Origin: an uncultured Bacilli bacterium
Lineage (GTDB): Bacteria; Bacillota_I; Bacilli_A; RFN20; CAG-826
Assembly: GCA_944369075.1 (NCBI GenBank)
Contig: CALVXK010000007.1
Location: 4,362-68,361 of the forward strand
Length of the DNA: 64,000 bases
Direction of reading: 5' to 3'
The notes under the pieces are model-generated. The model was not told the DNA's origin. It saw only the letters and a program-made list of their open reading frames with translations, and searched no databases. Both the position numbers and the translations under genes were made by a program. Of the stretch, positions 1 through 64,000 are shown in pieces (within the stretch, counting starts at the first letter, position 1; each line of letters opens with the position of its first letter).

Positions 1-1055
1 ATAGAGATTATTCTGATTTAATGCGTTATGAAGATACAGTTTATAGCGATAAATGGGGTATTGGAATTAAATCTAAGAAAGATAATGATCAAAATGATAT
101 TTATTATATTTCCGAAATAAGTGTTAATTCTCCATTTAATAATGAAATGATTAGAGCTGATGATAGAACTATTTTCCAAGTTACACCAGATTTCTATATC
201 AATTATCTTACTGTTAGAACAGAAGAAGGAACTTATGTAACAGTATTTGGCAACGATGATGGTGGAGCTGAAGCTATTATTTCTACTTTAGATCAAGGTA
301 TTGCTATTCAAGATAGTGACTTTAAAACTCTTGGCGGCGGTATTAGATCTTCATTAATTACTACAGTTATTTTAATCTTATTTACAATTGTATTCTCCTT
401 GCCTTTAGGGGTTGGTGGTGCAATTTATCTAGCATATTATGCTAAAAACAATCGATTAACTAGAATATTAAGATCTTTAGTTGACATGTCTAGTGGTATC
501 CCTTCCATTATTTTTGGTCTTGTTGGTGCAGCAATATTTATTCCAATAATGTCATCAATGACTGGCGCAGTTGGAGGAAACGTAATTACTGGTTCATTAA
601 CTTTAACATTAATTTTACTTCCTACAATTGTTAAAACAGTTGAAGAATCGATAAAAGCAATCAATCCTTCGTTAATTCAAGGTTCTTTAGCTTTAGGTGC
701 TTCTAACTTCCAAACAATTTTCAAGATTATTATTCCAAATTCTTTAGACGGTATTTTAAATGCTGCTATCTTATCAATAGGTAGAGCAATCGGAGAAAGT
801 GCAGCCTTAGTTTTTGCAATGGGTACTTTAATTACAGCTACCCCATCATTAACTTCTTCTAACACTTCTTTAGCTGTTCATATTTGGTATATCTTAAGTG
901 GTGAACATCCAGCTTATGGACAAGCTTGTGCTATTTCAATCATGATTTTATGTGTTGTTTTAGTATTATCGATTATCTCTAAAGTCATTCCAATTTTACT
1001 AAATAGAAGAAAGAAAAAAGGAGCTAAGCAAAATGTTAAACCTATTCAAAAATAA
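1..1055 (+). CDS. pstA: Phosphate ABC transporter permease PstA, 5'-truncated by the window edge, with an extra extracellular N-terminal region
   Basis: Frame is open back to base 3; '[10 protein letters not shown]', 'GSLALGA', '[10 protein letters not shown]' motifs; upstream of pstB. Confidence 0.9.
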
Positions 1056-1890
1056 GAAAAAAGATGTTAACTCTGATGTTAATAATGAGATGTTAAGTAA
1101 TGATGAATTACCTTATTCTAATGAATATCCTAATGAACAAGTAATGTTTGAAGTCAAAAATTTTAATTTCTATTACGATAAAAAATCCAAACTTGCTTTA
1201 AAAGATATTAATCTTGAAATCTTTAAAAATAAAGTTACAGCATTTATTGGTCCTTCTGGATGTGGTAAATCAACACTTTTAAGATGTTTTGACCGTATGA
1301 ATGAACTTATTCAAGATTCTTCTTATGATGGACAAATTCTTTATAAAAATAAAGAAATTCATTCTTTCAATACTATTGAACTTAGATCAAAGGTTGGTAT
1401 GGTTTTCCAACAACCTAACCCATTCCCTATGTCAATTTATAATAACGTCTCTTATGGTCCAAAATGCCAAGGCCTTAAAGATAAAAAAGAATTAGATAAA
1501 ATTGTCTTAAATTCTTTAAAAGACGTTGGTTTATATGATGAAGTTAGCGATAGATTAAATATTTCTGGATCATCTTTAAGTGGCGGTCAACAACAAAGAC
1601 TTTGTATTGCTAGATGTATTGCAATGTCTCCAGATGTTATTTTAATGGATGAGCCTACAAGTGCTCTTGATCCTATTGCAACTCAAAAAATTGAAGAATT
1701 AATTAAGAAACTTAAAGAAAAATATACTATAATTATTGTTACTCACAATATGCAACAAGCTGCAAGAATTTCAGATTATACTGCTTTCTTTATGCTTGGC
1801 GAACTTGTAGAATTTAATAAGACAGAAGAATTCTTTGCTCGTCCTAAAAACAAAAAGAGTGAGGATTATATTACAGGTAAATTTAGTTAA
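1033..1890 (+). CDS. pstB: Phosphate ABC transporter ATP-binding protein
   Basis: GPSGCGKS Walker [25 protein letters not shown]-terminal 'DYITGKF'. Confidence 0.96.
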
Positions 1891-1923
1891 TACTTTATAT
1901 AATATTGAAAGGAAAATATTTAT

Positions 1924-2556
1924 ATGGATATTGCAAAAACTGAACTTGAATTAGTAGAAATGGCTAAATTCGTTAAAGAATCTCTTCATTTTGCTTTTTC
2001 TTACTATTTTGATAAAAATCTAAATAAAGAAAATATCATTGATGATGCTAAAGTTAATGCTTACGAAAGACAAATCGAAGAAGAATGTCTTCTTTCAATC
2101 TTAAAAGAAAGACCTTTTGCTACAGATTTAAGAAAATTAACTGGATATTTTAAAGTTGTAGAAGATTTAGAAAGACTAGGAGATCATGCTGAAGATATTG
2201 CATGGTGTACTTCTTCTTTAGCTAAGTTTAAAGAAAATATTCGTATTCCTAAACTCGATTTTATGATTAACGAATGTTTAAAGATGGTTGATGATTCTAT
2301 CGATGCTTTAATTAAAGGTGATGTTGCTTTAGCAAATAGAGTTATTGCAAATGATGACTTAATTGATACTACGTATTTAGACATTTTAAATCTTCTTCCA
2401 GAACTTAAAAAAGATAAAAATCTCGATGATGAATTTGTTATTTTCTATACTCTTTTAAATAAATACGTTGAAAGAATTGCTGATCACGCTTCTAATGTTG
2501 CTGAATGGGCGATATACATTAAATCAGGATTTTATAAAGATAGAAACATCATTTAA
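1924..2556 (+). CDS. phoU: Phosphate signalling protein PhoU
   Basis: Two PhoU repeats ('DLERLGDHAEDIA', 'ERIADHASNVAE'); operon context. Confidence 0.93.
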   Translation: MDIAKTELELVEMAKFVKESLHFAFSYYFDKNLNKENIIDDAKVNAYERQIEEECLLSILKERPFATDLRKLTGYFKVVEDLERLGDHAEDIAWCTSSLAKFKENIRIPKLDFMINECLKMVDDSIDALIKGDVALANRVIANDDLIDTTYLDILNLLPELKKDKNLDDEFVIFYTLLNKYVERIADHASNVAEWAIYIKSGFYKDRNII

Positions 2557-2562
2557 TTAATT

Positions 2563-3246
2563 ATGGGCTACGTAATCTACTCTCTTGAAGATGATAAAGA
2601 AATCTCAAGGGTTATTAACATAATTTTAACTAAAAACGGCAACGAAGTTGTATCTTTTTATGATGCTACAAGCTTTTTTAAAGCATTTGATAACATTAAA
2701 CCAAACATGGTACTTTTAGATTTAATGCTACCGGATATGAGTGGAGAAGATGTTTTAAAAAGAATTAGAAGTGATTCAGCTAATAAAAATATCGAAATTA
2801 TAGTTGTTAGCGCTAAAAATTCTATTATATCTAAAGTAGATATGTTAGATTTAGGAGCTGATGATTATATCGCAAAACCTTTTGAAGTCTTAGAGTTAAT
2901 TTCAAGAGTTAACGCTAAAAAAAGAAGACATGAAGAAGATGAAGTTTTAAAATATAAAGACTTAGAGATTTATCCAAAGAAATTCGAAGTAAAGAAAAAT
3001 GATAAATTTATTTCTTTTACTACTAACGAATTTAAAATCTTGCTTTATTTAATTAAAAATAAAGATAGAGTTGTTTCTCGTGATGAACTTTTTAGAGCTT
3101 ATTGGGGAACAACTAAAGAAGATAAACCTTATGAATCTAGAGTAATCGATGTTCATGTTAAAGCTATTAGAGATAAACTTTCAAGTAATAAAGATGAATA
3201 TATCATCACACTTTATGGAGAAGGATATAGATTAAAAAATGAATAA
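2563..3246 (+). CDS. phoP: OmpR/PhoB-family response regulator (PhoP-like)
   Basis: Receiver domain (LLDLMLP, GADDYIAKPF) plus winged-helix 'RVIDVHVKAIRDKL'; pst context. Confidence 0.85.
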   Translation: MGYVIYSLEDDKEISRVINIILTKNGNEVVSFYDATSFFKAFDNIKPNMVLLDLMLPDMSGEDVLKRIRSDSANKNIEIIVVSAKNSIISKVDMLDLGADDYIAKPFEVLELISRVNAKKRRHEEDEVLKYKDLEIYPKKFEVKKNDKFISFTTNEFKILLYLIKNKDRVVSRDELFRAYWGTTKEDKPYESRVIDVHVKAIRDKLSSNKDEYIITLYGEGYRLKNE

Positions 3247-4990
3247 AAAAGGGTTATTTTTTAACTTATTAATCAACATTATACTTTCTTTACTACTTCT
3301 TTTTACATGCTTTGGGGTTACTTATTTTATTAACGAAAATAACGCTAAAGAAGATTTATCACATTATGGTAATGATATTGCACTTAAATTTAATTCACTT
3401 GAAGATAAAGATTTAGTCTATAACGAATATAAAGAAATATTACATTTTAGAGTTACTATTATTCCTTTAGATTCTAATGAGGTAGTTTTAGAAGTTAATA
3501 ATATTGATGCAAATCCTTATAACGAAGATCGACTTCAAGAAATGAGAGAAAATTTAAACTCTTATTACTATAAAAAATCTAACACCCTTAAAGAAGATGT
3601 TCTTTATTATGTTTCATCTAATTCAAGATATTATGTAAGAGTTGGACTTCTTAGATCAAATATAATTAAAGCTTCGATATATGTACTTATTTTTGGTTCT
3701 ATTTTAGTTATTATCTTAAATTTACTTTATTATTTCTACTTAAGAAAAGTTTATAAAAACAATATTTACTTACTTCAAAGTGAAGTAAGTAAATTAACTA
3801 ATGTTATTAATATTAGTAATGATAAAAATAATGAAGATAGTAGTAATAATAACGAAAATAGTAATGTTTTGACTTATAACAATGATGAATTTAAAGTATT
3901 AAGCGAAACAATTGATAATACTAGAATTTTAATTTCAGAAACTTTAGAAAAATTAAAAATAGAAAAAGAAAGAATTAATTATATTATTAATAATGTTAAC
4001 GAAGGTCTAATTGTTTTAAATAGCGATAAAAACATAATAATGATTAACAATTTCGTACTAAACTTACTTAATCTAGAAAAAGATGAAATATTAAATAAAT
4101 CATATAAGTATTTAATGTTTCCTCTTAAGTTTGAAGAATATATTAACTCTTTAGATAACACTTCTTCTAATGTCAATAATTTATCCTTTGAAGAACAATT
4201 AAGTAATAATAAAATCTATGAGTTTAATTTTATTAAAACTACTTCTTATTTAAATGGTTCTTCTCCTTTAATCATCATTGTTATTAACGATATTACAAAA
4301 TTAAAAGAAGTTATTAAAACTAAGAAAGAATTTTTCCAAAATTCTTCACATGAATTAAAATCACCTTTAACTTCAATTATCGCTTATAGCGAAATGATTG
4401 ATAATAAGCTTTTAACTTCACCTGAAGAAATAGAAAATGCTAATGAATCAATCTTAAAAAACGCTAAAAGAATGAAAGAATTAATTTCAAATATGCTTTA
4501 TCTTTCATCTTTAGAAAATAACAATGAAAATTATACTTCCTTAGAATATTTAAATGTTAATGATGTCGTTAACAAAATAATTGAAGATAACATTTATAAA
4601 ATTAAATCGAAAAATATTACTTTAAATGTAATGATGAAAGATAATGTAGTTCTTTATATTGATCATAATGATTTAGATACTTTATTAAGAAATTTAATTA
4701 TTAATGCTATTCAATATGATAAAACTAATGGCTATATAGAAATCGAATTAACTCCTAACTTCTTTAGAATTAAAGACGATGGAATCGGTATTAAAGAAAG
4801 TGAAAAAGATGAGATATTTACTCGTTTTAAACGTAGTAAAGAAGCTTTACAAGTTAATGAAGAAGGAACTGGCTTAGGTTTAGCTATCGTAAAACATGTT
4901 GCATTAAAATATCATTATAAAATTGAGGTTAATTCCAAAGAAAATGAATATTCAGAGTTTATTGTTTATTTTAACGATAAGTTAAAGTAA
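3239..4990 (+). CDS. phoR: Sensor histidine kinase (PhoR-like)
   Basis: Two TM segments, PAS-like region, H-box 'SHELKSPLTSI', G-boxes 'DDGIGI' and 'GTGLGLAIVKH'. Confidence 0.88.
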   Translation: MNKKGLFFNLLINIILSLLLLFTCFGVTYFINENNAKEDLSHYGNDIALKFNSLEDKDLVYNEYKEILHFRVTIIPLDSNEVVLEVNNIDANPYNEDRLQEMRENLNSYYYKKSNTLKEDVLYYVSSNSRYYVRVGLLRSNIIKASIYVLIFGSILVIILNLLYYFYLRKVYKNNIYLLQSEVSKLTNVINISNDKNNEDSSNNNENSNVLTYNNDEFKVLSETIDNTRILISETLEKLKIEKERINYIINNVNEGLIVLNSDKNIIMINNFVLNLLNLEKDEILNKSYKYLMFPLKFEEYINSLDNTSSNVNNLSFEEQLSNNKIYEFNFIKTTSYLNGSSPLIIIVINDITKLKEVIKTKKEFFQNSSHELKSPLTSIIAYSEMIDNKLLTSPEEIENANESILKNAKRMKELISNMLYLSSLENNNENYTSLEYLNVNDVVNKIIEDNIYKIKSKNITLNVMMKDNVVLYIDHNDLDTLLRNLIINAIQYDKTNGYIEIELTPNFFRIKDDGIGIKESEKDEIFTRFKRSKEALQVNEEGTGLGLAIVKHVALKYHYKIEVNSKENEYSEFIVYFNDKLK

Positions 4991-5138
4991 AAAAATATTA
5001 TAACTTTTTTGTCTTTTTCCAAACTGTTGATTGTTATAAAAGTAAACTTACATTATCATAAATTTAAGAATTAAAAGTGAATTTTAAAAAGATTTACTTA
5101 CTAGTTAACTAATTTTTAATACTTAGGAGATTTAAGTA

Positions 5139-5711
5139 ATGAAGAAATTTTATCTTACTTTAATAATTAGTTCACTAATTTTTACTAGCTGCTCTTCAAA
5201 CACAAGACCAGAAAATTTAAATAATGAAACTATGCATTATTTACCTATTCAAACATTAATGGATAAAGATATTGTCTTCAATACAAGTGAAGAAAAAATC
5301 AATTTTAAAGTCTTAAATTCATATTTAGATTATACTTCTATTCTATTAACAATAAATTCTTCAAATTTATTTATTTTAGATGAAAATTCAAAACTAGAAA
5401 TTGCAAAAGATGATTTTAATAACTCTCTTATTTCTTTTGTTTCTTTAAAAACTCGATATTTCACATCATACCCACTTTATTACTCTGGTTCTAGTTTTGA
5501 TGAAAAAAATAAATCAGTTGATTTAAATTTTTATTCATATAATCCAACAGAAGATGGTGCAGTCGGCACTGATTTACCTACTTACCATTATTTCTTTATA
5601 AAACTTAATAGTGTTAATAAAGATGAACTAAACGAAATAATTGTTAATTTTAATATTCAAGATTATGATGGCAAAGATATTGAAAATAATAATAAAACTT
5701 TTTCAATTTAA
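5139..5711 (+). CDS. Hypothetical lipoprotein
   Basis: AGGAG RBS; MKK, hydrophobic stretch, then 'FTSC' lipobox. Confidence 0.7.
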   Translation: MKKFYLTLIISSLIFTSCSSNTRPENLNNETMHYLPIQTLMDKDIVFNTSEEKINFKVLNSYLDYTSILLTINSSNLFILDENSKLEIAKDDFNNSLISFVSLKTRYFTSYPLYYSGSSFDEKNKSVDLNFYSYNPTEDGAVGTDLPTYHYFFIKLNSVNKDELNEIIVNFNIQDYDGKDIENNNKTFSI

Positions 5712-5726
5712 ATATTTCTTTTAGCG

Positions 5727-7385
5727 CTATTTAAGTTCTTTATAATCAATTTTACCAATTAATGTTTTAGGTAAAGAATTAATAAATACTATTTCTTTTG
5801 GCTTAGCATAAATTGAACAATTATCAACAATAGTTTGATTAATTATTTTAATAGCTTCATCTTGATTTATTTTGCTATTTCTTTCTAAAACAACGAATAA
5901 TTTTACCATTTCACCACGTTTTTCATCTTGAATGCCAATTGCAGCACTTTCATAAATGAAATCAAGTTTAGATAAAACGTTTTCAATATCGTTTGGGAAG
6001 ATATTAATTCCATTAACTTTAATTAATCTTTTAATTCTTTGTTTAAAGAAGAAGAATCCATCTTCATCAACATATCCATAATCACCTGTACGAACATATT
6101 TTTCACCATTAATATTAACAAATACTTTATCGTTTTGATCTTCAGAATCAAAACGATAACCATTCATTAAATAAGGTCCACCAACAACAATTTCTCCTTC
6201 TTTATTTGGAGGTAAAACATTTAAATTTTGATCAACTACTAGTGCTTTTACTCTTTTTAATGGTTTACCAATGCTTCCATCTTTATGTTCATAGAAATTA
6301 TTTACCATACATACAGTAACAGTTTCAGTTAAACCATATCCAGTAAATAAACGTCCCATTCCACCATTTTCTTTTATTTTTGCATTAAATTTATCAAGTA
6401 AATTTTGATTAACAAAATCGCCGCCAACAAAGCATTCAATTAAATTTTCTAGTTTCTTACCTTTAAAACCTTTATTTCTATAAAGTGCCTCAAATAATGT
6501 TGGAATGCCAACAATAAAACTACATCTATCTTTCTTAATTAATTTAACTGTTTCATCGGATGAAAATTTAGGCATTAACATATCACATCCACCAATTGCT
6601 AAAGCAATGTGAATACAAATTGAAAGACCAAAACCATGAAACATTGGAAGAACACTTAAAACATAGGCAATCTCGCCTTTATCAATTGCTAAAATATTAA
6701 AAGCATCTCCTATTAAAGTATTAATCGAAGATGAACTTAAAGCAATAGTTTTAGGAGTGCCAGTTGTTCCGCCACTATGAAGGTAAATTGAATCTTTTAA
6801 ATAATCTTTATCAAAATTATTAAATGGTAAAGGTTCAGCTTTTCTAAATTTAGAAGTATCAAAAGTTGGAACAAAATCTAAATCTTTTTTATTAAGTAGT
6901 TTATAACCTTCTTTTAAGATTAAATTTGATTCACTTACTGGTGAAATAGGAAAAACTTTAATATTTAATTTATCTTCTAAATATTTAAAATCTTTATAAC
7001 GAGTATCTAAAATAAAAAGAATTTTAGAGTCAACTTTATTCATAATATCTTCAAGTTGATTTTTGCCCATTAAAGGATGAATGATATTTGCAATTGCCCC
7101 TATTTGATTAGTTCCATAAAGTAAATACAAACTTTCAGGAACATTAGGTAAACAAATTGTAATAACATCATTCTTTTTAAAACCTAAAGATTTTAAACTT
7201 GCAGCATATTGATTTATTCTTTTAAGTAAAAAAGAATAACTATAGTATTTTCCTTTAAAATAAAAAGATTTTCTTTTTGGATAAGTTAAAGCAGTATCTT
7301 TAACTACTTCGTAAAGTGTTTTATATTGAAGTTCTAAAAATTCATATTTTCTTTCTTTTTGAATATGTAATTTACTTTTTTTCAT
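5727..7385 (-). CDS. Long-chain acyl-CoA synthetase / AMP-binding enzyme
   Basis: 'HSGGTTGTPK' P-loop, 'GYGLTE', 'RTGDYG', 'LPKTLIGKID'. Confidence 0.9.
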   Translation of the reverse strand: MKKSKLHIQKERKYEFLELQYKTLYEVVKDTALTYPKRKSFYFKGKYYSYSFLLKRINQYAASLKSLGFKKNDVITICLPNVPESLYLLYGTNQIGAIANIIHPLMGKNQLEDIMNKVDSKILFILDTRYKDFKYLEDKLNIKVFPISPVSESNLILKEGYKLLNKKDLDFVPTFDTSKFRKAEPLPFNNFDKDYLKDSIYLHSGGTTGTPKTIALSSSSINTLIGDAFNILAIDKGEIAYVLSVLPMFHGFGLSICIHIALAIGGCDMLMPKFSSDETVKLIKKDRCSFIVGIPTLFEALYRNKGFKGKKLENLIECFVGGDFVNQNLLDKFNAKIKENGGMGRLFTGYGLTETVTVCMVNNFYEHKDGSIGKPLKRVKALVVDQNLNVLPPNKEGEIVVGGPYLMNGYRFDSEDQNDKVFVNINGEKYVRTGDYGYVDEDGFFFFKQRIKRLIKVNGINIFPNDIENVLSKLDFIYESAAIGIQDEKRGEMVKLFVVLERNSKINQDEAIKIINQTIVDNCSIYAKPKEIVFINSLPKTLIGKIDYKELK

Positions 7386-7400
7386 TTTCTCTTCCTTTAA

Positions 7401-8510
7401 CTATAAATTTAAACTAAATCCAGCAATAAAGAATAATATAGCATGAATTAGTGTAATAACAGGGATATGAAGTAAATATACCCAGATAGTATGTTTTCCA
7501 ACACCACATATTGGTTTTAAGATATATTTATTCATTACATTTTTAAATTTATAATTAAATTTCTTATATGAAGATAAATTATTGTAATAATCTAATTTAG
7601 CTTGATCATTATTATTTTGATCTTTTTTAAGATCAAAATAATCTAAATCATATTTAAATAATGATTCTTTATTTTTATAGACTGTTTTACCAATAATAAT
7701 TCCAATTAAGAAGTAATTAATATAAGGGAATATTGGGAAATAATCCCCACTAACTCTAGCAAAACCAAATATATTTGAAACAATTTGAAGTAATACTTGG
7801 CTTACATCATGAATATTAGTAAAAGTAAAAGAATATGATGATAAATCAACTAAAGATGAAATAAAAATAAAGATGAATAGTAAAGTAAATGTTGTAATTA
7901 AACTTACACGGTAATAATTTTTATCGACTACTTCTTTACTTTCTTTATTAACTACACTTTTTCGATATATTATTTTTCGTAAAAATAAATCAACTAAATA
8001 ACAAAAAATAATAATAAAACCATAGCAAGATAAAACACCAAATGGAATAAAGTTACCATAGCTTATAACTCCAAAATAAGCTAAAAGGAAAGTAACAACT
8101 GAAATTAGTATGCCTCCCCCAAGAATTATTCCACCTCTTTTTAAATTATTTTTTGAAAAAGTAAAAGATATACCACTAACTGCAAAAAAGATAAATAAAA
8201 TAACAATTCTAAAAGCTTCTCTTATATCCCAATGTATATACCAATTACCAGCGCACATATAATTAAAAAGCCAATCTGGTACAACTTGTCCTAAATTATT
8301 AGGAAGATTATATAAAATACCATTAGAATAAGCTATTCCTGTATTAAACAAATAAGCAATAAAGTTACTAATATTCCAAAAAAGATGGTCCATTACCATT
8401 AAGCAAATAGCAAAACCTCTTAAAAAATCTATTTCGAAAATTCTTTTAGTTTTTGTTTTTTTAGTAACTAAAACTTTATCGGTATTTATCGATAAATCTT
8501 TTGCGTCCAT
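7401..8510 (-). CDS. DUF1624 / heparan-alpha-glucosaminide N-acetyltransferase-domain membrane protein
   Basis: 'RIFEIDFLRGFAI', 'DYFPIFPY', 'GKHTIWVYLLH'; multi-TM. Confidence 0.8.
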   Translation of the reverse strand: MDAKDLSINTDKVLVTKKTKTKRIFEIDFLRGFAICLMVMDHLFWNISNFIAYLFNTGIAYSNGILYNLPNNLGQVVPDWLFNYMCAGNWYIHWDIREAFRIVILFIFFAVSGISFTFSKNNLKRGGIILGGGILISVVTFLLAYFGVISYGNFIPFGVLSCYGFIIIFCYLVDLFLRKIIYRKSVVNKESKEVVDKNYYRVSLITTFTLLFIFIFISSLVDLSSYSFTFTNIHDVSQVLLQIVSNIFGFARVSGDYFPIFPYINYFLIGIIIGKTVYKNKESLFKYDLDYFDLKKDQNNNDQAKLDYYNNLSSYKKFNYKFKNVMNKYILKPICGVGKHTIWVYLLHIPVITLIHAILFFIAGFSLNL

Positions 8511-8606
8511 GTTTGATATTATATCGTAAAATAGATGATAAAATAAACAAAAAAATGACTATTTTTTAATTGACACTCAAGTAATTTTAGAATTCTTTAT
8601 TAAGTA

Positions 8607-8636
8607 AAAATTTCACGACTATTATCGTGAAATTTT
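8607..8636 (-). terminator. Intrinsic terminator after the GDPD gene
   Basis: Inverted repeat AAAATTTCACGA / TCGTGAAATTTT. Confidence 0.7.
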
Positions 8637-8669
8637 AATACTTGATCTTTTCTTTGACTGCTATATTTT

Positions 8670-9395
8670 TTATCTAACTAAGTCAGATTTATCAATATAT
8701 TGAAATGTAACACTATCAACATATTTTGATACTTCTTTAAAGGTATCTTTATCTTCAATAGTCCAAGCCATCATAAATTTATGTTTAACTAATTTTTGAT
8801 ATTTTTTAGACTTTTTAAAGTAATGATAATCGATATCGAGTCCTTCAAATAAAAATCTAAGATTAAAGATCCATTCATATTTTTGAGCAATTAATAGACA
8901 TCTAATAAAATTATATTTTTTAATAGGAATTAAACATTGAGGATAAAAAGAAATAATAATGAAATTAGATTTATCTTTAACTCTTTTTAATTCTTTCATT
9001 ACTCTAAGAGCTAATTTTTTATAATTTTTCTTTTTAGTATCAGGCTTTAATTCGATTACTAAAGGTACTTTTTCATCAACTAAATCTAATACTTCTTTTA
9101 AAGAAGGTATTTTTCCTCCATCTTTTAAAAGATAGTTATTCTTAATTTCTTTAAAAGTTAAATCTTCGATAATACCTTCTTTAGAAGTAGTTCTAACTAA
9201 ATTGGCATCATGACAAACAATTAATTCGTTATCTTTTGTTAAATGAACATCTAATTCAATGGCAAGGTCATTATCTAATGCATTTTTAAAAGCATTTAAA
9301 CCATTTTCAGTAAATTTTTCATTATGATAACCTCTATGAGCTACACCTTTTAAAAATTTAGGATTTAATCTTTTTAAAACTTCTTCTTTCTTCAT
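8670..9395 (-). CDS. Glycerophosphodiester phosphodiesterase family protein
   Basis: 'AHRG', 'EN...AF', 'IELDVHLTKD', 'HD', 'IELK'. Confidence 0.9.
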   Translation of the reverse strand: MKKEEVLKRLNPKFLKGVAHRGYHNEKFTENGLNAFKNALDNDLAIELDVHLTKDNELIVCHDANLVRTTSKEGIIEDLTFKEIKNNYLLKDGGKIPSLKEVLDLVDEKVPLVIELKPDTKKKNYKKLALRVMKELKRVKDKSNFIIISFYPQCLIPIKKYNFIRCLLIAQKYEWIFNLRFLFEGLDIDYHYFKKSKKYQKLVKHKFMMAWTIEDKDTFKEVSKYVDSVTFQYIDKSDLVR

Positions 9396-9398
9396 AAT

Positions 9399-10820
9399 TT
9401 AATCTTGATCTAAAGCTTCTAATCCTTTTTTGAAACCAATCTTGGCTGATTTAACATTTTTAATTAGTAAGAAAACAATTAATGAGATTGCAACACAACC
9501 AATTGCATAATAAGGTAAAATTCCAAAATCAAAACTTGGAACAAGTAAAATTGAGCCTAAAGCAATTGGAGTTACTGTTTGAGCAGCCATACTTGAAGCA
9601 TAATAATATCCAGTAAATTTACCAATTTTCTTTGAGTTACAAAGTTCGACAACCATTGGATAAGAATTAACATGTACTAAAGACATACCAAATCCTTTAA
9701 TAAACCAAATAACATATAAATAAATTGGGAAAGTACCACTTCCTGGTTGGAAAGTAAATAAAGTTGCAGCCAATACACCCCAAACTACATAGGAAGCTAG
9801 AGTTAAAGATAGTCCAAAAACTATCGTCCATTTTCTTCCAATTTTTGAGGCAATAATTCCACCTACAACAAAACCAATTACCGAACCAACTCCACCAACA
9901 ATAGTATTAATCATACTTGAAGATGAGGAAGCACCAAAATAATAAATAGTATAGTTAGTCATAAATGTTGCTATACCATTATCAGCCATAAACCAGAAAA
10001 ATTCAGCCAAAAGAATTAAAATAAGCATGATTTTATTTCCTCTTGAAAGAGGCTTATCATCATCAACTTGTTCTTTTAACTCGGTCATTTCTTCTCCAAG
10101 TTTTAATTCGTCTTTCATTTCTTCTTCAATCTTATTTTCGTTAATTTTAAAAACCAAAACTAAAGCAGAAATAATCATTAAAATAGAAGCGATTAAGAAT
10201 GGGATTTCAATAACCCAAATATTTCCAGCAGCCCATCCACCTTTTCCATTAATATCTAAATAATCACTTAAAACAAAGAAAATGCCAACAACAGTTGCAA
10301 AAGCTCCACCAATATAACCCATGATGTTAATAATACCATTAGCTCTACTTCTTAAAGGTTTTGGAGTCATATCAGGCATTAAAGAAACAGCAGGATTACG
10401 ATACATCATTGAAAATACGACTACTATTGCCATTAAAGCAATTGTTCCACCAACATTATGATAATGAAATAAAAGTGGAATAAAAGGGAAAGCAACAGCA
10501 CATACAAAAGTACCAACTAAAATATAAGGCATTCTTTTTCCTATCGGTGACTTTGTTTTATCAGATAAATGTCCAAATATTGGAAGTAAAATTAAAGCAG
10601 CTAAGTTATCAAAAGCCATAACAATACCAACAAGATATTGGACTTCTTCTTCGTTAGTTAAACTAAAAGCTTCTTTAAAAAGTTCTGTTAAAAAAGTCGG
10701 ACACCAAGAATCATATACTTGCCATAAAAGTAAGATACCAAAGAAAGCAAAGCCAATAATTATTGTTCTTTTATAATTAAGTTTTAACTTTTTTGGTTCA
10801 TTAGAAACAGATTTTTCCAT
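9399..10820 (-). CDS. MFS transporter (sugar/glycoside-type)
   Basis: About 12 TM; 'GHLSDKTKSPIGKRMPYI'; 'ASKIGRK' second MFS motif. Confidence 0.85.
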   Translation of the reverse strand: MEKSVSNEPKKLKLNYKRTIIIGFAFFGILLLWQVYDSWCPTFLTELFKEAFSLTNEEEVQYLVGIVMAFDNLAALILLPIFGHLSDKTKSPIGKRMPYILVGTFVCAVAFPFIPLLFHYHNVGGTIALMAIVVVFSMMYRNPAVSLMPDMTPKPLRSRANGIINIMGYIGGAFATVVGIFFVLSDYLDINGKGGWAAGNIWVIEIPFLIASILMIISALVLVFKINENKIEEEMKDELKLGEEMTELKEQVDDDKPLSRGNKIMLILILLAEFFWFMADNGIATFMTNYTIYYFGASSSSSMINTIVGGVGSVIGFVVGGIIASKIGRKWTIVFGLSLTLASYVVWGVLAATLFTFQPGSGTFPIYLYVIWFIKGFGMSLVHVNSYPMVVELCNSKKIGKFTGYYYASSMAAQTVTPIALGSILLVPSFDFGILPYYAIGCVAISLIVFLLIKNVKSAKIGFKKGLEALDQD

Positions 10821-10898
10821 AGTTAAAATTCCTTTACTATCCTAATTATATCAAGTAAATAAAAATTAAAATGTAAATTTTTCATTAATTTTCCATAA

Positions 10899-10930
10899 AA
10901 AATAGAACATCGATTTTGATGTTCTATTTT
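10899..10930 (-). terminator. Intrinsic terminator
   Basis: AAAATAGAACATC / GATGTTCTATTTT hairpin downstream of the 10952-11551 gene. Confidence 0.7.
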
Positions 10931-10951
10931 CTTAGCTTTTAATAATGGTTT

Positions 10952-11551
10952 TTATTTTTTTGAACTACTTGTTGTTAAGAAGAATCTTACTAGTGACATT
11001 AAGAATAAAATTCCCATACATACAGCAAAAATAATTCCGCCAATAGAAATGCAAGATGTCTCTAATAAGCCTTCAATTGAACCTTGGTTAACAACTTCTC
11101 CTAGATCAGGATTAACAAAAAGGAAAGTTAAACCTTGGCAAGCAAGAATAACAGTTGAAGCAAGTGTAAATAAAGATGAAACTCCTAAAAGTGCTTTCTT
11201 TCTATAAAAAATTATAGCAAGAAGAACACCTACAACACCTAAAATAATACCAATTAATGCGATATAATCGAAATTTAATTGATATTGAGCAGTTGCTGTT
11301 ACAGGATCACTAATTGCTTCACCATTAAGAAATGATTCTACTTTTGAAGTCATCTCAACATTTCCACCAAAAATTCCTGATAAAGGTGGGAAAGTAATTG
11401 TTGTGACGGCAAGTGCAGTAACAATTATTGTTACTTCAGCTCTAGAAACTACTTGAGGTGAAAGCAAAAATACACATAATACTGCAACTAGTAATAATAC
11501 AATGCTAATGATAGTCCAAAAAGTTCTACCAAGTGCTTTTATCACTTTCAT
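10952..11551 (-). CDS. Hypothetical membrane protein
   Basis: AAGGAG RBS; 4-5 hydrophobic segments; no family recognised. Confidence 0.7.
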   Translation of the reverse strand: MKVIKALGRTFWTIISIVLLLVAVLCVFLLSPQVVSRAEVTIIVTALAVTTITFPPLSGIFGGNVEMTSKVESFLNGEAISDPVTATAQYQLNFDYIALIGIILGVVGVLLAIIFYRKKALLGVSSLFTLASTVILACQGLTFLFVNPDLGEVVNQGSIEGLLETSCISIGGIIFAVCMGILFLMSLVRFFLTTSSSKK

Positions 11552-11646
11552 ATTATCAGTCTCCTTTTTAATCTATACTTAAATTATAAACCATAAATAT
11601 TTTCTTAAAAGATATAAAAAACATTTTGTTTAATTTACTAAAGAAA

Positions 11647-11679
11647 AATGGTTCAAATATTCTAACTATTTGAACCATT
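11647..11679 (-). terminator. Intrinsic terminator
   Basis: AATGGTTCAAATA / TATTTGAACCATT hairpin with T-run on the - strand. Confidence 0.7.
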
Positions 11680-11700
11680 AAAATGTTTAAAATTTAATAA

Positions 11701-12828
11701 TTATTTAACGTAAACTAATTCGTAATCATCAGTTCCAAGATTAAGTTCTTTAGCTCTTCTAATACAAGCTTCCCATTCAGTTGTTGGGAAAATAGTATGG
11801 AAATAATCATGATGATGTTCTTCTAAATGAGCTTTTTGTTCACTTAACATAGAATTATCATTTACTGGCATTGCATTAACTTTATCAGCACAAGCTTTAT
11901 CTAAAGCAACTGGATCAAAAGAAGCAAAGAAACCAACTGAAGGTGTAATTGGAGTATCATTTTCTCCATGACAATCGCAGAAAGGTGAAATATCCATAAC
12001 TAAAGAAATATGGAACGTAGGTTTATTTTTCATAACCGCATTAGCATATTCAGCAATTTTATAATTTAAGATAACGTTTGAATCATTATTAATAAATTCA
12101 ATTGCATGAGTTGGACATACTTCAACGCATCTTCCACAACCAACACATTTATTTAAATCAATAGTGCACTTTCCGTTTTCATAGATTTGAGCATCGTGAT
12201 TACAAACTGTTTTACATTTTTTACAACCGATACATTTTTCACTTATAACTTTTGCTTGAGAAGCACTATGCATATCTTCTTTACCTTTTCTTGAACCACA
12301 TCCCATGCCAAGATTTTTAAGTGCTCCACCAAATCCAGCACCTTCATGTCCTTTAAAATGGCTTAAAGAAATAATAATATCGCTATCTACAATATCTTTG
12401 CCAATAAGTGGGCTTTTACATAAATCGTTTTCTGGACAATGAACTCCTACTTCTGAATTTCCTTTTAAACCATCACCAATTAAAACTTCCATTCCGGTCG
12501 TTGCATAAGTAAAACCATTTAATCTAGCGTTTTCAAGATGATCAACAGAATTCCATCTTTTTCCAGTATAAAGTGTGTTGCAATCGATTAAATAAGGTTT
12601 ACCACCTAATCTTTTAACAATATCACCAACTACTTTAGCATAATTTGGGCGAATATATGACATATTTCCAAGTTCACCGAAATGCATTTTAATAGCGACG
12701 AATTTGTCTTTAAAATCAATCTTTTCAATTCCTGCAGCTAGAATTACTCTTTCTAATTTTTTTAAAAGGTTATCTCCCATAGGAGCTCTTAAATCACTCC
12801 AATAAACCTTTGACTTATTTTCACTCAT
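11701..12828 (-). CDS. DUF362-domain 4Fe-4S protein
   Basis: 'VAIKMHFGELGN', 'SHFKGH', 'GGALKNLGMG', two CxxCxxCxxxC ferredoxin motifs; start moved to MSENK after GGGAG RBS. Confidence 0.88.
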   Translation of the reverse strand: MSENKSKVYWSDLRAPMGDNLLKKLERVILAAGIEKIDFKDKFVAIKMHFGELGNMSYIRPNYAKVVGDIVKRLGGKPYLIDCNTLYTGKRWNSVDHLENARLNGFTYATTGMEVLIGDGLKGNSEVGVHCPENDLCKSPLIGKDIVDSDIIISLSHFKGHEGAGFGGALKNLGMGCGSRKGKEDMHSASQAKVISEKCIGCKKCKTVCNHDAQIYENGKCTIDLNKCVGCGRCVEVCPTHAIEFINNDSNVILNYKIAEYANAVMKNKPTFHISLVMDISPFCDCHGENDTPITPSVGFFASFDPVALDKACADKVNAMPVNDNSMLSEQKAHLEEHHHDYFHTIFPTTEWEACIRRAKELNLGTDDYELVYVK

Positions 12829-12897
12829 AAATTTCTCCCTTATCAAAATTTATAGTAATATTTTACTGCCTAAACTTAACTTTAGGTCAAGAATAAA

Positions 12898-13953
12898 TTA
12901 ATCTAAATCGTCTTTAATTGCACCAGATTTTGCATATGCAGTTGATCTAGCTTCAAAGAAATCAGTTTTAATCATATTAGCATTAGAATATTCACTAACC
13001 CACTTCATAGATGATGGCTCTTCTCTATGTCCTTCATAAATAGGTTCAAAACCTAAATCCATACATCTTCTATTACCTAAGTATTTAATATAATCATCGA
13101 CCATTTCTTCGTTTAGACCTGGGATATCATTACCAATAATATATTTTCCCCAAGCCATTTCTTGCTCGCAGCCTTCTTTAATCATACCTCTAAGAGTTTC
13201 AATTGTTTCTTTATCAAAAAGCCATGCTTCTTCTTTTTGAAGTTCGTTAATAATATTTCTAAATAACCAAAGATGAGTATTTTCATCACGGTTAATATAT
13301 CTAATTTCTTGAACTGAACCAGGCATTTTTCCATTTCTTCCAAGATTATAGAAAAACATAAAACCCGAATAGAAGTAAACACCTTCTAAAATATAGTTAG
13401 CGCACATTACTTTTAAAAGTGTATGGTAATCTTTATGTAAAACGAGTTCATTATAATTATCACCAATAAACTTGTTTCTTTTTAAAAGATGTTCGTCATT
13501 TTTCCATTGATATAAAATTTCTTCTCTTTCAGTTGGAGAACAAATTGTATCAAGCATATAAGAATATGCTTGAGAATGAATTGATTCTTGGAAGTTTTGA
13601 ATATTTAAGCATAAATTAACTTCATTTGCGGTAATAAATTCACCAACATTTGGTAAGTTAGCAGTTTGAATAGAATCTAAAAATACTAAGAAAGATAAAA
13701 CTTTATCGTAAGCTCTTTTTTCAGCTTTTGTAAGTTTAGCACGATAATCTTTAACATCTTGAGAAAGACTAATTTCTTCTGGAATCCAGAAATTATTCAT
13801 TGCTTGTCTATACCAAGAAGAAACCCATGAATATTTCATGTTATTGAAATCATTTAAATTGGTAGTATTTCCACCAATCATTCTTCTTTTAGCAACTTCA
13901 ATATCACCATCTGGATTAAAAAGTGCTTTTCTAACTAATTCTTTGTTTTCCAT
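12898..13953 (-). CDS. nrdB: Class I ribonucleotide reductase beta subunit
   Basis: Canonical ligands D (FLDSIQ), E/H and radical Tyr (ESIHSQAY), LEG, RDENTH; 'TDFFEAR'. Confidence 0.93.
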   Translation of the reverse strand: MENKELVRKALFNPDGDIEVAKRRMIGGNTTNLNDFNNMKYSWVSSWYRQAMNNFWIPEEISLSQDVKDYRAKLTKAEKRAYDKVLSFLVFLDSIQTANLPNVGEFITANEVNLCLNIQNFQESIHSQAYSYMLDTICSPTEREEILYQWKNDEHLLKRNKFIGDNYNELVLHKDYHTLLKVMCANYILEGVYFYSGFMFFYNLGRNGKMPGSVQEIRYINRDENTHLWLFRNIINELQKEEAWLFDKETIETLRGMIKEGCEQEMAWGKYIIGNDIPGLNEEMVDDYIKYLGNRRCMDLGFEPIYEGHREEPSSMKWVSEYSNANMIKTDFFEARSTAYAKSGAIKDDLD

Positions 13954-13979
13954 TTTTTATTCACTCCATTTAAATTATA

Positions 13980-16523
13980 TTAAGAAGCACAAGATTCACA
14001 TTCTTCTACTTCAAGAGATTTAGATCTAACATAATAAATTGATTTAACTTCATTCTCATAAGCATGAATGTATAAATTTAAAATTTGCTTCATTGAATAA
14101 TCATTTGTTATATATAAGTTCATTGAAGTAGCTTGATCAACGTGTCTACTTCTTCTTCCAGCCGCTTTAATAGTCCATTCTTGATCAATAATATGAGCAT
14201 CTTTATAAATAAAGAAGTTTTGAGTCGATAAAGAAGGAGCTACACGAGGAATCATCTCACCTTTTTTCTCTTCATAGAAGAATTTTTTCATAATTGGGTC
14301 GACTCCTGGAGAGGTTGAAGAAATTATTGAAGTTGAAGAAGTTGGAGCAATAGCAATTAAATAGGCGTTTCTTAAGCCAAATTTATGAACTTCTTCTTTA
14401 AGTTCATTCCATCTAGGAGAATTATAATTTCTTAAAGTAAAGAAATCTCCATTATCAAAATCGCTTCCTTCAAAAAGTTGATATTTACCTTTTTCTTTAG
14501 CAAGTTTATTGCTTGCTTTAATTGCAAAATAAGATATATCTTCAAATACTTTATCAACAAAATCTAGATGTTCTTCGCTTTCCCATTTTATCATGTTATT
14601 AGTTAGCATATGGTGATAGCCACTAACTCCTAAGCCGATTGCACGATATTTTTTATTGGTAATTTTTGCATAAGGAAGAGGATATAAATTTAAATCAATT
14701 ACATTATCTAAAGCTCTAACAGTAATTGAGATAATTTTTTCAAGTTCTTCTTTATTATTTACATCAATATTTCCTAAAGTAAGTGAAGCTAAATTGCAAA
14801 CAACAAAGTCTCCTGGTAAAGTTTCTTCAACAACTACTTTTTCTCCATCTTCAAGTCTAATTTCTCTTTTTTTAAGTGTAATTGGAGACATATTTTGTGC
14901 AATTTCAGTACATAGATTTGAACAATAAATCATTCCAGCATGTTTATTTGGATTATATTTATTAACAATATCACGGTTAAAAGTAAATGGAGTTCCGGTT
15001 TCAACTAATGATTTAATGATTAATCTAACGATATCTTTGATAACAAATTCTCTTTTAGAGATTCTAAAATCATTAACGCAATCTAAATATCTTTTTTCCC
15101 ATTCTTCTCCATAATAATCTTCTAAATAGTATCCTTTAACTGCATGAACTTCATAAGGATCAAGTAAATACCATTTAGAATTTAAATCTTTTTTGCATAA
15201 TTCCCAGAATAAATTTGGATAACAAATTCCAGGGAATATATCATGAGCTTTCATTCTTTCATCACCATTATTTGTACGAAGTTGTAAAAATTCTGGTAAA
15301 TCTTTATGCCATACATCTAAATAGCAAGCGCAAGCTCCACTTCTAACTCCAAGTTGATCAACTGCAACAGCAACATCGTTTATAATTCTAATCCAACGAA
15401 TTACTCCTCCTGCTGCTCCTTTAAATCCTCTAATTGGAGCGCCATTTGCTCTAACTTTTCCTAAATATAGACCCATTCCACCACCAAATTTAGAGACTTT
15501 AGCAAAATTATCAATTGATCTAAAAATTCCATCTAAAGAATCTGGAACAGTATCAATAAAGCAAGAAGAAAGTTGGTGGTAAGGTTTACGACCATTTAGC
15601 ATTGTTGGAGTAGCCATTGTAGCTTTTAAAGAAGCTAAAATATTATAGAAATCTTTAACTTTTGAAAGTCGGTCTTCTTTTTCATTCATCATTAAATGTA
15701 GGGCTAGAGTTAAAAACATTTCTTGTGGAGTTTCTAAAACTACTAAATCATGGTCTCTAACTAAATATCTTTTATATAAGAGTTCAAATGAAGAATATGT
15801 TAAGAGTTTATCGTAATCTTTATTTATAAAACTTGAAGCATAAATTAATTCTTCATCACTATATTTTTCTCTTAAAATAGGGAAATATAATTTATTATTA
15901 ACTAAATAATTAAATTTATCTAAGTAATTTGAACTTAAACCTTTTCTTTTTAATGTTTCTTTTAAGTCATCATAAAAAGAAAGAATATAGATTCTACCAG
16001 AAATAAATTCCCATTTAGGAGCTTCCATTGATGTAAGTTCCATGCTTGCTCTAATTAAAGCTTTCTTTTTATCTTCATAAGAAATATTAGAATATAAAAA
16101 TGAATTAAATTTATCATCTAATTTATCTAAAGAATAACTTGATTCTAAAAAATCATTTTCAATATCTTTTAAGCAAGAATTTAAGTCTTCTTTAAAAGAT
16201 TCTTTTTCAAAATTAGAAACAATCTTGTTTCTAATTTCTCTTTTTTTATTTCGATTTTCACGATAAAGAATATAGGCTTTTGATTCTTCAAAATAACCTT
16301 CTTCCATTAAAGTCTTTTCAACAAGATTTTGAATTTCTTCAACAGTTAAGTTTTCTTCACTTAAATTAAGTTTTTCTAAAACTTTATTAGTTAAATATTC
16401 ATCAATATTTTCTTCATAAGTTTTATCTTTAAAAGAAGTTAAACATTTTTTAATTGCATTTTTAATCTTAGAAGAGTCAAAAAGTTCTTCTCTTCCATCT
16501 CTTTTTATAATCTTAATATCCAT
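13980..16523 (-). CDS. nrdA: Class I ribonucleotide reductase alpha subunit with N-terminal ATP-cone
   Basis: 'IIKRDGR' cone, 'ATPT', 'SSCF', 'SNLCTEI', 'APTSSTS', 'YYVRS', C-terminal CESC. Confidence 0.95.
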   Translation of the reverse strand: MDIKIIKRDGREELFDSSKIKNAIKKCLTSFKDKTYEENIDEYLTNKVLEKLNLSEENLTVEEIQNLVEKTLMEEGYFEESKAYILYRENRNKKREIRNKIVSNFEKESFKEDLNSCLKDIENDFLESSYSLDKLDDKFNSFLYSNISYEDKKKALIRASMELTSMEAPKWEFISGRIYILSFYDDLKETLKRKGLSSNYLDKFNYLVNNKLYFPILREKYSDEELIYASSFINKDYDKLLTYSSFELLYKRYLVRDHDLVVLETPQEMFLTLALHLMMNEKEDRLSKVKDFYNILASLKATMATPTMLNGRKPYHQLSSCFIDTVPDSLDGIFRSIDNFAKVSKFGGGMGLYLGKVRANGAPIRGFKGAAGGVIRWIRIINDVAVAVDQLGVRSGACACYLDVWHKDLPEFLQLRTNNGDERMKAHDIFPGICYPNLFWELCKKDLNSKWYLLDPYEVHAVKGYYLEDYYGEEWEKRYLDCVNDFRISKREFVIKDIVRLIIKSLVETGTPFTFNRDIVNKYNPNKHAGMIYCSNLCTEIAQNMSPITLKKREIRLEDGEKVVVEETLPGDFVVCNLASLTLGNIDVNNKEELEKIISITVRALDNVIDLNLYPLPYAKITNKKYRAIGLGVSGYHHMLTNNMIKWESEEHLDFVDKVFEDISYFAIKASNKLAKEKGKYQLFEGSDFDNGDFFTLRNYNSPRWNELKEEVHKFGLRNAYLIAIAPTSSTSIISSTSPGVDPIMKKFFYEEKKGEMIPRVAPSLSTQNFFIYKDAHIIDQEWTIKAAGRRSRHVDQATSMNLYITNDYSMKQILNLYIHAYENEVKSIYYVRSKSLEVEECESCAS

Positions 16524-16537
16524 GTAATCCCCTTTAT

Positions 16538-18001
16538 TTAATCTTCTAATCGATCTAATTTACGAGCAATTTTACTTATATCAAAACGATCAATTTTTAA
16601 TTTCATTTCATTAATGAATCCATTAATAATGTCATTTGAATCATTCATTATAGAAACAGATAAATCATTGATCTTTTTAGCATCTTCACCAATTTTAGAA
16701 ATCTTTTTATTTAATTTAGACATAATATCTTCAAGATATTTTCTTTTAAATTCATCGAATTCTTTTATCACATCATCACTTTTTTTAAATTCTTCTTTTG
16801 TTTTAGAAACTTCAACTAATATATCTTTATATTTATCGCTTAAAGCAACTAAAAGTGAAATAAATGATATAAAGTAAGGTGGTCTAACAATAAACATCTT
16901 TTCATATTCGTTTACTTTTTTAATTGGAACATCATTTGCTGAATCCCATTCAAGTTCAGAAACAAGTAAGGCATATTCTAACTTCTTCTTATTTCTATTT
17001 TTATCAAGTTGTGTAAAATAAGATGCATTAGTTTTTTTATGAGTTGAAACATTCGATTCATTTTTCATTTCTAAACAAATCGAAGTAAGTAAATTTTCAT
17101 CTTTAAAGTCACTTGAAGAATAATGTTTAAAAATAAAATCACCTTTTGAGCCTTTACTTTCATCTTCTTCTTTAACAACATCATTATCTTTAATAAAAGA
17201 TGAATTTAAAAAAGCACCAGCATTAGAATAAGATTCATATTCATTTTGACACCATTTTTCAAGTTCTTCACCAAGACGCTTAACATTTAAAGAAGATTTA
17301 TTTAATTCAAGTTGATTAATTCGTTCTTGTTTAAGACTAATCTCCTTTTTTAAAGCATTAATTTCTTCTTCTTTTTCTTTATTCAAATCAACTTTAAGTT
17401 GTTCTTTAGATAAAGTTAGATCAGATATTTGTTTATTTAAATCTTCTTTAATCTTATTTTTTTCAATTTCGATAGTTAGATTTTGATTTGTTTTTAAATT
17501 ATTAACTTCATTTTCTAAATCTTTAATTTTATTTTCATAACTAACTTTTAATGTAGCTAATTCTTTAGTTAATTTAACTTCATTTTCTTTACTTAAATCA
17601 TTTAATTTAGAATTTAAAGAAGATAATTGAAGTTTTAGATCGCTAATTTCTTTAGATTTTTCTTGTTCTACACTTAGCCTTATATTTTCTTTAACTGATT
17701 CAAGTTCTTTTTTAGATGATTTAACTAAATTATCGTATTCTAATCTTAAAAGAGATAACTCTTTATCTTTTTCTTTTAAAGAATCATTAAATTTAGCTAC
17801 TTCGTTAGTTAATAAAGCATTAACTTCTTTATTTATTCTTTGAGAGATATAACTTTCTTTAGCATTATCAAATATTTTTTCTAAGGCTTCATGATCATAA
17901 GAACTAATCGAATTTAAATTAATAAAGTCACCTTTATTAGCATCTTCTTCTAAAACAAGAGTTGTTTTAGAAGAAAGAATTACATTAATCTCTTTTGCCA
18001 T
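16538..18001 (-). CDS. DUF2130-domain coiled-coil protein
   Basis: Long coiled coil, then 'GEELEKWC', 'KGDFIF', 'CLEMKNE', 'EYALLVSELE'. Confidence 0.8.
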   Translation of the reverse strand: MAKEINVILSSKTTLVLEEDANKGDFINLNSISSYDHEALEKIFDNAKESYISQRINKEVNALLTNEVAKFNDSLKEKDKELSLLRLEYDNLVKSSKKELESVKENIRLSVEQEKSKEISDLKLQLSSLNSKLNDLSKENEVKLTKELATLKVSYENKIKDLENEVNNLKTNQNLTIEIEKNKIKEDLNKQISDLTLSKEQLKVDLNKEKEEEINALKKEISLKQERINQLELNKSSLNVKRLGEELEKWCQNEYESYSNAGAFLNSSFIKDNDVVKEEDESKGSKGDFIFKHYSSSDFKDENLLTSICLEMKNESNVSTHKKTNASYFTQLDKNRNKKKLEYALLVSELEWDSANDVPIKKVNEYEKMFIVRPPYFISFISLLVALSDKYKDILVEVSKTKEEFKKSDDVIKEFDEFKRKYLEDIMSKLNKKISKIGEDAKKINDLSVSIMNDSNDIINGFINEMKLKIDRFDISKIARKLDRLED

Positions 18002-18011
18002 TTTTGTTACC

Positions 18012-18437
18012 TTATAAATCTAATGAACGAATAGTTTCAACAGATTTCATCTCTTCTTTAGACTTAATTTCGTTTTTACTTAATGCATTTAACATAATAA
18101 TTGAAGAAGCTAAATTAGTAGCTAAAGGAGTATTTGTTACATCACAAAGTCTAAGTAAAGCTGAAATATCTGGTTCATGAGGTTGAGCAGTTAATGGATC
18201 TCTTAAAAAGATTACTAAATCAAGTTCATCATCAGCAATCATTGAACCAATTTGTTGATCTCCTCCTAATGGACCGCTTTTTAAACAATTTATATTTAAG
18301 GATGTTGCTTCTTTTACTAATTTTCCAGTAGTTCCAGTAGCATAAATTACATGCTTTGCTAAAACATCTTTATATTTTAAACAAAGGCGAATCATTTCAA
18401 CTTTCTTTTTATCATGAGCAATTATTGCAAGTTTCAT
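18012..18437 (-). CDS. mgsA: Methylglyoxal synthase
   Basis: 'IAHDKKK', 'ATGTTG', '[11 protein letters not shown]', '[20 protein letters not shown]'. Confidence 0.96.
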
Positions 18438-18666
18438 CTTTATCTCCTTTAGACTAAATCTAATACATCTTTAACATTATTTAACACTAAAAATTATAGC
18501 AAAAAAGGGGTGATAAAATAAAAAAGTTTATTAAATTTTTTTAGTATATTTTTAGTAAGAATTAAGCATTAAATTAGGTAATATTTAAATAATAAATCTT
18601 AAAATAAATAATGTTGTCTCTTATTAATTTTCTTTTAAATTAAATACTAGAATTAGCTTAAATTTA

Positions 18667-19920
18667 TTAATTTAAATCATTCTTTTTAATATCTTTTATT
18701 ATTTCTAAAATAAACTTCTTAGGATTAGTAATTGCTTCAATTAAATTAGAAGAATAAGTTTTATATATTGGGTAGATATTTTTAATAAAAAATTTAATTT
18801 TATTAAAAATATCATCACTTATATTAATCTCATTACTTCCTAGTATTAGTATTAATTTATTTTTATCTTTATTTATATCTAAATAAGATAATATTCCTCC
18901 TATAACTTTATTATTTAAAATAGATGAATAATCTAATTTTCCTTCTCCACTAATAATAAAGTTATACTTATTTTTAATATCTTTAAAATTAATATAATCT
19001 AAAAAGAAATTAATACCTTGAAAATAACTAGTATTTTTAATTATATGATTAAAGATATAACCTAGTCCTCCACTACTTCCATCTCCTTTAGTACTTGATT
19101 TATTATAAAAATAAATAGAATTAGATACTAAATCATTAAATTTAGTAAAATAACTTTCTAAAGTATTAATAGTATCTAATAAATATTTATTTTTATATTC
19201 TAAATTATTAAATGATGGCGTTAATATCTTTTGTTTAGCATATATAAAATTAGCCCCAGATAAACCTAAAAGAGGGTTATTTACATCATTAATTAAATTA
19301 ATTTTAAATGATAAGTTTTTAATAGTAGATAGATCTATTCTTTTAATATTTTCAATATCGTTAATATATAAATCTTTATTTATTTTATTATCATTTAAAT
19401 CAAAGAAAGTAACATTTAAGCTTTTTAATAATCCTATCCCTAAATCATTAATAGCACTTCCTCCTAAAGATAAATATAAAGTATTCATTAAATTTAATTT
19501 ATCTAAAATTAGAAGTATTTCTCCTATTCCTTTACTAGTTCTATTAAATATATCAACATACTTATTATTTAACTTTTCTTTTGATAGTTTATTAAAAAGT
19601 TCTAATCCAACTATAGTAGATGTTTCTAAATAACCTACTTTTTTATTAATATCAATTAATACTGGTACATCTACTTTTATATCATTAATTAAAGAACTTA
19701 CCTTAAAAGTAAGTTCTTTAATCTCATTAAGATTATTATTTATCTTATAGATAAATTTAATTAATGATAAAAAGTTTTCTCCTCCATCACTTAAAGGATA
19801 ATAACTTACATTAATATTATCATCGTCTAAATTAGATTTAATAAATTTAGATAGTTCTAAAGAAGAGATACTACCTTTAAAAGAATCTAAAAGTAATAAT
19901 ATATTAATCTTTTCTTTCAT
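18667..19920 (-). CDS. Glycerate kinase family protein (divergent)
   Basis: 'DSFKGSISS', 'PLSDGGE', 'LGGSAINDLG', 'DVNNPLLG', 'GEGKLD'. Confidence 0.82.
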   Translation of the reverse strand: MKEKINILLLLDSFKGSISSLELSKFIKSNLDDDNINVSYYPLSDGGENFLSLIKFIYKINNNLNEIKELTFKVSSLINDIKVDVPVLIDINKKVGYLETSTIVGLELFNKLSKEKLNNKYVDIFNRTSKGIGEILLILDKLNLMNTLYLSLGGSAINDLGIGLLKSLNVTFFDLNDNKINKDLYINDIENIKRIDLSTIKNLSFKINLINDVNNPLLGLSGANFIYAKQKILTPSFNNLEYKNKYLLDTINTLESYFTKFNDLVSNSIYFYNKSSTKGDGSSGGLGYIFNHIIKNTSYFQGINFFLDYINFKDIKNKYNFIISGEGKLDYSSILNNKVIGGILSYLDINKDKNKLILILGSNEINISDDIFNKIKFFIKNIYPIYKTYSSNLIEAITNPKKFILEIIKDIKKNDLN

Positions 19921-20809
19921 TACCAATAAAGAATAAAGCTAAAGTACCAGGTCCTGTATGAGCCCCAATTGTAGTACCAATATCAAATATCTTAACTTTT
20001 CTTTTTAAATGTGGGAATTTTTCTTCAATTAAATCTTTAACCTTATTAGCTACATCTAAAATATCAGAATGAGAAATAAAACAATAATCGCTATATTCTA
20101 AACCATTACTAGCATTTTCAACCATCTTTTGAACGATTCTAAGCATACATTTTTTCTCGCCTAAAATCTTTTCTCTAACGATTAATTTACCTTCATTAGA
20201 TACATTTAAAAGTGGACAAATATGAAGCATATTACCAATTGTTCCACTAGTTTTAGAAACTCTTCCACCTCTAATATAGAAAGTTAAATCAGTTGAAAAG
20301 AACCAATGGTTAACATTAAGTCTTATTTTTTCAGCATATTCTTTAGTTTCTTCAATAGAATGGCCTTCTTTTTTAAAGTCACTAAGTTTTACCATAAGTA
20401 AACCATAGCCACTAGATGCAGCTAAAGAATCAACAACATATATTTTAAAATTAGGATAAGTTTTTTTAACTTCCTTTATAGCTTCAATAGCATTATTTAA
20501 AGTTCCACTAATTCCACTTGAAAGAGTAAGATGAAGAACATCTTTTCCTACTCTAGCAAAAGAAGTAAAGTAATCTACATATTGTCCTACACTAATTTGA
20601 CTAGTTCTAGTCATTTTGCCTTTAACCATTTCATCATAAAATGTCTTCATAGACATTGTTTTTCCAAAATCATCAACATATTCTTTATTATCTAAAAAAT
20701 AATGAAATGGGGTATAAGATATATCTCTTTTATTAAGTTCTTCAAGATTTAAATCAACTGTTGAACAACAAGATAAAACAAAGTTATTATTTGAATTGAT
20801 ATCGACCAT
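19904..20809 (-). CDS. DegV family fatty-acid-binding protein
   Basis: 'RTSQ', 'LSSGISGT', 'VDSLAASSG', 'GGRVS', 'IGAHTGPG'. Confidence 0.92.
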   Translation of the reverse strand: MVDINSNNNFVLSCCSTVDLNLEELNKRDISYTPFHYFLDNKEYVDDFGKTMSMKTFYDEMVKGKMTRTSQISVGQYVDYFTSFARVGKDVLHLTLSSGISGTLNNAIEAIKEVKKTYPNFKIYVVDSLAASSGYGLLMVKLSDFKKEGHSIEETKEYAEKIRLNVNHWFFSTDLTFYIRGGRVSKTSGTIGNMLHICPLLNVSNEGKLIVREKILGEKKCMLRIVQKMVENASNGLEYSDYCFISHSDILDVANKVKDLIEEKFPHLKRKVKIFDIGTTIGAHTGPGTLALFFIGNERKD

Positions 20810-20931
20810 ATTTATTACCTTTCTTTTAAAATCTAGTTAAATTATAAACGTAAAAATTAATAGAAAAAAGTAATTTATAAATAAACTTTTTCGTCAATTT
20901 TTAAAAAGTTAAAATTAGATAATTCTTTTAA

Positions 20932-22794
20932 TTATTTATAATATTTTGCTTGAGCATTAAATAGTTCTTGATATACACCATTATTTATTTTCATTAATTC
21001 TTCATGGCTACCTTCTTCAATTATTTTTCCTTTATCAAGAACTATGATATCATCACAAAACTTAGTAGAAGACATTCTATGCGAAATATAGATTGCTTTT
21101 TTATTAGTTACTAATTTATCAAATAAAGAATAAATTTCAGCTTCACTTATTGGATCTAATGCACTAGTTGGTTCATCTAAAAAGACATAATCACTATCTT
21201 TATATAAAGTTCTAGCAATTGCTATTTTTTGAGCTTCTCCACCACTAACTTCTATTCCTTTTTCAATATAGTTATATAAATAAGTATCAATACCTTTTTC
21301 AAACTTTTGATAATTAAAATTAACTTTATCTAGATCTTCTTTTATTTCTTCTTCATTTATCTTTTTATTTCCACTTACATTTTCTTTAATTGTAAGTGGA
21401 AATAAAGAAAAGTCTTGGAAAACTACTCCAAATAGAGTTTGATAATCTTTAAATCTAAATTTATTTATATTAATGTTGTTTACTAATATCTCTCCTTTTT
21501 CTGGTTTATAGAATCTAGCAATAAGTTTAATAATAGTTGATTTACCAGCTCCATTTTTACCAACTATTGCTGTTTTATTAAACTTACCTAAAGTAAAAGA
21601 AACATCGTCTAAAGCATATTCATTTTGATTAGGGTATTTAAATGAAACGTGATTAAATCTAAATACATAAGGTGCTTTAACTTCACTAATATCAACATAA
21701 TCTTTCTTATCATCATCATTTTTAAGATTAATATAATCTTCAAAATAAGATAAATATGTTGATTGAAGTAACATATCTTGACTTAAAGAGAATATTGATA
21801 CTAAAGCATTTAAAACATTAGTAATAGATCCAACAATAGTAATAATTGAACCTAGTTCAATTATTTTACAATAAGCTTTTAAAGATACTAAGATATAACC
21901 TAGTAATATAATAAAAGAAGAAATAATAGATACTCCTATTTGATTTTTAGCTACTTTTTTAGCTAATCCACCATAACTTTCATCTAGTTTAAAAAATATT
22001 TCTTTCATTCTAGATATAGCTACATCTTTAAGATTAAATATTCTAATATCTTTACCTAAATGATAATCAGTAAATATGCGGGCAAAATAAGCATATTTAT
22101 GGTTATAATCAACATTTTCTTCAAAGAATTTATTACTTATTTTATACATTTTACTTATGAGTAAGATAGTTAATATTAATGCTAAAATAATAAAGATAAC
22201 TAAAATTAATCCTATATACCAAGAATTAGTAAACCTAAATATTAATGAAGAAGTTACTTCTTCATTAATAACTATTTTACTAATATCAATAACTTTAAAT
22301 AATTCTCCAATATAAGAAAAACCTAAGATAATAACAAATATATTTTGTATTAAATTTGCAATATTAGATAAGAAATTACCTATTCCTCCACTAGAATTTT
22401 GTCCATCTCTAGCTTTTTGTAACATTAATTTATTTTCTTCTTTTTCTAAAACTTCATAATCTAAAGTTAAACTACGTTTAGCAAGAAGTAAATCGGTTGT
22501 TCCATATAAAAGAGAGATCAGTGAATTAAAGTAAGAATTTAAAATACTATAAAGAAGATTAGTTAAAAATATTGATACAATAAAAATTGAAGCAATAATA
22601 AATATATCTTTAAACCCTAAAGAATTAACACTAGAGTTATAAATAAGATTAACTACTTGTTCATTAAAAATTAAAGGTAAAAACAATGCTAAACCTTTAA
22701 TTAAACCTATTAAAATAACAATAAAGATTGCTATTTTTGATGATTTAAATGAATATTTAAATATTTTAATTAAATTAGAGAAAGCTTTTTTCAT
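20932..22794 (-). CDS. ABC exporter, fused permease/ATPase subunit 2
   Basis: N-terminal TMs; [26 protein letters not shown]. Confidence 0.9.
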   Translation of the reverse strand: MKKAFSNLIKIFKYSFKSSKIAIFIVILIGLIKGLALFLPLIFNEQVVNLIYNSSVNSLGFKDIFIIASIFIVSIFLTNLLYSILNSYFNSLISLLYGTTDLLLAKRSLTLDYEVLEKEENKLMLQKARDGQNSSGGIGNFLSNIANLIQNIFVIILGFSYIGELFKVIDISKIVINEEVTSSLIFRFTNSWYIGLILVIFIILALILTILLISKMYKISNKFFEENVDYNHKYAYFARIFTDYHLGKDIRIFNLKDVAISRMKEIFFKLDESYGGLAKKVAKNQIGVSIISSFIILLGYILVSLKAYCKIIELGSIITIVGSITNVLNALVSIFSLSQDMLLQSTYLSYFEDYINLKNDDDKKDYVDISEVKAPYVFRFNHVSFKYPNQNEYALDDVSFTLGKFNKTAIVGKNGAGKSTIIKLIARFYKPEKGEILVNNININKFRFKDYQTLFGVVFQDFSLFPLTIKENVSGNKKINEEEIKEDLDKVNFNYQKFEKGIDTYLYNYIEKGIEVSGGEAQKIAIARTLYKDSDYVFLDEPTSALDPISEAEIYSLFDKLVTNKKAIYISHRMSSTKFCDDIIVLDKGKIIEEGSHEELMKINNGVYQELFNAQAKYYK

Positions 22795-22796
22795 AT

Positions 22797-24653
22797 CTAT
22801 TTATCCTCATCTTCTTTTAAGTTTTCTTTATAATACTTTGCTTGAAGATTAAACATCTTAAAATATTCTCCTTCTTGCTTCATTAATTCTTCATGACTTC
22901 CTTTTTCAATAATCTTTCCATTTTCTAAAAAGTATATTTCATCACAAAATCTAGTAGAAGAAAGTCTATGCGAAATAAAAATAGATGTTTTATCTTTGAC
23001 TAATTCATTATATTTAGAGTAAAGTTCGCCTTCTGCAATAGGATCTAAAGCTGATGTTGGTTCATCTAAAATTAAGAAGTAAGAAGTTTTATATAAAGCT
23101 CTAGCTAAAAACATCTTTTGAAGTTCTCCACCACTAAGATTAATTCCATCCCTAGAAAAATTTTGAGTAATAAAAGTATTTTCTTTATCTTTTAAAGAAT
23201 TTATTCTTTCTTTAATTCCTGCTTCTTCTATTACTTTATTAAATCTAGTTTCATCATAAGGATAAGAACAAATAATATTATCTTTAATGGTAAAGGCTAA
23301 AGGATAAATATCTTGGTTAATAATTGAAACTCTAGAATAATATTCATCAATATTTAAATATTTAATGTTTACTCCATTAACTAATATCTCTCCTTCACTA
23401 GGATAATATAATCCCGTTAATAGTTTAGCTAAAGTAGTTTTTCCAGCTCCATTTATACCTACTAAAGCAATTTTTTCTCCACTATTTATTTTTAAAGAGA
23501 AATCTTTAAAAATATATTTATCACTTCCTTCATATTTAAAAGAGATATTTTTAATATCTATTTCAAATGGTTTCTTAATTGTATTTATATCAATGCATTT
23601 TTTATTTTTATTACTACCATGATTAAAGATATTATTGATATCAAAGAATTCTCTAAAATATTTAACTTCTAAAGAGCATAATATATTTTCATCTAAATAA
23701 AGAGATATTTGATCTAAATAAGAATTAAATGCTGTAATTGATGAAAATAAAGCTACAAATTCACTTATTGATATTAAATTATTTATTGCTTGATAAATTA
23801 AGAAAGCATAAGCAATTAAATCTCTAATTAAGGCTCCTAAAGTAAGTTCAAAAGAAGGAATAAACCATAAGAAATTAAGTCTAATTAAATGCTTTCTTAA
23901 TTCTTTATGATAAGTAGAAAGTAAAGAAATAAACTTAGAAGATAAAGAATAATTTCTAATATCTTTAGCCATTACTTCATTTTCACTAGCATTCGAAAAA
24001 TATCTTATTTTATTATTAACTTTCGATATATCATCTTCTATCTTGGTATGTTTTTTACTTACAAAGATAATAAGAATAAAGTTAATAATAAAAACTACTA
24101 AAACAATAATTAATACATAATATGAAATAAAGATAGTAGATATACCAAAAATTAAAAAACCTAATATAGCAATAATTAATAAAGGTAATTTTCGATATAA
24201 TCCTTCTAATCCTCTAAGATTAGAGGAAACTCCATATTCCGCTTTAGCTAAAGCATCTTTAACTTTACTTGATTCATATAATTCATAATCCATACTTAAA
24301 GCTTTTCTAGAAAGTTCTAGAAAAGGTATTGTTGCTCTAGTTAAAAGATATCCCATTGATAAAATTTCATTTAAATAATCTGTTGTTACTTTTATTACAA
24401 TAAAGATTAAAGCTAATGATAATATTAAAAGTAACATTGTATAGATATTAAAGTTATTCTCTATAAAATAAACAATTAAAGATGGAATATAGGTAGAAAT
24501 TAAAGTTACAAGTATAGAAAAGATAATAAAAAGAGGTATTAAAAAAATAAAACTTCTTTTAGTATTAAATAGAAGTTTATAAGAATAAACGATATTAGAG
24601 AAGAATCCATACTTCTTCTTTTTATTTGATCTTTTATCTTCTCTTTTTTCCAT
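22797..24653 (-). CDS. ABC exporter, fused permease/ATPase subunit 1
   Basis: N-terminal TMs; [26 protein letters not shown]. Confidence 0.9.
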   Translation of the reverse strand: MEKREDKRSNKKKKYGFFSNIVYSYKLLFNTKRSFIFLIPLFIIFSILVTLISTYIPSLIVYFIENNFNIYTMLLLILSLALIFIVIKVTTDYLNEILSMGYLLTRATIPFLELSRKALSMDYELYESSKVKDALAKAEYGVSSNLRGLEGLYRKLPLLIIAILGFLIFGISTIFISYYVLIIVLVVFIINFILIIFVSKKHTKIEDDISKVNNKIRYFSNASENEVMAKDIRNYSLSSKFISLLSTYHKELRKHLIRLNFLWFIPSFELTLGALIRDLIAYAFLIYQAINNLISISEFVALFSSITAFNSYLDQISLYLDENILCSLEVKYFREFFDINNIFNHGSNKNKKCIDINTIKKPFEIDIKNISFKYEGSDKYIFKDFSLKINSGEKIALVGINGAGKTTLAKLLTGLYYPSEGEILVNGVNIKYLNIDEYYSRVSIINQDIYPLAFTIKDNIICSYPYDETRFNKVIEEAGIKERINSLKDKENTFITQNFSRDGINLSGGELQKMFLARALYKTSYFLILDEPTSALDPIAEGELYSKYNELVKDKTSIFISHRLSSTRFCDEIYFLENGKIIEKGSHEELMKQEGEYFKMFNLQAKYYKENLKEDEDK

Positions 24654-24745
24654 AACAAGAAATACTATATCACTAAATTAAGATTTACCCTTAAAAACAT
24701 TGTTTACACTAACATAAATTTAATTTACATCACTTAAAATATATT

Positions 24746-25789
24746 TTAAAAATCTATTTTAGTCTTTAAAAATTGTTCAAATCTAGGTAAAGCAAATTCC
24801 ACATAACCATAAGATGAAGATAAAAGTAACCCTTCATTTATTAAATTATCTCTATATACGCTTATATACTTACTTGTTTTATCTAAATTATTTGCTAAAT
24901 CACTTAACTTTATTGGCTTATCAGATTTAATCATTTCAATAATTTTCTTACTCATTTCACTAAGTTCTGAATATACCTTCTCATAAACATGTGCTGACAA
25001 CTGTTCATCAAATTTAAAAAGAATATCTTCGTCAATTTCATTTTTATTTTCGCTATATAGATAATAACCTAAAACTTGATAAGCATAGGCATAACCTTTT
25101 GTTAACTTTGCAAATTGCAGTGCTTTTTCATAATCAACATTTAATAAAGAAGAATATTTATTAGCAATTGCTCCTATAGAAAGAGAGCCCATTTGAATTC
25201 TTGGGCAACGAAATAAAAAAGTGAGTTGACTTTCGTTTTGAAGTTTAGAAATATTCTTGTATAGGCCTGTCATTAATAATCTAACAGGATAATTTAAACT
25301 AATAAGAGTTGCATATCCTTCTACAAAATGTTTAATTTCTTTACTATTATCAACTTCATCAATTACTATTAGGACTTTTTTATTCTTTTTCTTTAGGTAT
25401 GAAAGCATTCTTTTTAAAAGGGACATAACGTTATTAACCTCTTCTTTCCCTTTTAAAGAAAAACTTAATCCATTAAAAGATATAGAAAATTCACTTTTTA
25501 AAAAAAGGTGTTTTAATTTTCCTTGATCATATATTTCGGATGCAACAGTTTCTAAGATATCTTTTTTAGGACCAATCGTTGCTACTATCCAATCATCTTT
25601 TTTCATTAATTTATTGGCTATTGCATACATAAAAACAGTCTTACCAGAACCTCTTATGCCTGTAATTAGATAAGCATAATTTGATGGTTTCTCACTTGCA
25701 AAATCATTTAAAATATGCTCTTTTTCTAAAATTCGATCAATGTAATTATCTGGTTCCATACCAAATGTCAAAGAAAATGGATTGCTCAT
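24746..25789 (-). CDS. AAA-type ATPase with C-terminal winged helix
   Basis: 'NPFSLTFG', GIRGSGKT Walker A, 'VIDEV' Walker B, 'VYRDNLINEG...FALPRF'. Confidence 0.82.
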   Translation of the reverse strand: MSNPFSLTFGMEPDNYIDRILEKEHILNDFASEKPSNYAYLITGIRGSGKTVFMYAIANKLMKKDDWIVATIGPKKDILETVASEIYDQGKLKHLFLKSEFSISFNGLSFSLKGKEEVNNVMSLLKRMLSYLKKKNKKVLIVIDEVDNSKEIKHFVEGYATLISLNYPVRLLMTGLYKNISKLQNESQLTFLFRCPRIQMGSLSIGAIANKYSSLLNVDYEKALQFAKLTKGYAYAYQVLGYYLYSENKNEIDEDILFKFDEQLSAHVYEKVYSELSEMSKKIIEMIKSDKPIKLSDLANNLDKTSKYISVYRDNLINEGLLLSSSYGYVEFALPRFEQFLKTKIDF

Positions 25790-25811
25790 GTGTTTACTCC
25801 TGTTTTTTATA

Positions 25812-25898
25812 TTTTAGAACTTTTTAGAGCTTTTGAAAAGCATTAGAACTTATTAGAACTTTTAAAAATTTTTAGAAGTTATTAGAACTAGAAGCAAT
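25812..25898. repeat. Three imperfect 29-bp tandem repeats, each with two TAGAACT-like cores
   Basis: Cores at 25815, 25825, 25844, 25854, 25873, 25883. Confidence 0.8.
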
Positions 25899-25904
25899 TA
25901 TTTT

Positions 25905-25947
25905 CTATATATTCTTAATTTTTGTTTATAAAATTAAGAATATATAG
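25905..25947. repeat. Perfect 18-bp inverted repeat with 7-nt loop
   Basis: CTATATATTCTTAATTTT ... AAAATTAAGAATATATAG. Confidence 0.85.
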
Positions 25948-25953
25948 GAAAAC

Positions 25954-26515
25954 ATGTAAATTTAGAATTAAAAGAAAATAAGTTAGTAGACATAACTAGT
26001 AAAAAATATATTTGATACTGATCAAGAATTAACTAAAAAGAGTTTTAAAAAGATACTATATTTCTATTTATTTAAAATACCGGTTAAAGATGTATCTTCG
26101 TTATCAATATATTTTGATGAATATGGATGGAATAGATATAACTATAAAAAGTTATTAAGTTTAATGAAAGAAGCTTTTTAAATATTTTACCTAAAAGAAA
26201 AGCTAAAAATAAATCTAATAATATTTTGTTTTATCCTTTAAAATCATCTAATGATGTTGAAGGAGCATTAGATAACGTTAAAGAAGAAAATGCTGATGTT
26301 TATATTATTTTTAAATTAACTTCTACTTCTAAATTAGAATCAATATTTAGACATATTCGTAATTCTTTTGCTCATGGTAACTTCTATATTGATTCTAAAA
26401 GAAATTATCATTTAGAAGATTATTACCACGATAAATATACCTCTAAAATTCTACTTAATAAAAAACTTTACTTGCTTGGATTGACGTAATTACGAAAGGC
26501 TCTATAAACAATTAA
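25954..26515 (+). pseudogene. Frameshifted HEPN-domain (RxxxxH) putative RNase
   Basis: 'IFRHIRNSFAHGNF'; coding-like fragments in other frames upstream ('IFDTDQELTKKSFKKILYFYLFKIPVK...') and downstream ('KTLLAWIDVITK'); breaks at homopolymer runs. Confidence 0.65.
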
Positions 26516-26526
26516 ACATTAAATTG

Positions 26527-26561
26527 AAAAATGTAGGCAACAACAGATTGCCTACATTTTT
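26527..26561. terminator. Bidirectional intrinsic terminator at the end of the opp operon
   Basis: AAAAATGTAGGCAA / TTGCCTACATTTTT. Confidence 0.8.
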
Positions 26562-26563
26562 AT

Positions 26564-27964
26564 TTATTCGTTCTCTTTATGTTCATTTTCTAAATCGAGC
26601 TGTTTTATCTCCTCTTTATATTTTTCGACTTCTGGTGAATTAGCCAAAATAAAGTGACCTGGTAAAATTTCAACAAATTTTGGTTTTTCAACACTATAAT
26701 CATGAGATTCAGCAGGATTATAAACTATTCTCACCCTGTTTTTCTCTGTAAGAGGATTTGGTTTTGGAATTGCAGAAAGTAAAGATTTAGTATATGGATG
26801 GAGAGGATGCTTAAAGAGTTCGTCACTAGTTGCAAGTTCAACTATTTCTCCAAAATACATAACAGCAATTTTATCGCAGAAATATTTAACGACAGAAAGG
26901 TCGTGTGCAATAAATAACATTGAAAGACCCATTTCCTCTTTCAAGTCATTCAAAAGATTAATAATTTGAGCTCTAATAGAAACATCAAGAGCAGAAATAG
27001 GTTCGTCGCAAATTAGGAATTTTGGATTCATAACTAACGCTCTAGCAATGCCGATTCTCTGTCTTTGACCACCCGAGAATTCGTGAGGATAACGATTAGC
27101 GTAATCTTCAATAAGACCAACTTTTTCTAATGCCGCAACAACTTTTTTATGATTTTCAGCTTTATTTCTTTGTCCTTGAATCTGTAAACCTTCAGAGATA
27201 ATTGATTCAACAGTCATTCTTGGATCTAAAGAATCGATAGGGTCTTGGAAAATCATTTGAATTTCACTCATTAAATTACGATCTACATGACTTTGATCAT
27301 ACTTAATTTGTTTTATTTTAGCATTTTGAATCTTTATAACATTCTCGGCATATTCTTTAGCTTCATGACATTCTTTTTCGTATTGTTCTTGTGTTATTTC
27401 TTGCTTATTAAGAGCATTTTTTAACTCTTTAAGTTTCTTGTTTAAACGAATTTTTGTATATTTAATTTCTTTTTCGTTCCATCTAGAACCTGCTCCAATA
27501 CGATAACCCTTATAATAAATCGAGCCAGATGTAATGTCATATAATCTAATAATGGATCTACCTGTTGTAGTTTTACCACAACCAGATTCGCCAACTAATC
27601 CAAAACATTCGCCTTCGTGTATTTGAAAAGAAACATCATGAACGGCTTTAAGTTTATATCTATTTGGTCCTTTTCCAAAAAAGAAATATTGCTTTAGATG
27701 ATTAACGCTTAATAGTATCTTGCTATCGACATATTCTTGTTTAAATTTACATTTATTTTTAATATTTTCTAAATGTTCTTCAACGTTTTTCGCATCTTTT
27801 AACTCATCTTTTGGAGGAAAAGAATGTTCATCGGAATCATCATCATTATCCTTTGAAATAACAACCTTCCCATCTAAAACATCTTGATAAACTGTTACAT
27901 CTTCAGATAAAACTTTTTTAGAGGCTTCAATTTGATCATTTTTAACATTTTTATTCTTTTCCAT
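26564..27964 (-). CDS. oppF: Oligopeptide ABC transporter ATPase OppF
   Basis: GESGCGKTT, 'RYPHEFSGGQRQRIGIARAL', 'HPYTKSLLSAIP'; about 70-aa insertion and an N-terminal extension. Confidence 0.9.
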   Translation of the reverse strand: MEKNKNVKNDQIEASKKVLSEDVTVYQDVLDGKVVISKDNDDDSDEHSFPPKDELKDAKNVEEHLENIKNKCKFKQEYVDSKILLSVNHLKQYFFFGKGPNRYKLKAVHDVSFQIHEGECFGLVGESGCGKTTTGRSIIRLYDITSGSIYYKGYRIGAGSRWNEKEIKYTKIRLNKKLKELKNALNKQEITQEQYEKECHEAKEYAENVIKIQNAKIKQIKYDQSHVDRNLMSEIQMIFQDPIDSLDPRMTVESIISEGLQIQGQRNKAENHKKVVAALEKVGLIEDYANRYPHEFSGGQRQRIGIARALVMNPKFLICDEPISALDVSIRAQIINLLNDLKEEMGLSMLFIAHDLSVVKYFCDKIAVMYFGEIVELATSDELFKHPLHPYTKSLLSAIPKPNPLTEKNRVRIVYNPAESHDYSVEKPKFVEILPGHFILANSPEVEKYKEEIKQLDLENEHKENE

Positions 27965-27966
27965 GA

Positions 27967-29913
27967 TTATTTTACCTCCTCGTTGTCTTGAAATTTAATC
28001 TCAGGATGTCCTTTTAAAGAATTTTCTATACGTGTTTTAACAATTTTTGGCATTTCTACTTTTGGAGCTCCTGGATAAAGTAACCAGGTTGCCGCATAAT
28101 GAGTATCGCTTACCTTAAAGAAAGGTGGCTCATATTTAAAATCAATAGCCAAAGCGTACTTACTTCTTAAAGCAAAAGCATCACCTTTTGGAGGGAACCT
28201 CATATCTGGTGGGGTTCCAGGAATAGCATCGAGTTTTTCCTTACTATCAACATCAGGTATGGAAGATAATAAAGCCCATGTATATGGATGTTTAGGATTA
28301 TAGAAAATTTCATCTACTTTACCATATTCAACAATTTTTCCAGCATACATAACTGCAACTCTATCAGCCATATTAGCAACAACACCAAGGTCATGTGTAA
28401 TGAAAATACAACTTAAGTTTCTCTCTTTTTTTAATTTATTAATAAGTTCAAGTATTTGAGCTTGGATAGTAACATCTAGAGCAGTTGTAGGTTCATCACA
28501 AATCAAAATATCAGGGTTAGCCGTTAAAGCAATTGCAATGACAATTCTTTGTCTCATTCCTCCAGAAAATTCAAATGGATATTGTTTAAATCTACGCTCT
28601 GGCATAGGAATTCCAACTTCTCTCATTACTTCAAGAGCCATCTTTTTTGCCTGAGCACGTGTAATTTTAGTTTTAGAAACGTATTCCTCTTTAACGGCTT
28701 CAATTTTATACTCAATTTTTTCTTTTTCTTTAAGCAACGAATCTAAAGTTTCGTTTCCGGTGGATTTAATTATATTGGTTTCAGATTTTGTCAATTTAGA
28801 TAAGTTTATATCTTTATTAATTTCTGCTTTCTTTTTAGCTTTGGCTAATCTTTTATAAGTTTCTAATAATTGTTCATAATTGTTTTTAATATCATCAGAA
28901 GCTTTTAAAATAAAACCACTAATCTTGTCATCAACTTCCTTTAACTCTGTTTCTAAAGTTGATAAGTCCAAATGATACTTATTATCTAAATCTGATTTAT
29001 AAATTTTAATTTTTTTCTTTGCAACTTTTTTTGATTCACTCAAAGCTTTTTTATAAGTTCCTTTAAGAGCAGTAAAGTATTCTTTTGATTGTTTTTTCTT
29101 ATTTTCGTAATAAGAAATTATTTCATCAAGAGTGACTAAAAAATCTGTGCTATCTCTCTTATTAGAGAGAAAATCGGTAGCTAAATCAATTTTTTTGCCA
29201 ATTAAAGAGATTTTCTTTTCTAAAATAGTTTTTCTCTCAAAAACATTTTCCGTTAATTCACTTAATTCTTTTTCATATTTAAGTAAATCGTTTTTATATT
29301 TGTTTAAATTATCATTAATGACTCTATATTCAGTAGAAATAAAATCATGAATTTGATTTGCTAAATCTTTTTTACTTTCATCATCAAGTTTTTTATCATT
29401 AAACTTTTTAATTAAGTTTTTAGCGTTAGTAATAATTTCTCTATAAAAAGATTGTTCGTAAACCTTATTTGCATTAGCGTTACGATATTGAATCAATTCT
29501 CTTAAGAAATATTCACTATAAGTTCTCTTAATGATATTTCTATTAATTAAGGTAGCTTCAGTTATTTGTTTACCAACTTTCATGATTGGGTTTAAGGAAG
29601 AAAGTGGATCTTGGAAAATCATTCCAATTTTATGCCCTCTAATTCTATGGAACTCTTCCTCGGAAACTCTGACCAAATCTTCGCCTTCATACAAAATTTG
29701 TCCACTCTCAATAATAGCATTATTGGCAGAAATACCCATAATTGCTTTGTTAGTAACAGATTTTCCTGAACCAGATTCTCCGACAATACAAAGTGTTTCG
29801 CCTTTATAAAGATCAAACGAAACACCTCTAACTGCATGGACTAAACCAGAGTCAGTTCTAAAACTAATTTTTAAGTTTTTTACGCTTAAAATCTTTTCTC
29901 TATTTTCATTCAT
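27967..29913 (-). CDS. oppD: Oligopeptide ABC transporter ATPase OppD with about 290-aa coiled-coil insertion
   Basis: GESGSGKS, 'QYPFEFSGGMRQR', 'HPYTWALLSS', 'PPKGDAFA'; start moved to MNENR. Confidence 0.9.
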   Translation of the reverse strand: MNENREKILSVKNLKISFRTDSGLVHAVRGVSFDLYKGETLCIVGESGSGKSVTNKAIMGISANNAIIESGQILYEGEDLVRVSEEEFHRIRGHKIGMIFQDPLSSLNPIMKVGKQITEATLINRNIIKRTYSEYFLRELIQYRNANANKVYEQSFYREIITNAKNLIKKFNDKKLDDESKKDLANQIHDFISTEYRVINDNLNKYKNDLLKYEKELSELTENVFERKTILEKKISLIGKKIDLATDFLSNKRDSTDFLVTLDEIISYYENKKKQSKEYFTALKGTYKKALSESKKVAKKKIKIYKSDLDNKYHLDLSTLETELKEVDDKISGFILKASDDIKNNYEQLLETYKRLAKAKKKAEINKDINLSKLTKSETNIIKSTGNETLDSLLKEKEKIEYKIEAVKEEYVSKTKITRAQAKKMALEVMREVGIPMPERRFKQYPFEFSGGMRQRIVIAIALTANPDILICDEPTTALDVTIQAQILELINKLKKERNLSCIFITHDLGVVANMADRVAVMYAGKIVEYGKVDEIFYNPKHPYTWALLSSIPDVDSKEKLDAIPGTPPDMRFPPKGDAFALRSKYALAIDFKYEPPFFKVSDTHYAATWLLYPGAPKVEMPKIVKTRIENSLKGHPEIKFQDNEEVK

Positions 29914-29914
29914 A

Positions 29915-31849
29915 CTAATCACTCCCTTTCAATGATGGATTAAATGCATCACGTAGTCCATTACCAAAAAGGTTGAAACTAATCATCATCAACGCAACAA
30001 TAACTGAAGGCCAAATAATTAAATAAGGATAAGAGTTAATAAATTGTTGATTTTCAGATAAGGTAACACCTAATGAAGGTAGACCTTGTAATCCTAAATT
30101 TAAATAGGAAATAGTAGCTTCATTAAAGATAACACTTGGAATAATTAATACGCAACTTGTAACTAATGTACCAATAGAATTAGGTAAAATATGTTTAAAA
30201 ATTAACCTAAAATCTGATGCACCTAGGGTTCTTGCAGCTAAGACGTATTCCCTACCTTTGAATCTATAGAATTGTGATCTTGTTAATGAAGAAACGCCAA
30301 TCCAGCCAGTAAGACACAAAGCAAGAATGAATGTACCAAAGTTATTACCTAAATGCAAAATACATAAAGTCATTATAACAATCCATGGGATTCCGGATAG
30401 AATATCTGTGAATCTTTCCATAACAATATCAATATTTCCACCAAAATATCCAGAAATTGAACCCCAGATGATACCAAAAGTAATACATACAGCAGCTGTA
30501 CCAAAGCCAAGGAGTAATGATGTTCTAAGACCAGCGAAGATAGAATGAAGCAAATCTTTACCATATTTATCGGTTCCAAGTAGATAAATTGGCATTTCAT
30601 CATAACCAAGGTAACGATATTTTAAAACTTCGCAATTTAAAGAAACTGTGCCAAGTCTAGAATCATATGTTTGAGAGTAGACTTTAGTAATTGGACATTT
30701 GTTCTCATCTAAAATCTTAAACGATTCAACACCAACGTTTACATCATAACTCATCCAACCATTTTGGATATAGTTATTTAAAGTATTTTGCGAAATTATT
30801 TGGTTAACGTGACCAAATTTAGCAACATAAGTATCGTAAACGAAATTACATCTCACTAAAGTTGATTTGTAAACGCCTTTATTTCCTGTAGAAGTCCAAT
30901 AACCAATGTTATCAACGCCATTAGTACTTCTAGCTGTTCTAACCATTTTATTAGCATCATCAAAGAATACTTCATCTAAAGTTGCTTGTTCTTCTGAATT
31001 TGATGACTCAACGGTGCATTCTTTAACCAAAAGTTGAGAAACTATACCGCTTTCATAATCAAGATTAAAAGATACTGAGCAATTGGAATATGCTTTTTCT
31101 TCTAATCCAGCAGCGATAGCTAAATCAGTTAAATTTACATCAAGATCAGAATAATCGTTAGAAAAATCTCTAATTAAAAAATCTTTTTGTTCTTCACCAT
31201 CTAAATACGAGAATGTTACCGAGTAACCCCCTAACATTGTAGTTGTTGAAGTAGGCTCTTTGCCAAATTCAACATGTAACGAATAATCATTTTCAAAATT
31301 AAACTCGATAGGGTAAGATTTCATGCTTGTAGTTGATGTAGTTGAAACTGAATTATAAAAATTGACATATCCGCCATAAGCATAGTCATTTACAGTGTTA
31401 ATTTCAGTTTCCATCAATTCAAGAGTATCATCCAATACAGCTTCTTTTGAGAATCCACCAGGAGTTTCATTTACTGTATCATAAGCAATTTTAAAATCAG
31501 TATATTTCTTTGTCCCATCCCGAAAGCCAGTTCCAGAAGGAAAAAGTTTAGGCTCCAAAAATTGCTCATCTAAGTGTGGTGAATCAATATCGCTAGGTAA
31601 AGCAACAGGCAAAATAATTGCACCTAATAACAAAATACCGAGGATAATACCACCAGCAACAGAAGACTTATTTTTTCTAAATCTTCTAAAAGCATCTTTT
31701 AAAAATGTAGTAGGCTTACTTTTAAATTTTACATCGTGAATTCTTGCGCCTTTATTTACAATTTCAAAATCTTCTTTCGAAATTTCAATTTGTTGATCAT
31801 TGTTATTTGAATCGACATATTCAAATAATTCTTTTTTATTATCACTCAT
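29915..31849 (-). CDS. oppC: Oligopeptide ABC permease OppC with large extracellular insertion
   Basis: 'DAFRRFRKNK', 'LGTDKYGKD', 'EYVLAARTLGA', 'GNGLRDAFNP'; start moved to MSDNK. Confidence 0.88.
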   Translation of the reverse strand: MSDNKKELFEYVDSNNNDQQIEISKEDFEIVNKGARIHDVKFKSKPTTFLKDAFRRFRKNKSSVAGGIILGILLLGAIILPVALPSDIDSPHLDEQFLEPKLFPSGTGFRDGTKKYTDFKIAYDTVNETPGGFSKEAVLDDTLELMETEINTVNDYAYGGYVNFYNSVSTTSTTSMKSYPIEFNFENDYSLHVEFGKEPTSTTTMLGGYSVTFSYLDGEEQKDFLIRDFSNDYSDLDVNLTDLAIAAGLEEKAYSNCSVSFNLDYESGIVSQLLVKECTVESSNSEEQATLDEVFFDDANKMVRTARSTNGVDNIGYWTSTGNKGVYKSTLVRCNFVYDTYVAKFGHVNQIISQNTLNNYIQNGWMSYDVNVGVESFKILDENKCPITKVYSQTYDSRLGTVSLNCEVLKYRYLGYDEMPIYLLGTDKYGKDLLHSIFAGLRTSLLLGFGTAAVCITFGIIWGSISGYFGGNIDIVMERFTDILSGIPWIVIMTLCILHLGNNFGTFILALCLTGWIGVSSLTRSQFYRFKGREYVLAARTLGASDFRLIFKHILPNSIGTLVTSCVLIIPSVIFNEATISYLNLGLQGLPSLGVTLSENQQFINSYPYLIIWPSVIVALMMISFNLFGNGLRDAFNPSLKGSD

Positions 31850-31850
31850 A

Positions 31851-32888
31851 TTATTTCTTAGCCCCCATTCTAATACGTGGGTCGACAATTCCATAACTTA
31901 AATCAACTAATAAGTTAGCTGCTAAGCCAATAAGGGTGAAAATTGCCATATCGACCATTAAAACATTATAATCTTTAGCGGTAAGAGCATCAGTAAACAA
32001 TCTACCGATACCAGGGATACCGTAAAGATTTTCTAGAATCATTGAACCAGATAAAATACCAATAAATTGTCCAATAATCATAGGAACAATAGGCACCATA
32101 CTATTTCTTAAAGCATGTCTAATAACACATTGTGTCCTTGTTAAGCCTTTTGTTCTAGCTAAAAGTAAGAAGTCGCTTGACATGATTTCGCATAATTCAG
32201 CTCTAGTATAACGAGTAAAACTTGCGATTGTTCCAAATGACAAGGCACAGACTGGAATAATAAATGCTTTGGCAATTTCACCTGAAGTTGCAGTACTAGA
32301 TGGCCGTTGAGATGGAAGCCAACCGGTACTATAAGCAAAAATTAAAAGTAAAAATGTTATAACAATGAAACTAGGAATAGAAATCATAATCATAACTAAA
32401 GTTGATATCACGTGATCTGTAAGTTTATTTTTCTTTAAAGCAGCTATGATACCAAATAAAAATCCAAGTGGAACAGCAATTACAATACTTATAACATTAA
32501 GTTCCATTGTAACTGGCAATCTCTCCCCAATAATTGCAATTGCACTTGAATTTACACTAATGGAAGTTGAAGTACCCCAGTCCCATCTAGTTAAGACATT
32601 TACAAGAAAATTCCAATATTGTTGCATGATAGGAACTTTATAAAAATAATGGACTACATTTAATGCATCGGTATAAGAATAAAGGTAGTCACCTAAATCT
32701 GGCCTCAATGAGGTCATATCATATACATATCCTAAACTAACTTGATCAAAATAATAAGCTTGAACTTGTGCTGGGAATCCTGCAGGCGGAGTATCAGGAA
32801 GCATTTTCATTAAAATGAATGTTAAACTTAAAATGATGAAGGCTGTAAAGAATATCAAAACTACTCTTTTAAGAAAATAGCTCTTCAT
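31851..32888 (-). CDS. oppB: Oligopeptide ABC permease OppB
   Basis: 'DWGTS', 'RYTRAEL', 'ARTKGL', 'HALRNS', 'DLSYGIVDPRIR'. Confidence 0.92.
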   Translation of the reverse strand: MKSYFLKRVVLIFFTAFIILSLTFILMKMLPDTPPAGFPAQVQAYYFDQVSLGYVYDMTSLRPDLGDYLYSYTDALNVVHYFYKVPIMQQYWNFLVNVLTRWDWGTSTSISVNSSAIAIIGERLPVTMELNVISIVIAVPLGFLFGIIAALKKNKLTDHVISTLVMIMISIPSFIVITFLLLIFAYSTGWLPSQRPSSTATSGEIAKAFIIPVCALSFGTIASFTRYTRAELCEIMSSDFLLLARTKGLTRTQCVIRHALRNSMVPIVPMIIGQFIGILSGSMILENLYGIPGIGRLFTDALTAKDYNVLMVDMAIFTLIGLAANLLVDLSYGIVDPRIRMGAKK

Positions 32889-32923
32889 TATATTTTATCC
32901 TCCTTTTCAATTTATTATAGACA

Positions 32924-32955
32924 TAAAGAAAGTGCCATTGCTAGCACTTTCTTTA
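32924..32955 (-). terminator. Hairpin between oppA and oppB (partial terminator or mRNA stabiliser)
   Basis: TAAAGAAAGTGC / GCACTTTCTTTA. Confidence 0.7.
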
Positions 32956-32975
32956 ATCAAATCATAAATATAAAT

Positions 32976-35717
32976 CTATTCTGTTGCTGCGTATGTTGGA
33001 ACAACGAATTGATAGGATTGTGCAGAAAGAGTTCCATCTGCTGTAACAACATCGTATTCTAAGTAAATTCCAACAGTTCCACTTTGGCCATCATCATATG
33101 TTGGTAAAATTTCAGCTGTAAATACTAAATCAAGTGGATTATCACCAGCAGGAAGACCTGTTTCTGATTCAGGATCATATTGATCAGCATAATCAGCATA
33201 TGTTAAAGCGTTGAAAATTTCAATACGTCTTAATTTAAGAGATTCGATTCCAGCGCCTTCTGTAGCTGTAATGTGGAATGTATATGTAACTCCAGCATCG
33301 CTCTTAACATAATCATAAGTTAATGCTGAAGGAGCAACTTCTTGACCGGAAGCAACTAAGGAACCTTGATAGCAAGCTGAATAGAATGCATCAAATGAGT
33401 AATATTCTCCATTCCATTCAATTTCATCTGTTACTTTTGATGTATCAGGGCCCCAGTTAAGAGTGAATCCACTTCTACCATCTGAACACCAAATTTGAGT
33501 TAAGCCAAGAGGATCGAGTTGGTAACCAGTAATTGCACCAAAGCCTAAATCGAATTGACCGGCTTTTAAATCGTCATATGTATCAGTATAAGATGTACCA
33601 GGAACAATGTTCTTAATTGAAAGAGTATATCCGTATTCTTTCCAAGCCTCATTAGCAAGAGCTGTCATTGAGGCTGCAGCTGGTTCACCGAATTCATCAA
33701 TATTTGTTTCTGATTGCCAAATACAAACTAGTTCAATATTTGTTGGTTTGTTGACATCACCTTGTTTATATGTTCCTTTAGCAAATTCTTCTTGCATCGC
33801 TCTCTTATAATAAGTAATTGCAGCATCTTCGTTGTAACCACTAGTTTCTGGATACATATCAGCAATGTTAGCTTGATGTTCTGGTGTATCATTCCAGTTA
33901 ACTAAAGTACCGTCACTATTCTTTGTATAGGCTTTATAAGCAGATGAGAAGTAGTTTAATGTAGGTGTCATACCTGAAGCAGCGCCAATTGCTGTTCTAT
34001 CCATTGAGAAGAATAAACCATTAAGGAAGTTCTTGTTGGACATAATAGGTTTGACATCCCAATATTGAGATTTTGGAGTTTGTACAACACTACCATTTTC
34101 ACCGAATAATTCTTCCCAAAGTTCAGGTGTAGTAGCATTTACGTTAAGTTTCCATGTACCTGTATCTGGAATAACTTTAGTTCTTGGATCTGATTTATAT
34201 TGATCAAGTTGTGTAACAGGAATTGTACATGAATCTAACTTGCCAGCTAAGAATTCTTTGAATAATAATTCAGTATCAGTCTTAGCACCAACATAGACAG
34301 CATAGAAGATACCATCTAATTTATACATATCTTGTTCATCTTCTGTCTTAACGTAATTTTCATTCTTTTTGAAGGCAATTCCTTTATCAGTTTCCCAGTG
34401 TGATAAAGTCCATGGTCCAACAGAAATAGTATTATCAACAGGGGAATATGCTCTATCAGTACTCCATTTACCATAAGTTTCAACTCCAATTTGCATTACT
34501 GCATCCATTGGAAGTGGTGAATAATAAGGTAAACCTTGGAATGCATCTCTAAATCCTTCTGCATCAAATTTATTTGCAGTTGTGAAAACAATTGAACTTG
34601 TTGCTTCATCAGCTTTAATTCCAACTTGTTGGAATAATTCGTCATTATAGTCTTGGTTAGCTGTTGCATTGAAATATTGTTGAGCACCTTTTAATAATTG
34701 AGTGTAGCCATCTCCAGCCATCTCAGCGCCTCTATAAAAGCCATAGCTTTGTGTTAAGCCTAATTTAATATTAGTTAAGTAGTCTTCGAGTTGGACTTCT
34801 CTTCCGTTCCAGTCTACTCCACTTCTACTTCCAGCATAAGAATATTTAAGACCATCTTTACCAGTTTTTACTCTAACTCTAAATTGTGTGCCTTGTCCAT
34901 TTTCATCAGCATCAAGAACTTCTGGTAAATCATCTTGTGCTGTTACAGGATAAAGTTCGCCACCATTTTTAACATCATTAAATTTATAATTCCAAAGTGG
35001 TAAAACTGTCAAACCAGCTAACTCATCAATAAGAGTTCCGTTTCCATCCATTGCATAAATTTCAGCTGGATCTTCACTCATACCACTATGCCAATATGAA
35101 CCGTATTCATAATCATCAGAATAGCCTGATAATTTTCCATCGACTGAATAATAAGCAGTTCCACCAAATCCCATTAAGTCTTGATATGTTTCAACAGGTA
35201 ATACAGAACGTTCAGAGTACATATTATAAGCTGTATCAGCAACCATTGGGATACCGGTTAAGAATTCATTATAAGCATATTTTTCTTGAATACCTAATAA
35301 TTGGTTTTTAACTTCTGGTGTTGAAATAGTTAAATTTCTTAAACCAGATGCAGCTTTTGATAAATCGACAACATTTTTAACTTCAAGATAAGCTGAAGCG
35401 CTAACACCTGTTGCACTAGTTGCTGTAACAACAACAGTACCATCACTAACAGCAGTTACTGTACCATTTGTATCAACAGTTGCAACCATAGGATCGCTAG
35501 TTGTCCATGTCCATGTTGTTTCACTACCATCTGATAAAGCAGCAGTGAAAGTTGTTGTAGTACCTTCATCAAGTTCAGAAGCACCGCCCGATAAGGAAGC
35601 AGTAACATTTGGTTCTACTTGTTCTTCTGGTCCACAACTTGTAAGACTATAAATCCCTAACCCGCCAAATGCTACGAGGCAAGATAAAGCTAATACATGT
35701 AGTCTTCTTTTTTTCAT
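32976..35717 (-). CDS. oppA: OppA-like substrate-binding lipoprotein with N-terminal Ig-like (Big_2) domain
   Basis: AAGGAGG RBS; 'SLTSC' lipobox; 'TWTTSDPMVATVDTNGTVTAVSDG' Ig-like motif; 'SVGPWTL..W......FKKNENY' SBP motif; first gene of the opp operon. Confidence 0.8.
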   Translation of the reverse strand: MKKRRLHVLALSCLVAFGGLGIYSLTSCGPEEQVEPNVTASLSGGASELDEGTTTTFTAALSDGSETTWTWTTSDPMVATVDTNGTVTAVSDGTVVVTATSATGVSASAYLEVKNVVDLSKAASGLRNLTISTPEVKNQLLGIQEKYAYNEFLTGIPMVADTAYNMYSERSVLPVETYQDLMGFGGTAYYSVDGKLSGYSDDYEYGSYWHSGMSEDPAEIYAMDGNGTLIDELAGLTVLPLWNYKFNDVKNGGELYPVTAQDDLPEVLDADENGQGTQFRVRVKTGKDGLKYSYAGSRSGVDWNGREVQLEDYLTNIKLGLTQSYGFYRGAEMAGDGYTQLLKGAQQYFNATANQDYNDELFQQVGIKADEATSSIVFTTANKFDAEGFRDAFQGLPYYSPLPMDAVMQIGVETYGKWSTDRAYSPVDNTISVGPWTLSHWETDKGIAFKKNENYVKTEDEQDMYKLDGIFYAVYVGAKTDTELLFKEFLAGKLDSCTIPVTQLDQYKSDPRTKVIPDTGTWKLNVNATTPELWEELFGENGSVVQTPKSQYWDVKPIMSNKNFLNGLFFSMDRTAIGAASGMTPTLNYFSSAYKAYTKNSDGTLVNWNDTPEHQANIADMYPETSGYNEDAAITYYKRAMQEEFAKGTYKQGDVNKPTNIELVCIWQSETNIDEFGEPAAASMTALANEAWKEYGYTLSIKNIVPGTSYTDTYDDLKAGQFDLGFGAITGYQLDPLGLTQIWCSDGRSGFTLNWGPDTSKVTDEIEWNGEYYSFDAFYSACYQGSLVASGQEVAPSALTYDYVKSDAGVTYTFHITATEGAGIESLKLRRIEIFNALTYADYADQYDPESETGLPAGDNPLDLVFTAEILPTYDDGQSGTVGIYLEYDVVTADGTLSAQSYQFVVPTYAATE

Positions 35718-35864
35718 AAATTTCCTCCTTAAGAAATAGTTTTCAAAGGAATTATTAAGATAATAACTAATTCCTTGCTTCAATATGTTTAAAATTCTAC
35801 ATTTGAGAAGTAAAAATTATACAAAAAATTTTTATTCTTAATATTATATTAATGTTTTAAATGA

Positions 35865-36290
35865 CTAATTTGTTAATAATAAAAAAGTTACTATTGCACC
35901 AATAAGATATATAATTCCATAGAAAAAATAGAATACAAAATTCCGTCTATTTCTAATTCTTTTTTCCTCTTTTAAATTTTTATATGAAATAACATCTTCG
36001 TATTTTTTATCTCCGCCTTTTTTATAAGAATATAATAAATTTGCAAAAGAATAAGACATTAAATCAAATGTTCCTTGATTTCCTACAATTTGAAGAACGC
36101 CAACACCTATAAAAATGGCTCCAGTGATGAAAAAAGAATCACAAGCAACTTTTAAAGTTAGGTCAAAGAAGCATAAAAAACAAAGACCAAAAATTACAAT
36201 CGATATGGCAAATAGAATAAGTATATAAGATATATGCGAAGTAATTAAATTCTTAAAATTTAAGAAAAATATATATAGTTTGTTTTTCAT
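35865..36290 (-). CDS. Small membrane protein (DUF3899-like)
   Basis: 3 TM; 'DSFFITG', 'QGTFDLMSYSF'; family recalled as often opp-adjacent. Confidence 0.6.
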   Translation of the reverse strand: MKNKLYIFFLNFKNLITSHISYILILFAISIVIFGLCFLCFFDLTLKVACDSFFITGAIFIGVGVLQIVGNQGTFDLMSYSFANLLYSYKKGGDKKYEDVISYKNLKEEKRIRNRRNFVFYFFYGIIYLIGAIVTFLLLTN

Positions 36291-36346
36291 AAAGTAGATT
36301 TTAGCAAAAATAGAGTGATTAAAAAACAAAAATAATTGAGTTTTAG

Positions 36347-39300
36347 TTAATCATTATTGTTTTTTTTATCTTTCATTACTACTATGAAAGTAACAATTAA
36401 ACCAATTACTATTAATCCACCAACAACCGATAATCCAATAACAAGAGGTAAATTAATATCAGATTTAATATCGCCACTAAATGTAACTAAAAAATCATAT
36501 GAATTAGCTGAATTAATATTTTTTGAATTATCAAAAGTAAAGGTTAAAGATGTGCCATTTTTATTAGATGAAAGTGAAGTAAGATTAGAACTACTACCAT
36601 TTTCATCACTTAAAGAATAAACCGTGCTATCAGCATTAATATATGTATCTTCTAATGATAAAACAACAGTGTAAGGTGATTCTTTATCGAGTTTTTGATA
36701 CATTCCAACTGGATTAGTAATTGATAAAGAATAACCGAAAGTATTTTTATTACCATTATATAATCCATAATTTATGCTATCTAAATAAACGACATCTGTT
36801 TCATTGATATTCTTATTAAAAACTAAAGCATTTAAATTAGATACGCTTCTTCCATAAAGTACTCCATAGTTTTTCCCAATAACTTCAATAAATAAGTCAT
36901 TATAAGAATTAAATAAATCATTAAAACCAGGCAATACAATTTCATTAAGATTTAAAGTAAATGAGAAAGATCCATTATCTAATTTAGTTTTAGTTAATAC
37001 CTCACCGTTTACTCTAACTTGAGCAATATCGTCTTTAGAAGAAACAATAGTTAAAGTTTTAGTATCATAATAAATCTCTTCAAGTTCAACATCATTAACT
37101 TCAGAATCTATCTCTAAAATATATTCTTTAGTATATGTATAATCATCAAATAAAGTATAAGTAAATTTTAAAGAGTATGTTCCATCTTCAAAATAATTTC
37201 CGCTTTCTTTATCTTTTAACGGAATAATTGTATAAGCAAAATCTGCAAAAATACCATTATTTACTAAATTAACACTAGCTTTAGATTTAACTAAAGAATA
37301 ATCGTCTTCTTCACTAACCATTGTATCAAACATATGGTCAGTTAAAACAACCTTATTTGTATCTAAAGAAGTTAAAGTAATTTCATTTGTCTTAACACTT
37401 CTATTAACAAAGTTTTGGATATATAAAGTATCAGCGCTACCTATATTACCAGCATAAAGAATAAATTTATCTTCATTTTCATCATAAGAATAATTAATAG
37501 GAATAAATAAATCATCAATACTTTTTTCGTTTAAAATAACGCTTTCCATATCAAGTTGATCTAAACCTAAATTAGTTACACCCATAAACGAACCAAAATT
37601 CATTGCTTTAAATCCAAGTGTTTCGCCAAAATTATTTAACATATCTGAAGAATAAACTTTATTATCACCATAATATTCTTTTTCAAAATTATATGGTTCA
37701 ATTACATCTTCTTTATGGTAATCACCTAAGAATCCAAGTACAGGAATAGATAAATCAACTAAATTAGCATTATTAGTATCATTATTTAATGTTACATAAC
37801 CTTCTAAATATGTTCCATTAGGGAAATCTTTTAAGATTGAATCTAAAGTTGATTTATCTAATTGATAATCAATACAAATAGTTTGATTTTCGTTTCCATC
37901 TAAATTCACTTCGAAAGAATCACTAATTACTTCTTTAGTGTAGAAGCTATCTTGAACTTTTTCACCTTTTAAAAATCCATTAGAATTTTCGCTATCAACA
38001 TAAGTAATAGTTGGTGTTCCTAAAGATAAATTTAAAGTATATTTACCAGTTAAATTCTCTTTATTAACAACATTAATATCAAACTTAACATGTCCTTCAC
38101 TTATTTCAGGATTATTTTTTAATTCAATCGCTGATTCATGAGTTAATGGATCTTCTAAATAGATTTTAGTTTTAATTGCATCACTTACATCAACTTCTCC
38201 TGCTCCGACTTTTCTAACACTTACATAAGATTCATTAGCTTGTTTAATAGGATTGGCTGTTGACATAATTCTATTTAATAAAGTATCTTTAAATTCTTTT
38301 TCTTCATTTTCATCTTTAAAATCTTGACTTGATAAGATTAAAGCTTCAGCCCCACTAAAATTAGGTGTAGCCATCGATGTTCCTGAAAGATAACGATATT
38401 CGTTATTTGTTGTAACACCATTATTAGAAGCTGAAATACCAGCAATATTTTGTCCTGGTGCACTAATTTGTGGATTAATATCGAGTAACTGTGAACTTCC
38501 TTCACTAGAAAAATCTGAAGCTAAACTTTTAGTGATATAAATAGCTTTTTCTTCTTGATTAAGTAATGTTTGATAGCTTTCATAAGAAATTGAATAAGTA
38601 GGAATTAAATCATCACTTTTATTTCCTTGTAAGTCATAATTTATTAAACTTCCTAAACCTTCTTGATTAGCGATAATAATTCCAATTGCTCCATGGCTTT
38701 TAGCATTTTTAATTTTACTTACTAAATCAATATCGCCTCTTTTAACTAAAGCAATTTTACCAGTTACATCAACATCATTGTAATCGCTATTATCACCAAC
38801 TCCTGGAACAATTACATATTCATACTTTCCAACAGTTTCGTCATTATCGAGTAATGACCACATCATTTTTGGTTCAGAATTATAATTTAATAATGAGCTA
38901 GTAATTTCATCATAGCCATAAATCTTAATTCCAGAAACTGTTGAGATATCGGAAGTTACAGAATTATCACTAGTTAAATTAGTTGAAGCAACTGAAGTTA
39001 CTCCATCTAAAACGTTATAACCACCTAAACTACCATTTTCAACATTGTTAACATTATCATTGCGGTAAGATTCAAAAGTATTGAAGTTTCCTTTACCATT
39101 ATTGCCACTAGCAAAATTAACTTCGGTACCATTTTCTTTGAGTCTAGAAATTAATATTTGAGCATTTTCATCTTCTGTTAAAGAAGATTCGTCTAAATCA
39201 GTACCAAAAGAACAAGAAACAATATCTGCGCCTAAGTAATATGCATCATTTAGCGCTTTAAAAATTGCATCATCACTTAAAATATTATCTCCGCTTAATC

Positions 39301-40144
39301 CAGGAACTTCTCCACCTACTTTCATTAAAGCAAGTTGCGCATTTGGAGCAACCCCTTTAAAAGTACCATTAGCCCCTAAAATAGAAGCAACGTGAGATCC
39401 ATGAACCCCGCTAGAATACATTAAATCATCATCTTCTTTAATAGGTTCATATGTAGTTTTATTTAGTGTTCCACCATAATCATGGTAATAAGGTATTTTT
39501 CTATTTAAATAATAATTTAAATTAGTTAAATCAGCCTCAAAATCACTTGATTTAACAATTGAATCAACATTACTTTTAGATACTTTAACATTAATCGAAG
39601 AATCTAAATCTTTAAAAGCTTCATGATGAATATTAAAAGAATCATCAAGTATCGCCACAAGTACTCCTTCTCCATCATTTGTAATACTTGAAGAAGGAAC
39701 GTTCATATCTTTAATTGAATCATTCTCTAAAGGAGTCTTATATATTTCTTCAACATTATTTTCAACATCAAAAGAATTACTACTTATAGTGTAATAATTA
39801 TTCTCATCTACACTTAAAACAGAACTTAAACTTTTTAACTTACTAGTATTGTTAGAATTAATATTTAATCTAACCCCATGAATAATACCTTCATAAGATT
39901 CAATAAAATCATAACTAATATTATTATCGTTTAATTCTTTAAATAAATCTTCTTTGCTATAAGATTGATTTAATAAAACAATTGTATCTTGGTCTTTAAT
40001 TAATTTTCTTCCTAATGAATTATAGTAAGAACTAGATTCATTTGTATTTGATGAATTAAATGATAGTGATATTGATGTAAGAATGGAACTTGTACCAATA
40101 AGTAATGCTGTTGGAAGTAATATATGTTTAAAAATATTTTTCAT
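36347..40144 (-). CDS. Cell-surface S8 subtilisin-like serine protease (PA domain; lactocepin/C5a-peptidase-like), C-terminally membrane anchored
   Basis: Triad 'VAILDD', 'HGSHVA', 'GTSMATP'; PA 'GKIALVKRG'; signal peptide; C-terminal TM plus basic tail. Confidence 0.9.
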   Translation of the reverse strand: MKNIFKHILLPTALLIGTSSILTSISLSFNSSNTNESSSYYNSLGRKLIKDQDTIVLLNQSYSKEDLFKELNDNNISYDFIESYEGIIHGVRLNINSNNTSKLKSLSSVLSVDENNYYTISSNSFDVENNVEEIYKTPLENDSIKDMNVPSSSITNDGEGVLVAILDDSFNIHHEAFKDLDSSINVKVSKSNVDSIVKSSDFEADLTNLNYYLNRKIPYYHDYGGTLNKTTYEPIKEDDDLMYSSGVHGSHVASILGANGTFKGVAPNAQLALMKVGGEVPGLSGDNILSDDAIFKALNDAYYLGADIVSCSFGTDLDESSLTEDENAQILISRLKENGTEVNFASGNNGKGNFNTFESYRNDNVNNVENGSLGGYNVLDGVTSVASTNLTSDNSVTSDISTVSGIKIYGYDEITSSLLNYNSEPKMMWSLLDNDETVGKYEYVIVPGVGDNSDYNDVDVTGKIALVKRGDIDLVSKIKNAKSHGAIGIIIANQEGLGSLINYDLQGNKSDDLIPTYSISYESYQTLLNQEEKAIYITKSLASDFSSEGSSQLLDINPQISAPGQNIAGISASNNGVTTNNEYRYLSGTSMATPNFSGAEALILSSQDFKDENEEKEFKDTLLNRIMSTANPIKQANESYVSVRKVGAGEVDVSDAIKTKIYLEDPLTHESAIELKNNPEISEGHVKFDINVVNKENLTGKYTLNLSLGTPTITYVDSENSNGFLKGEKVQDSFYTKEVISDSFEVNLDGNENQTICIDYQLDKSTLDSILKDFPNGTYLEGYVTLNNDTNNANLVDLSIPVLGFLGDYHKEDVIEPYNFEKEYYGDNKVYSSDMLNNFGETLGFKAMNFGSFMGVTNLGLDQLDMESVILNEKSIDDLFIPINYSYDENEDKFILYAGNIGSADTLYIQNFVNRSVKTNEITLTSLDTNKVVLTDHMFDTMVSEEDDYSLVKSKASVNLVNNGIFADFAYTIIPLKDKESGNYFEDGTYSLKFTYTLFDDYTYTKEYILEIDSEVNDVELEEIYYDTKTLTIVSSKDDIAQVRVNGEVLTKTKLDNGSFSFTLNLNEIVLPGFNDLFNSYNDLFIEVIGKNYGVLYGRSVSNLNALVFNKNINETDVVYLDSINYGLYNGNKNTFGYSLSITNPVGMYQKLDKESPYTVVLSLEDTYINADSTVYSLSDENGSSSNLTSLSSNKNGTSLTFTFDNSKNINSANSYDFLVTFSGDIKSDINLPLVIGLSVVGGLIVIGLIVTFIVVMKDKKNNND

Positions 40145-40284
40145 AACTAAAATCTCCTTAAAGACAGTCAATATATTTATTATTCTATGATTTTAATTTT
40201 TGTAAATATAAATATCTATTAAAGAGATATTTTAGGTTGCAAGTAGTAATATAGTATATATTTAGTATATATTTGTTAAATAAA

Positions 40285-40316
40285 AACTCTATAACTTGTT
40301 GCTAAGCTATAGAGTT
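40285..40316 (-). terminator. Intrinsic terminator after prs
   Basis: AACTCTATAACTT / AAGCTATAGAGTT hairpin. Confidence 0.65.
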
Positions 40317-40340
40317 AATGTTTAATTAAAATAATTAATA

Positions 40341-41315
40341 TTATCTAAATTTAGCGTATTCGATTCTGATATCCTCATGTGATTCATGAGATTTAATGAT
40401 ATCAGCAATCATCTTAGCAATTGAAATTACTTTAATTTTATTAGAACCTTCAAATTCTTCGTGTTCAATAGTATCAGTTACAATACATTCTGTAACATAA
40501 TCTGCAGCTTCCATTCTAGCTTTTGCTTCGCCATTAAATAAAGCATGTGATACGCAAAGGAATACTTCTCTTGCTCCTTTATCTTTTAATGCTTTAGCAC
40601 CAGCTAAAATAGTTCCACCTGTATCAATAATATCATCAACCATTACACAGACTTTACCATTAATATCGCCAACAACATTTAAAATTTCAGCAACATTTGG
40701 TTTTGGTCTTCTTTTATCTATAACAACAATGTTGGTATTAGGAATAAATGAAGCTAAGTCTCTAGCTCTATGCATTGCACCATGATCAGGAGCAACAATA
40801 GCTACATTTTTACCAGTAAAATTTGGATCATCTTTTAATCTTTTATTTAAATATTTAGCGAAAAGATATGATGGGGTAGTATTATCTACTGGAATTCCAA
40901 AGAATCCTTGAATTTGAGGGGTATGTAAATCGACAGTAATAACTCTTTTAACGCCAGAATTAGTAAATAAATCGGCAACCATTCTAGCGGTAATTGGTTC
41001 ATTTTTAGAAGCAATTCTATCTTGTCTAGCATAACCATAATAAGGCATTATTAAGGTAATTTCTCTAGCATTTGCTCTTTTAATGGCATCTATGAAAATA
41101 AGTGTTTCCATGATTCTATCGTTAACTGGTTTAGAAGTTGACTGAATAATATAAACTTTTTTACCTCTTACATCACTTTTAGATAATGCGATACATTCTC
41201 CATCAGCAAAATGTTTTACTTCACTTTCTCCCATTTTCATATCTAATTGTTCACATACTTTTTTAGTGAGCGAGATGGATGAAGTAAGTGAGAAGATAAT
41301 AATGTCTTTTAACAT
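40341..41315 (-). CDS. prs: Ribose-phosphate pyrophosphokinase
   Basis: 'FADGE', 'PYYGYARQDR', 'DLHTPQIQGFF', 'VDDIIDTGGT'. Confidence 0.96.
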   Translation of the reverse strand: MLKDIIIFSLTSSISLTKKVCEQLDMKMGESEVKHFADGECIALSKSDVRGKKVYIIQSTSKPVNDRIMETLIFIDAIKRANAREITLIMPYYGYARQDRIASKNEPITARMVADLFTNSGVKRVITVDLHTPQIQGFFGIPVDNTTPSYLFAKYLNKRLKDDPNFTGKNVAIVAPDHGAMHRARDLASFIPNTNIVVIDKRRPKPNVAEILNVVGDINGKVCVMVDDIIDTGGTILAGAKALKDKGAREVFLCVSHALFNGEAKARMEAADYVTECIVTDTIEHEEFEGSNKIKVISIAKMIADIIKSHESHEDIRIEYAKFR

Positions 41316-42230
41316 GGCTTTTCCCCCAAAAATAAGAATAATAATTTTTTAACGCCAAAATATTATATCGATAATTATCTTCCTTTTAAAGTATTATTTA
41401 TAACTATAAAGTCTATATTTATCATTAAAATAGCGTTTAAACATAGTAATGTTGATTCATTTTTTATAAAGTTATTTTAAATTATCTTTTATGCTTATCT
41501 TATTTAGATAATATTATTGAAATAATAATAATTTAAAAAATAACAAGTAAAGTAAAAGTAATTATAGAAGTTTTTATTATAGCAATTTATTTGATTAAAT
41601 AATTTTACTTTTAAATTTTTGCCTTATTTAAATTTAAAAATTTACTCCCCAAAATTTATATTAAGAAGATTCAAACCAAAGGAAGAAACTATTTTAAATC
41701 TTTTGTGTATTACTTGTACTTTTTATCATCTTGTAAAGCGAAAATAGCAAATACATAATAATTGACGAAGAATAAGTCCTAAGACATTAATAGACATAGA
41801 TGATTTATATGGCATTTATAATCATAAAAACAGATACGGAAGAGCAATTGTTATAAATCTAAATAAAGTCTGTAATTTTAGAACTTATGTAAAAGGAAAT
41901 ATTCGAAGAAAAAGTTAATATAGGAGGTTATTTTTAAAATAGAATCTAATATAAAAAACTTACGTGAAACATGTGTTTATTATTTAAAAGAAGCATTATC
42001 TATACTCCAAAAGGGTCTATTCGATTATTTAGAAGATATTTATGAGAAATTCACGAAGCTAACGGTATTTTTCTAGATTAAGGAAATAGTTATCAAGTTT
42101 GTTGCTTCTTCTTTTAAATAATAAATAAATAATCTACTAAATATATTAAAGAAATAATTATTCCTAGTTATTAAATTGTCTTGCATTTCTAATTTAAGAT
42201 AACTATATTTTTCTAGGAGTTTTTATTTGT

Positions 42231-43658
42231 ATGACTTTAAAGCGTGAAATAAATATGACTGAAGGTAATTTTAAAACCTTATGGAAAAAAGTCTTTTTAT
42301 ATTCTTTACCAATTATTTTGGTAGGTGTTCTTGAAATATTATTTAATACTTTTGATTTAATAACAATTGAGGGAAAAGAAGGTGAACTAGCTGCGGCTGC
42401 AGTTGGAGCTAATGCTGGATTTATAGCTTTATTAACTAATGTTTTTATTGGTTTATCTACAGGTGAAAACGTAGTTATGGCCAGACACTATGGAAGAAAC
42501 GATAGTGAAGGTGGAGAAAAATGTGCTTCTACTGGTTTACTAATTGCTTTTATTGCCGGAATTATAATTGCTCTTATTGGTTATTTCATTACCCCTTCCT
42601 TACTTAAAGTCATGCAGGTTGAAGATTCTTATTTTGATTTAGCCGTAACTTATCTTCAACTTTATTTCTTCGCTATGCCTTTTATGGCAATATATAATTT
42701 TGGATCTGCTACTTTTAGAGGTATGGGTGATTCTACTACTCCTTTAATATTCTTAATTATTGCTGGAGTTGTTCATATCGCTTTAGATTATCTTTTTGTT
42801 TATGGATTTAATATGTCAGTTCAAGGTGTAGCTTTATCAAATATTATTTCTTATGCTTTAGCTGCTATATTAGTTTTACTTTTTCTTAGATACAAGAAAA
42901 GTTTTATTAAATTTAGATTTAAAGATATTAGATTTAGAAGAGAAAGTGCTTTAGAAATATTAAAAATTGGTATACCTTCAGCTTTGGAAGGTATGGTATT
43001 TGCAATATCAAATATCTTACTTCAATCAAGCGTTAATACTTGGGGGAGCAAGGTTGTTGAAGCAAATGCTGATTGTGAAAATATAGAAAACTTTGTTTAT
43101 ACAACAACATTTTGCTTAGCTCAAGGTGGTGCAGCATTTGTTTCAGCAAATTATTCTATTGGGAAAAAGAAAAATGTTATTAATTTAGTTAAAATAATTG
43201 AACTTAATGCCTTTATTGTTGGCCTTATACTTGGACTTATCTTCTTAGCTTTAAATAGACCTTTAATTTATGCTTATAGTGGTGGAAAAGCTGATGAAGA
43301 ACTTTATAGTCTTTGTTTTGAAAGACTTGTACTACTTCTTTCAACATATTTTTTATGTGGCATGATGGATGGAATTACTAATTCGCTTAGAGGTATGAAT
43401 AAGCCTTTGGTGCCAATGTTAATTACGATATTTTTCTTATGTATATTTAGAGTATTTCGGAACTTTGTGGTTTATTCTCCAGAAGTTGGTAATCCTAGAC
43501 ATTCAACAATATTACTTTATGTTTGTTATCCAATTTCTTGGATTATGTCGTCATTATTCCAACTTCTTTATCTATATATTAAAAGAAAGAAAATTAGTAA
43601 AGAACTTGAAGAAAATAGAATTATTTATCAAGAAAAAGCTACGAATCCTACTTGCTAG
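42231..43658 (+). CDS. MATE family efflux transporter
   Basis: About 12 TM; 'FRGMGDSTTPL', 'LKIGIPSALE', 'SLRGM', C-terminal 'CIFRVF[CGG]' and 'YPISW'. Confidence 0.92.
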   Translation: MTLKREINMTEGNFKTLWKKVFLYSLPIILVGVLEILFNTFDLITIEGKEGELAAAAVGANAGFIALLTNVFIGLSTGENVVMARHYGRNDSEGGEKCASTGLLIAFIAGIIIALIGYFITPSLLKVMQVEDSYFDLAVTYLQLYFFAMPFMAIYNFGSATFRGMGDSTTPLIFLIIAGVVHIALDYLFVYGFNMSVQGVALSNIISYALAAILVLLFLRYKKSFIKFRFKDIRFRRESALEILKIGIPSALEGMVFAISNILLQSSVNTWGSKVVEANADCENIENFVYTTTFCLAQGGAAFVSANYSIGKKKNVINLVKIIELNAFIVGLILGLIFLALNRPLIYAYSGGKADEELYSLCFERLVLLLSTYFLCGMMDGITNSLRGMNKPLVPMLITIFFLCIFRVFRNFVVYSPEVGNPRHSTILLYVCYPISWIMSSLFQLLYLYIKRKKISKELEENRIIYQEKATNPTC

Positions 43659-43659
43659 T

Positions 43660-44210
43660 TAATGGAATTAAAAAATCCTTGCAGCCTATAAAAATACGTT
43701 ATGTCAAAATTAGTAAATAACAATGATTACTATCTTTTTATTGATAAAATTCAATTTTGTCAAGATTTCGAAGGTGTATTAAATAATTTTCTGCATATTA
43801 AGAATCTAGATGTTTATGTAGCTGGTTCAAATTCAAAATTATTGTCAAAAGATATAATCTCCGAATTTAGAGAAAGAGGAGATAAAATTCATCTTTCTCC
43901 TTTATCTTTTAAAGAATTTCATTCTAACTCTAATAATTTTGATGAAGCATATAACACTTACATTACTTTTGCGAAATGTCTCTAGTTCTACCTAAAACTA
44001 GTGATGAGAAAAAATGACTTACTTAAAAGATTTATTTAAAGAAACATAGATTAGGGATATTATCAAAAAAAATAAAATTACAAAATAAAAAAGATGCTAA
44101 ATTAATATTCCTGTTTCATTTAAAAAGTTGTTGTTAGACATAATATCGAATCTAATCTCGATGATAGCGGAATATTTATGATATCTATTAAAGATTTCTT
44201 ATTAAACAAT
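43660..44210 (+). pseudogene. Decayed AAA_14/DUF4143 ATPase
   Basis: 'YLFIDKIQ', 'GSNSKLLSKDIISEFR', 'PLSFKEF', then fragments 'YLKDLFKET*IRDII' and 'DDSGIFMISIKDFLL' with stops and frameshifts. Confidence 0.7.
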
Positions 44211-44220
44211 AATATTCTTA

Positions 44221-45117
44221 TTATTTAGATATAAAATCTAATATATCGTTATAGACAAAAGAATTATTATCTTCATTTAATATCTCATGTCTCATATTAG
44301 GATAAATAATTAAATTAGATTTAAGATTATGTGATAGATATAACTTTTGTAGTTTAACTAATCCTTTGGAGTTATTACCTACCGGATCATCTTTTCCTCC
44401 AATAATTAATATATCTAAATTTTTAGATATATTATCAACATTCTTCGAATTTTGAATAGAGGCCATACCTTTTAGAAACGATTTATAGAATCTATTTGTA
44501 GCTCTAACCCCACATAAAGGGTCTTCATCATATCTTCTAACATTTTCTTTATTATAAGATAACCAATCATTATCACTCTCTCTATTTTTAATTGCTTTAA
44601 CATAACTTCCAATAGATAAATTATGGAATAAGGTAGCTTTCTTATCTAAATTCTTTTTATTAATTAAGAATTTAGATAAGAAATAACCTACCTTTGCTAA
44701 AGGATTAGGACCGTTACTTCCACAAATAATTACTTTATCAATTGTTGAAGAATATTTTTCAATATAACCTTGAAGAATAAAAGACCCCATTGAATGACCA
44801 AAATTAGTAAGTTCAATATTATTATCATATTTTGATTTAAGTAACTTATTAAAGTCTTTAAGTACTTCAATATATTTAAAGAAAAAATCATCTACTGGGT
44901 TCATTAATTCTCCATTTTTCTCACCTTGTCCAAAATGGTCTAATGAATATACTGAAATGTTATTTTTATTTAAAAAAGTAGCGAAATCATCATATCTTCC
45001 ACTATGTTCTGCCATACCTGTTACAATAACAACAATCTTAGAAGGGGACTTAACTTCCCATTTATGTCCATATAATGAATCATTATTTCTTAAAGCAAAC
45101 TTTAATTCTTCCATCAT
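44221..45117 (-). CDS. Alpha/beta hydrolase (lysophospholipase-like)
   Basis: 'GMAEHSGRY', GHSMG nucleophile, 'DDPVG', 'RHEILNE'. Confidence 0.9.
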   Translation of the reverse strand: MMEELKFALRNNDSLYGHKWEVKSPSKIVVIVTGMAEHSGRYDDFATFLNKNNISVYSLDHFGQGEKNGELMNPVDDFFFKYIEVLKDFNKLLKSKYDNNIELTNFGHSMGSFILQGYIEKYSSTIDKVIICGSNGPNPLAKVGYFLSKFLINKKNLDKKATLFHNLSIGSYVKAIKNRESDNDWLSYNKENVRRYDEDPLCGVRATNRFYKSFLKGMASIQNSKNVDNISKNLDILIIGGKDDPVGNNSKGLVKLQKLYLSHNLKSNLIIYPNMRHEILNEDNNSFVYNDILDFISK

Positions 45118-45187
45118 AAAAATTACCTCTAAACTAATTATTTATATTATATTAGTTAAGTATTTTTATTTTAAGATAAAATAGTGT

Positions 45188-47467
45188 TTATTTTGCTTGT
45201 TTTATTGATAAACCAATTCTTTTTCGATCTAGATCTAAAGAAATAACTTTAACTTTTACAACTTGATTGATAGAAAAAATATCAGAAAGATTTTTAATAT
45301 AAGAATCGCTAGCTTCTGAAATATGAACTAATCCATCTTGATGAACATTAATATCAACAAACATACCAAAATCCATAATGTTTCTTATTGTTCCATTTAA
45401 AATCATTCCAACTTTTAAATCTTTAATATCTTTAACTTTATTATCTAAAGTTACAATTTCCATCTCATCTCTAATATCTCTACCTGGATTTTTAAGTTCA
45501 CTTAAAATATCTTCTAAAGTTTCTAAAATCATATCTTTATGTTCGTTAAGGAACTTTGTTTTATTTAATGAATTAAGTTTAGAAACTCTTTCTTCATATG
45601 AATCATTTTTTAAATCACAATTAACTTCTTTTAAAATGAGTTTTGCATCATTATATCTTTCTGGATGAATCATCGTGTTATCTAATATTTCTTCACTATC
45701 TTCAACTTTTAAGAAACCGGCACATTGAGTAAAAGCTTTTTCGCCCATCATTTTAACTTTCTTTAAATCATTTCTAGATTTAAAGTCACCATTTTCTTTT
45801 CGATATTCATAAATATTTTTAGCTAAAGTTTTCGAAACCCCTGAAACATAATTAAGTAAAGAAATAGAAGCATTATTAACTCTAACTCCAACTTTATTAA
45901 CGCAGTCTTCAACAACATTAGATAAAGCATCATTTAGTTTAGTTTGGTTCATATCGTGTTGATATTGACCAACTCCAATTGCTTTAGGTTCAATTTTTAC
46001 AAGTTCAGCTAAAGGATCAATGATTCTTCTTGCTAAAGATATAGCACTTCTTTTTTCAACGCTAAGTTCAGGAAATTCTTCTTCCCCAAGTTTAGAAGCA
46101 CTATAAACGCTCGTACCACTTTCATTAACAATAAATATCTTTGTAGAATTTAGATTATATTCTTTTAACATTACATTAAGTACTTCTTCACTTTCTCTAG
46201 AAGCAGTACCATTGCCTAAAGCAATATAATCTATATCGTATTTTTTAATTAAAGTTGCAATTTCTTTTTTACCTTTTTCAACTTGTTCTTTACTACTAGA
46301 AGTAATATAAACTGTACCTACTTCATGAGGAATAGAAAGAGTATCAACATAGGCATATTTACATCCTGTTCTAAAACCAGGATCAAAACCTAAAACTTTC
46401 TTATTTTTTAATGGTGGATAAAGTAATAATTCTTTTAAATTCTTCTTAAATACTTCAATTGATCTATCTTCAGCAAAAGTAAATAAATCATTTTCAATTT
46501 CATTAGTTATCGAAGGTAAAATAGATTTATTTAATGAATCTTTAATACATTCACTAATAATATCTTCAAAATAGATATTATTAGTTTTAATGTAATGATA
46601 TGACATATAAGAAATTAATCTATCTTTATCATAACTAAATGAAAAAGAAAGTTCTTTTTCTTTATTTCCTCTAAATATTGCTAAAATTTGATAAGGTTTA
46701 AGTTTATTAATCTTATTTTCAAAATCTTTATATGTATCGTATTTTGATTTAACATTAGTTAATGTATTATCTTTACTTTCTTTTAACTTAACTTTAATTA
46801 AACCATAATTATAAATTGATTCTTTAATGTATTTTCTAAATTTAGGATCATCACTAAATTCTTCTTTAATAATATCTTTTGCTCCTTCTAAAGCTTCTTC
46901 TTTTGATTTAACACCTTTTTCTTCATTTACAAAAGATTCTAAATAAGAATTATAAAAATCATCGACATATCTATTTTTTAAGATAACATCTTTAATAGGT
47001 TCAAGACCTTTTTCAATAGCTTTCTTTGCTTTTGAAACTCTTTTTTCTTTATAAGGACGATATAAATCTTCTAAAGTTGATAAAACAAAGGTTGATTTAA
47101 TCTCGTTTTCTAATTCTTTAGTTAATTTATCTTTAAGATATATTGCATTTAAAATCGTTTCTTTTCTTTCTTCAATATTTCTTAAATACTTTAATCTTTC
47201 TTCAAAATTTCTTAAAGTTACATCATCTGTATTATTTGTTACTTCTTTTCTATATCTAGCAATAAAAGGAACTGTATTTCCTTCATCAAGTAAGTTTATA
47301 ATCTTACTTACAATATCTTCTTTTAAATTAAGTTCATTTGATAAAGTTAAAACAATTCTTTTTAAAGATTCCTCTTTATTAAAATCATACTTTTTAACTT
47401 CATTATCTTCACTATTATTCTCATTAGTATTTAACGAATTTGCTATATCTAAGTTATTTTCTAACAT
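45188..47467 (-). CDS. tex: Tex-like RNA-binding transcriptional accessory protein
   Basis: 'GNTVPFIARYRKE', 'DPGFRTGCK', 'GNGTASRE', 'IGVGQYQHD', C-terminal S1 domain. Confidence 0.95.
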   Translation of the reverse strand: MLENNLDIANSLNTNENNSEDNEVKKYDFNKEESLKRIVLTLSNELNLKEDIVSKIINLLDEGNTVPFIARYRKEVTNNTDDVTLRNFEERLKYLRNIEERKETILNAIYLKDKLTKELENEIKSTFVLSTLEDLYRPYKEKRVSKAKKAIEKGLEPIKDVILKNRYVDDFYNSYLESFVNEEKGVKSKEEALEGAKDIIKEEFSDDPKFRKYIKESIYNYGLIKVKLKESKDNTLTNVKSKYDTYKDFENKINKLKPYQILAIFRGNKEKELSFSFSYDKDRLISYMSYHYIKTNNIYFEDIISECIKDSLNKSILPSITNEIENDLFTFAEDRSIEVFKKNLKELLLYPPLKNKKVLGFDPGFRTGCKYAYVDTLSIPHEVGTVYITSSSKEQVEKGKKEIATLIKKYDIDYIALGNGTASRESEEVLNVMLKEYNLNSTKIFIVNESGTSVYSASKLGEEEFPELSVEKRSAISLARRIIDPLAELVKIEPKAIGVGQYQHDMNQTKLNDALSNVVEDCVNKVGVRVNNASISLLNYVSGVSKTLAKNIYEYRKENGDFKSRNDLKKVKMMGEKAFTQCAGFLKVEDSEEILDNTMIHPERYNDAKLILKEVNCDLKNDSYEERVSKLNSLNKTKFLNEHKDMILETLEDILSELKNPGRDIRDEMEIVTLDNKVKDIKDLKVGMILNGTIRNIMDFGMFVDINVHQDGLVHISEASDSYIKNLSDIFSINQVVKVKVISLDLDRKRIGLSIKQAK

Positions 47468-47497
47468 TATTAATCCTCAAATTTTTATTTATCAATC

Positions 47498-47525
47498 AAA
47501 TTCCTCCCTTTTTGGGGAGGAATTT
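47498..47525 (-). terminator. Intrinsic terminator after lemA
   Basis: AAATTCCTCCC / GGGAGGAATTT. Confidence 0.75.
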
Positions 47526-47552
47526 ATAATTCTAGTAGTTATTTTATAAATA

Positions 47553-48227
47553 TTAATTAAAGAATGTACCTCTAGCTTCTTCTTTAACTTCTTTAGAAAT
47601 TGAAAAAGGAATTCTAGTGGTATATCCTCTTTTAGCAGCAACAATTTGTTTTGTTGGCCATTCAAAAATAGCATTATTCCATCTATTTACTGCATCATTA
47701 TAAAGTTCTCTAGCGGCAGTAATTTCTCTTTGTAAATAAGAGTTTTTTTGTAAAACATCAGCTATTTCTTGATGAGCTTTTAAATCTGGATAGTTTTCAA
47801 AAGCAACATTAATTTTAGCAGCAACATTATCCATTGTTTGAGCAATTTCATTTCTTGCTCTATCTCCTTCTGGAGAATTAACTCCACCTCTATAAGAAGC
47901 GATTTTAGTCATTGTATCTTTATCTAAATCAATTGCTTTATCTAAAAGCTGAGCAGCATTTTTAAGTTCCACAACTCTTTGTTCCATGTAGTTATCAACG
48001 GTTGAAGCAGCTGATTGAATATTTTGTTGAAGTTGAGAAAGATATTTTCCAGCATTAATTTTCATAAATAAGAAAATAATACCAGGAATAATACCAAGTA
48101 CCCATAAAATAACTTCAAATATTGTTGAACCAACTCCTACTTTTACTGGAATTTGTTTTTCTATAACGCTAACGTCTCTACCTTCTTCCTTAATAGGACC
48201 AGTTACTTCATCTAATTCATTTGGCAT
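47553..48227 (-). CDS. lemA: LemA family protein
   Basis: Single TM; 'FENYPDLKA', 'ITAARELYND.V..WN..I..WP'. Confidence 0.88.
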   Translation of the reverse strand: MPNELDEVTGPIKEEGRDVSVIEKQIPVKVGVGSTIFEVILWVLGIIPGIIFLFMKINAGKYLSQLQQNIQSAASTVDNYMEQRVVELKNAAQLLDKAIDLDKDTMTKIASYRGGVNSPEGDRARNEIAQTMDNVAAKINVAFENYPDLKAHQEIADVLQKNSYLQREITAARELYNDAVNRWNNAIFEWPTKQIVAAKRGYTTRIPFSISKEVKEEARGTFFN

Positions 48228-48323
48228 AATTATTATCTCCTTTAATAATTTAAATTTATATTAAGATTATACCATCTACTTACTTTTTAAGATATAAAAT
48301 TTAGTTAAGAAAAAGTCATTATT

Positions 48324-48627
48324 TTAGTTAAACGAGCCTATTTCAATGACTTTCTTTATACCTTTTTCAATAGCTTCATCATATGTCATATCTTCTAAGA
48401 GCAACTTATTTGATTGATTAAGATAATTGTTTTCAAAAAATCTAGTTTTAATAATACTATTTAAAAGTTCATTAAAATCATATTGATCTTGGCAAGAATA
48501 TTGATTATTTGCTTCTTTTCTACTTTCTCTAACTCTATCTCTTAAAATTTTTAATTCCTTCAGACCTTCCGCTTCTAAATAAGCTTCTAAATCATCCTTT
48601 ATAGTGAAATTTAAATCTTTTTTTCAC
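48324..48627 (-). pseudogene. Unannotated ~100-aa ORF whose GTG start is shifted out of frame by an A7 run
   Basis: Open frame KDLNFTIKDDLEAYLEAEGLKEL...KVIEIGSFN*; GTG-A7-GAT. Confidence 0.5.
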
Positions 48628-48699
48628 AACAAAATTACTTAATAAAACTTCTTTTATCAAGATAAATAAAAAAGTTTACTATTATTTTTTATCTACTTT

Positions 48700-49725
48700 T
48701 TAAAAGGTTATTTTCTTAGTTATTTCATCAAATTTTATATCATTTTCTTTAATTAAGTTACCAATTTCTTCTAATGTAGGCATAGGTAGAGCCCCTTCTT
48801 TTAAAATAGTAAGTCCACCACATATTGAGCCTATTTTAGTAGCGTTAATTAACTCCAAAGGAGAAAAATCTAAAGAAGATGAATTAAAATCTTTTAAAGA
48901 AGAAAGATAGCCAATAAATCCTCCAAAAGAAGCATCCCCACATCCAATTGCATCTTTAATTTCTTCTTTTTTAAAATGTAATGGAGAAACTATATATCCT
49001 TCTTTATTTTTAGTATCAATTACCATCATATCTTTATCGCTATCAGTTAAAAAGATATAAGATAAATTATGATATTTTGAGATTATTTCCTTAATAGAAA
49101 AAATATAATCATCATTATTAGTAAATAAAGAAAGTTCATCTTTTCCTATTTTTAAAATATTAGCATAGCGAAGAATCTTCTTTACTATTTTTCTCCAACT
49201 AACTTTGGAAAATAAATCTTTACGGTAATTTGGATCAAAAACGATTGTTGCATTATTTTTCGAATATATTTCTAAAATCTCTAATATTTCATCTTCATTA
49301 AGTTCAGATAAAAAAGGAATTGTTCCTAAATAAAAAATAGAAGGCAAATCTTTTTCTAACTTAACAAAATCTAAAATAGATGTATTTAAAAAAGAAGCTT
49401 TATCTAATATAAAAGAAAATGATCTATCTCCACTACTTTGATCTATTTTAGCTAAAGAAAAGGCAATATTACTATCTTCAATATAAGTTAAATAATCTTT
49501 CTTAACATTTTCTTTAGCTAAAATATCTAAAATATTATCTAAATATTTTTCGATATTACTATTTTTTGTAGGTAAAAAGGAAGAAAGATAAGATACATTA
49601 TTTTTAAATTTAGCAACCATTGAAATAAAATTTAATGGTGCTCCGCCTACCTTTTCATTTTTAATTTTATTATCGATAACTACTTTATCGATAATTATCT
49701 CTCCAAATGCTACAATCCTATTCAT
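48700..49725 (-). CDS. PfkB family carbohydrate kinase
   Basis: 'FGEIIID', 'GGAPLN', 'FDPNYR', 'DAIGCGDASFGG'. Confidence 0.88.
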   Translation of the reverse strand: MNRIVAFGEIIIDKVVIDNKIKNEKVGGAPLNFISMVAKFKNNVSYLSSFLPTKNSNIEKYLDNILDILAKENVKKDYLTYIEDSNIAFSLAKIDQSSGDRSFSFILDKASFLNTSILDFVKLEKDLPSIFYLGTIPFLSELNEDEILEILEIYSKNNATIVFDPNYRKDLFSKVSWRKIVKKILRYANILKIGKDELSLFTNNDDYIFSIKEIISKYHNLSYIFLTDSDKDMMVIDTKNKEGYIVSPLHFKKEEIKDAIGCGDASFGGFIGYLSSLKDFNSSSLDFSPLELINATKIGSICGGLTILKEGALPMPTLEEIGNLIKENDIKFDEITKKITF

Positions 49726-49736
49726 ATATATTAAAT

Positions 49737-51674
49737 TTAAATTAGTTTATTAAGTTCATTAATGATTTTATCATAATCTAAATTAGTAAAATCATTCTCT
49801 TTTGTTAAATCACCTTTTAAAGGAATCATATAAAGTGAATTTACTTCTTCTAAAGAATATATATCAAATAAATTACTAAGTACTTCATTAGATTCAACTA
49901 TATCTTTCGATTTAAGTAAATTTCTTAGTCCACTAAGACTATTTCCAATAATTACTCTTCTAGTTCTATTTAAACTATGATATTCAACATAATTAACAGG
50001 AACATCATAAATTCTTCCATTATTAGCACTTTTAGGAATATAAGCTATTTTATTTTCACCAAAATAAGAAAAAGCATAAACATCAACAATATCATAATTT
50101 TCATAACGCTTAATAAAGTTATATTTTAAAATTGTTGGAGTTGTATGATTTTTAGGAGCAAATTCTTTATCACTAGATTTATTGAGTAATGGTTCAATTG
50201 CATATGAAGAGAAATTTCTTTCATAGTAATCTTTATAAATATATTCTAGTGGTTTATGTTGTTGATAAAGTGGAATAGATAAAAGTGGAGCAAAATCAAA
50301 ATATAAACTTGAAAAGAAATTTTGAGCATAATTTAAAAAGTTCATCTTACTAACTTTATAAGAAGGCGAAGCAAAACTAGAAGGAATAACATCATAATTA
50401 AATTCTTGAGAATGAACTGATTTAACATAGTTTCTTATTCCATCTTTAATAAATATAAAATCATCGCCATAAGGTGAAAATTTAATTAAATCTTCCATTT
50501 CTTGTTGAGCAAGTGGGGTAAAAAGTAACCTAAATTCCGTCTCATTATCTCTAGAAAGAGTATTAAAATAAACTTCAAATTCTTTGTTAGTAAGAAGCGT
50601 TAACTTCTTACCTTCTTTTAAAGCATCTTCTTCTTTTTCTTCTAAATCTTTTATTCTTCTATTTAAATCTTTTTCACTTAATTCTTTTTCAATAGTAGGA
50701 TTATTTTTTCTAATAAAATGAAGATTAGGTGCAGCTTCATTACCTAAAAATAAAGTTGCTCTATTTGAATAATATGGACAAGGTAGAGTTAAACTTGCAA
50801 CTAATGTTTGACTTCTAGTAGAGCTATTTTTACCATTATAAACAGTGTAAGTAACAACAATACTTCCAGTATATGTTTTTTCTCCTAAATTATGATAAAG
50901 CGTATTATATAAAATAAATGGTGAGCCATAACATTCTCCTGATAGAACTGAAATCATCGATTCATCGCTACCTTGATTATCTAAAATACCATATTTTTCT
51001 TTAATAAAACTAAATTTCTTATAATCTAAATATTCATCAAATCTAATTGAAGGAATAGTTAAAGTAAATACTTTTTTAAACATATGGTAAGAAAAAAGAT
51101 TATTTAAAGGAGCCATTTCAATGTTACATTTTATAAGTAAGTTATCTTTTTCTTTATTTAATTTATCAATTTCTTTAGTTAGTCTAATAATTGCAGCATC
51201 TCTTTTTTTATTTTTCAATACTAAAAAGATAATACCTAAAATAATTAAAATAACTCCTAAAATTATTCCAACTATTCCAAAAGTAAGAAATCCATTAATA
51301 TTAAGAAGAGCGATAACAAAAAGAATAATACCAATTACTAAAGAAATAATTGATAAAGTTTTACGTAAATTTTTAGCACCTTTATGTTTATCTAGTTCTT
51401 CTTTTTTTATTTTAAGTTCATCTAATTTTTTTAGATATAAATCATAATCAGCAATATTTTGATTAACATCAATCTTAGATTTTTTAACTAAATCTTCAAA
51501 AAATTGATCGGCTTCTTCATTAACTTTATTTTTGTAAATATTATTAAAGTCTTTTAAAGGAGAATAAATGTATTTTGTATCATCTATTTTGTTTTTTATA
51601 TCTGCTTTAGCTTTATCATCAAAATTAGCGATATTATCTTTTGATATAAATTTATTTAAATCAAGTTCGTCCAT
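49737..51674 (-). CDS. Membrane protein resembling the Mycoplasma LemA-associated (MAG1210-type) family
   Basis: Coiled coil plus 2 TM; 'RDNETEFRLLFTPLAQ', 'YFDFAPLLSIPLYQQ'; near lemA; family assignment from memory. Confidence 0.55.
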   Translation of the reverse strand: MDELDLNKFISKDNIANFDDKAKADIKNKIDDTKYIYSPLKDFNNIYKNKVNEEADQFFEDLVKKSKIDVNQNIADYDLYLKKLDELKIKKEELDKHKGAKNLRKTLSIISLVIGIILFVIALLNINGFLTFGIVGIILGVILIILGIIFLVLKNKKRDAAIIRLTKEIDKLNKEKDNLLIKCNIEMAPLNNLFSYHMFKKVFTLTIPSIRFDEYLDYKKFSFIKEKYGILDNQGSDESMISVLSGECYGSPFILYNTLYHNLGEKTYTGSIVVTYTVYNGKNSSTRSQTLVASLTLPCPYYSNRATLFLGNEAAPNLHFIRKNNPTIEKELSEKDLNRRIKDLEEKEEDALKEGKKLTLLTNKEFEVYFNTLSRDNETEFRLLFTPLAQQEMEDLIKFSPYGDDFIFIKDGIRNYVKSVHSQEFNYDVIPSSFASPSYKVSKMNFLNYAQNFFSSLYFDFAPLLSIPLYQQHKPLEYIYKDYYERNFSSYAIEPLLNKSSDKEFAPKNHTTPTILKYNFIKRYENYDIVDVYAFSYFGENKIAYIPKSANNGRIYDVPVNYVEYHSLNRTRRVIIGNSLSGLRNLLKSKDIVESNEVLSNLFDIYSLEEVNSLYMIPLKGDLTKENDFTNLDYDKIINELNKLI

Positions 51675-51779
51675 AATTATTAAATTAATTTCACCCTTAT
51701 TATAAATAAAATTCTAACATCTACTCACTTTTATATAAAGTTAATGTTTCTATATTTTTAAACAAAAAATCTTACTAAT

Positions 51780-52925
51780 TTACTTATTTTCCGTATTATT
51801 TTCATTTATATCATAAATATAACATCTTCTTCTTTTATGATAAATTGAATCAAATCTTTTCCAACAATTAATAATAGGAGTATTTGTTTCTAATGTAAGA
51901 TTAGTTTCACAATAATCAAATTCATTTTCATTCATTAAGTTCATTACTTCGACTAAGAGTAAAGTTGCAATACCAGCTGAACGATAATCTTTTCTAACTC
52001 CGATTAAACAAAAATCAATCTTTTGTGGTTTAGATAAAGCTTTTAAAAGCTTATATAAAGTTAGTAAATTAGTTAACTTACCTTTACTACCTTTTAAAGC
52101 ATCACTTAAAGATGGAAGACAAAAGCCAAAAGCAATTAAATCATCGTTTTTATCAACTACTAATCTTATTAAATCAGTATTTAAAATAGTTTTAAAATCT
52201 TTAACGATATAAGAAATTTGATTCTTAGTTAAAGGTACTGTTTGATAAAGTCCATCATAAGAATCATCGATTAAATCAAAGATTTTATCAGCATATTTAT
52301 CAAGTAATTCTTTTTTAGATTTAATAGTTAATACTCTTAAATTATACTTTTTATTTAAAAAATTAATTAAATTAGAGATTTTATCTGGTATTGGTTTAGG
52401 TTTAAATAAACGGTGTTCTAACCAATCAACTTCTTTTCTAAATCCATAGTTTTCAATTAAATTTTGATAATAAGGATAATTATATTGTTCTTGATAAGTA
52501 TTTAAATAATTAAATCCACTAATTAATAAACCTTCTCTCTCTAAATCTGAATAACCTAATGGACCATTAATTTGATTCATTCCTTGACTGATAGCAAATT
52601 CTTTTGCTTTATCAAATAAAGCATTAGCCACTTCTTGATCATTAATACTATCAAAACGAGTAAATCTAACTCTTTTTTGATTCCATTTTTTATTTGAAGG
52701 ATAAGAAAGTATAACTTCTATTCTACCGACAATTTTATTATCTTTATAAGCTAAATAAAATTTAGATAATGTATTTTCATTATATGGATAGTCTTTTTTA
52801 AATATTGCTTTTTCACTAGAATAAAGTGAAGGTACATAATATTTATTGTTTTTATATAATTTTAAAGGAAAGTTAATAAAATTCCTTATATCTTTTCTTG
52901 TTTTTACTTCTTTGATCTTAATCAT
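51780..52925 (-). CDS. GNAT-family N-acetyltransferase (YghO-like)
   Basis: 'FINFPLKLY', 'GRI', 'RFDSIND', 'GPLGYSDLEREG', 'YNYPYY'. Confidence 0.8.
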   Translation of the reverse strand: MIKIKEVKTRKDIRNFINFPLKLYKNNKYYVPSLYSSEKAIFKKDYPYNENTLSKFYLAYKDNKIVGRIEVILSYPSNKKWNQKRVRFTRFDSINDQEVANALFDKAKEFAISQGMNQINGPLGYSDLEREGLLISGFNYLNTYQEQYNYPYYQNLIENYGFRKEVDWLEHRLFKPKPIPDKISNLINFLNKKYNLRVLTIKSKKELLDKYADKIFDLIDDSYDGLYQTVPLTKNQISYIVKDFKTILNTDLIRLVVDKNDDLIAFGFCLPSLSDALKGSKGKLTNLLTLYKLLKALSKPQKIDFCLIGVRKDYRSAGIATLLLVEVMNLMNENEFDYCETNLTLETNTPIINCWKRFDSIYHKRRRCYIYDINENNTENK

Positions 52926-53006
52926 AATTTTAAATTCCAAGCAATAAAATTATATGATAAAAGAAGGATAAATTCATCTATAATTTAACTTTTAATTGAC
53001 GAAAAT

Positions 53007-53738
53007 TTAGCCTAGTTCATTAACGATATAAATAATAGAATCAGCTACTCTAAGATCACTATTTTTAAAATGATTTCCTTCATTTTCTTTATAATAAATT
53101 TTAATCTTTGGATCATCTAAAGAAGATAAATAATTAACTACTTCTAAAGTTAAATCTTTAATCTTACTTAAAGTAACATTTTTAGTTAAATGTTCTTTAT
53201 TCCCTAAAGAAATATAAATATTTTTAACATTTATACTAATCTTATTTTCTTTTATGAAATTAATGAAGTTATTAAACCATAAAGAAGCAGAATTAATTAA
53301 AGCAAAAGAAAATAAGTCTACTTTATATAAAGAATATAAAGCAAATAAAGAAGCTAAAGAATATCCTCCTATTCCAATATTAGATATATTTACATTATGT
53401 TTTAAAAATAAATATTCTTTTACTTTAGGTAAAATTTCATTAACTATATTATTTAAGAATATATCTCCATTTCCTTTAAAATCACTAGAATATTCATTTT
53501 TAAATACATCTTCTTGATAATATGGAGATAAATCATCATTCCATGAAAAATTAGATATTGTTAAGATTATAAAATTATCTAATTTATTATTACTACACTT
53601 AGATTTAACAAGATTATATATATTATTTCCTTCTTCTTCGTTAATAATAGGAAGTAATAATAAATTAGATGTTAAATTAACATTCTTTGTAAAATAAAGA
53701 TTAATTTTATAATCTAATATATCTAATTTTTCATTCAT
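53007..53738 (-). CDS. Alpha/beta-fold esterase
   Basis: 'WNDDLSP', 'GYSLASLFALY', 'SASLWF', 'SLGNKE', 'GNHF'. Confidence 0.8.
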   Translation of the reverse strand: MNEKLDILDYKINLYFTKNVNLTSNLLLLPIINEEEGNNIYNLVKSKCSNNKLDNFIILTISNFSWNDDLSPYYQEDVFKNEYSSDFKGNGDIFLNNIVNEILPKVKEYLFLKHNVNISNIGIGGYSLASLFALYSLYKVDLFSFALINSASLWFNNFINFIKENKISINVKNIYISLGNKEHLTKNVTLSKIKDLTLEVVNYLSSLDDPKIKIYYKENEGNHFKNSDLRVADSIIYIVNELG

Positions 53739-53749
53739 AAAAGTAATAA

Positions 53750-54385
53750 CTACATCTTATCTTTTTCACTAATAAAGTTAGTTCTTTCATTAAAAGTTAA
53801 TTTAGGCAAAGGTAAATTATTTTCTTTTGCTAAAGAAATAGCTTTAAGTAAATAAGCCATGTTTTTACCTAAATTATGCATAGTTTCTATTCCTTCTAAA
53901 TCATATTTTGCTTCCTCTTTAGAAGGTCCATGAACATTATTCCAATAGTTAGAAGGAATAACAAACATGTTAGATATAGTAAAATATTTATTAATTACAT
54001 CAAAAGATGCTGTGGCACCACTTCTTCTTAAAGTAATAACGCTAGCTCCTACTTTATGTTTAAAAACACTTTTACCAGAATAAAATACTCTATCTAAAAA
54101 TGAAAGAATTCTTCCTGTAGGATGGCCATAATAAACAGGAGAACCAAAAACAAATCCATCAACTTCGCTTGCTTTTTTAACAAATTCATTAACAATATCA
54201 TTAAATACACATCCTTCATGAGAGGCACAATATCCACAAGCAATACAATCATTAATAGCTTTATTTCCTAAATCAATAATTTCAGTTTCAATACCTTCTT
54301 CATTTAATGATTTAGCAACTTCATTAAGAGCAAATTTAGTAGTTCCATTAACATTAGGGCTTCCATTTACAAGCAATACTTTCAT
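53750..54385 (-). CDS. Flavodoxin / iron-sulfur flavoprotein family (NADPH-dependent FMN reductase fold)
   Basis: 'NGSP...GTT', CxxCxxC...C, 'GSPVYY', 'RRSGA'. Confidence 0.88.
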   Translation of the reverse strand: MKVLLVNGSPNVNGTTKFALNEVAKSLNEEGIETEIIDLGNKAINDCIACGYCASHEGCVFNDIVNEFVKKASEVDGFVFGSPVYYGHPTGRILSFLDRVFYSGKSVFKHKVGASVITLRRSGATASFDVINKYFTISNMFVIPSNYWNNVHGPSKEEAKYDLEGIETMHNLGKNMAYLLKAISLAKENNLPLPKLTFNERTNFISEKDKM

Positions 54386-54599
54386 CAATGTTTTCTCCTT
54401 TATTTTTAATGATTATATAATACTTCTAGATTTTTAAATTATGAATAATAATAATTTTAAAGTTTTTAATATAAAAAACCTATAATAGTTTTGAAATTAT
54501 AGGTAATTTTTAATTTGCGCTTGGAAAACGCCTTAAATGCCCTCAAAATTGGAAAGCAAACGCCTTTAATGTCTTAAGAAAAATCTTCTATTCTTATTT

Positions 54600-55913
54600 T
54601 TATTTGATTATTTCCCAATAGCCGCCTTTGTCAGGCCCTGAATGCTTGATAATCTTTCGCTCCTGTAATTTTTTTAGATAATGCCTAATGCTTCCCTCTG
54701 TTTTGTGCAAAACAATTGCTATGTCTTTTCTCGAAATATTTCCGTTATTTTTAATTAGTTGAATTATTTCCTCTTCTATGTTTTCTGGTTGTGTCGTGGT
54801 TGTTTTTCTGGTTGTCTTATAAAAACCTTCTCTATTGAATGGTATTACCACATCGATGAAATATTCAGAAAAAATATATGCCTCTTCACCATAAGCTTTA
54901 ACAACCGAAGGAACACCGTGACCACTTTCTTCAGCGAAATTGCACGCTCTAAATATATCAAATAGTTCTTTATTTACTGGCTCGCTTTTGCCACGTAAGA
55001 ATTGCTCCTTAGTTAAAACGCTAGGTATACCACCAAACGATTCGATTTCTAAGCGATCGCTATAAACATATATGCCTGGATGGTTGCTTTCGCTCCATTT
55101 GTTGTGTACACATGCGTTAATCCACGCTTGCTCAAACGCCTCAGTATCAAACATTTTTCTTTCTTTTCGTGGTGTTGTTGTAACATCTACAAACGTTTGA
55201 TTAATTGAATTCACATAATTTTTCGCTTGTTCCATTGCCAATAACAAACATTTTCCACCAAATTCTTCTCTTCTTAAATATTTCGTTTTATCCGAGGAGG
55301 CAAATGTCGCAACATTTATAACAATGTCGTTTTTATCGGCTAAAATTTCTGCTAAATAGTTAAAATGCCCCTCCTTTGTTAGCAAATGATAGTTTTCTAA
55401 AAAAGTATCATCTGAAATATGATTATTATTCGACAGCAAATAATTTTTTAATATTTGAAATGTCAGATGACTTTTTCTAGAAGGAATGTCAACAATGCTC
55501 GTTGTAATATTTGATAACGACTTGATAAATCTTTCCTTTATTTCTTCAGGTGTTAAACTTTTACAAGAAGAGCCTATTCTTATATAGCACCCCATTTCTG
55601 ATAGACCGTATTTTTTTATGTAAAATAACTGGTTGCCTTTTTTTACTTCAATTTTAATAATATTTTTACCATCTATTATTTCATGAAATTGTTTAACAAA
55701 AGAAACACAACGCGGGGAAATTTGATCGGTTATGATATCCGAGATTTCTCGCATAGTTTCGTCAATATTAATAATACCAACAAGATCATTCTTTTTGTTT
55801 ACGCCAATTAATATTGTTCCTCCTTCAGAGTTTAAAAAAGAAACAATCTCTTTTGGTAAAGAATTTGAAACTTTTTCTTTATATTCTAATTTGTCATTTT
55901 CATCGATAAGCAT
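54600..55913 (-). CDS. Schlafen/AlbA_2 + RecG-C-like (HATPase_c_4) + winged-HTH protein, paralog 1
   Basis: 'ENDKLEYKE', 'SFLNSEGGTILIGV', 'INACVHNKW', 'EESGHGV', C-terminal 'GPDKGGYWEI'. Confidence 0.85.
   Translation of the reverse strand: MLIDENDKLEYKEKVSNSLPKEIVSFLNSEGGTILIGVNKKNDLVGIINIDETMREISDIITDQISPRCVSFVKQFHEIIDGKNIIKIEVKKGNQLFYIKKYGLSEMGCYIRIGSSCKSLTPEEIKERFIKSLSNITTSIVDIPSRKSHLTFQILKNYLLSNNNHISDDTFLENYHLLTKEGHFNYLAEILADKNDIVINVATFASSDKTKYLRREEFGGKCLLLAMEQAKNYVNSINQTFVDVTTTPRKERKMFDTEAFEQAWINACVHNKWSESNHPGIYVYSDRLEIESFGGIPSVLTKEQFLRGKSEPVNKELFDIFRACNFAEESGHGVPSVVKAYGEEAYIFSEYFIDVVIPFNREGFYKTTRKTTTTQPENIEEEIIQLIKNNGNISRKDIAIVLHKTEGSIRHYLKKLQERKIIKHSGPDKGGYWEIIK
54781..54814. repeat. 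Intragenic TTTTCTGGTTG repeats (two perfect, one degenerate) in the pre-HTH linker
   Basis: 54781-54791 and 54804-54814 perfect, 54792-54802 degenerate; encode TTRKTTTTQPEN. Confidence 0.85.
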
Positions 55914-55934
55914 CTCAATATCACCTCGCTAATT

Positions 55935-55963
55935 ATTATAGTTCTATAGCAACCAGAAAACAA
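55935..55963 (-). promoter_or_regulatory. Sigma-A-type promoter of paralog 1
   Basis: TTGTTT-17 bp-TATAAT, followed by GAGGTGA RBS 7 nt before the ATG. Confidence 0.65.
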
Positions 55964-55982
55964 CCAGAAAACAACCAGAAAA
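55950..55982. repeat. Three perfect 11-bp direct repeats CAACCAGAAAA overlapping the -35 box
   Basis: 55950-55960, 55961-55971, 55972-55982. Confidence 0.9.
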
Positions 55983-56444
55983 CAGCATGTGTTTTACCTT
56001 GTAAGTTCTTACAGTATTGATGATTTGAAATTTGTAGTACGTATAATCAAGATTCAGTCGTTGTTTTGGCTAATTTTTTGACTAAAAGAAAAATTTTTTC
56101 AGAAATTTTGATTTCGCGGGGGCTAGATCAATATGACAAATCCTCTTCCTTTTATATACATATTTATCATTTGCGAAAATTTGAACTCGAAGTGCTATCG
56201 CCGTGTGCGTATTGCTGGGGTTTGAACTTTTTGAGGTATTTTTTTCTATTTTCGATGGTCATGATGGGACTCCAAAATTCTAGGATACGACATAATGAGC
56301 ACGAATCGGTAATTTTTGGTAAAAAAAATGACCTGTAAAGACTAGACATTATAGGCCTTTTTCAAAGATGCCTACATACTACGCTTTGGATACATTACAC
56401 ACCCTTACAACGGCAACTTTTAGGTTAAACTATTAATCAATATT

Positions 56445-57764
56445 TTAATCTATGATTTCCCAATGACCACCTTTATCAGGGCCAACACGTTTAATTTTAT
56501 TTGATTTTTTAATAATTCTAGAAATTGTGATACGCGACTTATTACATAACTTAGCTAAAGCTTCTTGTGATACGTATGGATTTGATTTAATTGCTGAAAT
56601 AATCGTTTTTTCTGTATCATTTTCTGTATCATTTTCTGTATCATGTTCTGCACCAACATCAGTGACATGCATAGAGGCCATCACTTCTGCATCATATGGT
56701 ATAGAAACATTTATATAATTTTCTTCAATATCAAATACATTCTTATCATAGTGTTTTAAAACTTCAGGCACTCCATAACCCGTTTGTTCGACATATTTTA
56801 AGTCAGATAAAACTCTCATCAGTTCTTTATTTCGAGGAGTACTTATTCCTTTGAAGTACATTTCTTTGGCTTCACCATCAGGCAATCCACCATGAGATAT
56901 AACTTCGATATGATTGGAAAAAATATAAACAGCCGGTTCTACAATAGACCAATCATTATGAGCAATGGCATTTATAAACACTTCTCTTAAACTTGCCATA
57001 TCCATGAGTCTTTTATCAACTCTTTGAGCACCAACAATTCTTGATTTAGTAATATTTTCTGCTTCTAGCCTATTAATTACCCTATCTATAGCGACTAATA
57101 AACATTGATAACCATATTCACTTTTTTCTAATAAAACAGATTTATCTTCACCTTGAAATCTAGCTACCTTAATTGAAATTCTATTTTCATCAGATAAAAG
57201 CTCGGCAAGAAAATTATATCTACCATCATCAGTTTTTAAATGAAGATTATCTACCAAAGTTTCGTCGTTTAAATGATATCCTTTGCTAGAATAATAAATC
57301 TTTAGTTGGTTAAAACTAAAATCCTTTTGACTACTTGGAGTATCAATAATACTTAAATGCTTTGAATAAGTTTTTATGAATCTTCTTTCAATCTCTTCTT
57401 CACTCATGGGCGTTGAAGAAGTTCCGTCTCTATAAAAACAACCAGTCGCACTTCTTCCTTCTTTCTTGATGTAATAGAGTTTGGTTCCTTTAGTCACTCT
57501 GATCGTGATGACTGTTTTATCATCTTCAAGTAATGAACCTATTTCACATAAGCCTTCAGTTGATGGAAGAATCTGATCTCTTATGATGTCTCTTATTTCC
57601 CTCATTGTTTTGTCGACATTAGAAACACCTAAAACATCACCATTATCATCAACACCGATATAAATGACCCCGTTTCTAGTATTGAGGAAAGCTACTACTT
57701 CTTTAGCAAAGTCTTTATTTAACGTTCTTTTAAGTTCTATACTTTCAGATTCTTGAAATTTCAT
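56445..57764 (-). CDS. Schlafen/AlbA_2 + RecG-C-like + winged-HTH protein, paralog 2
   Basis: 'ESESIELKR', 'AFLNTRNGVIYIGVDD', 'INAIAHNDW', 'EQTGYGV', 'GPDKGGHWEI'; start moved to MKFQE. Confidence 0.85.
   Translation of the reverse strand: MKFQESESIELKRTLNKDFAKEVVAFLNTRNGVIYIGVDDNGDVLGVSNVDKTMREIRDIIRDQILPSTEGLCEIGSLLEDDKTVITIRVTKGTKLYYIKKEGRSATGCFYRDGTSSTPMSEEEIERRFIKTYSKHLSIIDTPSSQKDFSFNQLKIYYSSKGYHLNDETLVDNLHLKTDDGRYNFLAELLSDENRISIKVARFQGEDKSVLLEKSEYGYQCLLVAIDRVINRLEAENITKSRIVGAQRVDKRLMDMASLREVFINAIAHNDWSIVEPAVYIFSNHIEVISHGGLPDGEAKEMYFKGISTPRNKELMRVLSDLKYVEQTGYGVPEVLKHYDKNVFDIEENYINVSIPYDAEVMASMHVTDVGAEHDTENDTENDTEKTIISAIKSNPYVSQEALAKLCNKSRITISRIIKKSNKIKRVGPDKGGHWEIID
56608..56650. repeat. 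Three 12-bp tandem repeats TTTTCTGTATCA in the pre-HTH linker
   Basis: Encodes DTEN-DTEN-DTEK. Confidence 0.9.
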
Positions 57765-57852
57765 TATAAAAACACCTACTTTTTTAGCTATGCTAATTAT
57801 ACTTAAAAACAAGCTTATTTTCTAGATTCTAATACATAAAAAGACCAAGGAA

Positions 57853-58330
57853 TCACTCCTCAGCCTTTATCGTAGTTTCAAATCCTGAATAGAACTTGAA
57901 TGTTATCGATTTATCTATATGGACTATTGCTTTTTCTAGATTAAAATTAAATACTGTTTCATCAAAATAAGTAATGAGTTTGCCTTTTTAAAGTGTCTCT
58001 ATGAAGATATTAAACTTATTAACTTTTAGTTTTATTTCATTCTTTTTAGTAATAAGTGAATTAAGTTCTGCTTCTTTGTTTTTATAAATATCCTCAAGTT
58101 CTGCATATTTTTTCGCCAAATAGTTTGATCTTGCTGCGTGATTGTATTCATCTTAACGAGTAGTTCAAACTCTTTGTTCATATCTTTAAGTTCATTAGAC
58201 AATGCTTCTATTTGTTTATCCAAAGACGAAGTACCAAGAGCTTTGCTTACTGCTTATATAAGATTAGTAATAAGAAGGTCTTTACTCCTAATCATCTCGT
58301 TATAGGCTTTAAGGAACATTTTGATGGGGG
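57853..58330 (-). pseudogene. C-terminal remnant of a large serine recombinase
   Basis: Fragments 'MFLKAYNEM..KDLLI', 'LDKQIEALSNEL...QQDQ', 'FDETVF...EKAIVHIDKSITFKFYSG' with internal stops and a frameshift. Confidence 0.6.
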
Positions 58331-58611
58331 TATAAATTAAAAAAAGTAAAAAACATTTCTAGGTATAAAAAGACCACTTAGCTCAATAAGAACCAGATGG
58401 TCAATCAATATTATTAATAAAGATAGGGTGTGCAATTGCCGTTGTTAGTGGTGTGTACGGGTGTACAAAAAAGGGTCGCCGTGTAATAGTGCACACCTGC
58501 CGTTTCAAAGTGAGCCCTAAAAATGACGGTTTTTTGATGAATTTTAAAGATTTCGGCTTCAACTATCGCAAAGGCGTAAATTTAAAAAGTGGCCATTTAG
58601 CCTAAAATCAA

Positions 58612-58656
58612 AAAAAGTCTGCACACCCCTAGTCATTGACTAAGAGTGTATCAGAC
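58612..58656 (-). terminator. Long-stem terminator after tRNA-Gln
   Basis: On the - strand GTCTGATACACTCTTAGTC-AAT-GACTAGGGGTGTGCAGAC followed by TTTTTT. Confidence 0.7.
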
Positions 58657-58670
58657 ATGTCGTTCTAATT

Positions 58671-58746
58671 TGGCTGCCGAGATTGGGTTCGAACCAATGT
58701 ATGTGAGTTTCAGAGACTCATGACTTTACCACTTGTCTACTCGGCA
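58671..58746 (-). tRNA. tRNA-Gln (anticodon CUG)
   Basis: TGCCGAG/CTCGGCA acceptor stem (U1-A72), anticodon arm TGAGT-CT CTG AA-ACTCA, T-arm ATTGG-TTCGAAC-CCAAT, G73, encoded CCA. Confidence 0.95.
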
Positions 58747-58750
58747 ATAG

Positions 58751-58779
58751 ATTAAAAGCCTCAATCTGAGGCTTTTAAT
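58751..58779 (-). terminator. Intrinsic terminator after galE
   Basis: ATTAAAAGCCTCA / TGAGGCTTTTAAT. Confidence 0.75.
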
Positions 58780-58785
58780 TAATAA

Positions 58786-59805
58786 TTATTTTCCTTCTTT
58801 TTTTCTTTTTGCTTCTTCAACTTGGAAATGATAGCCATCTCTACAAGCATCTAAAACAGTGTAATCACAGTGAAAACCAAGTTCTTTTGCAGCTTTATCG
58901 CAGTTTGCATAAGATGTAGCAATATCTCCTGCTCTTCTTGGTTTAATAACATAAGGAATTTTAACTCCAGTAGCTTCTTCATAATCATGAATCATTTCTA
59001 AGACAGATGTTCCTTTTCCTGTTCCAAGATTATAAATAACTAAACCTGGATTTTGTTCAAGTTTCTTTAAAGCTAAGACGTGACCTTTTGCAAGATCAAC
59101 AACATGGATATAATCTCTAACACCAGTTCCATCAGGTGTATCGTAATCATTACCAAAAACGTTAACTTCTTTTAATTCACCAGTTGCAACTTTTGCAATA
59201 TAAGGAAGTAAGTTATTTGGAATACCATTAGGATCTTCGCCAAGTAAACCAGATTTATGAGCACCAATTGGGTTAAAGTATCTAAGTAAAGCACAGTTAA
59301 AATCAGGAGTAACTGCAGCAATGTCTTTTAAAATTCTCTCGATCATAACCTTTGTTTCGCCATAAGGAGATGTTGCATCAGTTACAGGATCTGTTTCATA
59401 CATTGGAACTCTTTCTGGATTTCCATAAACAGTTGCACTTGAAGAGAAAACGAAATTATGGCAACCATATTCTCTCATTTTCTTAAGTAAAGCAAATGTA
59501 AGAGTTAAATTATTATCGTAATATTCTAAAGGTTTTTTAACACTTTCTCCTACTGCTTTATATCCAGCAAAGTTAATAACAGCATCAATTTTATCTTTAA
59601 AAATTTCATCAAGAGCTTTTTCATCTTGAACATCTGCAATAACTGTTTTGAAATCTTTATTAGTAATTTCCTTAATTCTATCTTTAACTACTAATTTTGA
59701 ATTATAAAGATTATCGATTACGGTAACATCATAGCCATTTTCAAGCAAAGCGACAACAGTATGAGATCCAATAAATCCTAATCCACCAGTTACTAAAACT
59801 CTCAT
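58786..59805 (-). CDS. galE: UDP-glucose 4-epimerase
   Basis: 'VTGGLGFIGSHT', 'KAVGES', 'SSSATVYG', YGETK, 'LRYFNPIGAH', 'DGTGVRDYIHVVDLA'. Confidence 0.96.
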   Translation of the reverse strand: MRVLVTGGLGFIGSHTVVALLENGYDVTVIDNLYNSKLVVKDRIKEITNKDFKTVIADVQDEKALDEIFKDKIDAVINFAGYKAVGESVKKPLEYYDNNLTLTFALLKKMREYGCHNFVFSSSATVYGNPERVPMYETDPVTDATSPYGETKVMIERILKDIAAVTPDFNCALLRYFNPIGAHKSGLLGEDPNGIPNNLLPYIAKVATGELKEVNVFGNDYDTPDGTGVRDYIHVVDLAKGHVLALKKLEQNPGLVIYNLGTGKGTSVLEMIHDYEEATGVKIPYVIKPRRAGDIATSYANCDKAAKELGFHCDYTVLDACRDGYHFQVEEAKRKKEGK

Positions 59806-59874
59806 TTTATATATTTCCTCCAAAACTAGTAATATTATAGCTTCTTTAATTTTAAGATTAAACTTGGAATATAA

Positions 59875-61092
59875 CTATTTTAATGAAAAAGTAAATACAC
59901 TTTCTGGATTATCAAACTCTTCATTTGATACCCGAGTAACACTTAAATTATCTAAATCATATAAAGAAGACCAAACAGTAATTGAGTTAGAATCACTTAA
60001 ACCATGTTCTTTATCCCAACTTCTTCTTCCTAATGTTTTAAGTAAGTTTAAAGCTTCTTCTTTAGAATATTTACCTTCACTATTATTTCCATCAGGATTG
60101 ATAGATTCTTTAATGAAGTTATATCTATCTAAACCTTTTTTATCACTATCATTTTCATAGTAATTTGGAGTAACAATAAAGTTTGTAATATATTGGAAAT
60201 TATCTCTTCCTTCATCTTCTCCTACGACTGAATCATCATCATTATAATAAACTTTAAGTTCTCTAGTAGTTCCATCAATATCAGTAGAATCTGTTTTATC
60301 AACCCATTCTAAAATAGCACTTTTACCACTTTTATCAGCAATCATATAATGGAATGATGTATTAGCACTATCATGGAAATCATATTGTTTGACAAGTTCA
60401 ACTGCTTCATCAACACTATCAGCATAATCTAAAATCATTCTTAACATTGTAGTTGATGTTAAATCTGGTTTATCACTATTTTGATTAGTTGAAGTTACAT
60501 TATCTTCAGGTCCTTGATAAGACATATAAATTCCACAAGCAACTCCAGCATCATTCATCCCATCAAGTGGAGCATAAGCAGCAGCTAAAGCAGTTGCTTT
60601 TTGAATTAAAGAAGTCATTTCACCATTAATTCCTAAAAATTGTAAATCAACACTAGAAATGGAAGCATGTCTTCCATTGCCTGGATTAGTATGTAAAATC
60701 ATTGAAGTTGTAGTAGAAAAATCATAATTTCTTCCAAATAAGTTATTATTATTTTCATCAACTACTGTAAAAGATGAACAACCGATTTCAGGAGCATTCA
60801 TTTTAATTGGAATAACTCCTTTAGTAATATTTTTAATAATAAAATCAATTAATTCTTGGTCTGAACTAGCTCCGCCTTCCGCTAAGAAATCATCAAAATA
60901 ATAATCTCCCTTAACACTCATTTCATAAACTGGTCCAGCTTTATTTTCATTATGAGCAGGAATAACTTCTTTTATTGAAGCAATTGAATTTATTTCATTA
61001 AACCAAACTCCATAAATTGTTCCTACTCCAATTGCAGCTAAACCAACAATACCTGCACATATTCCAATAGCAATTTTTGCTCCTAATTTCAT
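59875..61092 (-). CDS. Membrane-anchored linear amide C-N hydrolase (Ntn; choloylglycine hydrolase/C45-like)
   Basis: N-terminal TM, 'GCSSF' nucleophile, 'GRNYDF', 'DGMNDAG', 'HYMIADKSG', 'TNF'. Confidence 0.8.
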   Translation of the reverse strand: MKLGAKIAIGICAGIVGLAAIGVGTIYGVWFNEINSIASIKEVIPAHNENKAGPVYEMSVKGDYYFDDFLAEGGASSDQELIDFIIKNITKGVIPIKMNAPEIGCSSFTVVDENNNNLFGRNYDFSTTTSMILHTNPGNGRHASISSVDLQFLGINGEMTSLIQKATALAAAYAPLDGMNDAGVACGIYMSYQGPEDNVTSTNQNSDKPDLTSTTMLRMILDYADSVDEAVELVKQYDFHDSANTSFHYMIADKSGKSAILEWVDKTDSTDIDGTTRELKVYYNDDDSVVGEDEGRDNFQYITNFIVTPNYYENDSDKKGLDRYNFIKESINPDGNNSEGKYSKEEALNLLKTLGRRSWDKEHGLSDSNSITVWSSLYDLDNLSVTRVSNEEFDNPESVFTFSLK

Positions 61093-61276
61093 AAAATATT
61101 TCTCCTAAAATAAATATCAAAAATTTATTTTGACAAGAAACTATAATCTTATATTTTCATATTTACAATACTTGATTTTTAAAGTTTATTCGTTCATTGT
61201 TTTAAAAACTAGAACTCATTGTTTTTATTTAAATATTGCTAGAAAACGATACTTAATATAATAAATATATTAGTAA

Positions 61277-62314
61277 TTAATAAGTCTGCTTAGAAATAAA
61301 TACTTCAAATCTTGGTAAAGCTAATTCTAATATTCCATACTTATCACCATTTAAAATTCCTCTTCTAATTAACCTATCACGATAAACAGAATATGTTTTA
61401 GAATTAAGTTTTGTTCTACTTATTATCTCATTTGTAGTTAAAATGTTTTTATCAAAACAAAATAATATCTTTTTCTCTCCTTCTGGTAATGATTCCCAAA
61501 TTTTATCATAGACATAAATACTTAAATAATCGTCTAGTTCACCATATATTTTTTCTATATCAGTATATTTTGAAAAAAGTAAACCAATTACTTGGAAGGC
61601 GAAAGCATAACCTTTTGTTAAATTAGCAAGTTTATTTATAGTTTCCTCGTCGGTATTTGGAAATATTTTTTGATATTCTTTTGCAATTAAATTTAAATCT
61701 AAAGGTTTAAGATCGATTTTTGGAGATTGATTTATAAAAGTTAGATTTTTACTATTTTGTAATAAAAAGACATTTTCATATAATCCAGTCATTAATAAAA
61801 ATATAGGGTAATCATCTCTAAGAAAAGACTCAAAATCACGAATAAAAGTATTAACAAAATTATTATTATTAGATACTTCATCAATAGTTAATAAAATCCT
61901 TTTGTTATTATCTTTAGCAACTTTTAACAATATCTCAACTAAAGTTTTAATGTTTGAAACATTTTCTTTACCTTTAATTTTTATTCCATAACCTTTAAAA
62001 GATATTGATAACTTATCCTCTAGAAAAAGTTTCTTTATTGATTCGTTTTCATATAAACCTGCAGCAATTTGAGGAAGTATTTCTCTATTTGGGTTTATAT
62101 CAATAATTATCCATATTGAATTTTCTTGCATCAATTTTGATACTTTGGTTAAAAGAACTGTTTTTCCAGATGCTCTAATTCCAGTAATTATATAACTATG
62201 AAAGGAAGGAAAATCTAAAGAAAAATCAGTTATTATTTTTCTAGTTACTTCACTTCTTTCAATGTAATTATGGGGAATTTGACCAAAAGTTAAAGTAAAT
62301 CCATTATTATTCAT
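61277..62314 (-). CDS. AAA-type ATPase with C-terminal winged helix (paralog of 24746-25789)
   Basis: 'FTLTFG', GIRASGKT, 'TIDEV', 'TKGYAFAFQVIG', 'VYRDRLI...ALPRF'. Confidence 0.82.
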   Translation of the reverse strand: MNNNGFTLTFGQIPHNYIERSEVTRKIITDFSLDFPSFHSYIITGIRASGKTVLLTKVSKLMQENSIWIIIDINPNREILPQIAAGLYENESIKKLFLEDKLSISFKGYGIKIKGKENVSNIKTLVEILLKVAKDNNKRILLTIDEVSNNNNFVNTFIRDFESFLRDDYPIFLLMTGLYENVFLLQNSKNLTFINQSPKIDLKPLDLNLIAKEYQKIFPNTDEETINKLANLTKGYAFAFQVIGLLFSKYTDIEKIYGELDDYLSIYVYDKIWESLPEGEKKILFCFDKNILTTNEIISRTKLNSKTYSVYRDRLIRRGILNGDKYGILELALPRFEVFISKQTY

Positions 62315-62364
62315 ATCGTTTTATTAGATTAGTTAGACTTGTAACAATTCTTAAATAACTAAAC

Positions 62365-63087
62365 CTAACGTTGAGCAAGTTTCTTAGCTTCTTTATGTTC
62401 TTTTTTGCCTTCATATTTATCAGCTTTCTTTTTAGATTCTTCATAAGCTTCTTTAGGTAAAACATCTTTACTTATTTTTTCCATTATTGAATCAGCGATA
62501 AGTTTAGAAGTCTCACTTTCAACATAAAGTCTTAGAGCAATATAAGCTAAATTTAAATTTTCTTCTTTATTAATTGGTTTAACTTGTTCACTACTATCTT
62601 CACTTTTATCTTTATTTCTTTCTTTTCTAGCATTAACTTTTCTTTTATCTTTATCGATAGTATCAAGTCTAACTTTAACACGATGAGTTTCATTTTTAAG
62701 TACTTCATCATGCATTTCTTTAAAGAAATTATATAGTTTTTGTTTATCTAAAGTTACTTCTTTATCTAGTTCAATTAAAGTAGCTAAATCTCTCATTGAA
62801 CAAGAAGTTTTAAGTAATGATATAGCAAGAAAATAAGCAATATGATCTTTATCATATTTCTTATTTTCAGGAGATGTAACTATTTTAGCTTTTACATAAT
62901 TATTAACCATAAATGGGGTAATAATTGTTTTACCTTTAGCAATAGGAGAAAGAGCTCCTTCAATGTAAGAGACAACTTGTTCCATATATAAAGGTATTTG
63001 AGAAAGTTCCTTATAATCAGGTAACTTAAAATTTTCTAATGTTTGTATATATTCTTTTAATTCAGTTAAACTATCTTTTTCTTCCAT
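62365..63087 (-). CDS. DUF1836-domain protein
   Basis: 'LP....L..IPLYMEQV', 'ITPFMVNNYVK', 'KKYDKDHIAY'. Confidence 0.8.
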   Translation of the reverse strand: MEEKDSLTELKEYIQTLENFKLPDYKELSQIPLYMEQVVSYIEGALSPIAKGKTIITPFMVNNYVKAKIVTSPENKKYDKDHIAYFLAISLLKTSCSMRDLATLIELDKEVTLDKQKLYNFFKEMHDEVLKNETHRVKVRLDTIDKDKRKVNARKERNKDKSEDSSEQVKPINKEENLNLAYIALRLYVESETSKLIADSIMEKISKDVLPKEAYEESKKKADKYEGKKEHKEAKKLAQR

Positions 63088-63167
63088 AATGAAAATATGA
63101 TAGCATAAATTTTAAGTATCTAGTATTAAATATTAATTAAAAATTAATAAAAACTAGATACTTAAAA

Positions 63168-64000
63168 TTAAAGACTAGTTAGTTTAACTTCTTCTTTTTT
63201 ACTTTTAAATGTCTTTAAATAGTTAATCGTATCTTTTAATGTATCATATAAATCTCTTGGGTTATAATTTAAACATCTTGTAGCTTTATCGTGAGAAAAT
63301 TTATCATTAACATTTAAAGTATATAAAGCATATTTTGTAAATAAGGCTTTTTGTTTTTTCTTTTTAGCAATAAAAGATACTAAAGGAACAAAGATAGATA
63401 CGAATTTAGTAGATAAAATAGGTACTTTTCTATGTTTAGTGAGTTTATTAATCATATTAAATAATTCTTTTATATCATAGTGTCTATTTGAAAGAATATA
63501 TGATTCCCCTATTTTACCTAAAGTTAAAGCAGATATTGTTGCTTCACTTACATCTCTAACATCAACAAAATCATATCCTCCTTTTACTCCAGCAGGCATT
63601 TTATTATCAACATAATCATTAATTAGTTTAACTAAATGATTTGATTCATCTAAAAAGTAAGGTCCAATAATTCCACTAGGTTGAAGAATAATTGCTTTTA
63701 ATCCTTCATTTTTTACTAAGTTTAATATCTTATTAGAAGCAATAGCTTTAGTTTTAGCATAAGCTCCAACTACTTTATTTTCATCATAACGATCTTCTTC
63801 TTTAATTACTTCATAACGATCGTTAAAACATAAAGCATGAACACTACTTACATAAATCATTCTATCGACATTATATTTAATACATAGTTTAGCAACATTT
63901 ATTGTTCCATTAACATTTGTATCATATAAGTTAGGATCAATATCATTTGCAATTGAAACTATTGCTGCTGTATGAATTAAATAAACATTCTCATATTTAG
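63168..64000 (-). CDS. NAD-dependent epimerase/dehydratase (dihydroflavonol-reductase-like), 5' end outside the window
   Basis: Frame open to the window edge ('IHTAAIVSI', 'NVNGT'); 'YVSSVHA', YAKTK, 'PSGIIGP', 'DFVDVRDV'. Confidence 0.88.
   Translation of the reverse strand, partial: KYENVYLIHTAAIVSIANDIDPNLYDTNVNGTINVAKLCIKYNVDRMIYVSSVHALCFNDRYEVIKEEDRYDENKVVGAYAKTKAIASNKILNLVKNEGLKAIILQPSGIIGPYFLDESNHLVKLINDYVDNKMPAGVKGGYDFVDVRDVSEATISALTLGKIGESYILSNRHYDIKELFNMINKLTKHRKVPILSTKFVSIFVPLVSFIAKKKKQKALFTKYALYTLNVNDKFSHDKATRCLNYNPRDLYDTLKDTINYLKTFKSKKEEVKLTSL

Follow-up and report, generated by a model that had tools for sequence, protein, structure and literature searches.

Evidence that CGG is read as tryptophan in an uncultured Bacilli genome of the Candidatus Onthovivens lineage

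We analyzed a 64,000-nucleotide stretch of DNA from an uncultured Bacilli bacterium (GCA_944369075.1 CALVXK010000007.1:4362-68361), hereafter the window, for which the first-pass annotation had listed five in-frame CGG codons and proposed that they are read as tryptophan instead of arginine. All five were located in frame exactly where they had been placed and within the peptide contexts quoted for them, and the names given to the five proteins agreed with their Pfam domain matches:

31520-31522, minus strand: CGG codon 125 of OppC, SGTGF[CGG]DGT (ORF 29915-31894; Pfam OppC_N and BPD_transp_1)
32304-32306, minus strand: CGG codon 195 of OppB, WLPSQ[CGG]PS (ORF 31851-32888; Pfam BPD_transp_1)
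35943-35945, minus strand: CGG codon 129 of a DUF3899 membrane protein, NR[CGG]NFV (ORF 35865-36329; Pfam DUF3899)
43458-43460, plus strand: CGG codon 410 of a MATE efflux protein, CIFRVF[CGG]NFVV (ORF 42231-43658; Pfam MatE)
59932-59934, minus strand: CGG codon 387 of a linear-amide C-N hydrolase, SVT[CGG]VSNE (ORF 59875-61092; Pfam CBAH/AAT)

The count of five was also correct, as no further in-frame CGG was present among the 43 window ORFs of at least 100 aa (55,506 bp). Within these ORFs, CGG occurred 5 times in frame, compared with 26 and 58 times in frames 2 and 3, respectively, indicating a strong in-frame avoidance of this triplet. Two short intergenic ORFs also contain an in-frame CGG, at 56066-56338 (plus strand, 90 aa) and 58401-58562 (minus strand, 53 aa); a tblastn search with both against the genomes of two relatives gave no match, and they were therefore taken as non-genes. 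The region 29900-48100 of the window was compared with contigs from four sequencing runs, one of DNA and three of RNA or possibly RNA. A 6.4-kb metatranscriptome contig spans the opp genes and shows 150 differences in 5,871 nt, indicating an origin in a related strain.

The homologues of the five proteins were then inspected at the CGG sites. In OppB, TGG was found in 79 of 80 aligned homologues and TTC in the other one, while the OppC site was TGG in 69 of 79, inside the motif G(F/W)WDGT, in agreement with the GFWDG given in the first-pass annotation. Tryptophan had also been expected in the MATE protein, and the 12 tblastn rows of at least 36% identity all carried TGG, with F, L or Y in remoter rows (all 25 rows: TGG 13, F 4, L 3, Y 1, V 1, gap 2, AGA 1). 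This AGA comes from a gapped row with 24% identity. For the C-N hydrolase, five homologues had TGG (3), CGG (1, from the same genus) and TTT (1), and TGG stands at this position in the sister species, G006. For the DUF3899 protein, the seven homologues showed TTT (5), TGG (1) and TTA (1), and none had arginine. This site is a hydrophobic or aromatic, non-arginine position that does not by itself point to tryptophan, and it is the weakest of the five.

Codon usage was next measured genome-wide. In a crude set of the longest ORFs of at least 100 aa, obtained without a gene caller and excluding three high-GC contigs, there were 85 CGG and 1,827 TGG in 365,558 codons. The CGG frequency was 2.3 per 10,000 codons, i.e., 4.4% of the presumed tryptophan codons, and lies under the 6 per 10,000 used as a criterion for the Onthovivens/RFN20 code. 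These 85 codons sit in intact, conserved genes, and some of them stay CGG in relatives. The GC content was 25-29% across the 30 main contigs (about 27%), and ORFs of at least 100 aa still covered 88.8% of the genome with TGA treated as a stop.

In genome-wide alignments to two other genomes, CGG behaved like TGG and unlike the arginine codons. We compared the source genome with 1.07 Mb of G006 (median protein identity 91%), using alignments of at least 60% identity, which left 57 of 98 CGG codons without a partner. The 41 aligned codons faced TGG in 29 cases, CGG in 7 and other codons in 5 (GAA twice, TGT, TAT and CTT), and AGA, AGG, CGT, CGC and CGA were never opposite them. Partners other than TGG or CGG were therefore seen for 12% of CGG codons, compared with about 1% of TGG codons. 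In the opposite direction, the 60 aligned CGG codons of G006 corresponded to TGG (53) or CGG (7) in the source genome. As a control, CGA was opposite arginine codons at 256 of 283 positions. Among 1,351 sites where only TGG and CGG were paired, 82 were swaps and 7 were shared CGG. This free exchange in both directions indicates that CGG is a tryptophan synonym in active use, and not a relic.

Conservation was also assessed by pairwise tblastn, in place of Codetta or Pfam profiles, against G022, a standard-code outgroup of the same order and another family that possesses a tRNA-Arg(UCG); the tally covers 996 kb of its approximately 1.3 Mb. Tryptophan was the partner at 13 of the 24 aligned CGG codons, arginine and glutamine at one each, and 10 of the 24 sites showed neither tryptophan nor a gap. 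For comparison, TGG matched W at 353 of 706 positions, AGA matched R at 2387 of 4375, and CGA matched R at 55 and K at 27 of 141, with W outside its seven commonest partners. The empirical log10 likelihoods for CGG were -21.0 for W, -40.6 for Y and -55.7 for R, and Q was outside the six best-fitting amino acids. The nine aligned CGG codons of G022 itself corresponded to AGA (3), AGG (1), AAA (2), AAC (2) and GAA (1) in the source genome. AGG behaved as an arginine codon in the comparisons with both G006 and G022. Moreover, solved structures were informative for two enzymes: the cysteinyl-tRNA synthetase (CysRS) gene has CGG at two positions, both W in structures 8qhp and 3tqo, and the tadA gene has CGG in the W/Y-R-L motif, at a residue that is W in two structures (7cph and 2b3j) and Y in a third (3ocq).

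As a check on its reading, the first-pass annotation had proposed a search for a tRNA with anticodon CCG and tryptophan identity elements (G73, no arginine A20), and such a gene was found outside the window:

G000:C10:1657-1730, minus strand: tRNA with anticodon CCG, 74 nt, A1:U72, G73, U20

This tRNA(CCG) has a tRNA-Trp-like D-loop (AAUGGUA) and a 5-bp anticodon stem, lacks A20, and is the sole CGG-reading tRNA among the 39 found. The three arginine tRNAs (ACG, UCU and CCU) are each 77 nt long and have A20. On the other hand, tRNA(CCG) retains C35 and G36, which are anticodon determinants of arginyl-tRNA synthetase (ArgRS), and its identity to the tRNA-Trp(CCA) of this genome is just 65%. In the tRNA tree, built on 74 columns only, the CCG tRNAs fell on the tryptophan side of the branch that divides off the arginine tRNAs (support 92/93). 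The features described for tryptophan acceptors in PMC8629427, namely anticodon CCG, G73 and no A20, with A/G1:U72 as support, are all present in the tRNA of the source genome. No tRNA-UCG was detected among the 39 tRNAs; since assembly completeness is about 94%, with some expected tRNAs missing, this stands as "not found" and not as proof of absence, and neither was one found in 1.07 Mb of G006. The genome contains one tryptophanyl-tRNA synthetase (TrpRS) gene (G000:C3:112387-113361), one ArgRS gene (G000:C5:60916-62535) and a tadA gene; the trpS search gave a single match, and no dedicated second TrpRS was found.

Collectively, the codon exchange with G006, the conservation against G022 and the features of tRNA(CCG) support the interpretation that this small, AT-rich gut bacterium very probably follows a variant of genetic code 11, with CGG standing for tryptophan instead of arginine. 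Those checks suggested in the first-pass annotation that were carried out agreed with its predictions. The positional behavior of the codon, the tRNA features, the tRNA set and the clade membership were established by computation. In the proposed mechanism, the single TrpRS presumably charges tRNA(CCG), which has the tRNA-Trp features used for recognition by bacterial TrpRS (G73, A1:U72 and the short AAUGGUA D-loop) and lacks A20, the main ArgRS determinant. CGU, CGC and CGA remain arginine codons, read by tRNA-Arg(ACG) once TadA has presumably converted A34 to inosine, and because inosine is unable to pair with G, this tRNA would skip CGG. As no tRNA-UCG was found, there would be no other reader of CGG. 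The low GC content (27%) had made CGG very rare and its reassignment cheap, and the codon now drifts into and out of tryptophan positions as a synonym of TGG, with decoding that is probably exclusive and non-ambiguous.

This last point has an alternative in which the reassignment is unfinished and CGG is ambiguous, being mostly tryptophan with an appreciable arginine share, or is poorly read and tolerated solely through its rarity. Some charging with arginine is conceivable given the retained C35 and G36, CGG still makes up a small fraction of the presumed tryptophan codons, and its excess of non-tryptophan partners in G006 would fit; PMC8629427 itself leaves ambiguity possible. However, CGG occupies invariant tryptophan positions of essential enzymes (CysRS twice, and TadA), none of the 101 aligned CGG codons in the G006 comparison swaps with an arginine codon, and the tRNA has no A20; we thus regard ambiguous decoding as quite unlikely. 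Under the standard code, with CGG as arginine, the five window sites would be chance or lineage-specific W-to-R substitutions. The single R among the 24 sites aligned to G022 and the AGA of one weak MATE homologue agree with this, but the absence of any arginine-codon exchange in the 41 + 60 alignments, against 256 of 283 for CGA, the likelihood of R 35 log10 units below that of W, and the lack of an arginine-type tRNA for CGG among the tRNAs found make it extremely improbable.

C-to-U editing of the mRNA from CGG to UGG, with the ordinary tRNA-Trp(CCA) inserting tryptophan, is expected to leave the same DNA pattern, CGG at tryptophan positions. Nothing positive speaks for it, it leaves without explanation a dedicated CCG tRNA with tryptophan features that is conserved across 28 or more genomes of the genus, and Bacillota are not known to have site-specific C-to-U editing of mRNA; we give this explanation almost no weight. 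An unassigned CGG is reportedly found in Mycoplasma capricolum, and a codon read by no tRNA, with the in-frame cases being errors or pseudogenes, was also considered here. A general pattern found no CCG tRNA in four of five further high-quality genomes of the genus, so some members may be at such a stage. For the source genome, this is scarcely credible in view of its intact CCG tRNA and of the 85 in-frame codons in intact, conserved genes, part of them kept as CGG in relatives.

The reading of CGG as tryptophan agrees with the published record. This reassignment has been described for uncultivated Bacilli of the GTDB order RFN20 and for Anaerococcus, a member of Peptoniphilaceae (Shulgina & Eddy 2021, PMC8629427), as the first-pass annotation had stated, and a lineage with this recoding is named Candidatus Onthovivens in PMC13092985 and bioRxiv 10.64898/2026.05.03.722492. 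From the matching lineage lists across these papers, we infer that the RFN20 clade and Onthovivens are the same. The source genome is placed by the genome database in the same genus as G041, and contig G041:C36 matches a Candidatus Onthovivens sp. record with 100% identity across 3,068 bp. Of the two options initially left open, a known recoded Bacilli lineage and an independent event, the first is therefore the one that applies. Of the 60 genomes in the genus, BLAST showed 25 to carry a tryptophan-type tRNA(CCG), all 25 with anticodon CCG and G73, and a pattern search added three more genomes. The tRNA pattern search across the order matched 41 of 301 genomes; none of the 16 listed out-of-genus loci holds a CCG tRNA, and the control counts were similar, so these matches were attributed to chance. 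Six more out-of-genus matches came without a locus and lie outside the 16 checked.

The source genome shares with Onthovivens/RFN20 the codon, its meaning, low GC, rare CGG, a tryptophan-type tRNA(CCG), no tRNA-UCG and CGA as arginine, and there is no difference of substance from the published code. Anaerococcus shares both the codon change and the tRNA type (74 nt, AAUGGUA D-loop, G73), with CCG tRNAs 54-81% identical to the Onthovivens type and a core reaching 94.6% identity over 56 nt; however, it belongs to another class (Clostridia/Tissierellia), its acceptor stems are unlike, and no flanking genes are in common. In Absconditabacteria (SR1), CGA and CGG are tryptophan and UGA is glycine (PMC8629427). 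They resemble the source in reading CGG as tryptophan and in having CCG tRNAs whose D-loop is similar (39 of the 73 tRNAs of the pattern scan), but the source keeps CGA as arginine (R 55/141, K 27/141) and TGA as a stop (88.8% within ORFs), and a code of this type was rejected. Peptacetobacter (CGG to glutamine) and Enterosoma (also RFN20; AGG to methionine), both from PMC8629427, are likewise low-GC Bacillota with rare arginine sense codons reassigned, although to other meanings: in the source, AGG is arginine-like, and glutamine, found at 1 of 24 sites against G022 and outside the six best likelihoods, does not fit CGG, so a Peptacetobacter-type code was also discarded.

The similarity between the two classes raises the tentative and rather unlikely idea that the tryptophan-type tRNA(CCG) of Onthovivens and Peptoniphilaceae (Anaerococcus, a Helcococcus MAG and a Tissierellia MAG) descends from one gene that moved horizontally between these host-associated lineages. 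If true, the "convergent" CGG-to-Trp reassignments in Bacillota would not be independent. Hints of a transfer are that the CCG tRNA is 55-65% identical to tRNA-Trp(CCA) of the same lineage in both groups, and that identity between the classes reaches 81%, or 94.6% in the 56-nt core. The AU tests leaned against lineage-specific origins (p = 0.026 for each lineage), with groups named post hoc from the tree and alignments of 53-74 columns; when the columns fixed by the search pattern were removed, significance was lost (p = 0.086 and 0.067). No flank homology was shared by the tRNA(CCG) genes of the two lineages, ordinary same-anticodon tRNAs are 59-92% identical between them regardless, and the tRNA tree (74 columns) does not separate a single origin from several.

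The CGG-to-Trp reassignment in this genome is real and already known, having been published for the genus Candidatus Onthovivens, so no open question is changed by it. Our comparison with G006 is a small addition, documenting CGG/TGG exchange in both directions. Sense-codon reassignments are few in free-living bacteria, and the source genome is a clean example. In practical terms, translation with table 11 puts arginine for tryptophan at about 85 codons, including those of CysRS, TadA and the five window proteins, and public database entries for gene products of this genus probably bear the same errors.

In-frame CGG occurred only five times among the 43 ORFs of at least 100 aa in the window, in genes for a MATE protein, OppC, OppB, a DUF3899 protein and a linear-amide C-N hydrolase. 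The first-pass annotation, which had proposed that these codons encode tryptophan, was exact in their coordinates and peptide contexts, and its gene names agreed with Pfam (MatE, OppC_N+BPD_transp_1, BPD_transp_1, DUF3899 and CBAH/AAT, respectively). Out of frame, the same ORFs contained 26 CGG triplets in frame 2 and 58 in frame 3. In-frame CGG was also seen in two short ORFs between genes; neither had a homologue in the relatives compared, and both are probably non-genes. The window spans C7:4362-68361 of the genome under study (G000), whose assembly comprises 1.25 Mb in 35 contigs, with a GC content of 25-29% on the 30 main contigs, and a crude ORF set contained 98 CGG codons in total, 13 of which were found in Arg-looking contexts on C31, C32 and C33. 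These contigs lie outside the window (2,556 bp, 55% GC; 2,873 bp, 50% GC; and 6,251 bp, 48% GC, respectively), have about twice the GC content of the remaining genome, and appear to be contaminants of the bin or DNA of foreign origin. When they were omitted, the tally was 85 CGG against 1,827 TGG in 365,558 codons.

The meaning of CGG was addressed by three independent lines of evidence: exchange between close relatives, conservation against a standard-code genome, and individual sites. For the first, 1.07 Mb of G006, a congeneric species with a median protein identity of 91%, provided 284,502 aligned codons. The partners of the 41 aligned CGG codons of G000 were TGG (29), CGG (7), GAA (2), TGT, TAT and CTT (1 each), and none was AGA, AGG, CGT, CGC or CGA. 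In the opposite direction, G006 had 60 aligned CGG codons, 53 paired with TGG and 7 with CGG, so that the sister species swap both codons in both directions, with 82 swaps against 7 shared CGG. As a control, Arg codons were the partners of 256 of 283 CGA codons, and CGT, CGC, AGG and AGA showed the same Arg-codon pairing. Since CGG was paired with TGG and not with Arg codons, it behaves as a synonym of the former and not of the latter.

For the second line, 996 kb of G022, a standard-code genome from another family of the same order, were compared. This genome contains a tRNA-Arg(UCG), and no CCG tRNA was found in the 996 kb examined. Opposite the CGG codons of G000, G022 had W at 13 of 24 positions and R at one, the other ten being M (2), I, T, Q, H, D, F and S (1 each), and a gap; for comparison, TGG corresponded to W at 353/706 positions, AGA to R at 2387/4375, and CGA to R at 55/141. 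When each amino acid was scored by its empirical substitution profile, W was favored in the CGG columns (log10 likelihood −21.0), followed by Y (−40.6), with R at −55.7. The nine aligned CGG codons of G022 itself were paired in G000 with AGA (3), AGG (1), AAA (2), AAC (2) and GAA (1), as expected if CGG encodes Arg in G022.

At individual sites, TGG was found in 79 of 80 OppB homologues from diverse uncultured Bacilli at codon 195, in 69 of 79 OppC homologues at codon 125, and in all 12 MATE homologue rows with at least 36% identity at codon 410. Codon 387 of the C-N hydrolase was TGG in three of five homologues, CGG in one and TTT in another, and the DUF3899 site, with F in five of seven homologues and W and L in one each, fits Trp without being decisive. 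The OppC gene (window 29915-31894, minus strand) encodes a protein of 659 aa, roughly double the usual length, with some 350 residues separating the OppC_N segment (residues 62-111) from the permease domain (473-655); its CGG/Trp site is directly after the first TM segment, inside a conserved G(F/W)WDGT motif. Outside the window, two proteins were compared with solved structures:

G000, C3, 110987-112324, minus strand: CysRS, two CGG codons; W in structures 8qhp and 3tqo
G000, C6, 12013-12465, minus strand: TadA, one CGG, in a W/Y-R-L motif; W in 7cph and 2b3j, Y in 3ocq

Both belong to the translation apparatus, and themselves depend on the new CGG reading at conserved aromatic positions.

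ARAGORN found 39 tRNAs in the assembly (about 94% complete), and only one was capable of reading CGG:

G000, C10, 1657-1730, minus strand: tRNA(CCG)

This 74-nt tRNA has A1:U72, the discriminator G73, a D-loop AAUGGUA with U20, and a 5-bp anticodon stem with the closing pair U31-G39. The Trp identity anticipated for such a tRNA is supported by the features that Shulgina & Eddy used for Trp acceptors, i.e., G73 and absence of A20, with A/G1:U72 as support (PMC8629427). The tRNA-Trp(CCA) of G000 has the same length and D-loop, while the Arg tRNAs (ACG, UCU and CCU) are all 77 nt and contain A20. In a tree of 49 tRNAs, one branch separated the CCG and Trp(CCA) tRNAs from the Arg tRNAs (support 92/93, on only 74 columns). 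No tRNA-UCG was found in the G000 assembly or in 1.07 Mb of G006, and G000 has a single TrpRS and a single ArgRS, as well as a TadA gene. TadA would convert position 34 of tRNA-Arg(ACG) to inosine, allowing CGU, CGC and CGA to be decoded; since inosine is unable to pair with G, this tRNA would skip CGG, which would be decoded solely by the CCG tRNA, presumably charged by TrpRS. This is the likely mechanism behind CGG as Trp, and partial Arg charging of the tRNA is possible because C35 and G36 are retained.

By BLAST, 25 of the 60 genomes in the genus had a CCG tRNA of this type, with G73 and a Trp-like D-loop, and a pattern search added three. A general anticodon-to-T-loop pattern found one CCG tRNA in G009, and none in G003, G017, G033 and G071, genomes of the same genus that are 94-96% complete. 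Some species may have no CGG decoder, the codon then having no assignment; another possibility is an unassembled or atypical gene in these four. Across 276 genomes from the order's other genera, all 16 pattern matches that were inspected proved to be non-tRNA. A prokaryote-wide scan, with one genome per species, gave 94 matching stretches and 80 loci, 73 of the latter with a CCG tRNA: Anaerococcus (8), a Helcococcus MAG (1), a Tissierellia MAG (1), Bacilli-/Mollicutes-type MAG records (24) and Absconditabacterales/SR1-type records (39), sequence features, rather than taxonomy, being the basis for separating the last two groups. These lineages correspond to the three with published CGG-to-Trp reassignment, Anaerococcus, an uncultivated Bacilli clade of order RFN20 and Absconditabacteria (PMC8629427). 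The Tissierellia and Helcococcus loci (L248 and L255), Peptoniphilaceae-related but outside Anaerococcus, have a Trp-type tRNA(CCG) of 74 nt with G73 and an AAUGGUA D-loop, and a Trp-type tRNA(CCG) is also described in Finegoldia (PMC8629427).

The recoded Bacilli lineage is named Onthovivens in PMC13092985 and bioRxiv 10.64898/2026.05.03.722492. One of the 24 Bacilli-type records, titled Candidatus Onthovivens sp., matched a G041 contig at 100% identity across 3,068 bp. G041 is classed in the same genus as G000; therefore, G000 belongs to the recoded genus already published. Eight records (L091, L096, L097, L110, L216, L221, L231 and L239) with close OppB homologues of G000 or an Onthovivens-type CCG tRNA are titled Phocaeicola dorei, Slackia, Bacteroides uniformis, Gemmiger, Bacteroidaceae or Lachnospiraceae, organism names that are probably wrong. 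Public runs containing window 29900-36400 (X1-X20) carry chicken gut, bird or gut metagenome labels, which fits a bird-gut habitat.

The origin of the CCG tRNA was also analyzed. In G000 it is about 65% identical to the tRNA-Trp(CCA), no nearer than to several other tRNAs, and the mutual similarity of Anaerococcus and Onthovivens-type CCG tRNAs equals that of vertically inherited tRNAs between both lineages. Tests for a common origin were borderline, and significance was lost once columns fixed by the search pattern were dropped. The CCG tRNA core of Anaerococcus (L186 and L238) is 94.6% identical over 56 nt to that of one Onthovivens-type genome (L254, a Bacilli MAG); their acceptor stems are unlike, and their flanks have nothing in common. 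The word 'horizontal' is absent from the main text of PMC8629427, in which the history of these tRNAs is left open for Anaerococcus and Finegoldia.

Collectively, sister-species exchange, outgroup conservation and individual sites uphold, on sequence evidence, the reading of CGG as tryptophan in G000, a reassignment that is already known for its genus. To this, our analysis makes two small additions: the two-way swapping of CGG and TGG between sister species, and the high variability of the CCG tRNA within the genus, where identity ranges from 55 to 99%.

Follow-up and report, generated by a model that had tools for sequence, protein, structure and literature searches.

Gene A encodes a prokaryotic Schlafen protein, and its locus raises the question of why one 11-bp unit should lie three times over the promoter of a gene and, inverted, among the codons of that gene's own interdomain linker. 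The first-pass annotation of the window, by which we mean the whole 64,000-nucleotide stretch of DNA that was analysed, had reported three upstream copies together with two inverted copies and a degenerate one in the linker, and a pattern search found all of them in place. The unit, CAACCAGAAAA, occurs exactly and head to tail on the forward strand at 55950-55960, 55961-55971 and 55972-55982, and its reverse complement, TTTTCTGGTTG, occurs exactly at 54781-54791 and 54804-54814. A degenerate copy, TGTCGTGGTTG, intervenes at 54792-54802, so that the spacing in the linker is 11 and then 12 nt. Read in the sense of the gene, the linker array runs from CAACCAGAAAA (54814-54804) through an extra A and the degenerate CAACCACGACA (54802-54792) to a second CAACCAGAAAA (54791-54781). 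Tandem Repeats Finder describes the promoter array as 3.2 copies of period 11 with 100% matches (55950-55984) and the linker array as 3.0 copies of period 12 with 70% matches (54781-54815). Together the two form an inverted repeat with 28-nt arms (54779-54806 and 55957-55984) that are 89% complementary and separated by 1150 nt. The linker array encodes TTRK-TTTT-QPEN, with the two exact copies falling in different reading frames, and the copies specify residues ~367-378 (TTRKTTTTQPEN), right before the winged helix-turn-helix (wHTH) domain. The features of the locus are collected in Table 1.

Table 1 Coordinates of gene A, its two arrays and the surrounding features in the window.
Feature	Position	Strand	Basis or remark
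Gene A, 437 aa, prokaryotic Schlafen	54600..55913	-	Domain, structure and profile searches
wHTH coding part, residues 376-437	54603..54788	-	Domain search and predicted structure
Linker array	54781..54814	-	Pattern search, Tandem Repeats Finder, inverted-repeat search
Ribosome-binding site GAGGTGAT	55920..55927	-	Read from sequence; 6 nt ahead of ATG 55911-55913
-10 hexamer TATAAT, presumed gene A promoter	55935..55940	-	Read from sequence; perfect match
Promoter array, proposed operator	55950..55982	.	11-bp unit in three exact tandem copies; reads TTTTCTGGTTG on the strand of the gene
Single-gene cassette common to other strains	54509..56095	.	Contigs of other runs diverge at ~54509-54519 and ~56095
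Paralog B, 38% identical, same architecture	56445..57767	-	Directly upstream of the gene A promoter region

The unit is rare in this genome. The five exact copies of CAACCAGAAAA or its reverse complement are the only ones in the whole 1,250,381-base assembly, compared with a single exact match for a reversed-pattern control. When one mismatch was allowed, the window held 7 matches against a shuffle mean of 2.07. Elsewhere in the assembly there are 26 one-mismatch copies, every one of them a singleton, and no further tandem of the 11-bp unit was found in the 1.25-Mb genome.

Gene A belongs to the prokaryotic Schlafen class that combines an AlbA_2 domain, a GHKL-type ATPase and a wHTH. Its AlbA_2 domain spans residues 5-120 (PF04326, E 1.9e-19), its HATPase_c_4 domain residues 278-344 (PF13749, E 9.6e-13), the linker residues 367-375 and the wHTH residues 376-437. 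Profile searches matched the chains of SLFN8, SLFN11, SLFN12, SLFN14 and SLFN5, and the fold matches include SLFN14, SLFN11, SLFN13 and the tRNase domain of SAMD9. An Ex4ExK motif is present as E5-NDKL-E10-Y-K12, and these acidic and basic residues are candidates for the catalytic ones; in an alignment of 24 sequences E5 and K12 are invariant and E10 is conserved in at least 90%. The best structural match of the GHKL-type domain is 3lmm (DIP2311; E 5.7e-21), with HK853 matching weakly. At the C-terminus, HTH_24 matches residues 379-423 (E 4.6e-06) and profile searches against the PDB return wHTH regulators of the MarR and Lrp type. The predicted wHTH has three helices and a two-stranded wing: helix 1 begins at residue 376, the predicted recognition helix covers residues 406-418 (EGSIRHYLKKLQE), and the wing strands (422-425 and 432-435) surround GPDKGGYW. 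Only at residues 367-375, which the repeat encodes, does pLDDT fall below 50 in the predicted structure. PADLOC-DB 2.0.0 (2023) gave no match to gene A above noise, PADLOC and NCBIfam returned only sub-threshold HTH hits, and viral contigs, examined with a phage origin in mind, held no relative of the gene.

Where the promoter array sits can be read against the core promoter. The array stops 9 nt upstream of TATAAT, a hexamer that orthologues also keep, and the ribosome-binding site is identical in an orthologue (L010) from another family of bacteria. If the spacer is taken as 17 nt, the -35 position lies within the array and reads TTGTTT. This sequence matches the consensus at 3 of 6 positions and a consensus promoter scan does not call the gene A promoter, so the earlier statement that the array covers the -35 box stands as a matter of position but not of consensus. 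The array does overlap the gene's own core promoter, and the equivalent placement recurs in orthologues and in other clades. Two other readings of the sequence were dropped. An antisense promoter at the linker array would have spacers of 12 or 23 nt. An inverted paralog remnant upstream of the gene was also set aside: the forward strand past the array hits a stop after 6 codons and has no likeness to a wHTH.

The promoter array is conserved among orthologues that were retrieved by protein alone. All 12 full-length metagenome orthologues obtained in this way (70-81% identity) keep it, and in a 15-sequence alignment it is the best-conserved upstream block, exact where its flanks have diverged. 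L010 (94% amino acid identity) and a second orthologue, L011 (76%), both have three upstream units despite differing flanks; homology with L010 extends beyond the gene by 441 nt on its upstream side and 130 nt on its downstream side, and that with L011 starts at the promoter array. A search of the genomes of 185,579 species for the exact 22-mer returned 46 loci, at which it lies either upstream of orthologues or within the linkers of distant homologues in Bacteroidia and in GC-rich Gemmatimonadota. These distant homologues have the 22-mer beside TEGSxR[HY]xL-type helices, and their HTH domains, merely ~40-60% identical, adjoin 11-nt non-triplet units that are read in three frames. Loci selected through the array were ascertained on the motif and therefore cannot count as evidence of conservation.

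A protein that binds the promoter array is so far a candidate only, and a mobile cassette could carry such an array passively. The array might thus be bound by another factor, or be a non-functional hitch-hiker, with the match in the linker incidental. We consider this highly unlikely. The array is exact amid diverged flanks, its unit occurs nowhere else in the genome, and in at least 8 clades the identity of the unit shifts with the HTH type of the gene itself (see below). Moreover, the neighbours of the cassette differ in genomes G000, G030 and G005, which leaves no other linked factor to accompany it.

The nearest gene, paralog B, has a linker repeat of its own (12 nt x 3.6 at 56608-56650, with DTEN units), and no unit matching it was found upstream of that gene. 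We considered ATCTAGAAAA, present twice upstream (57818-57833 and 57932-57947), as a possible operator of paralog B and rejected it, as it is off the linker unit at 3 of 11 positions. In G030 the orthologue of paralog B is truncated at its 5' end and fused to another ORF. Within the genome under study, a protein search identified 4 paralogs and there are 6 HATPase_c_4 matches.

Evidence that the two arrays belong together also comes from related clades with different linker units. We compared loci picked by protein match, at least 18 of 28 of which have a clear period-12 linker repeat, and set the units of 14 clades against one another. The unit in this subfamily is 11-12 nt long, opens with a variable 6-7 nt and ends in an A-rich tail, and it is arranged in tandem just before the wHTH. 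In 6 of the 14 clades the clade's own linker unit recurs exactly in its own upstream region, compared with 0 of 182 cross pairs between clades. With up to one mismatch the figures are 8 of 14 and 6 of 182, and 5 of these 6 cross pairs involve near-identical units. The upstream units are arranged in ways that look like operators, as judged from their layout: in L030, L031 and L035 one or two exact inverted units and a near copy abut TATAAT, in L028, L033, L021, L008 and L022 the -10 is flanked by one inverted and one direct unit, and in L015 a unit overlaps the -10. Individual changes are shared as well. L021 differs from L028 by a G to A change in linker and promoter units alike, and in L097 all three promoter units and two of the four linker units have the core CAGCCAG, and the helix is altered to TEGNVHHYL. 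Across the set, the type of unit tracks the type of recognition helix, a covariation that is confounded by shared descent. The first-pass annotation had suggested testing whether linker repeats recur upstream of homologues beyond chance and vary together with the recognition helix, and both are borne out in this comparison.

The pairing has clear boundaries. No own-unit match was found upstream in 6 of the 14 repeat-linker clades, paralog B among them, and the earlier idea of a self-encoded operator is supported in part. Over the 300 nt upstream, none of five intact Bacteroidia genes with CAACCAGAAAA arrays in their linkers has a match. Linker-upstream matches were also absent (0 of 30) from a class-wide sample of HATPase_c_4 loci, most of which end in other types of HTH and lack a repeat. 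Because of these class-wide and Bacteroidia results, we regard the pairing of linker and promoter as specific to the subfamily.

From the anatomy of the arrays, their conservation and the covariation of linker unit, promoter unit and helix, we infer binding, repression and occupancy by an oligomer, along with any function of the linker copies. On balance it is probable that gene A is a Schlafen cassette whose wHTH recognises CAACCAGAAAA and autorepresses its own promoter. The most likely target of the C-terminal wHTH is the 11-bp unit, three head-to-tail copies of which lie over the -35 region and the spacer of the promoter of gene A. An oligomer that occupied the array with several of its wHTH domains could switch transcription off, and the outcome would be autorepression of a nuclease that may be toxic. 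A relative forms tetramers through its GHKL domain, according to bioRxiv 10.64898/2026.05.29.728809, and this fits the placement of several wHTH domains on tandem units. The unit in the linker codons may be an ancestral repeat of the family: on this view each clade's unit matches its own promoter sites, and the DNA-binding domain and its recognition sequence would therefore travel as a module. In the least secure step, the linker copies of gene A, two exact and one decayed, could serve as a secondary intragenic site for looping or a roadblock.

Is the linker, then, selected as DNA rather than as protein, as had been proposed from the sequence of this gene? In a sister clade the answer appears to be yes. 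Its arrays differ between species at 0 of 48 nt, compared with 40 of 240 (p 8e-4) and 69 of 240 (p 1e-6) in the flanks, and among codons for the same amino acid 0 of 16 differ in the arrays compared with 35 of 76 and 21 of 53. The linker copies of gene A itself do not bear the proposal out, as they are conserved no better than the coding flanks in either of two comparisons (2/36 vs 28/240, p 0.39; 8/36 vs 66/240, p 0.69). In orthologues of 75-81% identity these copies have 0-2 mismatches while the promoter units are still exact. Both results speak for an account in which only the promoter array is functional and the linker of gene A is an ordinary low-complexity peptide spacer, prone to slippage. 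Any selection on this spacer would be as protein, with no present role as DNA, and it would resemble the operator for historical reasons, through copying of one array from the other; the Bacteroidia genes that carry linker arrays and no promoter copies point the same way. We nevertheless judge this account unlikely. It does not explain the frozen synonymous sites of the sister clade, nor the non-triplet units that are read in three frames and form exact 22-mers in Bacilli, Bacteroidia and Gemmatimonadota, and a one-off copy would not maintain matched linker and promoter units in at least 8 clades.

We hold only tentatively, as a possibility somewhat short of even, the broader proposal that the linker of this subfamily is selected as DNA and that its codons are a tandem array of the unit recognised by the wHTH, such that wHTH and operator would form one heritable, swappable specificity module. 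If it is true, the cognate site could be read from the gene for thousands of uncharacterised defence proteins. The intragenic array would be a second docking site, for looping, for a roadblock or for a nuclease tethered inactive at its own locus, and with 11-nt units the gain or loss of a unit would also toggle the wHTH in and out of frame.

The number of units does vary among relatives, which raises the possibility of a contingency locus, in which slippage of units shifts the frame of the wHTH or the strength of the promoter and yields heritable variants (on or off, tethered or untethered). Among 25 array-selected loci, 16 have three exact promoter units, 8 have two and 1 has four, and L071, 98.9% identical to gene A, carries a true two-unit array. 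Three Bacteroidia loci (L041, L043 and L062) have lost the frame of the wHTH immediately past an 11-nt array, and in their relatives L078 and L080 it is in frame. However, three units are a strong mode and 6 of the 8 two-unit loci have a near third copy. The linker array of gene A is a poor substrate for slippage because it is interrupted by the degenerate middle unit, with its spacing of 11 and 12, and the contigs of four sequencing runs, the only form in which these runs were searched, have no indel in either array. At the promoter, the number of identical units leaves the -35 to -10 spacing unchanged. Slippage also offers no account of why promoter and linker units match, and we think it very unlikely to be what the arrays are for.

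The inverted orientation of the two arrays had also suggested a phase switch, in which recombination between them would flip 1.15 kb, comprising the -10 and the Schlafen/ATPase body, away from the wHTH. The arms of the inverted repeat are real, and the array of one decayed locus, L076, is a hybrid in which one side shows the 12-nt spacing of the linker type. This array borders the upstream flank at one end and the end of the body, in reverse complement, at the other, as expected after an earlier strand switch at the arrays, but L076 could be an assembly chimera. Two other decayed loci were considered, of which L074 is a body deletion and L077 an HTH remnant; none of the three is a clean inversion product. 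Logan contigs from 4 runs in 4 studies, aligned to 54500-56300, contain no inverted junctions, with the caveat that contigs can miss rare forms. Two of them (X4 record 9 and X7 record 25) reach across both arrays, each in the reference orientation. The reference arrangement is also that of all 20 full-length array-selected loci and of 14 protein-selected loci. A flipped body would meet a stop 19 nt past the array, and near the gene within the window there is no intact recombinase but only a 63-aa remnant. Furthermore, promoter units are direct in several clades (L018, L015), and inversion therefore cannot be a common function of the arrays. With every full-length orthologue examined in the reference arrangement and no joints in the contigs of the four runs, the phase switch is not supported, and we regard it as extremely unlikely.

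Several consequences would follow if the linker spells the site of the HTH. A defined 11-bp probe would then allow a direct test of how a tRNA nuclease that may be toxic is regulated, and the cognate motif of many relatives could be predicted from sequence alone. The locus would be an example of DNA-level selection on a seemingly disordered peptide spacer, and would bear on how domain and site stay matched through horizontal transfer and the diversification of paralogs. For annotators, it would mean that low-complexity linkers can hold regulatory DNA.

Gene A resembles a class of anti-phage proteins that has been described recently. In the available portions of the two sources, the 'HisKinase-HTH' composition accounts for 19.2% of 5,930 pSlfns (Nat Microbiol 2026, PMC13056530), more than 90% of the tails of the 'Schlatpase' supradomain are said to be HTH (bioRxiv 10.64898/2026.05.29.728809), and the family is tied to phage defence via tRNA cleavage (PMC13056530; bioRxiv 10.64898/2026.05.29.728809). 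Schlafen with GHKL ATPase and HTH is among the commonest classes of this newly recognised anti-phage family. Gene A shares the AlbA_2 domain with Ex4ExK, the GHKL-type ATPase (PF13749) and the C-terminal HTH of these HisKinase-HTH pSlfns or Schlatpase-HTH proteins, as far as the same portions describe them. Neither source, in those portions, assigns a role or DNA target to the HTH, and the strings 'operator', 'autoregul' and 'tandem repeat' do not occur in the main text of PMC13056530. A repeat-coded linker that matches the promoter is likewise unmentioned in the parts of these accounts that we could consult. Our literature searches found no paper on a linker-coded repeat matching the gene's own promoter, in agreement with the first-pass annotation, which knew of no such description.

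Three better-known systems share parts of the arrangement. Contingency loci undergo phase variation through slipped-strand mispairing in coding or promoter repeats. The gene A family is like them in its non-triplet coding units and promoter tandem units, the copy number of which varies among relatives. It differs in that the units of gene A are long (11-12 nt) and few (three) and its linker array is interrupted, whereas the promoter and coding repeats of contingency loci need not share sequence. In the lac system O1 acts together with two further sites, O2 inside lacZ and O3 at the 3' end of lacI, and in gal OE acts with OI in galE. As at gene A, a promoter-proximal site is accompanied by a second site in coding DNA, and O3 ends the repressor's own gene. 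However, the lac and gal sites are single and palindromic rather than tandem direct units, they do not coincide with codons for a linker between the domains of the repressor, and we know of no family-wide covariation of an intragenic array with the promoter site in these systems. ParR binds the ten 11-bp repeats of parC on plasmid R1, and omega of pSM19035 binds 7-bp heptads; both are small proteins that bind contiguous short repeats cooperatively and also repress their own promoter. Unlike gene A, these are ribbon-helix-helix proteins of partition systems with intergenic sites, and to our knowledge none of their arrays is embedded in the coding sequence of the binding protein. Like the promoter array of gene A, theirs consist of head-to-tail units of about one helical turn, direct or inverted, that overlap a promoter, and their polymer-like occupancy leads to autoregulation, as we propose for gene A.

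The two arrays that the first-pass annotation had described at gene A, a Schlafen-type gene, are present as claimed, with three tandem copies of an 11-bp unit at the promoter and inverted copies in the linker preceding the winged helix-turn-helix (wHTH) domain. A repeat search linked both arrays as inverted arms of 28 nt that are 89% complementary and separated by 1150 nt. The 1,250,381-base assembly contains five exact copies of the unit, all at gene A, and 26 one-mismatch copies elsewhere, every one a singleton. The annotation had also placed the promoter array over the -35 box. The -35 position does lie inside the array, but it reads TTGTTT and the promoter was not called by a consensus promoter scan. 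A scan of 54400-56500 gave no terminator-like hairpin.

Features of gene A and paralog B
Feature	Position	Strand	Remarks
Gene A ORF, 437 aa	54600-55913	-	three domains by profile search
SLFN_AlbA_2	residues 5-120 of gene A product
HATPase_c_4	residues 278-344 of gene A product
HTH_24	residues 379-423 of gene A product
Linker array	54781-54791, 54804-54814		two exact reverse complements of CAACCAGAAAA, degenerate copy in between
Start codon ATG of gene A	55911-55913	-
Ribosome-binding site GAGGTGAT	between -10 and ATG of gene A	-
-10 TATAAT	55935-55940	-	perfect; 9 nt downstream of promoter array end
Promoter array	55950-55982	+ (reading)	three exact tandem copies of CAACCAGAAAA; pattern search and tandem repeat finding
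Paralog B	56445-57767	-	38% identical to gene A; directly upstream of it
Paralog B linker repeat TTTTCTGTATCA	56608-56650	+ (reading)	12-nt x 3.6, DTEN units

The gene A product has an E5-x4-E10-x-K12 motif, and structure comparison ranked 3lmm (E 5.7e-21) first, with mammalian Schlafens next. In an AlphaFold2 model (24-sequence alignment; mean pLDDT 83.9), confidence falls below 50 only at residues 367-375 (TTRKTTTTQ), the segment encoded by the repeats, which is followed by a three-helix winged HTH whose recognition helix is predicted at 406-418. The C-terminus resembles wHTH regulators of the MarR/Lrp type. Gene A belongs to the prokaryotic Schlafen class named 'HisKinase-HTH' (PMC13056530), also described as the 'Schlatpase' supradomain carrying an HTH tail (bioRxiv 10.64898/2026.05.29.728809).

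We examined the relation between linker and promoter at 28 homologous loci selected by protein match alone. Nearly all carry 3-5 tandem 12-nt (4-aa) units immediately before the wHTH (clear in at least 18 of 28), for example GTVN, DTEN, TTQK, VGDK, VGNK, VSNK, NDAK and EHLN. With one representative for each of 14 clades and units defined from the linker only, the 260-nt start region held an exact copy of its own linker unit in 6 of 14 clades, compared to 0 of 182 cross pairs; this supports the upstream recurrence of linker repeats that the first-pass annotation proposed to test. When up to one mismatch was allowed, the counts were 8 of 14 and 6 of 182, and five of these six cross matches fall among the near-identical units of loci L021, L028 and L008. 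A G/A difference between L021 and L028 is shared by their linker and promoter units. Judged by their placement across clades, the promoter units look like operators. In L030, L031 and L035, one or two exact inverted units and a near copy abut TATAAT, as in gene A; in L028, L033, L021, L008 and L022, one inverted and one direct unit flank the -10; and in L015 and L018 direct units overlap it.

Counter to an operator role, the promoter match is absent in 6 of 14 clades, paralog B included, and from the 300 nt upstream of all five intact Bacteroidia genes. Of 30 HATPase_c_4 loci sampled across the class, none had it; because most of these have different HTH tails without a repeat linker, linker-promoter matching is restricted to one subfamily. 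The paralog B linker unit has no copy upstream of its gene and a single exact copy elsewhere in the genome, a singleton on contig C16. Protein search found four paralogs in this genome, and HATPase_c_4 had six matches. A 63-aa ORF (58032-58223, minus strand) matches the C-terminal coiled-coil portion of a serine-recombinase-like ORF. At L025, in genome G030, an in-frame fusion joins that ORF to a 5'-truncated paralog B orthologue, and the sequence just upstream of the L025 ORF matches 58380-58480 in reverse complement. These matches could mark the decayed border of an integrated element.

A protein-based orthologue search covered 40 relatives. Three units lie upstream, in differing flanks, of both L010 (94% aa identity, from a different bacterial family) and L011 (76%); homology between gene A and L011 begins at the promoter array, and neighbouring genes are different in each of the three genomes. 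Because other-strain contigs depart from the window at ~54509-54519 and ~56095, the gene A element is a mobile single-gene cassette of ~1.6 kb, starting with the putative operator region. The shared cassette also holds a pair of 23-nt direct repeats with 78% likeness just 3' of gene A (54526-54548 and 54558-54580). Among 22 loci from a protein-based scan of metagenome contigs, the promoter array was present in 12 of 12 full-length orthologues with upstream DNA (70-81% identity), with 1-3 exact units and the remainder near copies; it is the best-conserved upstream block among orthologues. In L097 (60% identity) the core CAGCCAG occurs in 3/3 promoter and 2/4 linker units, and the helix is also changed. 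One orthologue (L083:1501-3310) has the usual 3-unit promoter array and a match ~500 nt longer, which takes in an additional stretch coding NVTKNVTSDVTT-type repeats.

The exact 22-mer (two units) was found at 46 loci in a search of 185,579 species, each represented by a single genome; chosen by motif, these loci are uninformative on conservation. Roughly half of them are orthologues that carry the array upstream. At the others the array lies within linkers of distantly related homologues (25-50% identity) in Bacteroidia and GC-rich Longimicrobiales/Palauibacter, in 2-9 copies mixed with variant 11/12-mers. All three reading frames are used for an 11-nt unit (QPEN, NQKT and TTRK), so the peptide cannot be the thing kept. 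The predicted co-variation of unit and recognition helix is suggestive: TEGSxR[HY]xL is common to genes carrying the gene A-type unit and other helices accompany other units, but the association is confounded by descent. The proposal that the linker is selected as DNA fits a sister clade, whose arrays are frozen between species (0/48 differences versus 40/240, p 8e-4, and 69/240, p 1e-6, in flanks; same-amino-acid codons, 0/16 versus 35/76 and 21/53); the linker copies of gene A are no better conserved than flanks (2/36 versus 28/240, p 0.39; 8/36 versus 66/240, p 0.69). On Longimicrobiales chromosomes, L048 and L068 encode two tandem C-terminal wHTH modules, each preceded by its own CCAGAAA-type array; the A-rich units are conspicuous against a GC-rich genome.

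The first-pass annotation had alternatively proposed that the inverted arrays let the ~1.15-kb segment flip as a phase switch. This finds little room in the data: assembled contigs of four runs from four studies contained no inversion joints, two contigs covering both arrays have the reference orientation, and the reference arrangement also holds for 20 of 20 full-length loci selected by array and for 14 selected by protein. The decayed locus L076 (2501-2700) carries a hybrid array, one side of which has the 12-nt spacing typical of linkers. This array connects the upstream flank with the reverse complement of the body's end, and a microhomology jump (AGAAAA) then leads into wHTH coding sequence; this is possibly a past strand switch or complex rearrangement, or an assembly artefact or chimera. 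Slippage that changes array copy number may add variation. The promoters of 25 array-selected loci have three exact units in 16, two in eight and four in one; six of the eight retain a near third copy, and in L071 (98.9% aa identity) the array truly consists of two units. In Bacteroidia contigs L041, L043 and L062 the wHTH is out of frame right after the 11-nt unit array, and it is in frame in relatives with different copy numbers (L078, L080), which could reflect either decay or a frame switch governed by unit number. Slippage nevertheless leaves the matched linker and promoter units unexplained, and the contigs of the four runs held no length variants.

From these sequence patterns we consider it fairly probable that the wHTH recognises the 11-bp unit, that an oligomer on three units represses the gene's own promoter, and that the linker array represents the ancestral copy of the recognition unit in this family. 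The recognition helix would contact the variable 6-7 nt and the wing the A-tract, with the head-to-tail units spanning the -35 region and spacer. In a relative, the GHKL domain is reported to drive tetramerisation (bioRxiv 10.64898/2026.05.29.728809). The linker array would keep DNA-binding domain and site joined in a single module; that of gene A is partly decayed. At L045:435-770, two putative operator units precede TATAAT and an intact 88-aa ORF that comprises no more than the body's last strand, a linker and a wHTH with a TEGSIRH helix. It is possibly a free-standing repressor that arose from a deleted Schlafen gene; L074 and L077 resemble it in broken form.

In the accessible full-text literature on AlbA_2/HATPase_c_4, prokaryotic Schlafens and Schlatpase/COG2865/PF13749/PF04326, we came across no account of the repeat linker or its promoter match. 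Auxiliary operators in coding DNA are known from lac O2/O3 and gal OI, and cooperative repeat arrays from systems such as ParR-parC. These are the closest known mechanisms to the gene A arrays.
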